Shown one piece after another: positions 1 to 64,000 of a stretch of DNA of 64,000 nucleotides. The DNA comes from Chiloscyllium plagiosum (Eukaryota): positions 4,596,161 to 4,660,160 of the forward strand of contig NC_057751.1 in assembly GCF_004010195.1 (NCBI RefSeq), given 5' to 3'. The notes beneath the pieces were generated by a model, which made no database searches, was not told where the DNA came from, and saw only the letters and a list, made by a program, of their open reading frames with translations. Positions within the stretch are counted from its first letter, which is position 1, and the number at the start of each line of letters is the position of its first letter. A program made the position numbers and the translations under genes.

Positions 1-370
1 TCAAGTCCCACGAGTCTATAAAAGAAACTTGACAAGGAGAAGTTGAAGATTGGTGTTTTATTGGCCTCTAAGATTGGAAAAGGGTTGGGTAGAGTAGATT
101 CTGGAAGGAGGTGTTGACAGAGGGTCATGGGGGTCACTGCCACAACTCAATCCAATGGGGAACTGAAGAGAACTACTTACCCAGAGAGTGGTGAGAATGT
201 GGAACTTGCTCCCACACTGAGACATTACCACAAGACCTGTGGATACACCAACAGGAAGCTGAACAAACATACAAGGTAGGGGATGGTATACTCTCAGGCT
301 GAAGTGAAACACAGTGGGCAGAAGTGGCTAGTACAAGCATTGATTGGTCAGGCCAAATGGCCTATTTCTG
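1..370 (+). mobile_element. Degenerate CR1/L2-type LINE 3' fragment
   Basis: acccagagagtggtgagaatgtggaac and ggccaaatggcctatttctgtgc resemble the LINE 3' ends found elsewhere in the window. Confidence 0.6.
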
Positions 371-592
371 TGCACTACATTCAATATCAATCATCAGGTT
401 GCTGTCACCATTCTCCTCAGATTACAGCTCAGGATTCTTGTCAGGACATGAATAACAATTGGTATGAAGACTCCCACACAGCTCTGCCTAGCTCTACTTG
501 GAACTGACAGGCAGGGATAGCACTGCAAGCAGTAGACAGCAGACACCCAGTCTACAGCATCCCTTAATGCAGGGAAAGAAGGATGCACTCAC

Positions 593-655
593 CTCAGAGT
601 TATCTGCCACCACGTACACTTCAATATATTTCTTCTCTCGAAGAAAATTGTTCCT
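593..655 (-). CDS. ADAM exon 7 (start of reprolysin metalloprotease domain)
   Basis: ttccttccag acceptor, RNNFLREKKYIEVYVVADNSE, donor GAG|GTGAGT; 63 nt. Confidence 0.95.
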
Positions 656-3600
656 CTGGAAGGAAAAACAGAGAGAATGAAAGACAGCAGAATCCACTCT
701 CACTACTGTCAGGGAAATACCTGACAACCCGTACCTGGAAGCAAATAAACCAAGGACAGAGTTCAGAACGCAAACTCAAAACATTGCTTGTGTGATGTTG
801 CATATGAGAGACTCGGTGACAGTCTGGAATCTAATCAAGGGGTTTGGGATGGTTCATATGTAAAATAACAGATGCCCAGGAGGGAGTTACAGACTGGAAT
901 CATATGAACAGGTTTTTCTAGTTGTGTAATCGGTTGTGGTTGTGGGTAATGACAAGCAGTGGCTGCATTTGACTGATTTAAACACCGAACGGTTGATAGC
1001 AAGCTGCCCCATTGTTCCAGTTTGCTGAATCAAGGAATGGTCAGTGCTGTTTGTGAAACAGTGTCAGGCATTGAGCTGTCCCACCTACACAGGTCATCGT
1101 CTGAATAAAACATTCATTCATCTCCCACTCTGAGCTCTTACACTGTGCAAAGCCGCACTCAGTCACACTGCAGGAACTCAAATATAAACTCAGCTTTCAG
1201 CACAGCACAGAGACAGCAGTGTCCTGTCTGCTTTCAGGTCTATCATCAAATCGAGTTCTCATCTCCATCTTTAGCAGAGCTTACAATATCCTTCCAGCAC
1301 TGTTTAGAAGAACAGTAGGGTGTCATTGCCAATACTTATCCTTCAACCGATGTCTGCGTGGGTTTCCTCCGGGTGCTCCGGTTTCCTCCCACAATCCAAA
1401 AATGTGCAGGTTAGGTGAATTGGCCATGCTAAATTGCCCGTAGTGTTAGATGCAGGGGTAAATGTAGGGGTATGGGTATGGGTGGGTGCGCTTCGGCGGG
1501 TCGGTGTGGACTGGTTGGGCCGAAGGGCCTGTTTCCACACTGTAAGTAATCTAATCTAATCTAATAATTTAATTATTATCTCATTGATTTTGTGGGAGTT
1601 TGCAATTCTTTAATTGCTCATCTGATATGATGACAATAATTGGACTTCAAAAGACCTTTCCTGGCAATGGTCCATCTCGGGTGATATAACATGTTGCAGG
1701 TACAATGTGGATAGGTTTTGGGGTGAGAGGAGATGTGTTAGTCTGTGAAGAGTAACTCACTTCCTGACTCCCTAAAGCCTATCCACCATCGACAAGGCAT
1801 GAGTCGGGGCGTGATAGAATACTCCTCACCTGCCTGGATGTGTACAGCACCAACAACAAGGTTGACACCATTCAGGACAAAGCAGCCCATGTGACTGGCA
1901 CCACATCCACAAATACCCACTCCCTCCACCACTGATGCTTAATATAGCAGCCAAGTGTGTGATCGATAGAACGCATCACAGACATTCTTCAAGGATCCTC
2001 AAGCAGCACCTTCCAAACCCCTGATCACTTCCATCTGGAAGGAGAAGGTTAGCAGATACCAGGAATACCACCCCCTGCAGGTACCTCTCTCAGCCACTCT
2101 CCATCCTGACTTGGAAATATGTCACCGTTCCTTCATTGTCACTGGGTCACAATCCTGGAATTCCCTCCCTAAGGGCATTGTGGGTCTATGTACAGGGCAT
2201 AGACTGCAGCGGTTCAAGAAGGCAGCTCACCCCCACCTTCTCATGAGGGGAACTCGGGGCGGGCAGTAAATGTTGGGCCCAGGCAGAGTTGCTCACGTCA
2301 CATACAACGGCAAACATTCAAAGGAAGTGTTTCTTTTTCCCCTACTTTCCTTTTGTGTTCACACATTATGTATTTACAGACAAAAAGTCAACTTGATGTG
2401 AGTACCTCACGAGGGGAGTTGAAAGTCTCTTCCACTCTTGGCTCTAAGCTGTCCTCTGAAGTGTTGACGACCCCACACGTTTTGAGGGGGAGTCTGAGCT
2501 CCTCATACAGGTACAGTGCATGCTCATCCTTGTCTGAACCCTTCAGAGGCTCCAGCACATACCTTTGGCCATTTGTGTGGAGGTAGCCGCTGGGAAAAAC
2601 AAGAGACCATGGTCAACCAGGATGGCTCCAGTTGGATCCAAAACGCTGAAGTACCAGAAGGAAAATGTGCAAGAAATCAGAAGTGGTCAGTGAGGCTGTG
2701 GAGCTCAGTCCTCCCACCCAGCAGACACGAGCTGTACTGGGGTGAGGTCGCTGTTGTTGGCAAGACCACGTGTCAGGCTTATCTTACCTGAAACCCTCAC
2801 AAGTACTGAAGCTTGCTGAAGATCCTCCTTCTCCCTTGATGTAACCATGGTAATAGCAATGATCCTGGCCATTAGCAGGAGTGAGGGGAATGGGTGAGAA
2901 ACAAAGAAAAAGGAAATGTGTCAACTGCAACTGGTAACCAGATAGGAGACATTAAAAAGCACAGGCAACTGGGAGGCAAAGATAACCATGTGATCAACAC
3001 TATCTGTGAGAAATCTCTAGTTCTCAGCCCCAACGTTCTCTGGACAGGGTGGGCCAGAGGCTGTCCACGTGTTACATGCATTCGAATAAAATTAGAACAT
3101 GGAACGTAGATGCAGCACAGTGCCCCTGACTGTTCCAGAATCAGCCCAGCCCTCAGCCATTCAGTCCAGAATGAGTAGGAAGGCTGGACTGTGAGTCCCA
3201 CATTCAACTGTCTCCATTACCCCACCCCGGCCCCTGCAAGAAACCCAGGTCCCCTCTGCTTTTTGCCTTTTTATCCCAGTGATCATCCATCTCCTAACCA
3301 GCACCCGGTACAGCTGCTGTCTGAATTGGTATTGCTGATGTTGGTGGGAGCTTGCATCTGTAAACTCATTCGTGTACAAGCCCAATGCTACAACTATTCC
3401 TCCGCATTATTAGTGGTAAGGCATGCCAGAAGATTCATAATCGGTTACAACTACGTAGGAGTTGCCATGTTCAAGGGTGCAATGAGCTGTCTGTGGAGTA
3501 TTTACAAAACACTGCGGGACTTGTTTAACCCGAGTGTGGTTAATGGGAAAGAGATACTGAACTGAAGCAAAAGGTCTGGGAGCAGATTGTTAAACAGCAT

Positions 3601-6600
3601 TGCAAAGGAAGATCCCTGCACACTCAGACATCGGGTGGACTCTTGTGGTAATGTCCTTTGCTCTGACCAAGCAGGCAAAGTTCCAGCCTATTCAGAGGGG
3701 TGTAATGACCTATTGGAACAGGTAGATCAGGGAGAATATCCACTCATAAACAGAGATCTTGCTCTGTCATAGAGAGTCACACACCACAGAAACAGACCCT
3801 TTTGTTCAACTCGTACAGACATCCCCATCTGACCTCGTCCCATTTGCCAGCACCCGGCCCATATCCCCCCAAACCCTTCCTATTCATATACCCATCCAAA
3901 TGCCTTTTAAATGCTGTAATTGTACCAACCTCCACCACTTCCTCTGGCAGCTCATTCCGTACACGTACCACCCTCTGTGTGAAAAAGTTGCCCCGTAGGT
4001 CTCTTTTATGTCTTTCCCCTCTCATCCTAAATCTATACCCTCTAGTTTTGGACTCCCCCATCCCAGGGAAAAGATTTTGTCTATTTATCCTATCCATGTT
4101 CCTCATGATTATATAAACCTCTATAAGGTCACCCTTCAGCCTCCGACGCTTCAGGGAAAACAGCCCCAGCCTATTGAGACTGTCCCTACAGGTCATATCC
4201 TCCAACCCTGGCAACATCCTTGTAAACCTTTTCTGAACTATTTCAAGTTCTATAACACCTGCCTATCTCCAAAAAGTGAATACCAAGTTATTTTCTTGTC
4301 CTTTGCTTGAATGAAGCAGGTGAACATATTTAAAGGTGACCGAGGGGTTGTATTCAATGTAATCTGGGATCACACTTACTGATCCATTCTGACAAGGGAC
4401 TACCAAAGCCTTGCACAAACACAAGCTTCCCCATCTGACACACATTTCTCCCAATTCTTTTCCTGCCTTCATGGGATGTGGACATTACTGGCTCAGCCAG
4501 CGTCTGTTACCCATCCCGAACTGTCCAGAGGGCATTCAAAAATAAGCCACATTGCTGTGGGTCTGCTGTCACATAAGAGTCACCGTTTCCTTCCTGAAAA
4601 GATATGAGTGAGGCGGATGGGTTTTTCCCTGACAGAGAGAGAGAGAGAGAGAGAAAAACCGTAAATATCTGGTACTGATGTGTGCATATGTGAGTGTTTT
4701 TGTCTGTGCATTGTGAGACTGTGTATATATGCAGAGCTGGAAATGTGTTGCTGGAAAAGCGCAGCAGTTCAGGCAGCATCCAGGGAACAGGAGAATCGAC
4801 GTTTCGGGCATAAGCCCTTCTTCAGGAATGAAGAAGGGCTTATGCCCGAAACGTCGATTCTCCTGTTCCCTGGATGCTGCCTGACCTGCTGCGCTTTTCC
4901 AGCAACACATTTCCAGCTCTGATCTCCAGCATCTGCAGACCTCACTTTCTCCTGTGTATATATGCATGACTGTATAATATATGCGTGACTGTATATGCAT
5001 GCATGTGTATCTGTGTTTCTATGTGCAATTTTATGTGTGTGTGGGTCTGTGTATCTCTGCATGTTTTTATGTGGGAGCCAGTGAATGAGCCTGATAGTGT
5101 GGGCGGCCTCTCAGTCCTAGGGAGTGTTGCTGAACAAAGAGACCTTGGAGCGCGTGCTCGTAGCTCCTTGAAAGTGGAGTCGCAGGTAGATAGGACAGTG
5201 AAGAAGGTGTTTGGTATGCTTTCCTTTCTTGGTCAGAGTATTGAGTACAGGAGTTGGGAGGTCATGTTGCGGCTGTACAGGACATTGGTTAGGCCACTAT
5301 TGGAATATTGTGTGCAATTCTGGTCTCCTTCCTATAGCAAAGATGTTGTGAAACTTGAAAAGGTTCAGAAAAGATCTACAAGGATGTTGCCAGGGTTGGA
5401 GGATTTGAGCTATAGGGAGAGGCTGAACAGGCTGGGACTGTTTTCCCTGGAGCGTCGGAGGCTGAGGGGTGACCTTATAGAGGTTTAGAAAATTATGAGA
5501 GGCACAGATAGGATAAATAGACAAAGTCTTTTCCCTGGGGTCGGGGATTCCAGAATGAGAGGACATAGGTTTAGGATGAGAGGGGAAAAATTTAAAAAGG
5601 ATGAAAGGGGCAATTTTTTCATGCAGAGGGTGGTGTGTGTATGGAATGAGCTGCCAGAGAAAGTAATGGAGGCTTGTACAATTACAATATTTAAAAGGCA
5701 TCTTTTAAATTGGAATTGGAAGAGTTCAGAGAGATATGGGCCAAGTGGTGGCAAATGGGACGAGATTAATTGAGGATATCTGGTCAGCATGGAGGAGTTG
5801 GACTGAAGGGTCTGTTTGCGTGCCGTACAGCTCTATGACTTGATGACTCAGTCCTGACAGAACATACTGCTTGTGAGCTGACTGCCACGGGGTACAGATT
5901 CCTGGCATCTGAATGATCCCATTCCAGATAAGTTCTACCGGCATGTTCGAACAAGTCATGGAGTGGAGCTGTATTCATCCAGCCACAAGCAGAAACTCCC
6001 CCAGCTCCCTTCGAGGGAAACCGATACCTCCTCCATTATCATAAGCAGAAGGTAAATACAGCAAAAGACCTTTCTGCAAGTTGTGGGGGATTGGGTCTGG
6101 AGCAAGACTCACAGCTGGATGCTGGGAGCTTGCTATAATCACTGAATGTCTCATCTTGACCTCACTGTGTGTGGATCAATTCCACTTGCCTTTCGATCAC
6201 AGACCGTATCCCACTCAGACCCATATCCCACCGTGCGTATTGATCACGGACCATATCCCACTCAGACCCATACCCCACTGTGCCTATCGATCACAGAGCA
6301 TATCCCGCTCAGACCCATATCCCACTGTGCCTATTGATCACAGAGAATATCCCACTCACACCCATATACCACCCTGCGTATTGATCACGGACCATATCCC
6401 ACTCAGACCCATATCCCACTGTTCCTATTGATTACAGAGCATATCCTACTCAGACCCATATCCCACTGTGCCTATTGGTCACAGAGCGTATCCTGCTCAG
6501 ACACATATCCCACTGTGCCTATTGATCACAGAGAATATCCCACTCACACCCATATACCACCGTACGTATTGATCACGGACCATATCCCACTCAGACCAAT

Positions 6601-9600
6601 ATCCCACCGTGCCTATCGATCACAGACAGAATCCTACTCAGACCCAAATCCCACAGTGCCTATCGATCACAGAGCATTTCCCACTCAGACCCATATCCCA
6701 CCGTGCCTATCGATCACAGAGCATATCCCACTCAGACCCATATCCCACTGTGCCTCTTGATCACAGAGCGTATCCAACTTAGACCCATATCCCACTGTGC
6801 CTATCAGTCACAGAGCATATCCCGCTCAGACCCATATCGCACTGTGCCTATTGATCACAGAGAATATCACACTCACACCCATATCCCACCGTGCGTATTG
6901 ATCACGGACCATATCCCACTCAGTCCAATATCCCACCGTGCCTATCGATCACAGACAGAATCCCACTCAGACCCATATCCCACTCAGACCCATATCCCAC
7001 TGTGCCTATCGATCACAGACCATAAACCACTCAGACCCAAGTCCCACTGTTCCTATTGATCACAGACCATATCCCACTCAGACACATATCCCACTGTGCC
7101 TATCGATCACAGACCGTATCCCACTCAGACCCATATCCCATTGTGCCTATCGATCGCAGACAGAATCCCACTCAGACCCATATCCCACTGTGCCTATCGA
7201 TCACAGACAGAATCCCATTCAGACCCATATCCCACTGTGCCTATCGATCACAGACCGTATCCCACACAGACCCTATCCCACCGTGCCTATCGATCACAGA
7301 GCATATCCCGCTCAGACCCATATCCCACCGCGCGTACTGATTACAGACAGTATCCTACTCAGACCCTTATCCCACTGTGCCTATCGATCACAGATCAAAT
7401 CCTACACAGACCCATACCCCATTGTGCCTATCGATCACAGACCGTATCCCACTCAGACCCATATCCCACCGTGCCTATCGATCACAGACCGTTTCCCACT
7501 CAGACCCATATCCCACTGTGCCTATCAGTCACAGAGCATATCCCGCTCAGACCCATATCCCACCGCGCGTACTGATTACAGACAGTATCCTACTCAGACC
7601 CTTATCCCACTGTGCCTATCGATCACAGACCATAAACCACTCAGACCCAAGTCCCACTGTTCCTATTGATCACAGACCATATCCCACTCAGACACATATC
7701 CCACTGTGCCTATCGAACACAGACCATATCCCACTCAGACACATATCCCACTGTTCCTATTGATCGCAGAGCGTATCCCGATCAGACACATATCCCACTG
7801 GTCCTATTTATCGCAGAGCGTATCCCAATCAGACACATATCCCACTGTTCCTATCGATCACAGACAATATCCCACTCAGACACATATCTCACTGTTCCTA
7901 TTGATCACAGACCATATCCCACTCAGACACATATCCCACTGTGCCTATCGAACACAGACCATATCCCACTCAGACACATATCCCACTGTTCCTATTGATC
8001 GCAGAGCGTATCCCGATCAGACACATATCCCACTGGTCCTATTTATCGCAGAGCGTATCCCAATCAGACACATATCCCACTGTTCCTATCGATCACAGAC
8101 AATATCCCACTCAGACACATATCTCACTGTTCCTATTGATCACAGACCATATCCCACTCAGACCCATATCCCACTGTACCTCTGAACACAGAGCGTATCC
8201 CACTTAGACCCATATTCCACTGTGCCTCCGGTCACAGAGCGTATCCCACTCAGACCCATATCCCACTGTGCCTATCGATCACAGACCGTATCCCGCTCAG
8301 ATCCATATCCCACTATGCCTATCGATTACAGACCGTATCCCACTCAGACCCATATCCCATTGTGCCTACCGATCACAGACCATATCCCACTCAGACCCAT
8401 ATCCCACTGCGCCTATCGATCACAGACAGAATCCCACTCAGACCCATATCCCACTGTGCCTATCGATCACAGACCGTATCCCACTCAGACCCATATCCCA
8501 CCGTGCCTATCAATCACAGAGCATATCCCGCTCAGACCCATATCCCACCGTGCGTACTGATTACAGATAGTATCCTACTCAGACCCTTATCCCACTGTGC
8601 CTATCGATCACAGATCAAATCCTACACAGACCCATACCCCATTGTGCCTATCGATCACAGACCGTATCCCACTCAGACCCATATCCCACCGTGCCTATCG
8701 ATCACAGACCGTTTCCCACTCAGACCCATATCCCACTGTGCCTATTGATCACAGACCGTATCCCACTCACACCCATATCCCACCGTGCGTATTGATCACG
8801 GACCATATCCCACTCAGTCCAATATCCCACCGTGCCTATCGATCACAGACAGAATCCCACNNNNNNNNNNNNNNNNNNNNNNNNNNNNNNNNNNNNNNNN
8901 NNNNNNNNNNNNNNNNNNNNNNNNNNNNNNNNNNNNNNNNNNNNNNNNNNNNNNNNNNNNNNNNNNNNNNNNNNNNNNNNNNNNNNNNNNNNNNNNNNNN
9001 NNNNNNNNNNNNNNNNNNNNNNNNNNNNNNNNNNNNNNNNNNNNNNNCCACTCAGACCCATATCCCACCGTGCCTATCAATCACAGACCGTATCCCGCAG
9101 AGACCCATATCACACTGTGCCTATCGATCACAGACCGGATCCCACTCAGACACATAAACACTATGCCTATCGATCACAGACAGAATCCCACTTAGACCCA
9201 TATCGCACGGTGCCTATCGATCATAGACCGTATCCCACACAGACCCATATCCCACCATGCCTATCGATCACAGACCAAATCCCACTCAGACCCATATCCC
9301 ACTGTTCCTATCAATCACAGACCATATCCTACACAGACCCATATCCTACTGTGCCTATCAATTACAGTCCATATCCCACTCTGACCCATATCCCACTGTG
9401 CCTATCGATCACTGAGCGTAGCCCGCTCAGACACATATCCCACTGTTCCTATTGATCACAGACCGTATCCCACTCAGATCCATATACCACTGTGCCTATT
9501 GATCACAGACCGTATCCCACTCAGACCCATATCCGACTGTGCCTATCGATCACAGACCATATCCCACTCAAACCCATATCCCACCGTGCCTATCGATCAC

Positions 9601-12600
9601 AGACCGTATCCCACACAGATCCATATCCCACTGTGCCTACCGATCACAGACGATATCCCACACAGACCCATATCCCATGTGCCTACCGATCACAGACCAT
9701 ATCCCACTCAGACCCATATCCCACCGTGCCGATCGATCACAGACCGTATCCCACACAGACCCATATCCCACCGTGCCTATCAATCACAGACCGTATCCCG
9801 CAGAGACCCATATCACACTGTGCCTATCGATCACAGACCGGATCCCACTCAGACACATAAACACTATGCCTATCGATCACAGACTGTATCCCACACAGAC
9901 CTATATCCCACTGTGCCTACCCATCACAGACCATATCCCACTCAGACCCATATACCACCATGCCTATCGATCACAGACAGAATCCCACACAGACCCATAT
10001 CCCACTGTGCCTATCGATCACAGACCATATCCTACTCAAACCCATATCCCACCGTGCCTATTGATCACAGACAGTATCCCACTCAGACCCATATCCCACT
10101 GTGCCTATTGATCACAGACCGTATCCCACTCAGACCCATATCCCACTGTGCCTATTGATCACAGTGCATATCCCACTCAGATCCATCTCCACAGAAATGG
10201 AGTGAAGAAGTGCTTGTACTGTGCTTGTACGGTTAACTCTGCCTCTGCACAGATGCTGCCTGAGCTGCTGAGTTTCTGATTCTGCATCATACTCACTGGA
10301 TAGAGAGGATTGCTTGTCACCTCAGTCCCATCTTTCAAGTAGTATGTCTCGGAGTAGTTATTCGCAATGAGCTGCCTGTGAAAGGGAAGGGAGAATGAAA
10401 GTGGACACCTTTCATGGCTTTGGAATAATGCAGCAATGCTGCGATATGACGTGCATGTACTTGCTAGCGGACATGTTTAAAACTACTGACTATCACCATC
10501 CACATCAACAAGGTGGAAGATTTAACCTCACGATCCATCAGATGAACTGAACACTTACTCATTCTTCTCAAGGTGCACCACTTGCTCCTTGCCGTCCACC
10601 GGAACCTCAAACTGAATAACCGATGGATGAAGCCCCTGCCAGAGGAGAGATGGCAAAATTCAACTCAATGTCAACTTTCCCCACCTGCCTATTGTCACTT
10701 CTCTTGTTCAAACCTGTCTCTCATCTGCTCATGGTTTCTGATTCTGGACCAGTCGCCTTACAGAGCATTCTTGCCTCCAGTCCCACTTCCTCTGTTGTAA
10801 TAGAAGCCCAGTCCCAACGCTGTCATTACATCTGGCTCAGTGCTCATAACCAGAACTACCCTGTCTGCTCTTGCAGTTCCCCCTCTGTCACTGTACCCCT
10901 GTGTTTCTGTCTCATTGTAAATCCTGCTCACTGTTACTCTGCTGTCAGTTTATCCCAACGTTCTTGTCTAAGGAGAAACCCCTCAGACCGTCCACCTTTC
11001 AGACATTCTGTTGGAACCATCAATCCCGTGCCTACCGATGGTACTGATTAAAGTCAGTTTTATACAATAACCCGTGTTGTTGGTGAGAAACGTGCTGTTC
11101 CTGGGTGTCACACAGTACCTCACTCGTTCGTCTGTGCTTTGTGTGGAGCCTCCTGGGGATCACCACTTGGTAATTCTGGACGTCAGGTAGTTTGGAAGCC
11201 GCTAAAATTGCTGTGAACACACAACCGAACATTGGTCAGACCGTGGGGTGACCCAAAGACACTGACTGAAGTTACAGGCTGATGGTGGGGATGGGTTGAG
11301 CCTTCAGTGATTGGGGCTGTTAATCTGGTGTAATCAGGGAGCCCAGGCTGACATGAAAGGTTGAAGGTCAGTGACACTGGGCGCTGCTAAATATCCAACT
11401 CATGAAGAGGCAGTGCTATAGTCAAAGGCTGTGTATTTGTAAATACAAGGTGATTGGGGATGGGATACCGGTCTCTGAAGAGCCTTTTCAGGATGTGCCC
11501 ATGGCACGTGGGTAAAAGGAAACTTTGGTCAAATGAAGAGCAGGTTTGAGCTTGACCTGTGCAGCTTCAGAGCAGAATAGGCAATGAGTGTTGCTCCAGC
11601 CAAATGATCACAGCAGAGCCCAGCACAGCACAGCACAGTACAATCCGGCACAGCATAGCACAGTAGAGTCCAGCTTAGCATAGTATAGCACAGCACAGCA
11701 CAGCAGAGCCCAGCACAGCACAGTACAACCCAGCACAGTGCAGCACAGTAGAGTCCAGCTTAGCATAGTATGGCACAGCACAGCACAGCAGAGCCCAGCA
11801 CAGCACAGTTCAACTCAGCACAGCACAGCACAGCACAGCAGAGTCCAGCTTAGCATAGTATGGCACAGCACAGCACAGCAGAGGCCAGCACAGCACAGTA
11901 CAACCCAGCACAGTGCAGCACAGTAGAGTCCAGCTTAGCATAGTATGGCATAGCACAGCACAGCAGAGCCCAGCACAGCAGAGCAGAACCCAGTGCAGCA
12001 CTGCGCAGCACAGCACAGCACAGTCCAGCCCGGCACAGCACAGCATGGCACATCACAGCACAGCATAGCACAGCAGAACCCAGCACAGCACAGCCCGGCA
12101 CAGTGCAACACAGCAGAACTCAGCACAGCACAGCGCAGCATGGCACAGCACAGCACAGCACAGCAGAACCCAGTGCAGCAAAGCTCAGCCAGTACAGCAT
12201 GGCATGGCACAGCACAGCGCAGCCCAGCACAGCCCAGCCCAACACAGCACAGCATGGCACAGCAGAGCAGAGCCCAACATAGTACAGCACAGCACAGCAC
12301 AGCACAGCAGAGCCCAGCACAGCTTGGCACAGCGCAGCAGGGCCCAGCATAGCACAGCAGAACTCAGCACAGCACAGCACAACCCACCACAGCATGGCAC
12401 AGCAGAGCAGAGGGATCAAGGATAATGGCATGAGTCACCAAGCTGATCCCCATTCCCTCTCCCAAAGTGAGTGCCCAGGTCCCTTTGAACCAGTGAAGGA
12501 CTCACAAGCAGGAGAGATAGAAGGAGTGAAGTCCATTCGGCCCCTTGAGCATGCTCTCCACCACTCAATAGCCATCACTGCTAATCTTCAACTCCACTTT

Positions 12601-14942
12601 GCTGCATCGTCCCCAGGTACCATGCATTCCCCCACAGACTGAGGAATTCTCGACCCTGGCCTTTAATCTTTGCAATGTTTGGGGACTCCAGAGCACTGAA
12701 GGCCCACAAGCCTGGGGTGAAGACTGTTCTCCTCATTGTAGTTCCAAATGTGGTGGTGGTGGGGGGACGCCCTAGCTGTGAGAGGGCACTCCCACCTTCT
12801 CCAGTCCCAGTGACTACCCCACCATGCCACCTCCTGAGCCACCAACCACCCTCCCATTCTCCCAAACTCCAGAGGGAACTGACCCATTTACACAGCCTTT
12901 CATCAGAGAACAGCCCCCCTCTTCCCAGGCTCCTAGCCAAATGAACAATATCGGAAAGGGCACACCAAATTCATCACTGATTTTTACAAATACACTCCTC
13001 AGAGAATCTGAACAGTCACAAACATCAATTGAATTGAATTTATTTATTGTCACATATTCCAAGACACAGTGAAAAGCTTTGTCTTGTGAACAAACCTCTA
13101 ATAGTCTGGTGTCACATTACACCACGCACACAAGGTACACCCTGGAGATATGGATTGCCTTTGTCTCCTGTTTGCTGATGATTAACCTAATAAGGATCAG
13201 TCCTCAACTCTCTGTCCCCCCTCCCTCTCTCTCCCCGACTTTCCTAACTTCATAAGATATTGGAGCAGAAATAGGCCATTCGGCCCATCGAATTTGATCT
13301 GCCATTCTGTCATGGCTGATAGGTTCCTCGCCCACATTTTCCTACCTGCCCTCCATATGCATTCAACCCATTACCCATTAAAAATCTATCTAACTCCTCC
13401 TTACATTTCCTCATTGTCCTAGCTTCCACCACACTTCATCGTAGCAAATTTCACAGACTCACACCCTTTGGGAGAAGTAGTTTCTCCTCAACTCTGTGAT
13501 TAGATGAAATTCCCTACAGTGTGGAAACAGGCCCTTCGGCCCAATAAGTCCACACTGACCCACCCAGACCCATTTCCCTCTGACTAATACACCTAACAAT
13601 ATGGGTAATTTAGCATGGCCAATCCACCCCAACTTGCACACCTTTGGATTGTGGGAGGAAACCAGAGCACCCGGAGGAAACCCACACAGAGACAGGGAGA
13701 ATGTGTAAACTCTACACAGACAGTTCCCTGAGGCTGGAATTGAACCCAGGTCCCTGGTGCTGTGAGGCAGCAGTGCCAACCACTGAGACACCATGCTGCC
13801 CCAAAACTCACTCAAACTAGGTAGGAGTCAAACCTACAATCTTCCAATCCGTAGTCAGATGTCTTATCCATGTGCGCCACAAGCCCACACATTTTAAAAT
13901 CTATTTATCTCCTACATTTGCTACCGTTATCCTCTCATCCTAGAATGTGCCACAAGTGGAGCATTGTTGAGGAGCAAGATGCTCCACGTATATTTTATCT
14001 ACACCTTTCTGTTCCCATCGCCCTCATTCCCCCACTCTCTGACCCCAGCCCCCTCAATCCTCCCCTCTCTATCCCCATCCCTCAACGTTTTCAAGGATTT
14101 CTCCTGCTAGAAGTCTGGCTCACTTGCTGCCCCTCTGTCACACTGCAATTGAAATCCTAAACGTTCACCGTGCAGGAGTGTTTCTGCTCCATGTTTATTC
14201 TGTGTTCACTATCCACATTCCCTGAGTGGGTCGACCCATCTAGCACAGTTCCCACATGAACCCAATCCATCTTCGAGCTGCTAAGCCTTGATCCAACCTC
14301 CTATCCACCGTCTCTGTTCACAGGATGGTACTGCTCAGGCACACAGGGCTATGTTCGTATTGTACACAACGACCCAAGGTTAGAAACTCAGCAGCGCACC
14401 AGTCAGTGTTGACAGATCTGGATTTGACAGGGGTTTGGCAAAACTCCACAAAGTCAGAAGCTGAAGTCAAGCTGCAACACCACAGGAAATTACTGCTTTG
14501 GCCAGAGCTGACAGTGAGCCAGCAATGCTGCTGCAGGTACTATGGTCATCGAAACCAGAGGCTCCCTCCACATCACTCTGACTGACTGACTGTAAGAGTG
14601 CTCTCAAAGCTCTGAGGGTGGCAAGCAAGACTGCAAGAGTCCACACTCACAAACTCTGAGATGTGGGGAAGACAGGTTCACGCTTGGCTATGATGCTGGT
14701 GCAGCCAAATAGCCCACTGTTCGTCCTCACTACTTCAGCTGGTAGTTACTTGCTCAAAGGACCAGAGGGAGATTCATGTTTCCCACAATCAAGCTTCAGC
14801 CCGCTCACCCTAAAAGGTACTCAGCAAATTCACTTCAAATGAGCAGCTGAGTATCACTCAGCCAGGGGTGAAGAAACTTACCAAACTCTGCAGCAATGGA
14901 ACACAGGAGCAGAAAACGCACCAAACAGCTGGGGTCAACCAT
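593..14942 (-). CDS. ADAM8/ADAM28-like disintegrin and metalloproteinase, coding exons 1-7 (partial; continues left of window)
   Basis: Manual splice of 14882-14942, 11119-11210, 10559-10635, 10297-10375, 2788-2864, 2406-2589, 593-655 gives one open frame: MVDPSCLVRFLLLCSIAAEFAILAASKLPDVQNYQVVIPRRLHTKHRRTSEGLHPSVIQFEVPVDGKEQVVHLEKNEQLIANNYSETYYLKDGTEVTSNPLYPDHCYYHGYIKGEGGSSASFSTCEGFSGYLHTNGQRYVLEPLKGSDKDEHALYLYEELRLPLKTCGVVNTSEDSLEPRVEETFNSPRERNNFLREKKYIEVYVVADNSE. All six complete introns are GT-AG with compatible phases; reprolysin prodomain motifs present. Paralog identity unresolved. Confidence 0.95.
1350..1565 (+). mobile_element. V-SINE/HE1-like SINE, 5'-truncated
   Basis: Core gtgggtttcctccgggtgctccggtttcctcccaca, LINE-like tail ending in (ctaat)n. 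Confidence 0.85.
1725..2303 (+). mobile_element. LINE 3' fragment (L2/CR1 group)
   Basis: Degenerate RT C-terminal coding plus 3'UTR; related copy at 32100-32345. Confidence 0.7.
2406..2589 (-). CDS. ADAM exon 6 (prodomain end, cysteine switch)
   Basis: tttttcccag acceptor, GYLHTNGQRYVLEPL...EHALY...KTCGV...FNSPRE, donor GAG|GTACTC; 184 nt. Confidence 0.95.
2788..2864 (-). CDS. ADAM exon 5 (prodomain, DHCYYHG motif)
   Basis: ccag acceptor, DHCYYHGYIKGEGGSSASFSTCEGF(S), donor AG|GTAAGA; 77 nt. Confidence 0.96.
3768..4258 (-). mobile_element. CR1/L2-type LINE 3' end
   Basis: ORF 3777-4217 ...LNRLGLFSLKRRRLKGDLIEVY...FFTQRVVRVRNELPEEVV, typical CR1 ORF2 C-terminus. Confidence 0.9.
4470..4635 (-). 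mobile_element. SINE-like repeat of a second family (related copies 17150-17540, 39430-39720, 60990-61300)
   Basis: Shared motif ccacattgctgtgggtctg...tttccttcc...gatggg among four loci; tail resembles the 3' end of the LINE at 1725-2303. Confidence 0.65.
4732..4953. mobile_element. Penelope-like-derived palindromic insertion (inverted pseudo-LTRs) with 15 bp TSD
   Basis: 93 bp arms 4732-4824 / 4829-4921 with one mismatch, 4 nt loop, ~30 nt tail; direct repeat ctgtgtatatatgca at 4719-4733 and 4952-4966. Confidence 0.85.
5113..5843 (+). mobile_element. CR1-type LINE 3' portion
   Basis: RDLG...LYRTLVRPLLEYCVQFWSP...LERRRLRGDLIEV, in-frame stop at 5488, 3'UTR with short tandem tail. Confidence 0.92.
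6181..10192. repeat. 47 bp minisatellite in ADAM intron 4 (gap 8861-9047)
   Basis: Unit gatcacagaccgtatcccactcagacccatatcccactgtgcctatc repeated over ~4 kb. Confidence 0.97.
10297..10375 (-). CDS. ADAM exon 4 (prodomain)
   Basis: ttcacag acceptor, QLIANNYSETYYLKDGTEVTSNPLYP, donor GTGAGT; 79 nt. Confidence 0.95.
10559..10635 (-). CDS. ADAM exon 3 (prodomain)
   Basis: ggcag acceptor, GLHPSVIQFEVPVDGKEQVVHLEKN(E), donor GTAAGT; 77 nt. Confidence 0.95.
11119..11210 (-). CDS. ADAM exon 2 (prodomain start)
   Basis: ttcacag acceptor, (A)ILAASKLPDVQNYQVVIPRRLHTKHRRTSE, donor GAG|GTACTG; 92 nt. Confidence 0.93.
11280..11490 (+). mobile_element. Old solo-LTR-like element
   Basis: Similar to 31638-31866 (ctgttaatctgg..aatcaggga..., gtaaata...gggatacc..tctct...ca). 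Confidence 0.5.
11609..12412. repeat. (CAGCA)n pentanucleotide-based repeat in ADAM intron 1
   Basis: Degenerate CAGCA units; gagtccagcttagcatagtat block recurs at 85-90 bp spacing. Confidence 0.95.
13499..13802 (-). mobile_element. Full-length tRNA-derived V-SINE/HE1-like SINE
   Basis: Minus strand begins ggggcagcatggtgtctcagtggttggca (A box-like), ggttcaattcc (B box), V-domain core, LINE-like tail; abuts a LINE fragment at ~13250-13495. Confidence 0.9.
14882..14942 (-). CDS. ADAM coding exon 1 (signal peptide)
   Basis: ATG at 14942, MVDPSCLVRFLLLCSIAAEF, hydrophobic core, donor G|GTAAGT, phase 1 matches exon 2. Confidence 0.85.
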
Positions 14943-15200
14943 GCTTCACCTGTCCGAGGCAACACACAGTACCTCCTGCTGCCTCTGCTGTGTTGTTTTG
15001 GCTGGACTATACTCCCTTCCTGTCAGCGCTTCCTCATTCTGCAGACTGGCTGTTTGTTTCAACATGCAAACCCAAAGAGGAGGAGGAGGAGGAGGAGGAG
15101 CAGTATCATTGCGCAAGGAGAGAATTTGTGTTTAATTACAGAGCTGGAGTTGAAAGTTACTAACCCTGGCAAATATAAACTTTGCTGGAAATTCAGAAGG
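14943..15200 (-). promoter_or_regulatory. Putative 5'UTR/proximal promoter of the ADAM gene
   Basis: Non-repetitive DNA upstream of the ATG with an ETS/PU.1-like AATGAGGAAG (minus, 15029-15038), a (GAG)n tract (15077-15100) and a C/EBP-like ATTGCGCAAG (15108-15117). Motif match only. Confidence 0.5.
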
Positions 15201-15314
15201 CAGAATTTGATGGAGGGGGCACAATCCAATCTGTTTAGCCCTGATTTTCAACAATGACTTTTCAACCTGTCTGTCAAAGTCATCCCAGCAACCCCCTCAG
15301 CTGGGTCCCATCTC

Positions 15315-16120
15315 ATAGAGTCAGACCAGGCTAACCAGAATCCCAAACCTAATCTAGCCCAACCTGCCTGCTCCTGGCCCCTATCCCTCCAAACCTGTTA
15401 TTCACGTACATATCCAAAAGTCTTTTAAACATTGTAATTTCATAGAATCCCCAGAGCATGGAAACAGGCCATTCAGCCCCAAATGGACCAGCATCAACCA
15501 CTTCCTCAGGAAGCTCATTTCACACATGAACCATCCACAGTTTCAAAATTTTCCCCACATGTCTTTTTAAAACCACACTCCTCTCACCTTAAAAAACTGC
15601 ATCGCAGTCTTGAAATCCTTCATTCTAGGAAAAAGACAACTACCGTTAACTCAATCTGCACCCCTCATTATTTTATAAACTTCCATTAGTTCGCCTATTG
15701 ACCTTCTACAATCCAGTGAAAAAGGTCCCAGCCTATCTTCATAACTCAAACCTTCCATACCGGGCAACATGAGAATCATAGAATCCTTGCAGTGCAGAAA
15801 CAGGCCACTCAGCCCATCAAGTCTGCACTGGTTGTCCAAAAAGCATCCCACCCAGTTCTACCACGACCACCCTGTCCCTGAGAGGTCATCCGATCATCTG
15901 CAATTGCCTCAGCAGAAGGCAGGGCACTGTTGATGGGTCATTGAGTCATATAGCACAGAAGCAGACCTTTTGGTCTAACTCATCCATCCTGACCCAGTTT
16001 TCTAAACTGAGCTGGGCCCATTTGCCTGCATTTGGTCCATATCCCTCCAAACCTTTCCTACAAGTGTCCCTGCCCAGATGTCTGCATCCACCATTTCCTC
16101 TGGCAGCTTGTTCTACCAGA
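15315..16120 (-). mobile_element. Cluster of CR1-type LINE 3' fragments
   Basis: GLSYEDRLGPFSLDCRR...EVYKIMRG and LEGYGPNAGKW remnants. Confidence 0.75.
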
Positions 16121-16659
16121 GATACCGTGCCATTTGAACAGGTCTCACTTTTCAAAATCCCTGAGCTGCAGTAACAATGCATAGATAGAGGGACACGGCA
16201 GGGCCCGGTGCTTAGTGAGGCCTGGCCTCAAGCAAATATTGCCCATGCACACAACACTGATAAATCCGCCTCATCTATGGAACAAACCCGTTCTACAACA
16301 TGGCTGTACACTCAATGTGCCCTCCTCCCTGGCCCCAGGTCAATGTGTCAGCTCATGCACTCACACTTTCTGACAATGACCTGAATAGAGAGGGAGTAAT
16401 ATACCAATTCCTGAGACATGTAATGACCTTACTGGCAACATCATAATAGACCAGGAACAGCTTATGAAACATTTTCTGCCACAGTTAATGATCTTGATTT
16501 TGCTCTTCAACAGCCTGAGGGGTTTATCATTCATACTTTCCACAATATCATTGATAATTGATGGGCAAATTCAACACAATGTGAGTAATCAGCAAAACGC
16601 CAGAACATAATTGCGTTGACAATACAACAAAGATGGTCCCATTATAAACAACTGGAATC

Positions 16660-16970
16660 ATCGAATCCCAAGCAGACTCTTTGGCCCATCAGGTCCACAC
16701 CGACCCTTGGAAAAGCATCTCACCTAGATCCACTTCCTTATCCCTGTAGCCCTGCATTTCCCATGGTGAACGCACCTAACCTTCATATCCCTGGACACTA
16801 TGGGCAATTTAGCACAGCCAATCCACCTAACCTGCACATCTTTGGACTGTGGGAGGAAACCAGAGCACCCAGAGAAAACCCACACAGACATGGGGAGAAT
16901 GTGCAAACTCCACAGAACCTGGGTCTGTGGTGCTGTGACGCAGCAGCACTAAAACTAAACCACTGTGGCA
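16660..16970 (-). mobile_element. V-SINE/HE1-like SINE
   Basis: ctgcacatctttggactgtgggaggaaaccagagcacc...gggagaatgtgcaaactccaca core. Confidence 0.85.
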
Positions 16971-18077
16971 CCCTGAAAGTGAGGCTATAATCTTGATGAT
17001 GTGTGTGAACACACCACACGGTTCATTAACTTTCTCAGTTCCTTTTCCCTGGTAAATATTCAGCTGACAAAGGCAGATACGACTGCTGCTCTGTGTGTCA
17101 CACAGCTTCGTTGACAAATCTCAATATGGACTCTTCCTCTGAATGGCAATGAATCCCATCGTTGCTGGCAAGACAGTATTTGTTGCCCATCCCTAATTGA
17201 ACAGAGGGCAATTCAAAGTCAGCCACCTTGCTATGGGTGTGGAGTGACATGGAGGCCAGACTGTTGAAGGATGACAGTTTCCTTCCCTACAGGACCTTAG
17301 TGAACCAGATGGGCTTTTCCTGATAATCCACAACAGTTTCACGGTCATCATTAGACTCTTAATTCCAGATTATTTAATTAAATTGAAATTCCACCATCTT
17401 CCACGGCGGAATTTGATCTGGAATTCATGGGTACTCAACTTTTAACAAGTTCAAATTCCACCACAATTCGATTTGAACCAGGTCCGCACAGCATGAGCTG
17501 GGTCTCCAGGTTTGTAGTCAAAGGACAATACCACTGGGCCATCGGCACCACTGGGCCATCAGCACCACTGGGCCATCAGCACTCTTCCAGTGATATTCAG
17601 GACCCCTTGAGTTGATCACCCACACATATCAGCAATGCACCAATATTCTTTCCTAAGCTTTCTAAGTCCTCATCTGCTGCTCAGGCCAGTCCATGAGAGT
17701 CAGATAAGAGAAGAAGCCAACAAAAGCAACAGCTCAAATTGCCTCAGTGCCTGGCCTGATACACTCCCATGATTCTTTACTGAGACAGAAACCTTCTGCT
17801 GCTGTCCATGTCCTGTGCAAGAAGAGTGAAGAGCTGTGAAGGGCAACTTCCACTATCTTGTTTCTCACTGCCCACAAATGCAAAAAGCTGGTCTTGTGCA
17901 GGATGAGTGAACTAATCAGGAGACTGCAAGGTCAGCCAGTCACGTGTAGCTGATTTTCCTGGCTTTGATCCAGCACCCTGTGCTGAACAGCAGGAAAGAA
18001 TAGCCACAGGTGGGACCAGAAGTGAACAGGATGTCTGCAGGTACTCACAGCCCGAGATAACACAGACCAGCATCTCA

Positions 18078-18515
18078 AAGACAATAAGGACGGCAGATGT
18101 TGTAAGTCAGAGTCAATAGATGTGAAGCTGGAAAAGCACAGCAGGTCAGACTGCACCCAAGGAGCAGGAAAGTCAACATTTCAGGCCGAGCCCCTATGTC
18201 CTGATGAAGGGTTTCAATCCAAAACGTTGATTTTCCAGCTCCTCAGACGCTGCCTGACCTGCTGCTTCTCAACGTGCAGGGAGCAGCAATGGCTTAAAGC
18301 ACAAGATAAAGCACTGACCACAATACCACGAAATAAAACCAAGCACTGCAGATACTGGAAATCGGAAACAAAAATACAGACTGCCGCAGAAACTCATCAA
18401 GCCTGGCAACATCCACAGACAGAAAGTAGACAAAGGGTCACTGGACTTCAAGTGTGAATGCTGTTTTTCTCTCTACAGATACTGCCAGACCTGTTGAGTT
18501 TTTCCAGCAATTTTT
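18078..18515. mobile_element. Two degenerate Penelope-like inverted-repeat elements
   Basis: ctgatgaagggtttcaatccaaaacgttg motif flanked by inverted ggaaagtcaac/gttgattttcc; second imperfect hairpin ~18340-18515. Confidence 0.65.
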
Positions 18516-18789
18516 GGATGACACAACCCTCTTCCCAAGTTCAGCGTTGGGGGCTCAGCAATGAGGACAGACCACGTGGACAAGGCATGTTACGGTAAGA
18601 CATGGGAACATGCACACGTGAGCCTGTGTGTGTGTATTTGTGTGTGTGAGAGAGAGAGAGGGGTACAGAAACATACAGAGAGGTAGAGATGCAACATGCA
18701 CGTGTGAGCTTGACTATGCCTGTCACATATTTAGTGAGCTGATGACACCATCAGTCAGAGCTACACAGACAGAGAAAAGTTGGATGACC

Positions 18790-20100
18790 ACTCCGATGAT
18801 GTTTAAGTCTGGGAAGGCAGTGCAAGAGTCCCCTGTGGCCATTCTCCCCTCAAATAGGAAAACTGTTTTGGATATTGTTGGGGGTCTGGTCTCTCAAGGG
18901 AAAGCAGTAGCAGCAGCCAAATTAGTGGCATCCTGAGTGTACAGCACAAAGGATCAAAGTGTAGATGATCTGTAGTGATAGAGGACTCTATAGTCAGGGG
19001 CACACATGCATGTTTCGGTGACCGCGGGCAAAACTCCAGAATATGCGTTGCCTCCACGGTGTCAGAGTCAAGGATGTCTCTGAGCATGTACAGGATATTC
19101 TGAAAGCGGAGGGTGAGCAGCCAGATGTTGTAGTATATATTGGTACTAACGATACAGGTAGTATCAGAGAGACAAAGTCCTCCAAAGAGAGTTCAGGGAG
19201 TCAGGCAGCAAGTTGGAAAGCAGAGCCTCTAGGTTTGTAATCTCTGGATTACTCCCTGTGCCACGTGCCAGTGATGCCAGGAATAGGAAGATAGTATGAT
19301 TAAATATGTGGCTAAAGAGCTGTGATCAGAGGGAGGGTTTCAGGAATATAGATCACTGGCGTGTCTTTGGGAGCAGGAGGGTCCTATACGAGAAGGAAGA
19401 GTTGCACCTAAACTATCCTGCCAGGGAGGTTTGCTAGTGCCACTCAGGAGAGTTTAAACTAGAGTGGAAGGGTGCGGGAACCAGAGCAGGAGGCCAGCAA
19501 GTGAACTGACTGAGGAGGAGTCAGACAGTAAGGCCAGTAAGGTTGAGAGAGGAAGAACAGATAGGAAGATGTTAGTGAACATGATCAGAGTGGTGGTCTG
19601 AGTTGTATTTGTTTTAATGTGAGGAGTTAGAACAGGTAAGACAGATGAACTTAGTGCTTGGATTAGTACGTATAACCACAATGTTGTAGCTATTACAGAG
19701 ACTTGGTTGAGAGAGTGACAAGAGTGGCTTCAGGAGTGATAGAGAAGGCTGGAAAAGGGGTGGGTGAGCCCAGACAAACTTGGTTTGTTTTCATTGGACA
19801 TTGAAGGATGAGGGAGAAGAAAGAGGTTTATAAAATTATGAGTGGCGTGGACAGTCAGAGTCTTTTTCCCAGGTAGAAATGTCAATTAGGAGAAGACATA
19901 GCTTTAAGGTAAAAAAGGGGATAAGTTTTGAAAGGAGATGTGAGAGGTATGTTTTTCACACAGAGGGTGGAATGTGTTGCCAGACGATGTGATGGAAGCA
20001 GACACACCAGTAACACTAAAGAGGCATGGCTTCAGAAACACCAACAGGCAGAGAATGGAAGGCTACAGTCTATGGAGAGGCAAAAGGGTTTTACATTAGA
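18790..20100 (+). mobile_element. Internally deleted CR1 LINE: ORF1 SGNH-esterase remnant, start of APE, 3' end
   Basis: VVIEDSIVRGT, RVKDVSEHVQDILKAEGEQPDVVVYIGTND (SGNH blocks), then VVAITETWL (APE) and FFTQRV. Confidence 0.85.
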
Positions 20101-20279
20101 AAGCCTCGATGTCTTGGTACAGGAGAAATAAGGAGAACATGCATGTGTGAGCCTCTCTGTGTTTGTATAACAGTCTGGAGAAATGTGTGTGCGTAGATGA
20201 TATAAAGAGAGATAGAGAGCAAGAACAGGCATGTGTGAGCCTGTCTTTCTTTGTATAGCAATGTGGATAGATGAGAGAA

Positions 20280-20480
20280 ATTGTGTGTATGTCTGTCTGT
20301 GTGTATGCTGTGTGCATGTGAGAATACTTATCTGTGTGAGTGTGTGTGTGAGCATGTGATGGTGTGTGGTGTGTGAGATCTGTGTGTCAGAGTGGACATG
20401 TAAGTAAATGTGTGAAGTATGTGTGAGGGTGTGTGAGTGTGAGAGACAGAGAGTGTGTGTGTGTGTGTGTACGTGTGTGA
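20280..20480. repeat. Degenerate (TG)n microsatellite
   Basis: Directly visible. Confidence 0.9.
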
Positions 20481-21232
20481 GCACAGCCTTGTACGTGATG
20501 CCTATCCACAGGTACATGTACAAGGGGAGAGGCCGACAGGACTGAGCCACAGAGCAATGTTATGACCCTGCTGCAGCTGACTGCCTGAAATGTGACGTTT
20601 GACAGTCAAAGTCCTCCATGATTTAATCACTGATAGTCTGACCACATAGCTCAGCTCAGCAGCAGGAAATGTAAACCACCAGAAAAATACAACCAAAGCT
20701 TCCTTCTGCTATGACACACTGTGACTGCAGAGTTCCAATTCTCAATCTGCTTTGTCATCTGAGATGAATCATGGGCTTTATATCTTGTACAGTGCCTTTC
20801 TTTTCTTAGGTAAGGAAGGAGGAAGTTAGAGCTTTGAGGGGGTGTTTAAGACTGGCAAGTCACGTAGGGAGAAACAAACAAACCAGCTACTTATAAGAGG
20901 GAAAAGAGAGCCAGCAGATTTCCCTCCTACTTGAGCACTGATTCACAATGCATAGAATGGCATTGTCTCACTGAGAATGAAATGACCAGGGATTGCCTGG
21001 CCCAGGAGAACTGGCTGGTAATAGAAATGGCGGGTGGTGTGAGGGAACTGCAGCTAAATGGGCATGCTGAATGAATGAGAGCAGGATACAGAGCTGTGGA
21101 GACAGGCCCAAGAGAACAATGATGCTGACAGGGCTGAGGAAAGATAATGCTGATTTAAACAGCAACAGCAACACTGATGCCTCTGAAACACCCTGCAGTC
21201 AGTAGGCCATTCAGTCCATCGAACTTGCTCTG

Positions 21233-22207
21233 CCATTTGATCCTATCATGGCTGATCTCCTCTCAGTCCTCGCTCCACTGTCCCACCCTCTTCCCATAGC
21301 CCGTCAAGCCGTTAATCGTTAAAACTCTCTCTGTTTTGTCCTTAAATTTATTCACTGTCCTAGCATCCAATGCACATATTCACAGTCCTTTGAAAGAGGA
21401 GATTTATCCTCATCTCCGTTTTAAATCTGCTGCCCCTTCTCCGAAAATGATGACCTCTCGTTCTAGAGGAAACATCCACTTGGTCAATCACCTTTAGAAT
21501 TTTATGTACCTCAGTCAGATCTCCTCTCTTTGTTCCAAACCCATCAAAGCGGGTCCCTGATACACATATGAATGTTCATTCTTACAAGCACAGTCCTATG
21601 CAGGGTTGTCATGTTAAAGAGCTGACATATGAACATTTCCTGAACTTACCAACAGTTGTTTGATATTGTCCTGTCTGGTGTTCCAACTAGTATACAAATG
21701 AACTTGTCAATCACCTCCAGGAATGAGCCTGTCCACAGCCCTAGGGCTGCCTGTATAGGCCTAAGGTGCACAATCTCTCTTCAGAAGGCAAGCCCCTGAG
21801 CTCTGGAATCAATCTGGTGAACCTCCTCTGAACTGAGTGCAATGCAACTACATCCCTCCTCAACGAAGAGGGAACAAAGGCAGAATGAGAGTGCATGGGG
21901 AGGCAGGCAAATCGAGAGACCTTGTTCTTAGAAGAGAGATGAAGATTGAAAGTAACCTTCAGATTGAAGATCATACTGAGGTGGAGCTCAACAGAGTGGT
22001 CAGAGAGTCATAGATCTGTACGGCACAAAAACAGACCATTTGGTCCAACTCATCCACACCGACCAGACTTAACCCATATCCCTCTAAACTCTCCCTATTC
22101 ATATCTCCATCCAGATGCCTTTTAAATGTTGTAATTGTACCAGCTTCCACCACTTCCTCTGGCAGCTCATTCCATACACGTACCACCCTCTGTGTGAAAA
22201 GGTTGCT
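21233..22207. repeat. Left copy of ~970 bp inverted duplication (partner 48356-49322)
   Basis: Reverse complement nearly identical; ORF track shows the same 77 aa peptide at 21741-21974(-) and within 48323-48814(+). Confidence 0.95.
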
Positions 22208-22650
22208 CCTTTGGTCCCTGTTAAATCTGTCCCCTCTCACCCTAAACCTATGCCCTCTAGTTCTAGACTCCCTGACGCCAGGGAAAAGACTTTGTCTATT
22301 TACCCTATCCATGCCCCTCATGATTTTATAAACCACTGTAAGGTCACCCCTCAGCCTCCGACGCGCCAGGGAATACATCACCAGCCTATTCAGCCTCTCC
22401 CTTTAGCTCAAATCCTCCAACTTTGGCAAAATCCTTATAAATCTATTGTGAACCCTTGCAGGTTTCACAACATCTTTCCTCTTGGAAGATCAGATTTGCA
22501 TGAAGTATTCCAAAAGTGGGCTCAGCAATATCCTGTACAGCTCCACCATGACCTCCCAACCCCCATACTCAATACAGTGACTAATGAAAGCAAGTGCACA
22601 ACAGCTTCTTCAGCCACCCTGTCTACCTGCAACTCCACTTTCAAGGAATT
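21995..22650 (-). mobile_element. CR1-type LINE 3' portion
   Basis: ORF 21971-22381 RRRLRGDLTVVYKIMRG...FTQRVVRVWNELPEEVV. Confidence 0.9.
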
Positions 22651-23069
22651 ATCACCGGGAAAGGGAAACAAATGACAGGAAATGAAAGAGAGATAGAACA
22701 ATAGCTTCCAGATCTGGGGTAGTTGAGCAAAGAGGAGCTGAGGGTGACCAGAACACTATTAAATGGTGCAGCATGGTCTTCTGCTTTCATTTCCTGTGTT
22801 CATCATAAATGCCCCATGCCCACCTATCTCACTAGGACACTCACATCCAGATCCAGTGATGGAAGGGGGCACTGACAGAATTACAATTAGCTTTATTGTC
22901 ACATGTACTCACATAACTACAGTGCAAGGTTTCCAAGTCACTGCATTACAGCGCCATCTTCGTACCAACTACAAATTCTAAGGGACAAACAAAGAGAAAA
23001 ATTTAAAGAAGCAAAAAGTGCAGAATAACACTCCGTCCTGTCCAGTCCATGGTGGCAACTCGTCTCCGT

Positions 23070-26000
23070 TCCATGCTGGGCCTTGACTCCAGACCGTGTT
23101 AGGTCTTGACCCCAGACTGTGGTGGGCCTTGACTCCAAACTGTGCTGGGCCTTGACTCCAGACTGTGCTGGGCCTTGACTCCAGACCGTGCTGGGCCTTG
23201 ACCCCAGACCGTGTTAGGTCTTGACCCCAGACTGTGGTGGGCCTTGACTCCAAACTGTGCTGGGCCTTGACTCCAGACTGTGCTGGGCCTTGACTCCAGA
23301 CCGTGCTGGGCCTTGACTCCAGACTGTGCTGGGCGTTGACTCCAGACCATGTTCGGCCTTGACTCCAGACCATGTTGGGCCTTGACCCCAGACCGTGCTG
23401 GGCCTTGACTCCAGACTGTGCTGGGCGTTGACTCCAGACCATGTTCGGCCTTGATTCCATACCATGCTAGGCCTTGACTCCAGACCATACTGGGCCTTGA
23501 CTCCAGACCGTGCTGGGCCTTGACTCCAGACCATGTTGGGCCTTGACTCCAGACCATGCTGGGCCTTGACTCCAGATCATGTTGGGCCTTGACTCCAGAC
23601 CATGTTCGGCCTTGACTCCAGACCATGTTGGGCCTTGACTCCAGACCATGTTGGGCCTTGACTCCAGACCATGCTGGGCCTTGACTCCAGACCATGTTGG
23701 GCCTTGACTCCAGACTGTGCTGGGCGTTGACTCCAGACCATGTTCGGCCTTGACTCCATACCATGCTGGGCCTTGACTCCAGACCATACTGGGCCTTGAC
23801 TCCAGACCGTGCTGGGCCTTGACTCCAGACCATGTTGGGCCTTGACTCCAGACCATGTTGGGCCTTGACTCCAGACCATGCTGGGCCTTGACTCCAGACC
23901 ATGTTCGGCCTTGACTCCAGACCATGTTCGGCCTTGACTCCATACCATGCTGGGCCTTGACTCCAGACCATACTGGGCCTTGACTCCAGACCGTGCTGGG
24001 CCTTGACTCCAGACCATGTTGGGCCTTGACTCCAGACCATGTTGGGCCTTGACTCCAGGTGCTGGGCCTTGGCTCCAGACTGTGCTGGGCCTTGACTCCA
24101 GACTGTGCTGGGCCTTGACTCCAGACTGTGCTGGGCCTTGGCTCCAGACTGTGCTGGGCCTTGACTCCAGACTGTGCTGGGCCTTGGCTCCAGACTGTGC
24201 TGGGCCTTGACTCCAGACTGTGCTGGGCCTTGGCTCCAGACTGTGCTGGGCCTTGACTCCAGACTGTGCTGGGCCTTGGCTCCAGACTGTGCTGGGCCTT
24301 GACTCCAGACTGTGCTGGGCCTTGGCTCCAGACTGTGCTGGGCCTTGACTCCAGACTGTGCTGGGCCTTGGCTCCAGACTGTGCTGGGCCTTGACTCCAG
24401 ACTGTGCTGGGCCTTGGCTCCAGACTGTGCTGGGCCTTGACTCCAGACTGTGCTGGGCCTTGGCTCCAGACTGTGCTGGGCCTTGACTCCAGACTGTGCT
24501 GGGCCTTGGCTCCAGACTGTGCTGGGCCTTGACTCCAGACTGTGCTGGGCCTTGGCTCCAGACTGTGCTGGGCCTTGACTCCAGACTGTGCTGGGCCTTG
24601 GCTCCAGACTGTGCTGGGCCTTGACTCCAGACTGTGCTGGGCCTTGGCTCCAGACTGTGCTGGGCCTTGACTCCAGACTGTGCTGGGCCTTGGCTCCAGA
24701 CTGTGCTGGGCCTTGACTCCAGACTGTGCTGGGCCTTGACTCCAGACTGTGCTGGGCCTTGGCTCCAGACTGTGCTGGGCCTTGACTCCAGACTGTGCTG
24801 GGCCTTGGCTCCAGACTGTGCTGGGCCTTGACTCCAGACTGTGCTGGGCCTTGGCTCCAGACTGTGCTGGGCCTTGACTCCAGACTGTGCTGGGCCTTGG
24901 CTCCAGACTGTGCTGGGCCTTGACTCCAGACTGTGCTGGGCCTTGGCTCCAGACTGTGCTGGGCCTTGACTCCAGACTGTGCTGGGCCTTGGCTCCAGAC
25001 TGTGCTGGGCCTTGACTCCAGACTGTGCTGGGCCTTGGCTCCAGACTGTGCTGGGCCTTGACTCCAGACTGTGCTGGGCCTTGGCTCCAGACTGTGCTGG
25101 GCCTTGACTCCAGACTGTGCTGGGCCTTGGCTCCAGACTGTGCTGGGCCTTGACTCCAGACTGTGCTGGGCCTTGGCTCCAGACTGTGCTGGGCCTTGAC
25201 TCCAGACTGTGCTGGGCCTTGGCTCCAGACTGTGCTGGGCCTTGACTCCAGACTGTGCTGGGCCTTGGCTCCAGACTGTGCTGGGCCTTGACTCCAGACT
25301 GTGCTGGGCCTTGGCTCCAGACTGTGCTGGGCCTTGACTCCAGACTGTGCTGGGCCTTGACTCCAGACTGTGCTGGGCCTTGGCTCCAGACTGTGCTGGG
25401 CCTTGACTCCAGACTGTGCTGGGCCTTGGCTCCAGACTGTGCTGGGCCTTGACTCCAGACTGTGCTGGGCCTTGGCTCCAGACTGTGCTGGGCCTTGACT
25501 CCAGACTGTGCTGGGCCTTGGCTCCAGACTGTGCTGGGCCTTGACTCCAGACTGTGCTGGGCCTTGGCTCCAGACTGTGCTGGGCCTTGACTCCAGACTG
25601 TGCTGGGCCTTGGCTCCAGACTGTGCTGGGCCTTGACTCCAGACTGTGCTGGGCCTTGGCTCCAGACTGTGCTGGGCCTTGACTCCAGACTGTGCTGGGC
25701 CTTGGCTCCAGACTGTGCTGGGCCTTGACTCCAGACTGTGCTGGGCCTTGGCTCCAGACTGTGCTGGGCCTTGACTCCAGACTGTGCTGGGCCTTGGCTC
25801 CAGACTGTGCTGGGCCTTGACTCCAGACTGTGCTGGGCCTTGGCTCCAGACTGTGCTGGGCCTTGACTCCAGACTGTGCTGGGCCTTGGCTCCAGACTGT
25901 GCTGGGCCTTGACTCCAGACTGTGCTGGGCCTTGGCTCCAGACTGTGCTGGGCGTTCACCCCAGACTGTGCTGGGCCTTGACTCCAGACTGTGCTGGGCC

Positions 26001-27190
26001 TTGACTCCAGACCATGTTGGGCCTTGACTCCAGACCATGTTCGGCCTTGACTCCAGACCGTGCTGGGTCTTGACCCCAGACCGTGCTAGGCCTTGACTCC
26101 AGACTGTGCTGGGCCTTGACTCCAGACCATGTTGGGCCTTGACTCCAGACCATGTTGAGCCTTGACTCCAGACCATGTTTGGCCTTGACTCCAGACCATG
26201 TTTGGCCTTGACTCCAGACTGTGCTGGGCGTTCACCCCAGACTGTGCTGGGCCTTGACTCCAGACTGTGCTGGGCCTTGACTCCAGACCATGTTGGGCCT
26301 TGACTCCAGACCATGTTCGGCCTTGACTCCAGACCATGTTGGGCCTTGACTCCAGACCATGTTTGGCCTTGACTCCAGATCGTGCTGGGCCTTGATTCCA
26401 GACCATGCTGGGCCTTGACTCCAGACTGTGCTGAGCGTTCACCCCAGACCGTGCTGGGCCTTCACCCCAGACTGTGCTGGGCCTTGACTCCAGACTGTGC
26501 TGGGCCTTGGCTCCAGACTGTGCTGGGCCTTGACTCCAGACTGTGGTGGGCCTTGACTCCAGACTGCGCTGGGCCTTGACTCCAAACTGTGCTGGGCCTT
26601 GACTCCAGACTGTGCTGGGCCTTGACTCCAGACTGTGCTGGGCCTTGACTCCAGACCATGTTGGGCCTTGACTCCAGACCATGTTGGGCCTTGACTCCAG
26701 ACCATTTTTGGCCTTGACTCCAGACCGTGCTGGATTTTGACTCCAGACCATGTTTGGCCTTGACTCCAGACCGTGCTGGGCCTTTACTCTAGACCATGCT
26801 GGGCCTTGACCCCAGACCGTGCTGGGCCTTGACTCCAAACTGTGCTGGGCCTTGACTCCAGACTGTGCTGGGCCTTGACTCCAGACTGTGCTGGGCCTTG
26901 ACTCCAGACCATGTTGGGCCTTGACTCCAGACCATGTTGGGCCTTGACTCCAGACCATGTTGGGCCTTGACTCCAGACCATTTTTGGCCTTGACTCCAGA
27001 CCGTGCTGGATTTTGACTCCAGACCATGTTTGGCCTTGACTCCAGACCGTGCTGGGCCTTGACTCTAGTCCGTGCTGGGACTTGACTCCAGACCGTGCTG
27101 GGCCTTGACCCCAGACTGTGCTGAGTGTTCATCCCAGACGGTGCTGGATTTTGTCTCCAGACCGTGCTGGGTCTTGTCTCCAGACTGTGC
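23070..27190. repeat. 23 bp minisatellite (~4.1 kb)
   Basis: Unit gggccttgactccagactgtgct; homogeneous core ~24060-25950, diverged flanks. Confidence 0.98.
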
Positions 27191-27196
27191 AGTGTG

Positions 27197-27487
27197 AGGC
27201 TGAACAGGCTGGGGCTGTTTTTCCTGGAGCGTCGGAGGCTGAGAGGTGACCTTATAGAAGTTTATAAAATAATGGGGGGGCTTGGATAGGGTAAATAGAA
27301 AAGGTCTTTTTCCTGAGTGTAGGTGAGTCCAGTACTAGTGGGCATAGGTTTAGGGTGATAGAAAGAGTTCAGAGGGATAGGGGCCAGGTGCTGGCAGGTG
27401 GTACTAGATCGGATTGTGATATCTGGTCAGCATGGTCAGGTTGGACCGAAGGGTCTGCTTCCATGCTGTACATTTCTATGACTCTAT
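27197..27487 (+). mobile_element. CR1-type LINE 3' fragment
   Basis: aggctgaacaggctggggctgtttttcctggagcgtcggaggctgagaggtgacc...ctatgactcta tail. Confidence 0.85.
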
Positions 27488-28194
27488 AAACAGGATGAGG
27501 CAAAAGGTATCTTGTGTTCGACGTGATTCTGTCATTTTATCGTTTTGAAGTGAAGGTTCTGAATTAGTTTCTATTTATTTTTGTATTTGTTTTGCAAAAT
27601 ATATTACAAAGCATAAGTTCCAGCTATTTCTGTGGTCAGTATTAACTTCCGGTTCTATATTAGAGAGCTCGATCATAAATAAAATTTCCCAAATGTGTTG
27701 TAAGCCTGAATTTACATGAAAAGCATTCGTAAACCATTGTGCAGTGAAACATCAATCAAGGAGCTCTGCAAGACAAGGTACTGAATGACTGAATAGCCTC
27801 AGCAAATTGAAGGTAATCACAGAAACGAACATCAAAAGATATTTCAAACTTAAAAAGACTGATAGGAGTATGAAGTAATGCAAATCTTGTAGTTTGAAGA
27901 CAAATTGCAATTAACATTTGAGACCAAGTAACATCAGATTAATCCAGACTTAGGGGTATTCATTATAGACATAAATTTCAATGATATCACATCATCAAAA
28001 CAAACCTGTTGTCGTAAACTGTTTGTTGGAAATGATAAAAATAAACCAAATTGGAATCATCCTTTCCCAATGGAGACAGCATACAGTATAACATATTATC
28101 TCTGGATCTGTGTCTACTCCATTTCTGAAAGAATTCTCCAATTCAGACAGATTGTCAGCAGTAGGAAGGGAGAGGTTGTTTCACAAACAACAAA

Positions 28195-29380
28195 ATGTAT
28201 TTTCCAAGGGTAATGATTGAAAAAATATACCACACCATCTTTGCCATTGTTGGTATTCTTGTAACAGCTTATGCTATATAAATCTCTGCAGTTAATCATA
28301 CTTATTTCCACTGTAGGACTGGTAATTAATTTATTTCCATTTAGCGAGGCCGGATGATAGTGTCCTCACTTTCTCAATGTAAAGTAGATGCATTGTCAAT
28401 GTGAAGGCTCCTTGGTAATGTGCAGTATTGTGTGGTTCTCTGCACTGTGCCCAATGGGTTTGCACTGAGGCTGCATTGATAGAGCTTGGTTGAGCACTGG
28501 CCCTGGCTGGTCGAGAAAGTGTTTAGCAAGACTGCTCTCTCTCTCTCTCTGTGGTCGTTCAAAGCCTGCTATTGGTCAGATAGGTTTTGGAACAACCCAC
28601 CTCTGAGTGACAGCTTGTTTTGCCAATTCCTTGATGTGAAGGGATTGTGTTGGTGGATCTCGTAGCTTGCTCCAGTGGGAGCCCAGATACAATGTGGGCA
28701 ATGGGTGGGTTCAGTAGGTCATTATGGAGTAATCAATGAGGGTCAGCACAGATGGCTCCAACTATGCTGTATGTTTTCATCAGTCAATGTGTGTGTGGGG
28801 TCATGATATTTGTGAGGGGTGTTCAATGGGATGGGTCTTGAGCACAGGGTTCCAATTATGATGTTGAATCATTTGATTGTCAAAAAGATGTGTGAATTGT
28901 GCTATTTATTTAAAAAAAAAGATGCACAGGACTGTGGTACAGAGTTAAATAGCAGAAAGTGAGGACTGCAGATGCTGGAGATCAGAGTCAAGAGTGTGGT
29001 GTTGGCCCGGCAGCATCCGAGGAGCAGGAGAATCGACAGTCTGGGCAAAAACCCCCCATCAGGATGAAGGGCTTGTGCCTGAAACATCAACCCTCCCCCT
29101 CCCCGGACGCCGCCTGACTCACCGTGCCTCTCCAGCACCACACTCTCAACACACACAGTTAAATAGAACCAATGCCACTTGTCCACCAGAATGTTTCCAC
29201 CTCGCCATTTGTTGCTGATATTCTTTGGTGTTCCCCGAATGATAATGATCTCTGCGAACGTCCTCACATGGGCGTTTGTATAGGATTATCATTTCATTTT
29301 TGGCTATTAATTTAAATCTGTATTTTATTGTTATTTTTCTGATTGTTATTGCTATTTTATTGGCAGGGAAATTTGGACAT
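28195..29380 (+). pseudogene. Possible relic of a GPR139-like class A GPCR (TM1 region only)
   Basis: 28195-28260 MYFPRVMIEKIYHTIFAIVGIL and 29348-29380 IAILLAGKFGH resemble recalled shark GPR139-like N-termini; splice sites not intact, remainder not found. Confidence 0.3.
28953..29156. mobile_element. Penelope-like-derived palindromic insertion, older, 10 bp TSD
   Basis: Imperfect hairpin related to 4732-4953; agttaaatag at 28943-28952 and 29157-29166. Confidence 0.75.
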
Positions 29381-30277
29381 AAATTCTCCGGCTATATTTT
29401 TAGACCCATTCACAGTGGGGCCATGGTGTTACGCCACGGACTGCAGTACACCATCACCTTTGTGAACTCTCTGTTGTTGAACCTGGTCCAGAGGGCGCAG
29501 AACTATGGAGATTGGGCGGTACAACAGGATTTTTCGCTAATGAAAGACAAGTTGGTTTGGGGTGACTGATGTGTGATTTAGGAGATTTGATATTTTTCTT
29601 GCTGCTCCAAGGCTCAAATCATGATCAAGAACATCAGGCTATCGAGACTGAAAGTCAGCGCTGCTGTTGTGCCTTCCAACTGACCAGCATTGAGGGACTC
29701 AGTGAGTTGGATACAATGTCAGGGTCAGTATCCACCAGGTTCATAATCCACCAGCAGCGCACTGCTAAAAGAATATGAATTATCTGTTAATCCTGGTTTG
29801 CATGATGCACTTTGCCTCATGGTGTGGTTCTTCATTGCACCCATCGTGATCATGCTGGGCCTTGACACCCGACTGTGCACGCCCCTCAGTCCAGGCCATA
29901 TTGGACAGAAAGACTGACACAGGCAGCCAAGTGACCACCATGCTGGGACGGGAGACTGCCACCTTGGGTCCGTACTGAGGCTGGCAGTTCAGGTCATCAC
30001 TAAGAAGATAGAGATTTTAAAAAAGAGAGAAGAGAAGTAATGAATGGAGTGGACGAAGTCTGGCTGAGGAGTATTGGAAGACTCAGTGTGATCAAGCAGC
30101 ACCTATTCAGCAATAACCTGCTCAGTGACTGGCACCCAGTTTGGATTCTGCCAGGCATTGGATCAAACATGGACCAAAGAGCTGGGTGACAGTGGTAGGC
30201 CTTGACATCAAGGCTGCATTCAACTGAGTGTTGCACCAAGTAGCCCCACAAACTTGTCTGTGGAGTTTGCACATTCT

Positions 30278-30901
30278 TCTGTTGCCAGACTACTCAGACC
30301 CCTTGGCATCATGGTAGCCCACAAAACCCACCAACGGACTAAAACAGCAGCAAATGAACTTGAAAGACCCTATACAGACAATAAGCAAAACTAACGTCAT
30401 TTACAAAATACCGTGCAAGGACTATAACAAACATTGCATTGGACAAACAGGCAGAAAACTAGCCACCAGGATACATGAATACCAACTCGCCACAAAAAGA
30501 CAGGACCCTCTCTCACACGTATCCCCACATACGGATGAGGAAGGACACCACTTCGACTGGGACAACACATCCATCCTAGGACAAGCCAAACAATGACACG
30601 CACGGGAATTCCTCGAACTCTATCAAAAAACACATCGAGTTAGACCCCATCTACCACCCCGTGAGAAAAGGAACAGGGAGTGACTTTACCACAGGAAATA
30701 ACATCACCACAGGAAATGACATTACCAACCCAAAGAAACTCAAACATATAAATAGAAAGCAGGGATTTTCAGCATTGCTTCGCCTGAGGCCCACAAAGAC
30801 GTTACCTAATAGGGTAATGAAACGTCTGGAAATGAATCTTTCAGCTCAAAGAGCCAACCTACATCCCAGACCTCAACCTGAGCTCCAAATCTTCTCAAAA
30901 C
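30278..30901 (+). mobile_element. Penelope-like element 3' fragment (GIY-YIG endonuclease) inserted into a SINE
   Basis: ORF 30354-30596 NVIYKIPCKDYNKHCIGQTGRKLATRIHEY...HFDWDNTSILG; TSD ttgcacattct at 30267-30277 and 30902-30912; host SINE resumes to ~31030. Confidence 0.92.
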
Positions 30902-31119
30902 TTGCACATTCTCCCTGACTTTGCGAGGGTTTCCCCCGGGTGCTCCGGATTCCTCCCACAGTTCAAAGATGTGCAGGCCAGGTGGATTGGCTGTGTTAAA
31001 TTACTTACAGTGCCCAGAGTTGTGCAGTCTTTCCCTGCTGACCCATCACTGAGACAGCGAGCCACAAACAGGAGAGAATAAGACAGCCCCCATTTGAATA
31101 GTCCATCTTGCAGCCCCCT

Positions 31120-31420
31120 AACAGCCCACTGAGTGGCACTCTCACACCCATGAGTCCTACTCCATTGACCCAAGCAGTGAATCCAAGCTGACTGCTGCAG
31201 TGCAGTACCGAGGGAGTGCTACACCGTCAGAGATGCTGTTTCCCAATCAATGCTGATCTGAAAAGGAGAGGAGATGGAGGCATCCCTGGGCTTGCTGTCT
31301 GGGTCCCCACCTCATTTCTCAGGCTAAGTCAATAAGTCTCCGAAAAATGGGCTGGAGTCAGAGTTGTCGTTTGTGGGATCAGACTGTGTAAGATTTGCAA
31401 GTTCACAACAGCAAAGGAAG
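31120..31420 (+). mobile_element. Deu-domain (AmnSINE1/SacSINE1-like) SINE remnant; another at ~46330-46615
   Basis: cagtgcagtaccgagggagtgctacaccgtcagagatgc matches the recalled Deu-domain core. Confidence 0.6.
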
Positions 31421-31637
31421 GAATCTGACACAGCTAAGTCGGGGGCTGTAGAATGCTGAAAGCAGTGGAGAAGACAGCACCATCCTTTTAGCAAACAGCA
31501 CTGTGGAATGCATCTTTGTCCCCCTCATCCATAAATCCCTGTGATCTTTCTGCCTGCTCTTTGCCAGGACACATAGTCACTGGGACAGGGTATAGCCAGA
31601 TAGACCCTCGACTCAGAGGGTCTCAAACCCCACCCCT

Positions 31638-31866
31638 TGTAGGGATTGGAACGAGGTCAGCCAAGTTGGCCGCCTAGAGTTGGAATTGCCTGACAGGCCT
31701 GTTAATCTGGTTCAATCAGGGATCTCTGGCTGACTGATAAGAACAGGAGGGTCAGGGGTTCTGTTCACTTTGGGAGCTGAGGGAGCTCGATCAGTGTCTA
31801 GGACCCTCCACTTGTAAATAAAGGGTGACTTGGTGACAGAATACCAGTCTCTATTGAGTTACCTCA
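31638..31866 (+). mobile_element. Solo LTR (229 bp)
   Basis: TG...CA termini, AATAAA near 3' end, 4 bp TSD ccct at 31634-31637 and 31867-31870; related copies in window. Confidence 0.8.
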
Positions 31867-32099
31867 CCCTCGGTCCCCCCCACCACCACTTCCCCACTGC
31901 CTCCTGGAAAACAATGGAACAAAACAGTTCGAGGCTCCTCAGGCACTCACACAGCAGATCTGACCCTCCACACCCAGTCGGAGTGGGCCTTACCACTTAA
32001 AGGCCGTGTGGATTCTCTCTTCATCTCAAACATCACCCCCAGGTCTCCTCTTGGTTGTCTTCATGTGCCTGTGATTTCCTCTTGCTGCCTGGCTCCATA

Positions 32100-32345
32100 T
32101 CCACATGGGAACACCACCCCCTGCAAGTTCCCCTCTGAGTCCCTCACCAACCTGACTTGGAAATATATCGCTGTTCCTTCCTTGTCACTGGGTCAGAATC
32201 CTGGAATTCCCTCCCTCAGGGAATTGTGGTCCACCTACAGCACAGGGACTGCAGCGGCTAAGGAAGACAATTTCTCAGGGGCAACTAGGAACAGGCAATA
32301 AATGCTGGGCCCAGCCAGCAACATCCAAGTCGCAAGAGTGAATTT
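32100..32345 (+). mobile_element. LINE 3'UTR fragment
   Basis: Same family as 2030-2303. Confidence 0.75.
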
Positions 32346-32717
32346 AAAAAAACACATATCCACGAGTTTGGGTTCAAACTGGACTGATCACAGAGAAGGC
32401 TAGTTCAAGTATTGTCCTCACTCAGCTTTGGACTTTCATCAAACTCTCTTCCTTGATACTTAATACTCCAACACTTGGTGCCCAGAGCTGTACCAAGCTC
32501 TAAGCTCACGGTTACATTCTTCAGAACTCAATTGACTTTCCATTTCTAATCCAAAGTGCTCCGCCCATCCAGTACTATTTAAGCACAGTGGGCAGCAACT
32601 GCATAGCATCATTACAAAGTTGTCCCAGGGTCTGAAAGCTCTTTCACAACAGATTTCATTCCTTCACCCATGTTAGGTCTCACTTTACCATGAAGCTTTG
32701 ACTTCCTTCAAGATCCT

Positions 32718-33000
32718 ACATTTCAACTCCCCCTCCCAATCTGCCGAGGACATGGAGGTCCTGGGCGTCCTTCACCGCTGCTCCCTCACCACCAGACGCC
32801 TGGAGGAAGAACGCCTCATCTTCCGCCTCGGAACTCTTCAACCCCAGGGCATCAATGTCCCCCACCCTCCTCTCATTTATCTCTCCACCCTTCAGGCTCT
32901 CTGCCTGTATTCCTGATGAAGGGCTTTTGCCCGAAATGTCGATTTTCCCGCTCCTCGGATGCTGCCTGAACTGCTGTGCTTTTCCAGCACCATTCTAATC
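32718..33000 (+). mobile_element. Penelope-like element 3' end (GIY-YIG C-terminus plus pseudo-LTR)
   Basis: HFNSPSQSAEDMEVLG...RRLEEERLIFRLGTLQPQGIN followed by ctgatgaagggcttttgcccgaaatgtc. Confidence 0.88.
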
Positions 33001-35405
33001 TAAACTCCTGTGTTAAAAGCAATCCCTAGTTTCTCTGGGTTTCTCAATGTTTTGTTTGTGGGGATTTGCTGCCATCTAGTGAGCAGTCTCAAAAGCTCTG
33101 TATTCAAATAGAAGGGGGAAATACAGCGTGCAAACTCCGGGTTACAGGCACCACCATTCTCCCAGGGTCTGCACACGGAGAGATAGAGGGAAAGTGGTGC
33201 AGACAAACCTAAGGAGCGATGGAGTGAGTGAAAGGAAGAAACACAAGCAGGGTGGGAGCGGAAACAAAGGGAAAATGAGAGAGACAAGAAGAGGGAAAGG
33301 GAGAGAAAGAGAAGGCTGAGTGAGAGGAAAGAATAGGATGGTGAGGAACAGGAGAGGGAGGGTGAAAGGGGTCAAGGGGGAAGTCAGGGAGAGCAGAGGG
33401 AGGAGTTATTGTTGCCGAGGAGGCTATTTGGCCCATTGTGATTGTGGTGGCTCTTCAAACAAGCATCATGCCAAATGCCTAGCTTACCCCCCCCCCCCCC
33501 CACCCTACACATTATTATTGTCCAAATAACCATCCAATGCTACAACTGAACCTGCCTCCACCACACTTCCAGACAGTGTATTCCCAGACGTGACGACTTG
33601 CAGGGTGAACTAAGGCTTCCTCACCTCGCATTTGCTACTTTCGCAAATCACTTTCAATCTGTGACCTCCCGTTCTTGATCCTTGGCTCATTGTCCCACTC
33701 CACCTTTTTGTTTTAATCTGCAAAAGTGAGAGCACAGGTAGTTCAAAGTTACCGAATTAAACATCGTACCAAGATCAGGTTTGAAACAATAGGATTTATC
33801 GACCAAGTTACCCGACTGACACAATCATTGGTTGATTGTCAAAAAGAAGTATCAAAATGCAATAACCAGTTGACAGACACAGTCAGTCGTGTTTGTTTAT
33901 CCCTCCAAACATCCTCAAAACACACTCTCATCACAAAAAGAAAATACAACAACAGGCTTCGAGGCAAAGATTGGTTTTCTGGCAAAAAAATACTTTGGCT
34001 GCTGGGTTATTTTTGAAGGCAAGGTGGTAAAGTGTCGGATTATCCAGTGACTGTTTCTCTGATGTTCTGGTGTGTTCGCCCAGTCAGTAATCATGCACAG
34101 TTGCCTCTGAAACTTTGCAGACACAGCTTGCTCAGGAACTACAATTTCAACACAAAAGAAACTGCCAAGAAAAGCTCAGCAGATCTGGCATCATTGGTGG
34201 AAGGAAGTCTGTTAACATTTCCGGTTCAGTGACCCTTCCTGTTTTTCTGTTTTTGTTTCTGATTTCCAGCATCCACAGCTCAGTGGGTTTTAAACTTGAG
34301 ATGCTCTTTCAATCACTCTTACAAAACAGCAAAAGGGCTTCAGTTCAAATTCACCAAGAACACTTTCTTCCCATTTCATGAGACAGGGGCTGTGGATGAA
34401 AACCAGTGTGGAGATCACGTGATTTGATAGCAATGTTCCACTGAGACGTTTCCTATTGATGACGTACAGAGCACACAAGATGTGAAGTCTCTACCTTGTC
34501 TCAACATAATGCAAAGACAAACATCAATGTCCAGGTGAGGTCACTTAGACTAGTTGAGTGCAATAAATGTTGGCCTTTGGCACCTCTGTGAAACTTTCTT
34601 CGATTGGAAGGAGTTTGAATCAACATCAGATGAGGGCAGGGTGTAATTCATATGTGGACACTCTTATCTCGTTTACATATCGAGGCGATGTGAACCTGTT
34701 GGGAGAAAGGGAATGAAACAGGAAGAGAAAGAAGGAGGGAGAAACAAAGACAGTACACCACATTCCCAAAAGAGTTGAGTTGAACTGTTGTCCGCCATCT
34801 GATTCCTGCAGCAAGGAACAATCTCTGCAAGAGGGTTTAAGATCAAAATCAGAGGTGAGGACAGAACTGGCTGGTGCAGTACAAGTCATTGTGTGAAGGA
34901 GATTGAAGAGGTCAGTTTGTGAAAGGTTTCAGTTTCAGTCATGTTGGCAGCAAGAGGGATCCACAGACAGACAAGGAGTCAGTAAGAGAGGAGAAACACA
35001 CTCAGTGAAGGCTAGCAGCATACAAACAGCCGAACGGAAGTCACTTTGGCTAAAATACAGTGAAACAGTTGGAAACCAGCTGACAATAGCTGACACCTAG
35101 TCAGATAACTGTAATGGCCTGTATAAATCTTGGAGGTGTCTGAAACCTATACCAGAGTTTCACTTTCCTTTTCCCAGGAAAAAGACTGGCTCTCCCTGCT
35201 ACTGGAACCTGCTTTCCTGAGACCTCTGACCACTTTGCCAAGTTTTCTGAGAACTGATACGTTTCCCTTCTTTCACATTTGACTAGGGTACAACCTGTTT
35301 CACTGTCATTGGTTCATTTCACCTGAGCATGCGTCAGACTTGTCAAAATATTTCTAAACCAGAATAACCTTTAAATAGCCACCAGAGGGACAGACACAGA
35401 GTGAA

Positions 35406-35409
35406 CAGA

Positions 35410-35450
<41 letters not shown>

Positions 35451-35475
35451 CAGAAAAGAGAGGGCAAGAGAGAGA
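35406..35475. repeat. (GA)n microsatellite
   Basis: Directly visible. Confidence 0.95.
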
Positions 35476-35864
35476 AAAAAAGGAAAGAAAAAGACAGAGT
35501 TTAAGAAAGAGGAAGAAATGAGGGTAAATTAAGCTGTGTATTTTCCTCCAACCTAGAACAGTATAGTGCTGGAACAGGCCCTTTGGCCCACCACATCTGT
35601 GCTGACCATGATGCTATTCCAAACTAATGCCACCTGCGTGCACATGGTTCACATCCCTCTATTCCCTGTCCACCTGTCTGCCGAAACGCCTCTTCGACAT
35701 TGTCCTTCTAACATCTCATCTGGTAGTGTGTTCCTGGCACTGAACACACTCTCTGTTACAACTGACATCCTACAATCCTTTCCTCACAAACATTAAACCC
35801 CACGGACATTTCCACCCTGTGTGAAAGATTGAGTACCCACCCTACTGCAAATCGTGAGGATGGC

Positions 35865-37243
35865 AGTACGGGATTGGGAATGTGAGGGCCGGAATGTGGA
35901 AGTGAGAATGTAAGCATCGAATCGGGGATGTGAGGGTCGGAATACAGGAGTGGGGATGTGAGGGTTGGATCAGGAATATGACGTTCGGAATACGGGAGTG
36001 GGGATGAGAGGATCGGAATATGGGATCCAGTATGTGAGGATCGGAGTATGGGATTGGGGATGTGAGGATCGGTTTGGGGATAAGAGGGTGAGAATATGGG
36101 AGTGGGGATGAGAGGGTCGGAATATGGGATCGAGGATGTGAGAATTGGATCGAGAGGTGACGGTCGGAAAACAAGAGTGGGGATGTGAGGATCGGATTGG
36201 GAAAGTGACAGTCGGAATACGGGAGCGGGGATGTGAGGGTAGGAATACGGGATCAGGGATGTGGNNNNNNNNNNNNNNNNNNNNNNNNNNNNNNNNNNNN
36301 NNNNNNNNNNNNNNNNNNNNNNNNNNNNNNNNNNNNNNNNNNNNNNNNNNNNNNNNNNNNNNNNNNNNNNNNNNNNNNNNNNNNNNNNNNNNNNNNNNNN
36401 NNNNNNNNNNNNNNNNNNNNNNNNNNNNNNNNNNNNNNNNNNNNNNNNNNNNNNNNNNNNNNNNNNNNNNNNNNNNNNNNNNNNNNNNNNNNNNNNNNNN
36501 NNNNNNNNNNNNNNNNNNNNNNNNNNNNNNNNNNNNNNNNNNNNNNNNNNNNNNNNNNNNNNNNNNNNNNNNNNNNNNNNNNNNNNNNNNNNNNNNNNNN
36601 NNNNNNNNNNNNNNNNNNNNNNNNNNNNNNNNNNNNNNNNNNNNNNNNNNNNNNNNNNNNNNNNNNNNNNNNNNNNNNNNNNNNNNNNNNNNNNNNNNNN
36701 NNNNNNNNNNNNNNNNNNNNNNNNNNNNNNNNNNNNNNNNNNNNNNNNNNNNNNNNNNNNNNNNNNNNNNNNNNNNNNNNNNNNNNNNNNNNNNNNNNNN
36801 NNNNNNNNNNNNNNNNNNNNNNNNNNNNNNNNNNNNNNNNNNNNNNNNNNNNNNNNNNNNNNNNNNNNNNNNNNNNNNNNNNNNNNNNNNNNNNNNNNNN
36901 NNNNNNNNNNNNNNNNNNNNNNNNNNNNNNNNNNNNNNNNNNNNNNNNNNNNNNNNNNNNNNNNNNNNNNNNNNNNNNNNNNNNNNNNNNNNNNNNNNNN
37001 NNNNNNNNNNNNNNNNNNNNNNNNNAGTGGGGGATTCGGGATGTGAGGGTCGGAATAGGGAGTGGGGATGTGAGGGTTGGAATATGGGAGTGGGGATGTG
37101 AGGGTCAGATCAGTGTCGTGGGGGTCGGAATACGGGAGTGGGGATGTGTGGATCGGATCGGGGATGTGAGGGTTGGAATATGGAATCGGGGATGTGTGGA
37201 TCGGATCGGGGAGGTGAGGGTCGGAATACAGGATCGGGGATGT
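35865..37243. repeat. G-rich ~28 bp minisatellite spanning gap 36265-37025
   Basis: Unit approx gggagtggggatgtgagggtcggaatac on both sides of the gap. Confidence 0.9.
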
Positions 37244-38509
37244 GTTGCTACATTGTGCAGAGCAATGTGACAACACAGCTGTTTGCAGTTTCCATTGCCT
37301 TATTGAAGGAAGGATAGTGTTGCTGTGGGAGAGGACAGTGAAGGTTCCCCAGTATGATTCCGAGGATGGCAGAAGCAACACCTGAAGAAAGACTGGATCG
37401 GTTTGGGCTCTCTGGAGTTGAGAAGAATGAATTGAGTAAACTTTGAGCAGGACTGCACTGGGTAAAGGCAGGAAGAAAGCTCCCATTGATGAGCGAGTCC
37501 ACAACTAGGTGGTGCTGATGGAGGGGGGGGCGGGAGTTATGCTCTAAGGTCACAGGGTAGGCCATTCAGGACTGAACTGTGGAGAAATGTCTTCACCCAG
37601 AGAGTGGGGGGCCTGTGGAATTCACTGTCACTGAAAGTGGTTAGATCTAGTTCCTTGGGATGAAGGATAAAGGAGTGTGGGGAGATAATGGAAACAGGGG
37701 GACTGAATTGGATGGTCTGCCCTGGTCATACTGAATGACAGAGCAGGCAGGAGCCCTGTGAACGGTAAGTTCAAAGGGCTGAATGGCCTACTCCTGTTCT
37801 GATATTCTAAATTTCCCAATGCTTCTCTTAAAGATCACAGTGACCATGTAACTTTCTATTGATCCAGCTCTCGGGAGGCTCTCTCATGTCACATCATGTC
37901 ACATCCTCTGTCATTTCATACCTTCACTGTGAACCATTTATACTCCCCGTGCACCGCCACCTCATCAGTGACTCCACTTAAAGCACAATTTACCTGCTCA
38001 TTGAAGAAAAACAATTGTGAAGTCCTCAGGCACAACATTTTTGTGCAGAGGCGATCAGACTAAGCTCAAGAGCAGTCCTGTCTGAACAAAGAAAGAGGAG
38101 AGGCTAAAATGGGGATCAGTCCTGTCTGTAAGGTTAGCTCTGATACCACAGCATTGCTTGGCAGGGTCTGACCAGCACATGGCTGAGGGAGTGCTGCAGT
38201 ATTGGAGGTACTGTTCCCACACCAGGTACCAGTCTGATTCTCACCTGCCTTTCCATTTGGGTATCACAGCTCCCACATTCACAGAAGAATTCCCAGCTGA
38301 CTGGCTGTTATTTACTTGCTCGGGAGCTTTCTGTGTGCCAAAATGGTGCTTCACCTCTCTCCATGCCTGCTTTGACCACACTTCCAAGGAATATCCTGTG
38401 AGTCAGGTCACATTTCAGCTCATCAGAGAATGGCAACATAAAGTACATATCCACAAATAAATCCTTCTTGCACAGAGCTGACTGCAACGATGGGCTAACT
38501 TTGTAGAAT

Positions 38510-38860
38510 AGATTGGGTTGGGATATCTGGTCAGCATGGACAGGTTGGACCGAAGGGTCTGTTTCAGTGCTGTACGTCTCTATGACTCTAGGACTAAATT
38601 TTTCCCATCTCTGGCAACTGACTGTGTGGAGTTTGCACATTCTCCCCATGTCTGTGTGGGTTTCCTCCGGGTGCTCCGGTTTCCTCCCACAGTCCAAAAA
38701 TGTGCAGGTCAGGGTGAATTGGCCATGCTAAATTGCCCATTGTGTTAGTGAAGGGGTAAATGTAGGGGAATGGGTCTGGGTGGGTTGCTCTTCGGAAGGT
38801 CGGTGTGGACTTGTTGGGCCGAAGGGCCTGTTTCCACACTGTAAGGAATCTATCTATCTG
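38510..38860 (+). mobile_element. CR1 tail fragment followed by V-SINE/HE1-like SINE
   Basis: ggaccgaagggtctgtttc tail, then tgtgtggagtttgcacattctcccc...ggtttcctcccacagtcc core and (tatc)n tail. Confidence 0.85.
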
Positions 38861-41419
38861 TCTACGTCCTTCAAACTGGGATTGAACAAGATCTAAATCT
38901 GCCAAAAGGTCTCCCTCTGTTGGAGAAGGATTGCAAATGCAGTAACTCGAACATTCCCACCACTGAGGTAGTGCCCAGTGCCGTTTCTCCCTTGTAAAGA
39001 TGGTGCTGAGCATTGCTTTCCCATCCACTACTAATTTGATTTTCCACTCTGCACTTCTGGTTTTCACAGGGGTGAAGCAGGAAGGGAGAGAGGGAATCAT
39101 GTCTTGGGCTTGCTTGACTTCTTGATGCTGGTGTAATGGGTTCAGTGTGATCAACGACACAGTCCAACATCACAGGACAACTCGTTATCAGCACTCGGAA
39201 CAGCTATCAGTTCCTCAACCTGTTTTTCTGAAAAACCAAGATGGACTGCTTTGCCTTGGCAGAGGGGCCTGCGAGGAGTCTGGATGGTGGGAGATGGATT
39301 CACACATTTCTGCAGATGTTTGTGACTCAGAAAGGGAAAGGCCAGAGAAAATATCTCGTACTTGCTCTACACGTCTTGACAAAACTTTTGCTGTTTTTTG
39401 TACAGTTTCTGTTACTTTTGGAGGGGCTGTGGACGTCATTGACTAGAACAGCATTTATTACCCATCTCTAATTGCCTGGAGTGTGATGAAGACACAACTA
39501 TATTGCTGTGGGTCTGGAGTCACATGTAGGCCAGACCAGGTAAGGATAGTAGATTTCCTTCCCTAAAAGACATGAGTGAATCGGATAATAATGGATAATG
39601 GTTACACAGTCACCATTAGACTAGCTTTTAATTCTAATGCTTATTAAACGCAAATGCTCCCTCTGCCACAGTCAGATTTGAACCCATGTTTCTAGATATT
39701 AGCTTGGAGTTATATGTTACGTTTGTTGTGAAATTAGAACTGACACTAAAAATGCAGGAATGTTCTGTTTGATTGGCTGGTGGATACTGATTCAATGGTA
39801 GCTTTCAAACCGGAATCCAATAGACACACAGCAATGTTAAATTGATGGGATATGGGGAAAGAACAGGGCAGTGGGATTCACTACAATGCTTTTCGAACGA
39901 GGCAACACCAACTCAATGGGCCAAATGGTCTCCTGCTGTGCTGTTCTATAGCCTGCAGTAACTGCAATGCCTGAGGTTCCAGGAGCGGATTATGTGAGAG
40001 GACGGACAGTTGGGCAAACGTAATTAAATCTTGCAATAATTCGCCATCAAATCAATGCCTCGACCAGCCGCCAAACAGATATCAACATCAAGCAAGTCTC
40101 CTGAGACTATCCAAACAACAGCGTCAATAAAATATCAAGAAATCCTTTAAACTGGTCATAAATTTCCATCTCTCTTTGAATTTAGCAAGCAACTGGAGGA
40201 GGGCAAGGCTCCCATTTGTAAGGGTTGACAGCACATTATGACAGATTTATTACAGTTGATTACAAGTTCACACAGCTCCGCTCCAAAATAACACAAGGAC
40301 ATTTCAGCAACATGTGCTGGACAGAAGGATCTTTCCTGTGTGGAAGTCACGCTGCAGCTTTTGAAATGCTTAAGGTCAGCCAAAGCATGACGTACAAGCA
40401 ATGTCCTGCTCACCGTGTCTTTCTGATTGTGTTCGCCTGTGCTTGGAAAAAAATAAAAATTGATGCAATAAAAATATTTTATCTCTCCACTGTGTATTTT
40501 ATCAGTGAGGGAATATATAGGCATCTGGTTTCAGTTCTGATGAGTCCCTATATTGTTGACCTTTCTGAGATATTAGCATGGAATCCAGATGGAAAGTGCA
40601 AGATGAGTTGGATTCAAAAATCTTGTATAAATATTATTGTTTGGCAGCTAGCAGGAAGAATGCAGCTCCTCTTATTAAATGTGGCTTATGGTTTTAACCA
40701 TGTGTCACTTGGGGGGAAAATAACAAACTCGAAACAAAGGCCATGCGCGTCACAATATCGTAATGCTCAAGTGGAGAGAGTTCCACCCCAGACCTAATCA
40801 TCTTCAGGACAGCTATATAGACACGTATACAATGTGGGGCTGAGACACACATGCAGCATAGCCGCAGAGATCTGCAACTTCCACGGGATAGGTATGGCTC
40901 CAGAAGTTGTCATTTGTATAGGGTGTGAGGGGCTGAGAAAGGAAGGGTCTGTTTGGAGAGTGCACCGTCTGTGAAATGCAGCAGGAAGCTGTGCAATCCA
41001 GTCCTTGCCACAGCTCTGCAACATGGTAACCTTGTGCAACTCGCCCAAGCTCGTCTCCCTTATAGCCAGCAAAAATCGACATCAGGGGACCACTGAAAGG
41101 ACCATCGACGCTCTGATTCCTTGACACGTCACATGGTGGAGTTTCACAAATGCTTGGCCAGCTCACCAGGCAGCAGCAGGTCCACATTACCCACAACACC
41201 CTCTGAGGTCCACTGGGGCTTGACATCCATGTTGTGTCAATTCATTGAAACATTAGTGATCCTTTACCAATGGTGATCTCAGAGTGATGGACCCGTGTGG
41301 TGCTCTCCATCAAAGTGGAAACACCTTTACTACACACCCCCAACTCCTCCCCACTGTAGTCAGACCCCAACGTGACTTGAAAGGAAGAATAACTGAAGGA
41401 TATGGGCTGAGAGCAGAAG

Positions 41420-42120
41420 TCATAGAGTCATAGCATCACACAGCACGGAAACAGACCCTTCGGTCCAACCAGTCCGTGCTGACTATAATCCCAAACTAAA
41501 CCAATCCCATCTGCCTGCTCCTGGCTCATATCCCTGCAAATATTTCTTATCCATGTCCTTATCCAAATTTGTTTTAAATGCTGTAACTGTCCCCGCATCT
41601 ACCACTTCCTCCACAAGTTCATTCCACACACAAACCACTCTCTGTGTAAAAGAATTGGCCCTCATGTCTTTCTTAAACCTTTCTCCTCTCACTTAAAAAT
41701 ATGCCCCCTCGTCTTGAAATCCTCTATCCCAGGGAATAGACAACTGCCATTCACCTTATCTATACGTCTTATGATTTTATAAATCTCTATAAGGTCACCT
41801 CTCAACCTCCTACGTTCCATGAAACAGGTCCCAGACTATCCAGCCTCTCCTTTTAGCTCAAACCCTCCATTCCCAGCAACATCCTGGTAAATCTCTCCTG
41901 AACCCTTTGCAGCTTTAATGATATCCTTGCTCTAACAGGGAGACCAGAACTGGAGACAGTACTCCAGTGGAGGCCTCACGAACATCCTGGACACCCTCAA
42001 CACAATGTCCCCATTCCTATATGCGTGAACAATGAAAGCAAGCATGCTAAATACTTTCTTAACCACCTTATCCAAACGTGATCAAAACTTCAAAGAATTA
42101 TGTCCCTGAACTCTAATGTC
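41420..42120 (-). mobile_element. CR1-type LINE 3' portion
   Basis: ORF 41483-41692 FTQRVVCVWNELVEEVV...; upstream LEYCLQFWSP-like coding. Confidence 0.88.
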
Positions 42121-42519
42121 TCTTTAATTGTATAAGTTTGTTTTTCCAAAATGTAACACCTCTTATTTATACAAATGAATCTGCCACTCTTTAGTCCACT
42201 AACACAACTGATCAAGACCTCTTTGTAATGGGCTGCAACTGGCACCGGTCTTTGCTCGGGTCCCGCGGGAAAATAATTATAAGGAAAACTGAACACATGA
42301 AACAGGAGGCACAGTGAGCGCCCCTGCTGGTGCAGAGGTAGTGCCTTTACTTTTGGGCTAGAAGCTCTGGGTTCAAGTCCCACCTGCTCTAGAACTGTGC
42401 TGGAATATAGATGTCCAGGCTGGTTCAAAATATCTAACTGCTTGGGGCCCCTTACTTGCAAGAGAAGGGGTCAGTCCTTGCAAAGTGTCCATGAAGCAAC
42501 ACCAGGCTCTAACACAGAC

Positions 42520-42930
42520 ATTGGTTTGATTTATTATTGTCACATGTACCGAGATACAGGGAAAAGTTTTGTTTTGTTCGCAGTACAGACAGGTCATACC
42601 ACACAAAGATCACAGGGTGATTGAACGGAGTGAGAAATACAATGTTCCAACTGCAGAGAAGGGGCACAAAGAGAGAGATCGACATTAAACTTAAAATTTG
42701 AGAGATTCGCTCCGAATTGAAATAACAGCGGGGAAGAAGCTGTTCTTGAACCTGTTGGTACGTGTGTTTAAGCTTTTGTATCTTCTGCCTGGCGGAAGAG
42801 AATGGAAGAGATGATAACCGGGGTGGGAGGGGTCTTTGTTGATGGTGGCAGCGGGGAGTGTAGATGGAGCCAATGGATGGAAGGTTGGCTTGTGTGAAGG
42901 ACTGAGCTGTGTACACGACTCTCCACAGTA
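42520..42930 (-). mobile_element. Rex1/Babar-like LINE 3' end
   Basis: INKDPSHPGYHLFHSLPPGRRYKSLNTRTNRFKNSFFPAVI, tail gtgacaataataaatc. Confidence 0.8.
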
Positions 42931-43183
42931 TTCCGAGTGGGATCATGATCCATGATTTTGGGATCACAAGCTTTGAGGCAGTGATGGTTGCTATGGACCT
43001 CAGGTTGAACTCCCACACTCTCAGGCTTGTGGTGGCTTTCTCTGGTGGTGGGCATGTTATGGTTATGGTGCAGAATGAAACCATTCAGCCTCTCCCACTA
43101 TGTCACTGACCAAAACAGTTCCAAACTCCTGTCTTTTCCATGGAACCCTGCATCTGCAAAGGATCAGCCAAAGCCTCCAACGA

Positions 43184-43684
43184 GGACAGGCAGGAGGCTG
43201 GAAGAACACAGCAAGCTGGGCAGCACCTGGAGGTGGAGAAGTCAACGTTTTGGGTGTGACCCTTCTTCAGGACTGGGGGGTGGGTGTAGAGGGAGCTGCA
43301 GATAAAGGGGGTGATGGGGAAGGGCTGTGGGTAGGGAGAGGGGTGGGATGGTAAGTCAGGGGTAGGTAGAAGGTATAACCTGGTTGGTCGATGGGAGGGA
43401 TGAATGTGGTTAGTGGCTGGAAGGAAGGGTTGATGAGAGGAATAGAAGGGAGGGGGAGGGATTGGGAAGGGATTCAGGAGATGGGAAGGAAGGTAACTTG
43501 AAATTGGAGAACTCCATGTGGTGCCCTCCTTTGATCTGCAGCCAGTCCTGAAGAAGGGTTACACCCGAAACGTTGACTTCTCCACCTCCAGGTGCTGCCC
43601 AGCTTGCTGTGTTCTTCCAGCCTCCTGCCTGTCTACTCTGGATTCCAGCATCTGCAGGGTTTTTTGTCTCTAGCTGAGGAAATT
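43184..43684 (-). mobile_element. Penelope-like element with inverted pseudo-LTRs
   Basis: Arms 43185-43276 / 43542-43633; spacer carries ORF end MEFSNFK and a pyrimidine tract on minus; possible TSD cctccaa(c/t)ga 43174-43183 / 43685-43694. Confidence 0.85.
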
Positions 43685-46600
43685 CCTCCAATGAAGCAGT
43701 GCCCACCACACTTGCAAGTCTTCCAACACTGAACCAATGCCAGATTCTTGCTAAAATTAAATTCTTGGAAAGATTTTTATTTAATCTTTGGAGAAAGCTG
43801 TCCAAATTGAACACCTCCAATAACCCTTCCCAACCACACCACTTGGCCCAGCAAGTATTGGACACCCCAAATTTCCACTCTGTGGGGTCATGCTGTGAAT
43901 GTTTTACCAGCCCCTTGAACCATGGCTGATCTGTTTGCACTTTGAATCCTACATCCCCACCTATGTCCTGATCGCTTTGATCCCTTTGCCTAACAAGAAT
44001 GGGAGCCACTGCCTTGAGACAGGGAGTTGCAAAGTCAAACAGATTTCCAAAAGAAATTCTCCTCATTGTCACTCACTGTCATGGGTAGGAGCCCCTGAAT
44101 TCTCAAACAGTGCCCCCTCCGTCCCCAGTTTTGGTCTGACCCAGAAGAGGAAATGTCCCTCTCATCAAGATATTGACAAGTCTGGGTCACCAAGACAGGT
44201 GCAGGTTCGGCCCAACAATGATGTGAAAGTGTTGAAAAGACAGCCTGTGGCTGGAGGCAAAGACAGTGGCATTAATCCTCTCATCGCATGGCTTGAGGAG
44301 CTGTATCTTATCCAAGACTGGATGGTGATTGCGCCATCTGAGAGTAAAGAGGGAAGTCTGAACCACTCCTGATCTTTCTGACCGAAGTCCTACATCCTGG
44401 GTCTCCTGCTCATCTTGGGGATAATGTTGACCACCCTGATGGTCAGCAGCAGTTATCACAATCAGGAACATCATGTTTCAGACAGCAGTCTTATCTCACC
44501 GACACTGACTTGGTGCAACCTACCCCAAGCACCATCGCTGAACATGGGTGGCATCATGGTAGCAGTGTGGGGTTAGGAAGAGAAGTCATTGGTGGAGATG
44601 GCTTGTGGTTGTGTATAGCTTTGGCTCAGTCGTCATGATGGTGAAACTGGGCTCGAAGGTATTGATGGACAGACCGAGCATTTCTTTCAAGAAAGGAGGA
44701 CTGCTCCAGCTACAAGGTGACTGCGGATGTGAGCTGACTCAATGTCCAGCAGAGTCCTGCACAGACCCGTAGGATATCACACCGGTACACAGTCAGGGTA
44801 ACTTCAGAAAGAAAGCCTAAAAACACAAGAGAAAGGTGACCCATCTTGCTATGATGAACCAAAGAGGGAGGGGGTAGGCAAATAGAGAAAGGCAGCCAGT
44901 TCCTCCCCTCTTGCCTGGGATCCTCACAATTTGGGAAGGTGTCTGTTGGAACTGGAATCATTTGGTAGAAACACTCTGTCCCCACATTTATCAGATCACA
45001 GAGGGGTCACCACACAGAGAAGGCCATTCAGCCCTTCTTGTCTGCAGTGACTCTTCAAATGACCATATTGCCAAATACCTATCTCCCTGTGCAGCATGTC
45101 TATCCACATAACCATTCAATATCCCTCTTTCAATGCCTCAATTGAAGCTGCCTTCACCCCATTTCCAGGCAGTCCATTCTACATCCTATCTCCCTCTTTT
45201 TCTCACATTGCCCTTGCTTCATCTGCACACCACTTTCCACTCTGTCCCTCTTGTTTGCTTCATTATAATGAACGGGAACAATTATTCCAAATCTACTCTT
45301 GTCAGTCTGCATCCGATTTTGAAAACCTCTATCATATCACCTCTCCTCCTTCTTATCTTTGCGTAAAACAGTCCCAATTTCCTCAATCTATTCCTTATCA
45401 CTGAAGTTGCTTGTCCCTGCATTTTACTCTTCTTCACATTTTTCCAACAATAGGGAGCTCCAGCTGAGGTCTCCATTTTCAGTTGTGGCAATCTATTGTG
45501 GAGAATCATTGATTGGGTGACCTTGCCTGTGACTGAGTGCCATGAGGATGAAGGTAGCAGAGAGTTCCGAAAGCTCTGGGAGGTGGGTTCTGCTGGAGAT
45601 GGGAGTTGGCATGAGAATGGAGACATTGGGGCTGCTCAGCGATGGTGATGATAGTGCTTAGGGCAGCTCAGCAGTCGGGTGCAGATGGGGGCTGGGGGAG
45701 GGGGCAGGTCTGGCTGGCAAAGGGACAATTGTGAGCGTCCATGTGCACAAGAGCCAAGGAGGTGCTGTGATGCACCTCAAACTGCCATACAAACAACCTG
45801 CCTTCGAGGACAGAATCGGCTAGTGGGGCAGGAACCACCTGAGCAGAAGGTATCAGCCAGCCTCAAGGTGACCGATGTGGAGATTTCACATTTGGTGGTT
45901 GGGAGCACATTCCAGCTGCAAGGAGCAGCCTGGAGGGATGTTGATAGTGGAGGTTTCGCGCCACATACACTCCTTTGGTGCACAGACTGACCTTGCTCTC
46001 TGGTGATTTTCCTGAAACCTTCCATTTCCATGCTGAGTGGGCACTGCACAAAGTGATCACTGATCCAACCACACCCAAAAGCCTCTTCTCATTCTGTCCA
46101 CAAGGTTTCTTGTTCATAAATCTATGGCTGGAAATTCACAGAACTTGGACATTACTGCGTGAGTGTGAGCCTGGGAGCTGATACATTTGCTCAATCTTTC
46201 AAAGCACTTCCGGGGGAGGTGCAGTGGTGTCACGGCAATATCACCTGACCAGTAACGTAGACCCCCCAAGCTAACACTGTCGGTAACACTGGCTGCAGGA
46301 GCTTTCAGATGGTGGGTGTGAACCAAATAGCTACCCAGCTTGCTGGTTGTCTGGGATACATACCCCATGGCACTGTCTGGAAGAAGAGGCAGGGAACGAG
46401 TATTGCTGGTGTTGTGACTAATATTAAACCACAATCAACATCAGAAAGAACAGAAAGAACATACACATTATGACACATCTTTTGGGAGCTTGCTGTGCAC
46501 TAATTATCTGCCACATATTGACATTCCAACATTGACTGCAATTACAAAGCACTTTATCAGCTCTGAGGCACTCTGAGGTCCTCAGTTGCGAAAGGTTCTA

Positions 46601-48167
46601 CAGAAATGCAAGTCTCTCTTTTGCAGGCATTATTTTCCCAAAGCCAAGTTTCAACATTTTGCAAACTCTTCCATGTGCAGTAGCCCAGATGTGCAACACA
46701 GTTGTTAACCTGGAGAGAGTTTTAATGTCAAAACCATACCTCTGTTAAAATAAGCACTCACTCACTGATCTGAGCATTACAAATCTCGAAACATGTTCAA
46801 GTGGTGCCCCACTGGAGGACAGCAAAGTGCATTTTATTCATGTTCCACAGCTGGCTGCCGCTTTAGAGATCAAATACAATTCCTCACTGCAAATTGCTTT
46901 ACAACTGCTGGAATTTTGCTTGAACCAGCATATCGGTGCTTGTTTTTAGAAATCCAGATTCTACCTTTCCTCAGAAGACCTGCCAGGACAAGTGAAAAAT
47001 CTGCTACTACTCATTTCTGCCACAATCTGGTCACTTTCAGAAGCCATTCTCTTCCCAAAGGGGTCCACACTCTGAAATTCCCAAAGACTTGAATTCTGCC
47101 TCCAGTGTCTTCCGTTCCTGCCAGTGGATGTGGATTGGTGCCAAATTCAGCGGACCCATCCTGAGAAAAACACTCACCTTCTGACACTCGAGCGATTCTT
47201 GACGATTTCTTTGCGTCAGTATGGAGATCTTCATGTGGTCGCACTGACCACTACTCCAGCTGGCTTCACTGCATCAGGCACTGGTCTGGTTTCAGTCTCG
47301 ACCAGCTCTCTGCAGTCAGACGTGGACAACCAGTTTGTGCTCGAGGTTCGACCACCATCCCTCACGACTTCATTCTCCTGTCTAATTCCTGACCATGATT
47401 ACCTGCGATTGATTACCCACCTCCCCCTTCCCTCAAACCTTTCGATAGAGATACACACTCAGCTTCTCCCCATCTCATCCTTCCTTTCCGAATCTGTGGG
47501 CCTCCAGTGTGTGTTGAGAATCGCCTGCGCCTTCCATTTCTTCAGGCAGTACCCGGATGATTTGAAGACCATTATTTTCACCTCCTCCTGAAAAACCAAC
47601 TCTATGTTTTCACCCTTGCCACCTTCAAAATTCATGTGTTTTCCTGAAAGCGCAACATCACGTGGCCATGAACCTCACATTCATTTCTCATCAAAAAAGA
47701 ATCCAAAGCAAGGTCAGCAAGATATCAGAACCTCTGCCACTGTTTCTATGTTCAGTCTTTTGATTTAAGCAGCATCCTCGGGTGCTCATGCTCCACCATC
47801 GAGCTTCCTGGGACTGCCCTTGCATGGTCTCTTCCTGACCTATCCAAACCGGAGTTTGATGATGTTCAGTCATGGCGTCTTTTCACACCAAACGCACAAA
47901 TCCTCCCATCCTCTTCCTGAACAAAACACAAGTTCTACTCAGTTCCACTGTCTATCTACAAGCAAGCAGTCAGCTTTCCTGTCTTCACTGATGACCCAAA
48001 GCTGTCACTGTCTGCTAGCTCACTGACCGTCTCTGATCAACTGAGCTGTCTCTTGGTGACACCCAGGCTGCAATATTTCCTCGATTCTCAGTAAGAGAGA
48101 GAAAACTTCTGATAGCATTTACAGCAAAGATTCCTCATTGGAAATCAATATCATATCCTTCCTGAGA

Positions 48168-48555
48168 TTGGAGAGGCTGAACAGGCTGGGGCTGTATTCC
48201 CTGGAGTGTCGGAGGCTGAGGGGTGACCTTATAGAGGTTTATAAAATCATGAGGGGCATGGGTAGGGTACTTGATCAAGGTCTGGGGTGGGGTAATCCAG
48301 AACTGGAGGGCATAAGTTTAAGATGAGAGTGGAAAAATATAAAAGGGTTCGAAGCAGCAACCTTTTCACGCAGAGGGTGGTACGTGTATGGAATGAGCTG
48401 CCAGAGGAAGTGGTGGAAGCTGGTACAATGACAACATTTAAAAGGCATCTGGATGGAGATATGAATAGGGAGAGTTTAGAGGGATATGGGTTAAGTCTGG
48501 TCGGTGTGGATGAGTTGGACCAAATGGTCTGTTTTTGTGCCGTACAGCTCTATGA
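48168..48555 (+). mobile_element. CR1-type LINE 3' end
   Basis: ERLNRLGLYSLECRRLRGDLIEVYKIMRG; FTQRVVRVWNELPEEVV. Confidence 0.9.
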
Positions 48556-49322
48556 CCACTCTGTTGAGCTCCACCTCAGTATGATCTTCAATCTGAAGGT
48601 TACTTTCAATCTTCATCTCTCTTCTAAGAACAAGGTCTCTCGATTTGCCTGCCTCCCCATGCACTCTCATTCTGCCTTTGTTCCCTCTTCGTTGAGGAGG
48701 GATGTAGTTGCATTGCACTCAGTTCAGAGGAGGTTCACCAGATTGATTCCAGAGCTCAGGGGCTTGCCTTCTGAAGAGAGATTGTGCACCTTAGGCCTAT
48801 ACAGGCAGCCCTAGGGCTGTGGACAGGCTCATTCCTGGAGGTGATTGACAAGTTCATTTGTATACTAGTTGGAACACCAGACAGGACAATATCAAGCAAC
48901 TGTTGGTAAGTTCAGGAAATGTTCATATGTCAGCTCTTTAACATGACAACCCTGCATAGGACTGTGCTTGTAAGAATGAACATTCATATGTGTATCAGGG
49001 ACCCGCTTTGATGGGTTTGGAACAAAGAGAGGAGATCTGACTGAGGTACATAAAATTCTAAAGGTGATTGACCAAGTGGATGTTTCCTCTAGAACGAGAG
49101 GTCATCATTTTCGGAGAAGGGGCAGCAGATTTAAAACGGAGATGAGGATAAATCTCCTCTTTCAAAGGACTGTGAATATGTGCAGTGGATGCTAGGACAA
49201 TGAATAAATTTAAGGACAAAACAGAGAGAGTTTTGACGATTTCTGGCTTGACGGGCTATGGGAAGAGGGTGGGACAGTGGAGCTCGGACTGAGAGGAGAT
49301 CAGCCATGATAGGATCAAATGG
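48356..49322. repeat. Right copy of ~970 bp inverted duplication (partner 21233-22207)
   Basis: Near-identical reverse complement, one 8 nt indel and scattered substitutions. Confidence 0.95.
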
Positions 49323-49391
49323 TCTACCCCTGCTCTGAGTTCTTTTACAATGTGATAATGATCAGATTCTTGTTTTGTTAATTGTAGTAGA

Positions 49392-49590
49392 GATGCCAGT
49401 GTTGGACTAGATTGGAGAAGATCAAAAATCACACTTCACCAGGTTACAGGTCAACGGGTTAATGTGTAAACAGTAGCTTTCAGAACACTGCTCCTGGTGA
49501 AACTGCAGGCATACATTGAGCATGATGCAGTGAGAACGTTGAGAACATCTGGTGGGAATTCACCTGGTATTGTGTGATTTTTGACCTTAT
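49392..49590. mobile_element. Degenerate Penelope-like inverted-repeat element (family of 62340-62460)
   Basis: aaaaatcacacttcaccagg ... cctggtattgtgtgattttt inverted pair. Confidence 0.65.
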
Positions 49591-51264
49591 TTAATTGATG
49601 TCTGACACTGATGGTGGCAGAAGTATCATGTGACTTGGACAGTGATGTTTTACACAGCCCATCCCCAAACATTCCTACAAATTTCCTACTTACCCCTGAC
49701 ATGTGTCGATTCCCCAAATTGCAATACGCTTCATTTTTAAACATTCAACACTGTCTTATTTATAAACTACAACAAACCCTTTCTCGAAATCTTATATTTG
49801 TTTGAATTCCAGGGGCAGAACAACTTCTTGGCATTTTTTAATTGGTCTCAAAAGATGCTTCCCAGGAAGCAGGTTTCCAGAGACATCCACAAGGTATTTA
49901 CTGGGATCTGCAATCTCCTCCATGGACCAGGTACAGTCTCACCTCAGGGATCCATACAGTTACTGCAAGTGGACAGTTGTATTCTTCACTTGACGCAGTA
50001 TCGCATGACATGCTCTGAAACAATCATTTCAGAGGTTGCTATCACGCCACCCTTCTAGATCCATTCTGCTGAGCACAGCACAGAAGGTCAGTGTCCTGCA
50101 GAGTCAGAGACACTGCCGGGGAATTGCAGGGATGGACGAGAGTCACACCTTTGCAGGGTAACTGTAACTTAAACCAGACCTTTCATTTCCAAAGTCACCA
50201 TAACTCTTCCACCAAGTTTTACATGCGTCTTAAATTGTCTTAACCTGACAACATATCCTGCTTGTCTTGCCTGAGAGCCTGATTGGAACCATATGTTCAC
50301 TTCTTTCACATCGATACAAACATGTAACTACTGTACTGTTGAGCTATTTCACTCATGAATTCCCACCAGATGTTCTCAACGTCCTCTCTGCATCATGCCC
50401 AATGTATGCCTGCGGCTTCGAAACATTTTCCTTCACTTGAGCTGGTAATACTCTTCTCTCAGTGCCATTCTGTTAACCGATTGTAATCAGTTCCATTGTA
50501 CAGACATGGCTGTGTCCTAGACCATTGTCACCAAGCCCTGTGGCTCCCAGTTGAGGTCAGCCTTGAGCACATGCTGTCTTCACTCAGCCACTCCCAGGGG
50601 AGCAGAGTCTTTATTTGCTTGGTTTCTTCTTCCTGCCATTAGCTCCAGGCCCTCCCTCTGCCTCTCAGCTACCTTCTGTGCTGAGAAGAAAACCCTTTAC
50701 AGAGACCATCTCCTTCCTCGGCCATTTGGTCCGCCCTCCTTACCCTCTCCCTCCAACCATGTCTTTACACTGGACAAACGGATACCTCACCAGGCAAGGT
50801 CAGACTTGGGACAGGGACTGCCAGCTCGTCACAAACAGAGCATGGGAACCAGGGGCTTGAAGAGGACACAGCGACCTGTCAGCCACAACCATGGGTAATA
50901 CCCTGCACCATCTAGCAGAAGGACCAAGATTTGACATTCTGTGTCTGCGCAGCACATCTCCTCAAATACAGAGTGAGGAGAGCAGAAAACGACTCACTTG
51001 AGAACAATGCGGAGGGAGGATGTGGTGTTCAAACAGTGAGGTGGCACACTTCCAGCTGATGGGAAAACCCTGCCTTATTCTGCCATAACTCAATGCAAGA
51101 AGGGACCAACACAGCTCGAGATACCAAATGAGACAGCACACGAAGATTATGCCAAATTATTTTGCCTTTTCAAAGGAAGGAACACCACTTTATATGTCTG
51201 CAAGAAGGTTGACTGATTTGATGCCCCAGTTTCAGAATACAACCCGATGGGAAAGGACACTCTC

Positions 51265-51506
51265 TGAAGTAACTCCACAGAGGCTGGTATCCCGTCACCA
51301 AGTCACCCTTTATTTATACATGGAGAGCTCCTAACACTGATCCATTTGCCCCAGAGCCAGCTCTCAGAGTGAGCAGAACCCTGACACTCCTGTCCGTACC
51401 TGTCAGTCAGGGCTCCCTGATTGGATCTGGTTAACAGTGACAATCTCTAATCAGGGAAGTCCGATTCTAGGCAGTCCACTTGGCTGATCTGGATCCAATC
51501 ACGACA
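51265..51506 (-). mobile_element. Solo LTR, same family as 31638-31866
   Basis: TG...CA termini; cccgtcaccaagtcaccctttattt motif; flanks tctc/tttc (3 of 4 match). Confidence 0.75.
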
Positions 51507-52499
51507 TTTCCCATCTCCCATTTACTTGAAGTAGCTCCTTGACTCAATACCTCTCCATCACTCCTGCATGTCTGACAGGGCCAGTGCTGTGAAAACAGAC
51601 AGCGAGGGCAATGTGTTCATCATTTCTCACTTGGCAACACTCCGCCAGCCCAGCCCCCTTTTTGAAACCGAGGTGCAATATTCAAAGCATCGACAGCAAC
51701 ATGTTGAAAGACCCTGTTGTGGTGACAAGTGTGGACAGCTCATTCCCACAATCACACAGCCCTCAGTAGGCCACTCAGCCTGTCAGGCCACGGCTAGTTC
51801 TCTCTGAGTTGGGCGAGTATTTCGGAAAAATGTTCAAATTGAGCTCACCATTACTGAATTCGGAACACACAACGGATAGTGATGCAAACTTACAGTGCTA
51901 CTGACTTGCACCTTGGAAAGCAGTCTTACTGATGGGAAGGTGCTCCTGAAATGCCTCCCGTGTTGCAACCATTCCTTCTCAGCAGCCCCAACTCCATGGC
52001 AGCTCCCATTCCCAGACAGGCACCGGTTCCTTCCTCTCCATATAACCCTCACATATTCCTGACTAGTTATCCTGTCTGAAAGATGAAAGACAACATTGAC
52101 CTTTCAACAGAAACAGCTTTTGGAAGTGTGCAAAGGCACTATGCCCGCAATCTGAGCTGACATGTTCCTTTACAACCTGCTTTTAAGTTGGACCAGGACT
52201 GTCCAAAGCTGCAGGATTGGAATCTCCCTCAGACATTTGGACGCCCCCACTGCTCCCCCCCACCCAAGTGTCAATCTCAAGCTGACAATAAACAATAAAC
52301 TGGGTGCTGTTTCTTCCAAACATTACCTGATTAAAAATACAAAGAGTAGATTAGGAGCTCTACTGCACGCAGACATGTTACCCATGGAAGGGACATTTCC
52401 ATCGTGGTCAAATGTCACCTTGTGAATCCTGCCAAAGTCCTGATGGCAGGAGATAGGAGGGGCAGAGCCTCCGGTCAGACATCCTGCAGAAGTTAGTGG

Positions 52500-54778
52500 C
52501 AAATTCAGGAAAATTTATCATGGAGAACACAGAAATAGCTGACCAACCAAAAAAATACTTTCATTGTTTTGTGTTCACAAAGGAAGACACAAATAACAGC
52601 AGAAATGTTGGGGAACACAGGATTTAGTGAGAGGGAGGAACTAAAGGAAATTCAGGATTTGTAGGGAAATGGAATTTGGAGAATTTGATGGATGGGGTGA
52701 TTGGGACCAGGTGGACCTCATTAACTATGAGATCCTTGTTTGGGCAAGCCCTGACTAACAGATATAAACAGGGGATTTAGAATCTCCTGCGTTCAGGGGA
52801 CTGACTCTGAACTAGCTGGCCACAGCCAGTGTACTAATGCATTAGTAGAATAAAGGGTGACTCGGTGACAGGACGTGGCCTCTGTGTTGTTGTTTCAGTG
52901 TTGGCCTCAGACCAGGCCTTCGGGTGTAGGCCAAAAGCTTTGTGTGTGATGTTATGTGAACTGAGGCTTCATTTTTACTTTTAGAAAAAAGCAAACTGAA
53001 ACAAGCTTTTTTGTGAACGAGTGTAATGATTTGGACAGTCAAATGCACAAGGTCTGATTTTTCTCTGTATAACTTGAATTGTAATAACTCGATTGTAAAC
53101 TAGTTGTTCAAGGTTTTCTTTGATCTTATTTTGTCAATGCGAATTTTAAAATAGGCATTGGCTGGCCACAGTCAGTGTACTGCACACACAAAAATAAAGG
53201 GTGGCTTGGTGATAGGATACTGGCCTCTCTGCAGTTGGATTCAAGGAAGATAAATCCCCAGGGCCTGAGAAATCTGCACACCAGAATACTTAATAAGGTG
53301 GCCCTGGAAATAGTGGTCACTGTCCTAGATTCCATTGACTGTGGAATCAGTTGCTAAGGATTGGAGGGCCGCTAACGTAACCCCTCGATTTAAACAGGAG
53401 GCAGAGAGAAAACTGGGAATTATTGACCAACAGCCTGACATCAGTAATGTGAAGAACCCTTGACTCCATTATAAAATACTTAATAGCTGAGCATTTGGAA
53501 AACAGTGGCTGAATCGGACACAGTAAACACAGATTTATGAAGGGGGAATCCACTGGAACTCTTTGAAGACGTGACTCACAGAGTTGATGAGGGCGAGTCT
53601 GTGGATGTGGTTCATTTGGACTTTCATAAGGCTTTTGACAAAGTCCCACATTAGAGATTAGTGCATAAAATTAAAGCATATGGGATTGGGGACAGAGTAT
53701 AGAGATGGATTCAAAACTGGTTGGCAAACAGGAAGCAAAGACTAGGAATAAATGGGTCCTGTTGCAAGCGGCAAGCAGTGAATACAAGGGTATTGCAGTG
53801 ATCAGTACTTGGACCCCAGCTGTTCACAATATTCATTCATGATTTAGGTGAGGGAACTAAATGTACTACCCCAGAATTTGCAGATGACACAGAGCTGGGT
53901 GGTTGGGAAAACTGTGAGGGGGATGCAGCGATATCGCAATGTGATTTGTACAGACTGAGTGAATGGGCAAATGCATAGCAGATGCAGCATAATGTGGATA
54001 AGTATCAGGTGATTTATTTTGGCACCAAAAGTAGGAAGACAGATGATGATTTGAATGGCTGTAAATTGAGACAGGAAAATGTTCAGTGAGACCTGGGAGT
54101 CCTCATGTACCACCCACTAAGTGCTCAGGCACAGCAGGCAGTAAAGGTGGCAAACTCTGTGCTGATCTTCACAGTGAGAGGATTGGAATTCAGGGATAAG
54201 GATTTCTTGTTGGATTTATACAGGGCGGTGGGAAGGCCACACCTGGAATGCTGTGTGCAGTTCTGGTCTCCTTATCTGAGGGAGGATGTCGATGGAGTGC
54301 AATGAAGGTTTCCCAGATGGATTCCTGGGATGCCAGGGCTGACCAATAAAGGCAGGGTCAATTAGTTTGGAATATATTCACGAAGGAGGAGCTATCTCAT
54401 CCAAACCAAAAATATTCTACCAGGATGAGACAGGGTAAATGCAGGAAGGATGTTCCGGATGCACGGGAATCCAGAATCAAGGGTCATAGTCTCAGGATAT
54501 GGGGTCAACCCATATGGGACTGAGATGAGGAGAAAAGTATTCACCCAGAGTGTGGGGAGCCTGTGGAATTTACTGCCAGTCAAGGCCAATACACAATGAT
54601 TTCAAGAAGGAGTTGGAGAGAGCACTTGGGGCTAAAGGAATTAAAGGATATGGAGGAAAAGCAGGAACAGGGTACTAAGCTCGATGATCACCCACAATCA
54701 CTCTGATCGGAGGAGCATGCTCAAAGGCCCAAATGGCCTACTCCTGCTCCTACTTTCTGAGTTTCTGTGTTCCTATGT
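52500..54778 (+). mobile_element. Long degenerate CR1 LINE (RT domain to 3'UTR)
   Basis: DVVHLDFHKAFDKVPH, FADDT, RPHLECCVQFWSP remnants with stops and frameshifts; interrupted by LTR sequence. Confidence 0.9.
52695..53243 (+). mobile_element. Deleted LTR retroelement remnant nested in CR1
   Basis: Two direct copies of gctggccacag(c/t)cagtgtact...aataaagggtg..ggtga around a short AT-rich internal segment. Confidence 0.65.
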
Positions 54779-55209
54779 TAACCACTTCAGTACCTTGTCC
54801 ATAGTATGGACAAATCCAACCCTGGAAAATAAGGACAAGAGAAATGACAGACAGAAGAGAATTGATTAACCTGCTGGTATCATGAAGAAGGTGATGTTCG
54901 CCATGGAGAAGTCTGAATCTACAGCCTGACTGGACTGTGTTGAGGGAAACTTCCACCTTGTGAAAGAGAAGAAACAGGAAATGAAATGCAGCCAAATCAA
55001 ACCTTGTAAGTCTTGCGAAAACTTCATAGCAACAAATAAACATGACATTGCATCAAAGGTGGTCTGAAGAAGCTGGTGCACCTCTGACGTCACATTGTCT
55101 GACCTATAACATGCAGTTACAGAGTCCTGACAACATAGTTCTCAGCCAGAAGCGGAACAGAATGGCATTCAGAGCAATGAGAAGTCATCTCATGGACAAC
55201 TCCGAGAGG

Positions 55210-55510
55210 GCACAGAAACAGATGGAGAAACTCAGTAGGTCTGGCAGCATCTGTGGAGAGAGAGAGAGAGAGAGAGACCAGAGCTAAGTTTTTGAATCTG
55301 ATGACCTTTCTTTAGAACAGAAGTATTTTATTTGAACTCTGGACTGGGCTGACATTTAGCTGGTGATGCTAGAAAATGCCTGGTGGCTGGACAGTTCATG
55401 TTTTGAGTCGGTGACCCTCGATGAAGGGTCTGCTTCATTCGGTTTCTCTCTCCACAGATGCTGCCAGACTTGCTGAGTTTCTCCAGCACACTCTGTTTTA
55501 TTTTCAGAAT
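55210..55510. mobile_element. Degenerate Penelope-like inverted-repeat element (related: 34150-34290, 56370-56550, 56840-56935, 60125-60270)
   Basis: ggagaaactcagtaggtctggcagcatctgtggagag is inverted relative to ctctccacagatgctgccagacttgctgagtttctcc. Confidence 0.7.
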
Positions 55511-58500
55511 GAATGAATACATTCTTGATGCCATCGACAACTCAGGTCCCTGGGGATTCCCGAATCAAAACTAATCCTAACCATCAACTGCAATGTGTTG
55601 TCGAGGGGAGTGGACTCTTGTGAAAAATGGAACAAGGAAGGTTGAAATTGATAGAGCTCTTATCTTGACCGGGGGACACCTTCAAGGCTCTCACTGCCCC
55701 TGTTTAAGGATAGTCGTTCCGTCGAATTGGGTAAGGAGGTGGGAGGGGTGATTTAAGAGAATCAAAGCCAACGAGGCTACATGTCGAAATTAAACAGGAT
55801 GGCATGGTAGGCTCAGAGACTGAGGGATTCTAGCTTCAATCTCCAGATGACATTCTCAGCTTTCCTCCTCTGCTGTTTGGAGCTGGCCTGCTCTCTGCTC
55901 TCTGTTTGTGTGTCGCTCAGGGGAAAGCCAGTCTTGGCCACACCAGGCCTTCCCCTGACGTTGTGCTGAGCTCAGGAAACGCACAGCCCCTCAGTCTGGC
56001 TCCAACTGAGTTGCGAGGTTCTTGGAGTCAGCCACAGAGAATCAATGAAATCGCAATGTTCAAAATAAAATCCCATGACCCCTGGTTCTTGGGCAAACAG
56101 GAACCAGTTGGCTGTTACGTCGGACCCAGAAAGCCTGGAGAGAAAGCCAATGACAACTGACCTTTCTCACGTCCCCCAGCGACCGGAGAGAAAGCGGCAA
56201 TGTTCCAATCGACTGACCCAGAGGAGCATCATAGTGGCAGTCACCCAGCTCAGACATTCCTCAGCGGGGTTACAGTAAAAACAGGAGGCTGGTACATCCA
56301 CCAAAAACATTGCATGTGCTGCAAAGCTGAAAGAGAAGAGGAACAAGGTACAAGAAGGCAAGAAGATATACTTAATGTTTCGGATCCAGTGACCCTTCTT
56401 CAGAAGCCTACTGGTGAAAGGTCATTGCACCCGAAACGCTTTCTGTCCACAGGCACTGAGAGACTTGCTGAGTCTTTCCAACAATTTCTGGTTTTGTTTC
56501 TGATTTCTGCTTTTTGTTTCTGATTTCCAGCACACGCAGTTCTTTCGGTTTTCACTTGAATAAGATACTCTTGTTATGCTGCTCGAGGACATGGACAGAA
56601 TTTGCTGAAACAGGGAAAACATAGTTTTGGGTGAAATAGCATCACCCCATACTTGATCTCACATCAGCCTCACCCCCAGCATTATTTTACACTGAACAGC
56701 TGTGGGAAGACAGGGCTTCAGCATGAAGAGGAGGTAGGAGCGGGAGATGGGAAGGCAAGGAAGAAGAGGGTGATGGGATGTGGTGAGGTGGGAAAGAGGA
56801 TAAGGTGATAGGAGGTCCTGATGCAGCAAGGGTTTGGACCAAAACAGAAATTGCTGTAAAAGCTCAGCAGGTCGGGCAGCAACTGTGGAGAGAAATCAGA
56901 GTTAATGTTTCAGGTGCAGTGACCCTTCCTCAGAACCAGAATGGTTCGGACCAATTTGGTCCACATTGAATTCTGAAGCAATGTATGATATTTATATGCA
57001 TCAATTTTACAAAGGAGCCATTCAGCCCAACAGCTTGTGATTGCCCTCTACTGTAGCCTTCTCTCACCCCAACTTCAAGCAATGCTGAGCAACAACAACA
57101 ACAACACTTGTCATTTGTCTAGTCTCTTTCCTGTAATAAGAGAGCTCTCTCTGCGCTGTGATCTGCAAGCTGTGTTTTGCCTGGAGAAGTAGCAAGAGGA
57201 AGTTGCTTTGCTCCAGCTCAAATCAATGCCAAGCCAAACCCTAACCAGCTGTTGGGTCATTTGGCCGGTTTCAATTTTCCATGGTGTATTTTCGTGGTTT
57301 GATTTGTTACACACAATCAAAGCTCTTTGCGATATTTCTCAATTCTGAGAGATCTTCTGAGGTGAAGCAAAATCAAAGTGTCTTCACTGAAACCACAGAA
57401 CAAAGGAATGACACTTAGGAATGCTCCACGCGAACACCCTTTGAAGTTCTCACACGGGATGTTTGTCCCACTTTCTGCAGCACTGGGTGAGATTGCTGTC
57501 AGCTATGTCTTCGCATGCAGACACAGAAAACTCAAAATGTCAGCACTCACGGTTAAAACAAAACCATGCAGTGGTATCAGCCAGGGTTTGGGTCATTGTG
57601 AAAGCAAGGTCATTGATTCTCCTTTCCTGGCGCGTGGCAGGAGCTGTTGGGCACAGCATTTCTCACTCATCCTAACTGCCCTGGAGAAAGTGGCAAGCCA
57701 ACTTCTGGAATCCTGGCCTTCAGGATCGGTTCACGCCATTGGTGGCACCTTTGATCCAATCATCAGCTTCCCAACATATCCATGCCATCTCAGAGAGCCC
57801 TGTGTTCAGCTCTCCATCATCGCCCGACCTCAGCCACATTTCAGTCCGTCTGCTGCTCAATCCCCCATCCAGGCCTCTGTTACCCTCCAACACACTGTCC
57901 CCCTTCACCCCCCCACTCCCAACAACACCTCACACCCATACCTCACCTCTCCCACAACCCTCTCGCACATTCTGGCTCCCACAGATGGCAGATCAGCTAA
58001 AGCTCTGCTCTCTGTAATCCATTCCCCCCCCCTGCACAGTGCCTCCATCGGCCCCNNNNNNNNNNNNNNNNNNNNNNNNNNNNNNNNNNNNNNNNNNNNN
58101 NNNNNNNNNNNNNNNNNNNNNNNNNNNNNNNNNNNNNNNNNNNNNNNNNNNNNNNNNNNNNNNNNNNNNNNNNNNNNNNNNNNNNNNNNNNNNNNNNNNN
58201 NNNNNNNNNNNNNNNNNNNNNNNNNNNNNNNNNNNNNNNNNNNNNNNNNNNNNNNNNNNNNNNNNNNNNNNNNNNNNNNNNNNNNNNNNNNNNNNNNNNN
58301 NNNNNNNNNNNNNNNNNNNNNNNNNNNNNNNNNNNNNNNNNNNNNCGACTGACCCTGGGCTCCAGCTCAAACACACACTTCCATTTCAAATTGTCATCCT
58401 CTTTCCAAATCTCGGCTCCCTATCTCTGTAAGCTCTTCCAGTCCCTACAGCCTTCCCTATCTCTGTAACCTCCTCCAACTCCTGCATCCTCTGTTTCCAT

Positions 58501-58959
58501 CAAAGGCACACTGTGCTTGATCTGGGGAGCAGGCATTGGGCACAGTCTTCCCACTGGAAGCTAACCCCCTGACCTCGTTTTCACTCCTTCATGCTGCTCC
58601 CGATCTCAGAAATTCATTTTAAGCCGGATTACCCTTACCCCAAGCCTTCATCAGCTGCAAATGAACACTTCCAACACAGCAGTGGCCCCAGGGATGACCC
58701 AGAGAAAAGCTGCCATCTATTTTGCCCCAGACACATTGCATATGGGGGTCAAAGAATTATCCTTCCTCGAAGGATACTGCTCAACTGGTTAAATACACCG
58801 AGGTATGCAATGATTAACATAGTCAAGGCTTTCTGTTATTTCAACCTTCACACTCGACAATACGGCAACCTTGAATTTATCTGGCTTGAACAAAAGGATT
58901 TTTGCAGAAAATATGCTTTTCTGGATGGCAGTATGGAAAAAGAAAAGATTACTCTCTCA

Positions 58960-59226
58960 TACACACAAACACACGCAAACACACACAAACACAAGCACAC
59001 GCACACACAGACACAGACACACAAAGATCCACATAAATAAAGACACATAAATATACACACATACAGGCAAACATACACAAACTCATACACACACAGACAC
59101 ACAGACAAACATTCATACACACTCACACAAACACACAAAAATTCACAGACACACACACACAGATACACACAGGCACAGATACATACATAGACACACATAT
59201 GTACACAGACACACGCGAGCACACAC
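58960..59226. repeat. Degenerate (CA)n microsatellite
   Basis: Directly visible. Confidence 0.92.
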
Positions 59227-62200
59227 TTCATTCGGACTCTCAGAGCTGTGGTTCTTACAGCCCCAGCACTAATTCACTGAGTCATGCAAACTGGATAACT
59301 GTGGCTGGCCAACAAGAATCTTGAAATGTTGTGCATTCCATGCACAGTTGTATGGTCATCGGCATACCAGGGGACACATGTCTGCGTGCAGAGACAGACA
59401 GATGAGGGCTGGCTGAGGGAATGGTGACACATGTCGTGAGGAGATGAGAATGAGGAGGCACGGCGAGGAGGCAGGGACAGGGAGTGTAAGCCCAGAGGCA
59501 GGAGTGTGTCCAAAGGGACAGGACAGAGGTCACGTGCCCAAGGGGACCACAGGCAGAAATAGAGAGGGAGTGCCATCTTTGAGTGAGAGCACAGGGGAAT
59601 GAGAGAACACAGTGTTAGCTTGAGGCCGTGTATATGAGGCAAATAGGAGCCAGAGTGTCTGCAAGTGGCTGGGCCAGCAAGTGAGCTCTGGAAAGGTAGG
59701 GATTACAAGGGTTGTGGAAGAAAACAGCGTGCGTGGTCGAGGCAATGAAGGAGAACAATACAAGGGAGAAAAGGGCATGATGGAAAAAGCGAGTAAGCAA
59801 AAGATTGCACAGGAGAGAGCGTGCCGAGAGTCTGAGATTGGCACTGAGCAAGGGATATACGTGCAGACCAAGACTCAACCAAGAATTCAGGCAGAATGCC
59901 AACGATCATCTGGTTCAAATATCAACTGATGGAATAAAACAGAAAAGCGAGATCATGACAAGTGCAGGCTGAAAAATAATCCACGTCATTTCATTCCAAG
60001 GAGGAGAAGAGTAGCTGGGATGAAATACCAGATTGCACACAATCTCAATGATTTTCTCACGGTCTTGTCAAGATTCAAATAAAACAAACTCTTCAACTCC
60101 TCTGTTTTGGAGGTTTCTGCAAAATAAAAGTACTGTGGATGCTGGGGAGAGATGTGAAATACAAACGTGAAAACGCTGGAGGAAACCAGCTGAGCCGCAG
60201 GAACTGCGGGGAGAGAGAGAGAGAGAGAGATAAAATGTTTCCTGTCCTCACTGACTCTTCTTCAGAACTCAACTCTTCAAAAGAGTTGTGTTTTTACTCA
60301 AAGGGTTTCGACAAGGCAATATCAAGGATGGCACTCCCTGCTGCTTTCCAGGCTTCCTGCCATTGGGAACCTTCCAAAGATGGATCTGGTCAGTCCCACC
60401 AAATGGACAGTGGCAGAAGACTCAGGGTAATGTCATTTTGACACAAACTTTGATGGCAACAAGGTTTCAGCTGGGCTTGCCACTGCCCTTGCAGTGTGCT
60501 CCAGGGTAATATGTAGCAAGACATGGAGAGTTTACAAGACAGAATGCATTGGGGATGCTGAGCAAAAGAAGATAAGGAAACATCCGCCCCAAACTGTTGT
60601 TGATGTCGGTCATTTTCAGAGAGAGAGAAAAGTGCACAGACAAGAAATATTAAAAGAATGGAATGTGATTGGATGGCACATTGGTCCAGATTGGAATGGG
60701 CTAAATGGCCTGAAACTGTGCACTTATCTTCCATCATCTTATGCTATGATGGAGGGAGGGATGGGGAGAGCAGAAATCCCTTACTTTCTTGTTAGCAGGA
60801 GATTAAAAATGAATTTTATCAATGTTTACTCATTAACCTTTCCACATCTGTTATGACGCACCTCTGGAGCAGGTGGGACTTGAATTCGAGCTTCTTGCCT
60901 CAGAGGTATGGACACTGCTACCACACAACATCATTCTAGATAGCAGCAATAGTCACATCTCATCTTGTTTATCTTCATTCTGTCAGAGGATGTCGGCTGT
61001 CTAGCAATCGTTCCCCTACCCCGAATTGAACTGAGGCCATTTCAGATGGTGGTTCAGAGTCAACCACATTTGCTGTGGGTCTGGAGTCACATGTAGGCTA
61101 GACCAGGTCAGCACAGCAGATGTTCTTCCCTAAGTACATTTGCAAACCAGTTGGGCTTTTATGACAATCAGTCTGCTTTTACAGACATCACGACGGACAC
61201 TAGATTCCAGATCCAGATATTCTGAATTGAATTTAGATTCTCCCAGCTGTCATAGTGGGATTTCAACCCATGTCCCCTGTGTGTCTCAGGCTTGCTTCTC
61301 CAGTTACACCACCAACTCCTCTTCCTCATATCATCTTCAAACCTTGCATTCTCAGAGCAGCGCATTGGGAGGCTGGGGAGTCACCTTGATGTGAATCACA
61401 TTCTCACAGTGGACCCATCGTGTTATTCAAAGGCTCACCCATTTTTTCAACTGAGAGCACTGAACCGGGAACACAGATGCCCAAATATGGAAGACCTTGG
61501 CTTGGAGAAAACTGGGCAATGTTTCACAAACAGACTGTCAAACCTTATCTTCTCACAAATGATAATGGAGTAAGGAGTGCTTTAAGTAGGTCCCCAATTC
61601 TGCATGACTGAGTGCATCAGAGCAGTGGTTTAACATGTCATGATCAATTGAAATTTCCTAATCCAATTTTCTGCCAGCTTTTAAGGGGGATCACAGTTGG
61701 CCAGCAGGCTGATAATGTAATTAACCCATTCTGATAATCGGATAAATCTTGAAAGCAAAGCCCAGAGATTGAATTATACTCTTGGACCCGATGTCTGCTC
61801 TTTGTTGTCCTTTGTGATATATGTTTCAGTTAGTGATTTTGTTTTTAATGATTCCAACTGATATCCTGAGTGCAGCCAAGATAACATCGCACAAGAGAAA
61901 GGCAACACGGAGATGTGTAAGATACGATGTCATTTCATAAGCAAGGTGAAATGCAGGACAGGGACGGGACTGAAATCTCGCTTCCACTCCCCTGTCTTTA
62001 ACAACAGGAGGATTTAAATCCCAGAGCCTTATCCTTCAGCACACTTCCACAATCAAAACACAAGGTATGATTTCAGAAACACCTTTTACAAGGCGCAATT
62101 TGACCAGCCACCTCTGCTATCTCCTTCTTCAATTCATTTCTTTGGAAGCATCTTGTGATGAGTGTGTGTTGCTGCTATGACAGATCAGAACTGTCCTCCT

Positions 62201-62334
62201 TTCAGTTTCAAAATATGCTTTTCTAAAAAGAAAATGGTGACAGCCACAGGTGAGAACAGTGCAGATGTTAGTTCAGGGATGGGCAAAGTCCTGTGTGCAA
62301 CCCATGGAATATCGCACCTGGAAGGAGTCAAAAT

Positions 62335-62590
62335 TTGGAGATGCCAGTGTTGGACTTGGGTGGACAAAATTAAAAATCCCACAACACCAGGTTACAGTCC
62401 AACAGATTTATTTGGAAGCACTAACTTTCGGAGCGCCACTCCTTCATCAGGTGGTTGTAGACTATTAAGTTGGAGGGCACAGAATTTATAGCAAAAGTTT
62501 ATAGTGTGATGTAACTGAAATGATATATTGAAAACGATCTGGATTGTTTGTTTAATCTCTCATCTTTTAGAATGGGCATGGTGGTTTCAT
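62335..62590 (-). mobile_element. Penelope-like pseudo-LTR with hammerhead-like motif
   Basis: Minus strand cacctgatgaaggagtggcgctccgaaagttagtg (62419-62453) followed by aaataaatctgttggac...ctggtgttgtg. Confidence 0.75.
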
Positions 62591-62738
62591 TCTCTTTAAA
62601 TAAGGACAGACAAGTTATGCTGCAGCTTTATAGAATTTTAGTTGGGCTACACTTAGAAAATTGCATACAGTCCTGGTCACCACACTACCAGAAGGATAAG
62701 ATTCCTTGCAGTGTGGAAACAGGTCCTTTGACCAAACA

Positions 62739-62958
62739 AGAGCTTAAAAATGTGTTGCTGGAAAAGCGCAGCAGGTCAGGCAGCATCAAAGGAGAAGGAG
62801 AATCGACATTTCGGGCATAAGCCCTTCTTCAGGAATGATTCCTGAAGAAGGGTTTATGCCCGAAACGTCGATTCTCCTTCTCCTTTGATGCTGCCTGACC
62901 AGCTGCGCTTTTCCAGCAACACATTTTTAAGCTCTGATCTCCAGCCCTCACCTTCTCC
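62739..62958. mobile_element. Penelope-like-derived palindromic insertion with 17 bp TSD, inside a SINE tail
   Basis: 98 bp arms 62739-62836 / 62838-62935 with 3 mismatches; tcctttgaccaaacaag at 62724-62740 and 62956-62972. Confidence 0.88.
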
Positions 62959-62972
62959 TTTGACCAAACAAG

Positions 62973-63212
62973 TCCACACCGACCCTCCAAAGAGCAACCC
63001 ACCCAGTCCCACCGGCTAATGCACTTAGCACTATGGGCAATTTAGCATGGCCAATTCACCTGACCTACATATCTTTGGATTGTGGGAGGAAACCCATGCA
63101 GATACAGGGACAATGTGTAAACTCCACACAGGCAGTCGCTCAAGGCTGGAATCGAACCTGGGACCCTGGTGTTGTGAGGCAGCAGTGATAACCACTGAGC
63201 CACCATGCCACC
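62973..63212 (-). mobile_element. V-SINE/HE1-like SINE (tail extends to ~62700, split by insertion)
   Basis: Minus strand gggtggcatggtggctcagtggtt A box, ggttcgattcc B box, V-domain core. Confidence 0.88.
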
Positions 63213-63913
63213 CGAAAATGTCCTTACCATGTGGGTTACCTGTCTGCCAGACCCATGTGAACTTATGTTCAAGAAGCAGCCACTTCAAGCTGGCCTCCCA
63301 GAAAGGACAAAGGAAGGAGTTTTTTAAAAAGAAAATAAGATGCAGTGCAGACATGAGTCTAAAATGTGCAAAAGAAAAGCAAATGGACCAGTCACTAGAC
63401 TATGGGTGTCACTGGTAGCAGTGATGTTGGCAATTGAGCAGTTGTTTTTGTGAACCTTGTGACATTCTGTTGTTCTGAATACTTTCAGAATGAGAGAGTC
63501 TTTCACATTTGTTCTACCTGCAGTGTGGGAATGTTTAATGCAGCAGTTCTCAATGCTGTGGCCCTCTCAGCACTGTAATCTACACGTTAGAACTGGGTCC
63601 AGCCAGTAGAACACAGAGCCTGGTGTTGCAGTCAGTTTTGAACACCTTCTGTTTGCATATTCCTGAAGGGTTAAACACATGCTTCTTCAAGAGCCAACTT
63701 TCTGTTGAGTGGGTAATAACGCACACCCCATTATCTCTTGTTTTATGTCTTTCCTTGTCTGAACAAAGAACAATATAGCACAAGAACAAGCCCTTCAGCC
63801 CTCCAAGCCTGCACCAACACATTTTGCCTTTCCATACTAAAACCATTTTCCCCTACAGGATCTGTATCCCTCTATTCCCTTCCTATTCATGTACTTATCC
63901 AGGTACTTCTTGA

Positions 63914-64000
63914 AGGAGAAAGTGAGGGCTGCAGATGCTGGAGATCAGAGCTGAAAAATGTGTTGCTGGAAAAGCGCAGCAGGTCAGGCAGCATCCAAGG
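63914..64000. mobile_element. Start of another Penelope-like palindromic insertion (cut by window edge)
   Basis: ggagaaagtgagggctgcagatgctggagatcagagctg...ggaaaagcgcagcaggtcaggcagcatcc matches the reverse complement of ~4870-4953. Confidence 0.85.

Follow-up and report, generated by a model that had tools for sequence, protein, structure and literature searches.

Minimal hammerhead ribozymes of Penelope-like elements (PLEs) were described by Cervera and De la Pena (2014, PMC4209133), together with their extra base and their covariation, and the motif reported here is therefore not new. The Anolis Poseidon element PAc mainly uses uncut RNA as its substrate in vitro, and cleavage by its hammerhead needs protein (Frangieh et al. 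2024, PMC11167929). U6/LINE-1 chimeras are made by RtcB ligation, for which the partner needs a 5'-OH (Moldovan et al. 2019, PMC6789731). Here we analysed a stretch of 64,000 nucleotides of Chiloscyllium plagiosum (the window; contig NC_057751.1) and compared it with other parts of the genome. Our main reading, to which we assign a probability of about 0.75, is that the window holds minimal type I hammerheads in PLE pseudo-LTRs, that the short copies were mostly reverse-transcribed from uncut, likely capped RNA starting 4-8 bases before the core, and that the ribozyme likely cuts a minority of germ-line RNAs.

Hammerhead motifs and their Penelope-like families

The seven hammerhead sequences quoted in a previous sequence-only reading were each found in place (Table 1). 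The recurring architecture that it proposed was recovered by a descriptor (core, helix II of at least 4 bp, GAAA..U-H, helix I of at least 2 bp, 0 or 1 extra base allowed), which matched eight motifs in the window: six of the seven quoted sites and two others, at 56933(-) and 62832(-). The degenerate copy at 30791, whose core is broken, was outside these eight. Two hundred dinucleotide shuffles of the window gave a mean of 0.01 motifs and a maximum of 1. The dense multi-family population claimed from the sequence was also confirmed, with 97,649 exact matches to one core pattern in the 3.56-Gb genome; further exact matches numbered 15,351, and reversed controls gave 0. The motif is short and loose, and Rfam hammerhead models, a comparison that the same reading had proposed, matched nothing in the window at E up to 5 (the best-scoring models were hairpin look-alikes); however, the shuffles and the reversed controls refute an origin by chance matching, to which we give practically no credence.

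Table 1. Hammerhead-related features of the window (positions are those of the 64,000-nucleotide stretch).
Feature	Position	Strand	Remark
Family A (Neptune-type) head-to-head insertion, short and long arm, 15-nt target duplication	4732..4952	.	
Minimal hammerhead, family A1; C3 at 4825, predicted cut 3' of 4798	4794..4829	-	
Family A inverted pair, old, decayed	18079..18265	.	74-78% identity
Family C/F copy, decayed; both strands match	18341..18516	.	
Family A inverted pair, old, decayed	28954..29148	.	70-80% identity
Family D (Poseidon-type) 3' end: GIY-YIG remnant, pseudo-LTR and tail	30283..30902	+	
GIY-YIG endonuclease remnant, 91 aa	30318..30590	+	
Family D hammerhead, core broken; intact relatives CCA CUGAAGA U GUUACC	30791..30829	+	
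Neptune-type GIY-YIG domain, C-terminal part, 45 aa	32722..32856	+	
TTTATC, putative TATA-like box, 33 nt upstream of inferred start	32876..32881	+	sequence; position kept in native copies
Minimal hammerhead, family A2; inferred transcript start A 32909, H17 at 32940	32909..32944	+	
Family C tail pieces, decayed	34169..34299	.	
Family A5 inverted insertion; minus arm retains native upstream, TTTATC ~32 nt before start A	43185..43657	.	
Minimal hammerhead, family A5; 4-bp helix I (AGUC/GACU), H17 at 43574	43544..43578	+	
Family B copy, decayed	49390..49495	-	
Family C/F pieces, decayed	55212..55508	.	
Minimal hammerhead, family C, decayed; partner on opposite strand 56416-56551	56371..56406	-	
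Family C copy: hammerhead (C3 at 56933) and tail	56838..56937	-	absent from the sequence-only reading
Family B pseudo-LTR piece, long tail	62333..62589	-	
AATAAA polyadenylation signal, 10 nt past predicted cut	62407..62412	-	sequence; family B counts; poly(A) reads in relative
Minimal hammerhead, family B; helix I CAC/GUG; AGUU here against family helix III AGCU; H17 at 62422	62419..62453	-	
Putative TATAAA box, 32 nt upstream of inferred start A (62458)	62485..62490	-	sequence; conserved position
Family A head-to-head insertion, 16-nt target duplication; hammerheads C3 62832(-), 62842(+)	62739..62945	.	
Minimal hammerhead in the 62739..62945 insertion	62838..62872	+	G at 62837 precedes inferred start A 62838
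Family A long tail; its hammerhead just past window end	63915..64000	-	

All eight motifs carry exactly one extra nucleotide after CUGANGA, as had been noticed, and so do 84 of 85 matches in 1.19 Mb of contiguous non-N genome when 0, 1 or 2 were allowed; this base was rejected as a distinctive feature because it is an already published trait (PMC4209133). The core runs CUGANGA ... GAAA ... UH in type I order. An unpaired base between positions 9 and 10.1 is present, as in PLE minimal hammerheads, the first helix II pair (10.1-11.1) is G-C or G-U in nine of nine representatives, and a palindromic 4-mer stands in place of an intramolecular helix III. This 4-mer was ACGU in 40, AGCU in 10 and a CpG-decay form in 18 of 74 matches; several of the quoted copies are decayed here (ACAU, AUGU or AGUU instead of ACGU or AGCU). 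Covariation at the family level supports the claim that the core is conserved while the stems differ and still pair. Over nine representatives 68 of 72 pairs form (permutation mean 48; 4 of 100,000 permutations reach 68), and a separate count gave 84% paired (0 of 500 shuffles as high); both counts are partly circular because the descriptor itself required helices I and II. Compensatory changes across families occur in these two helices, with the same partial circularity, and the helix III palindrome is swapped between families from ACGU to AGCU.

Both GIY-YIG remnants that had been proposed upstream of hammerheads proved real by identity to longer frames. The remnant at 30318-30590 is 85% identical to a frame with a weak PF01541 match (E 0.003) and that at 32722-32856 is 71% identical to a frame passing the Pfam cut-off for PF01541; searched alone, the two window remnants matched no GIY-YIG model in Pfam, and 25 further window ORFs matched no Pfam family. 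In one element copy (L156), hammerheads 3,135 nt apart stand on both sides of a reverse transcriptase (RT) frame; this hammerhead-ORF-hammerhead arrangement was found in one copy, and the RVT_1 match (E 7e-5) is below the cut-off. A location of the motif in repeats flanking an RT and GIY-YIG ORF is shown for families other than C, E, F and A5. Family A frames have C-X4-C-X2-C between RT and the C-terminal GIY-YIG, in agreement with the CX2-5CxxC linker of Neptune; Nematis has the same linker. The family B endonuclease is 28% identical to that of family A. The clade names of families B and D are presumptive and based on motifs. No intact full-length element was present in 26 genome stretches examined, in which assembly gaps fall inside young copies and interrupt the longest one, and the sequence past the tail did not lead into a common ORF start. 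Almost every copy in the genome is a dead fragment. We assign the motifs to the minimal type I hammerheads and place them in pseudo-LTRs belonging to several Penelope-like families. The overall interpretation made from the sequence alone therefore stands, but it missed the coincidence of the short helix I with the probable transcript start and the U6 fusions as an indirect sign of activity.

Copy starts, the extra G and inverted pairs

Copy starts cluster just upstream of the core and peak at an initiator-like A about 30 nt past a TATA(-like) box, which lies at -30 to -33 from this A in two unrelated pseudo-LTRs. Among 195 tail-anchored family A copies, 79 have their start in the 15-nt zone before and at C3, 6 in the adjoining 26 nt further upstream and 1 precisely at the cut site. 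The corresponding numbers in family B (n=43) are 21, 0 and 0, and family D has no start peak (1/7). An extra G precedes the start A in 59 of the first 100 of 10,918 matches (15/100 two bases away, Fisher p 1e-10) and, for a second pattern, in 68 of the first 100 of 3,971 matches (31/100 two bases away, Fisher p 3e-7); in an unbiased sample the excess was weak (8/17 vs. 34/135, p 0.08). Sixty loci were inspected and 43 had the G, all with unrelated or inverted upstream DNA. A subfamily origin of the G was rejected because the flanks are unrelated, and a splice origin because native copies have no AG before the start. The G is likely cap-derived, and these boundaries suggest the uncut, probably capped front end of the element RNA as the template of many copies. 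RNA read data, which are 3'-type single-cell reads and cannot show starts or cuts, had no position where many molecules begin or end.

The same 5' boundary might be produced by RT stalling or by fold-back (self-priming, possibly on an antisense template), the G being a by-product of terminal transferase activity or repair. Starts are broadly spread (from -14 to +24), many of them at fold-back microhomologies, 37 of the 79 family A starts are at short palindromes in inverted pairs, and a self-priming model was proposed for rotifer Penelope (PMC3846280). However, the G excess is confined to one position per family, 30-33 nt past the box in two unrelated pseudo-LTRs, and 18 of the 43 copies with the G are non-inverted with foreign flanks, which makes this explanation unlikely. 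The short units could also be considered independent non-autonomous elements (retrozyme- or MITE-like), spread via ribozyme-cut circular RNAs or as hairpin units. In its favour are a very high copy number, hairpin-shaped units with fixed ends, and target duplications (mode 15 nt in family A), and also the derivation of retrozymes from PLEs (bioRxiv 2026.07.22.740005). We nevertheless regard it as very improbable. The window has no head-to-tail tandem array of hammerhead units, the mark of retrozymes, and the copies are solo or head to head; the units begin upstream of the core and not at the cut; and short copies have no TATA box. Moreover, the inverted junctions vary between copies, indicating that each inverted pair formed anew. 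One arm was long and the other short in 92 of 96 inverted pairs, and most copies have approximately 90-130 nt per arm.

Cut site, U6 fusions and the transcript 3' end

Genomic starts at the cut site numbered 1,068, compared to 767 and 597 at the neighbouring positions (only 1.4 to 1.8-fold), and the truncation share was equal for cut-site and neighbour loci (9/20 in both samples). A peak of genomic starts at the cut was rejected, as this small excess cannot be told apart from the effects of CpG mutation and of the GATTC microhomology shared by capped start and cut site. Five of 33 U6 3' ends are fused to a Penelope tail, and all five junctions are at +1, the predicted cut. These fusions involve five different tails from two families; each junction reads five T followed by +1, with no microhomology and within one insertion. 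An Rfam U6 match is present in two of them (L309 and L310), while the other three have U6 3' pieces only; target duplications accompany L308, L309 and L310. The junction is identical in both arms of the inverted pairs L309 and L310, which points to a chimeric RNA template. As far as genomic sequence can tell, the fusions suggest that the ribozyme sometimes cuts in living cells.

Penelope hammerheads might instead be inactive in vivo, with the +1 junctions due to a protein nuclease or to RT pausing at the structured core and switching template there. The low in vitro activity reported in the literature agrees with this, the active dimer was never the lowest-energy fold, genomic starts have no clear peak at +1, and U6 is also fused to tRNA-SINE-like starts, which have no ribozyme. 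By contrast, all five junctions coincide with the predicted bond, in two families of different sequence, and only one of 195 ordinary copies begins there; the -4 and -8 ends are far more frequent but have none; two recur in both arms; and core and palindrome are retained across families. Complete inactivity is consequently improbable in our judgement.

An AATAAA or ATTAAA signal is present in 92 of 125 family B copies, rare in family A (12/203) and absent in family D (0/49). In the RNA of a relative, poly(A) reads end at +29 (438) and +32 (526) from the cut; they come from approximately 2% of one single-cell run of another species and may stem from host transcripts. With polyadenylation about 30 nt past the cut, family B transcripts likely carry a ribozyme at both ends.

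In the mechanism that we propose for copying of uncut RNA, Pol II would start at the A about 30 nt past the TATA(-like) box; the 5' strand of helix I would then be the first bases of the transcript and therefore could not be long. The endonuclease would nick both strands approximately 14-16 nt apart, and RT would prime at two internal sites, approximately 60 and 95 nt past the cut site, and extend to the cap, which it would copy as G. Head-to-head joining of two cDNAs of this kind would give the inverted pairs. In family B, the poly(A) signal just past the ribozyme would put a second ribozyme copy at the 3' end of the full transcript, which would make pairing of the two ends via the palindromic helix III possible. 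Cleavage, probably protein-assisted, would leave a 5'-OH, a substrate for joining to U6 by an RtcB-type ligase. More tentatively, and at somewhat less than even odds, the shark-like Neptune pseudo-LTR may be a retroviral-like U3-R-U5 in which R is almost only the hammerhead, with transcription starting 4-8 nt ahead of the core and ending, for family B, about 30 nt past the cut. The cap-side and poly(A)-side hammerheads of a full transcript would pair via the palindrome, and cleavage, acting as a switch or opening the way to a circle, would strip off cap and tail. Both states would have left a genomic record, uncut RNA in the cap-G copies and cut RNA in the U6 fusions.

Comparison with known systems

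These data bear on whether Penelope hammerheads cut in vivo and on which RNA the elements copy. The genome preserves fossil events in the hundreds of thousands, which place the probable transcript start with single-base precision, supply the counts behind a rule for inverted insertions and, by way of the U6 fusions, hint at cleavage of the predicted bond; exact constructs and predictions thereby become available for these elements. An open-access literature search found no paper on a cap G, a U6 fusion or a poly(A) site in PLEs; nor did we find the start and G footprints, the U6 junctions at the cut, the poly(A) site or the long-plus-short rule in published work.

The motifs share with those of PMC4209133 the type I order, the short helix I, the unpaired base between positions 9 and 10.1, the G10.1-C11.1 pair, the palindromic 15.2-16.2 and the presence of several covarying families per genome, mostly as single truncated copies. 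They differ in a helix II of mostly 4-5 bp and in a copy number at least 10-fold above the 4,000 (coelacanth) and 9,000 (Xenopus) given there; copy starts, the cap-type G, U6 fusions and the poly(A) site are mapped here and not in the consulted sections of that paper. As in Anolis PAc (PMC11167929), two internal RT start sites probably bound the tail, both strands would be nicked and the hammerhead is probably aided by protein, and the uncut-RNA model agrees with the in vitro results for PAc. By contrast, Anolis yielded no reads at the cut site, whereas U6 fusions mark it here, and the PAc ORF starts in helix II, while in the families described here the ORF start was not found.

Endonuclease-bearing (EN+) PLEs of the Neptune and Penelope/Poseidon clades (Craig et al. 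2021, PMC8557442; Arkhipova et al. 2013, PMC3846280) likewise have 5' truncation, an inverted pseudo-LTR, a 30-40 bp tail at one end, target duplications, a TATA and Inr-like sequence in a rotifer pLTR and the Neptune zinc-finger linker. Instead of the 8-10 nt of these accounts, target duplications here have a mode of 15 nt in family A; the long-plus-short rule is counted here, and the arms are mostly short (about 90-130 nt). Drosophila virilis Penelope (Schostak et al. 2008, PMC2377424) also has a promoter inside the pseudo-LTR and a start upstream of the hammerhead, but it is TATA-less, with a 75-bp intron 46 bp past the start, whereas a TATA(-like) box is present here and the inferred start precedes the core by only 4-8 nt. 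Non-LTR retrozymes (PMC7229834; bioRxiv 2026.07.22.740005) are PLE-related, have type I hammerheads and occur in a chondrichthyan; they form head-to-tail tandem arrays, typically of canonical hammerheads, in contrast to the dispersed solo or head-to-head copies described here. Finally, as in the U6/LINE-1 chimeras (PMC6789731), a U6 3' end with a T tract is joined to a 5'-truncated retroelement; the L1-U6 junctions vary and their nuclease is given as unknown, whereas all five junctions found here are at one predicted ribozyme bond.

Motif abundance, structure and element families

The motifs quoted in the sequence-only reading were all present, each in its place, in the window sequence. A structural descriptor returned 8 motifs there versus a mean of 0.01 over 200 shuffles, and the extra base after CUGANGA was seen in 8/8. 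Across the 3.56 Gb genome, the family A and family B patterns gave 97,649 and 15,351 exact matches respectively (reversed controls, 0 in both cases). Contiguous non-N DNA (1.19 Mb) held 85 strict motifs, and the copies anchored on their tails numbered 245 for families A, B and D combined; extrapolated from this sample, the genome total is estimated at several hundred thousand copies.

The proposal that stems differ between families and still pair was borne out: 68/72 scored pairs were kept over nine representatives versus 48 on permutation, although the counts carry some circularity and come from related families. The first pair of helix I varied (C-G, U-A or A-U in the nine representatives), and the helix III palindrome ACGU was swapped for AGCU between families. 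Alignment-tool scoring, in which two family B rows were displaced by one column, gave 84% paired (0/500 shuffles as high). The best co-fold exceeded the active dimer in stability by 5 to 28 kcal/mol, which would agree with activity that is weak or helped by protein.

Upstream of family A copies are frames that combine a C-X4-C-X2-C linker with a GIY-YIG domain. The reverse transcriptase (RT) match upstream of these copies was below the cut-off (E 7e-5); in stretch L156, an RT frame lies between two hammerheads 3,135 nt apart, with assembly gaps inside. A separate GIY-YIG-like frame, 28% identical to that of family A, lies approximately 620 nt upstream of family B, and a different GIY-YIG frame precedes family D. 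This linkage covers families A, B and D; no ORF was linked to C, E, F or A5. Families A and B are probably Neptune and D Poseidon, in part on motifs typical of these clades. The other basis is the linker, as described in PMC8557442. Retrovirus-like protease and RT frames were interrupted by a family A element in L003. Family A insertions were present at the short-arm end of family B tails in L115, L225, L191 and L164, the first two having duplications of 13-15 nt, a possible target preference between families. The long stop-free frames of the 23-mer minisatellite in the window were rejected as genes.

Coordinates of features in the window and in other stretches (L) and contigs (C) of the genome
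Feature	Location	Remark
U6-Penelope fusions at predicted cut	L307-L311; G000 C1, C3, C7, C31, C52879	5/5
Large minisatellites, units 47-, 5-, 23-, 28/48-bp	window 6182-10190, 11609-12409, 23074-27190, 35924-37245
Many LINE 3' fragments and tRNA-SINE-like repeats	window 3777-5832, 21971-22675, 27196-27361, 41649-42063, 48170-48372	LINE fragments presumably CR1-like
Family B tail: AATAAA or ATTAAA and GU-rich stretch	L123:1540-1590; window 62407-62412(-)
Frame near Poseidon-type copy	L106:8424-9245(-)	presumably resembles a TRIM RING + B-box gene

Copy starts and the predicted cut site

Copy starts were mapped by anchoring on the tail, independently of the core, leaving out those whose boundary held an N. 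In family A (n=195), 79 copies started from -14 to 0 relative to core residue C3, 6 from -40 to -15 and 43 further upstream. Another 52 began within the core itself, 6 fell from -2 to +3 around the predicted cut (1 exactly there), and 9 started later. The corresponding numbers in family B (n=43) were 21, 0, 13, 3, 2 (0 exactly at the cut) and 4. Only 1/7 family D copies started near the core. Genome-wide, a non-native base preceded A(-4) of family A1 in 10,918 matches versus 2,512 at -6, and A(-8) of family B gave 3,971 matches versus 2,196 at -6. Preceding bases were tallied in the first 100 matches listed: G 59, A 28 and T 13 before A(-4) (G 15, A 28, T 57 at -6; a tally by hand, all on contig 1), and G 68, A 9 and T 23 before A(-8) (G 31, A 25, T 44 at -6). 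The G excess was significant in both (Fisher p of 1e-10 in family A1 and 3e-7 in family B). TATAAA lay at -30 or -32 from A(-8) in 20/25 native family B copies, and TTTATC at -31 or -33 from A(-4) in 22/43 native family A copies.

From the start pile-up, the preceding G and the spacing of the TATA or TATA-like box, we read A(-4) and A(-8) as putative Pol II starts, the cap being copied as G. LINE-1 offers a precedent for such copying, for which our literature search gave no paper. Against this reading, the G excess in the unbiased sample was only 8/17 versus 34/135 (p 0.08), and many copy starts are fold-back junctions. Among 60 loci inspected, the upstream DNA of the 43 G copies was inverted in 25 and unrelated in 18, two of the 18 being alike. 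Loose family A read ends at -4 recurred in runs of two other organisms, where transcript starts are not separable from genomic copies, and no site with many molecule ends was among those listed. In family D (L092-L111), TATAAA was present 45-53 nt before C3 in 18/24 native copies; this would place the start 15-23 nt upstream of the core, yet the 7 unbiased copies showed no peak of starts.

Ordinary copy starts at the predicted cut are rare. With a purine at H17 the cut-site pattern matched 1,068 times, versus 767 and 597 for the neighbouring controls; truncations made up 9/20 sampled loci, equal to the control (9/20). A genome pattern search for U6 small RNA 3' ends, which omits about a quarter of them (C at last position), returned 33 matches, 14 examined as locus sequence and the rest judged from 17 bases. 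A Penelope tail was joined to five of the 33, always at +1 after five T and never at -4 or -8. The five tails were all different (families A2 and B). The junction was present on both arms of an inverted pair in L309 and L310, suggesting that a chimeric RNA served as template. Hammerhead cleavage leaves a 5'-OH end. RtcB joins U6 to 5'-OH ends, according to PMC6789731. The junctions at +1 may be an indirect sign of cleavage at the predicted bond. Other U6 3' ends were followed by a tRNA-SINE-like start (approximately 9 of 33; L319 and L320 are among the U6 loci) or by apparent coding sequence of another LINE family (L313, L315), and C21, C25 and C89242 hold probable U6 gene clusters.

Copy 3' ends and family B polyadenylation

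One long and one short arm were found in 70/74 inverted pairs of family A and 22/22 of family B, a set that includes loci picked by pattern. Long arms ended at +97 (family A) or +93 (family B), and short arms stopped around +55 to +65. In family A the mode of the longest flanking repeat was 15 nt, versus 4-5 in random flanks. The two intact inverted pairs of the window kept the long-plus-short rule, with duplications of 15 and 16 nt.

AATAAA or ATTAAA was present in 92/125 family B copies, with 90 having it at +10 or +12, in 12/203 family A copies and in 0/49 family D copies. Reads of a family B copy from one single-cell run, made on a related species, were strongly stranded, with poly(A) behind +29 in 438 reads and behind +32 in 526. 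Such poly(A) reads stop between the hexamer and the GU-rich stretch of the tail. Host read-through could be the source of these reads, and no comparable poly(A) row was among those listed for three contig runs. With more than 15,000 copies, the family B tail may provide poly(A) sites for host genes.

Comparison with known elements

The extra base, offered by the sequence-only reading as distinctive, is not new: Cervera and De la Pena 2014 (PMC4209133) describe the same motif with an unpaired base between positions 9 and 10.1, together with the palindrome, the covariation between families and dispersed single copies. In the open-access literature searched, no prior description was found of the start, cap-type G, U6-fusion, poly(A) or long-plus-short arm footprints in Penelope-like elements, and these footprints turn open questions on such elements into testable ones. 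The motif set itself is very abundant and belongs to the known minimal-hammerhead kind. Arm lengths and duplications fit what PMC11167929 sets out for PAc, the Poseidon element of Anolis, in which RT starts at two internal sites and both strands are nicked.
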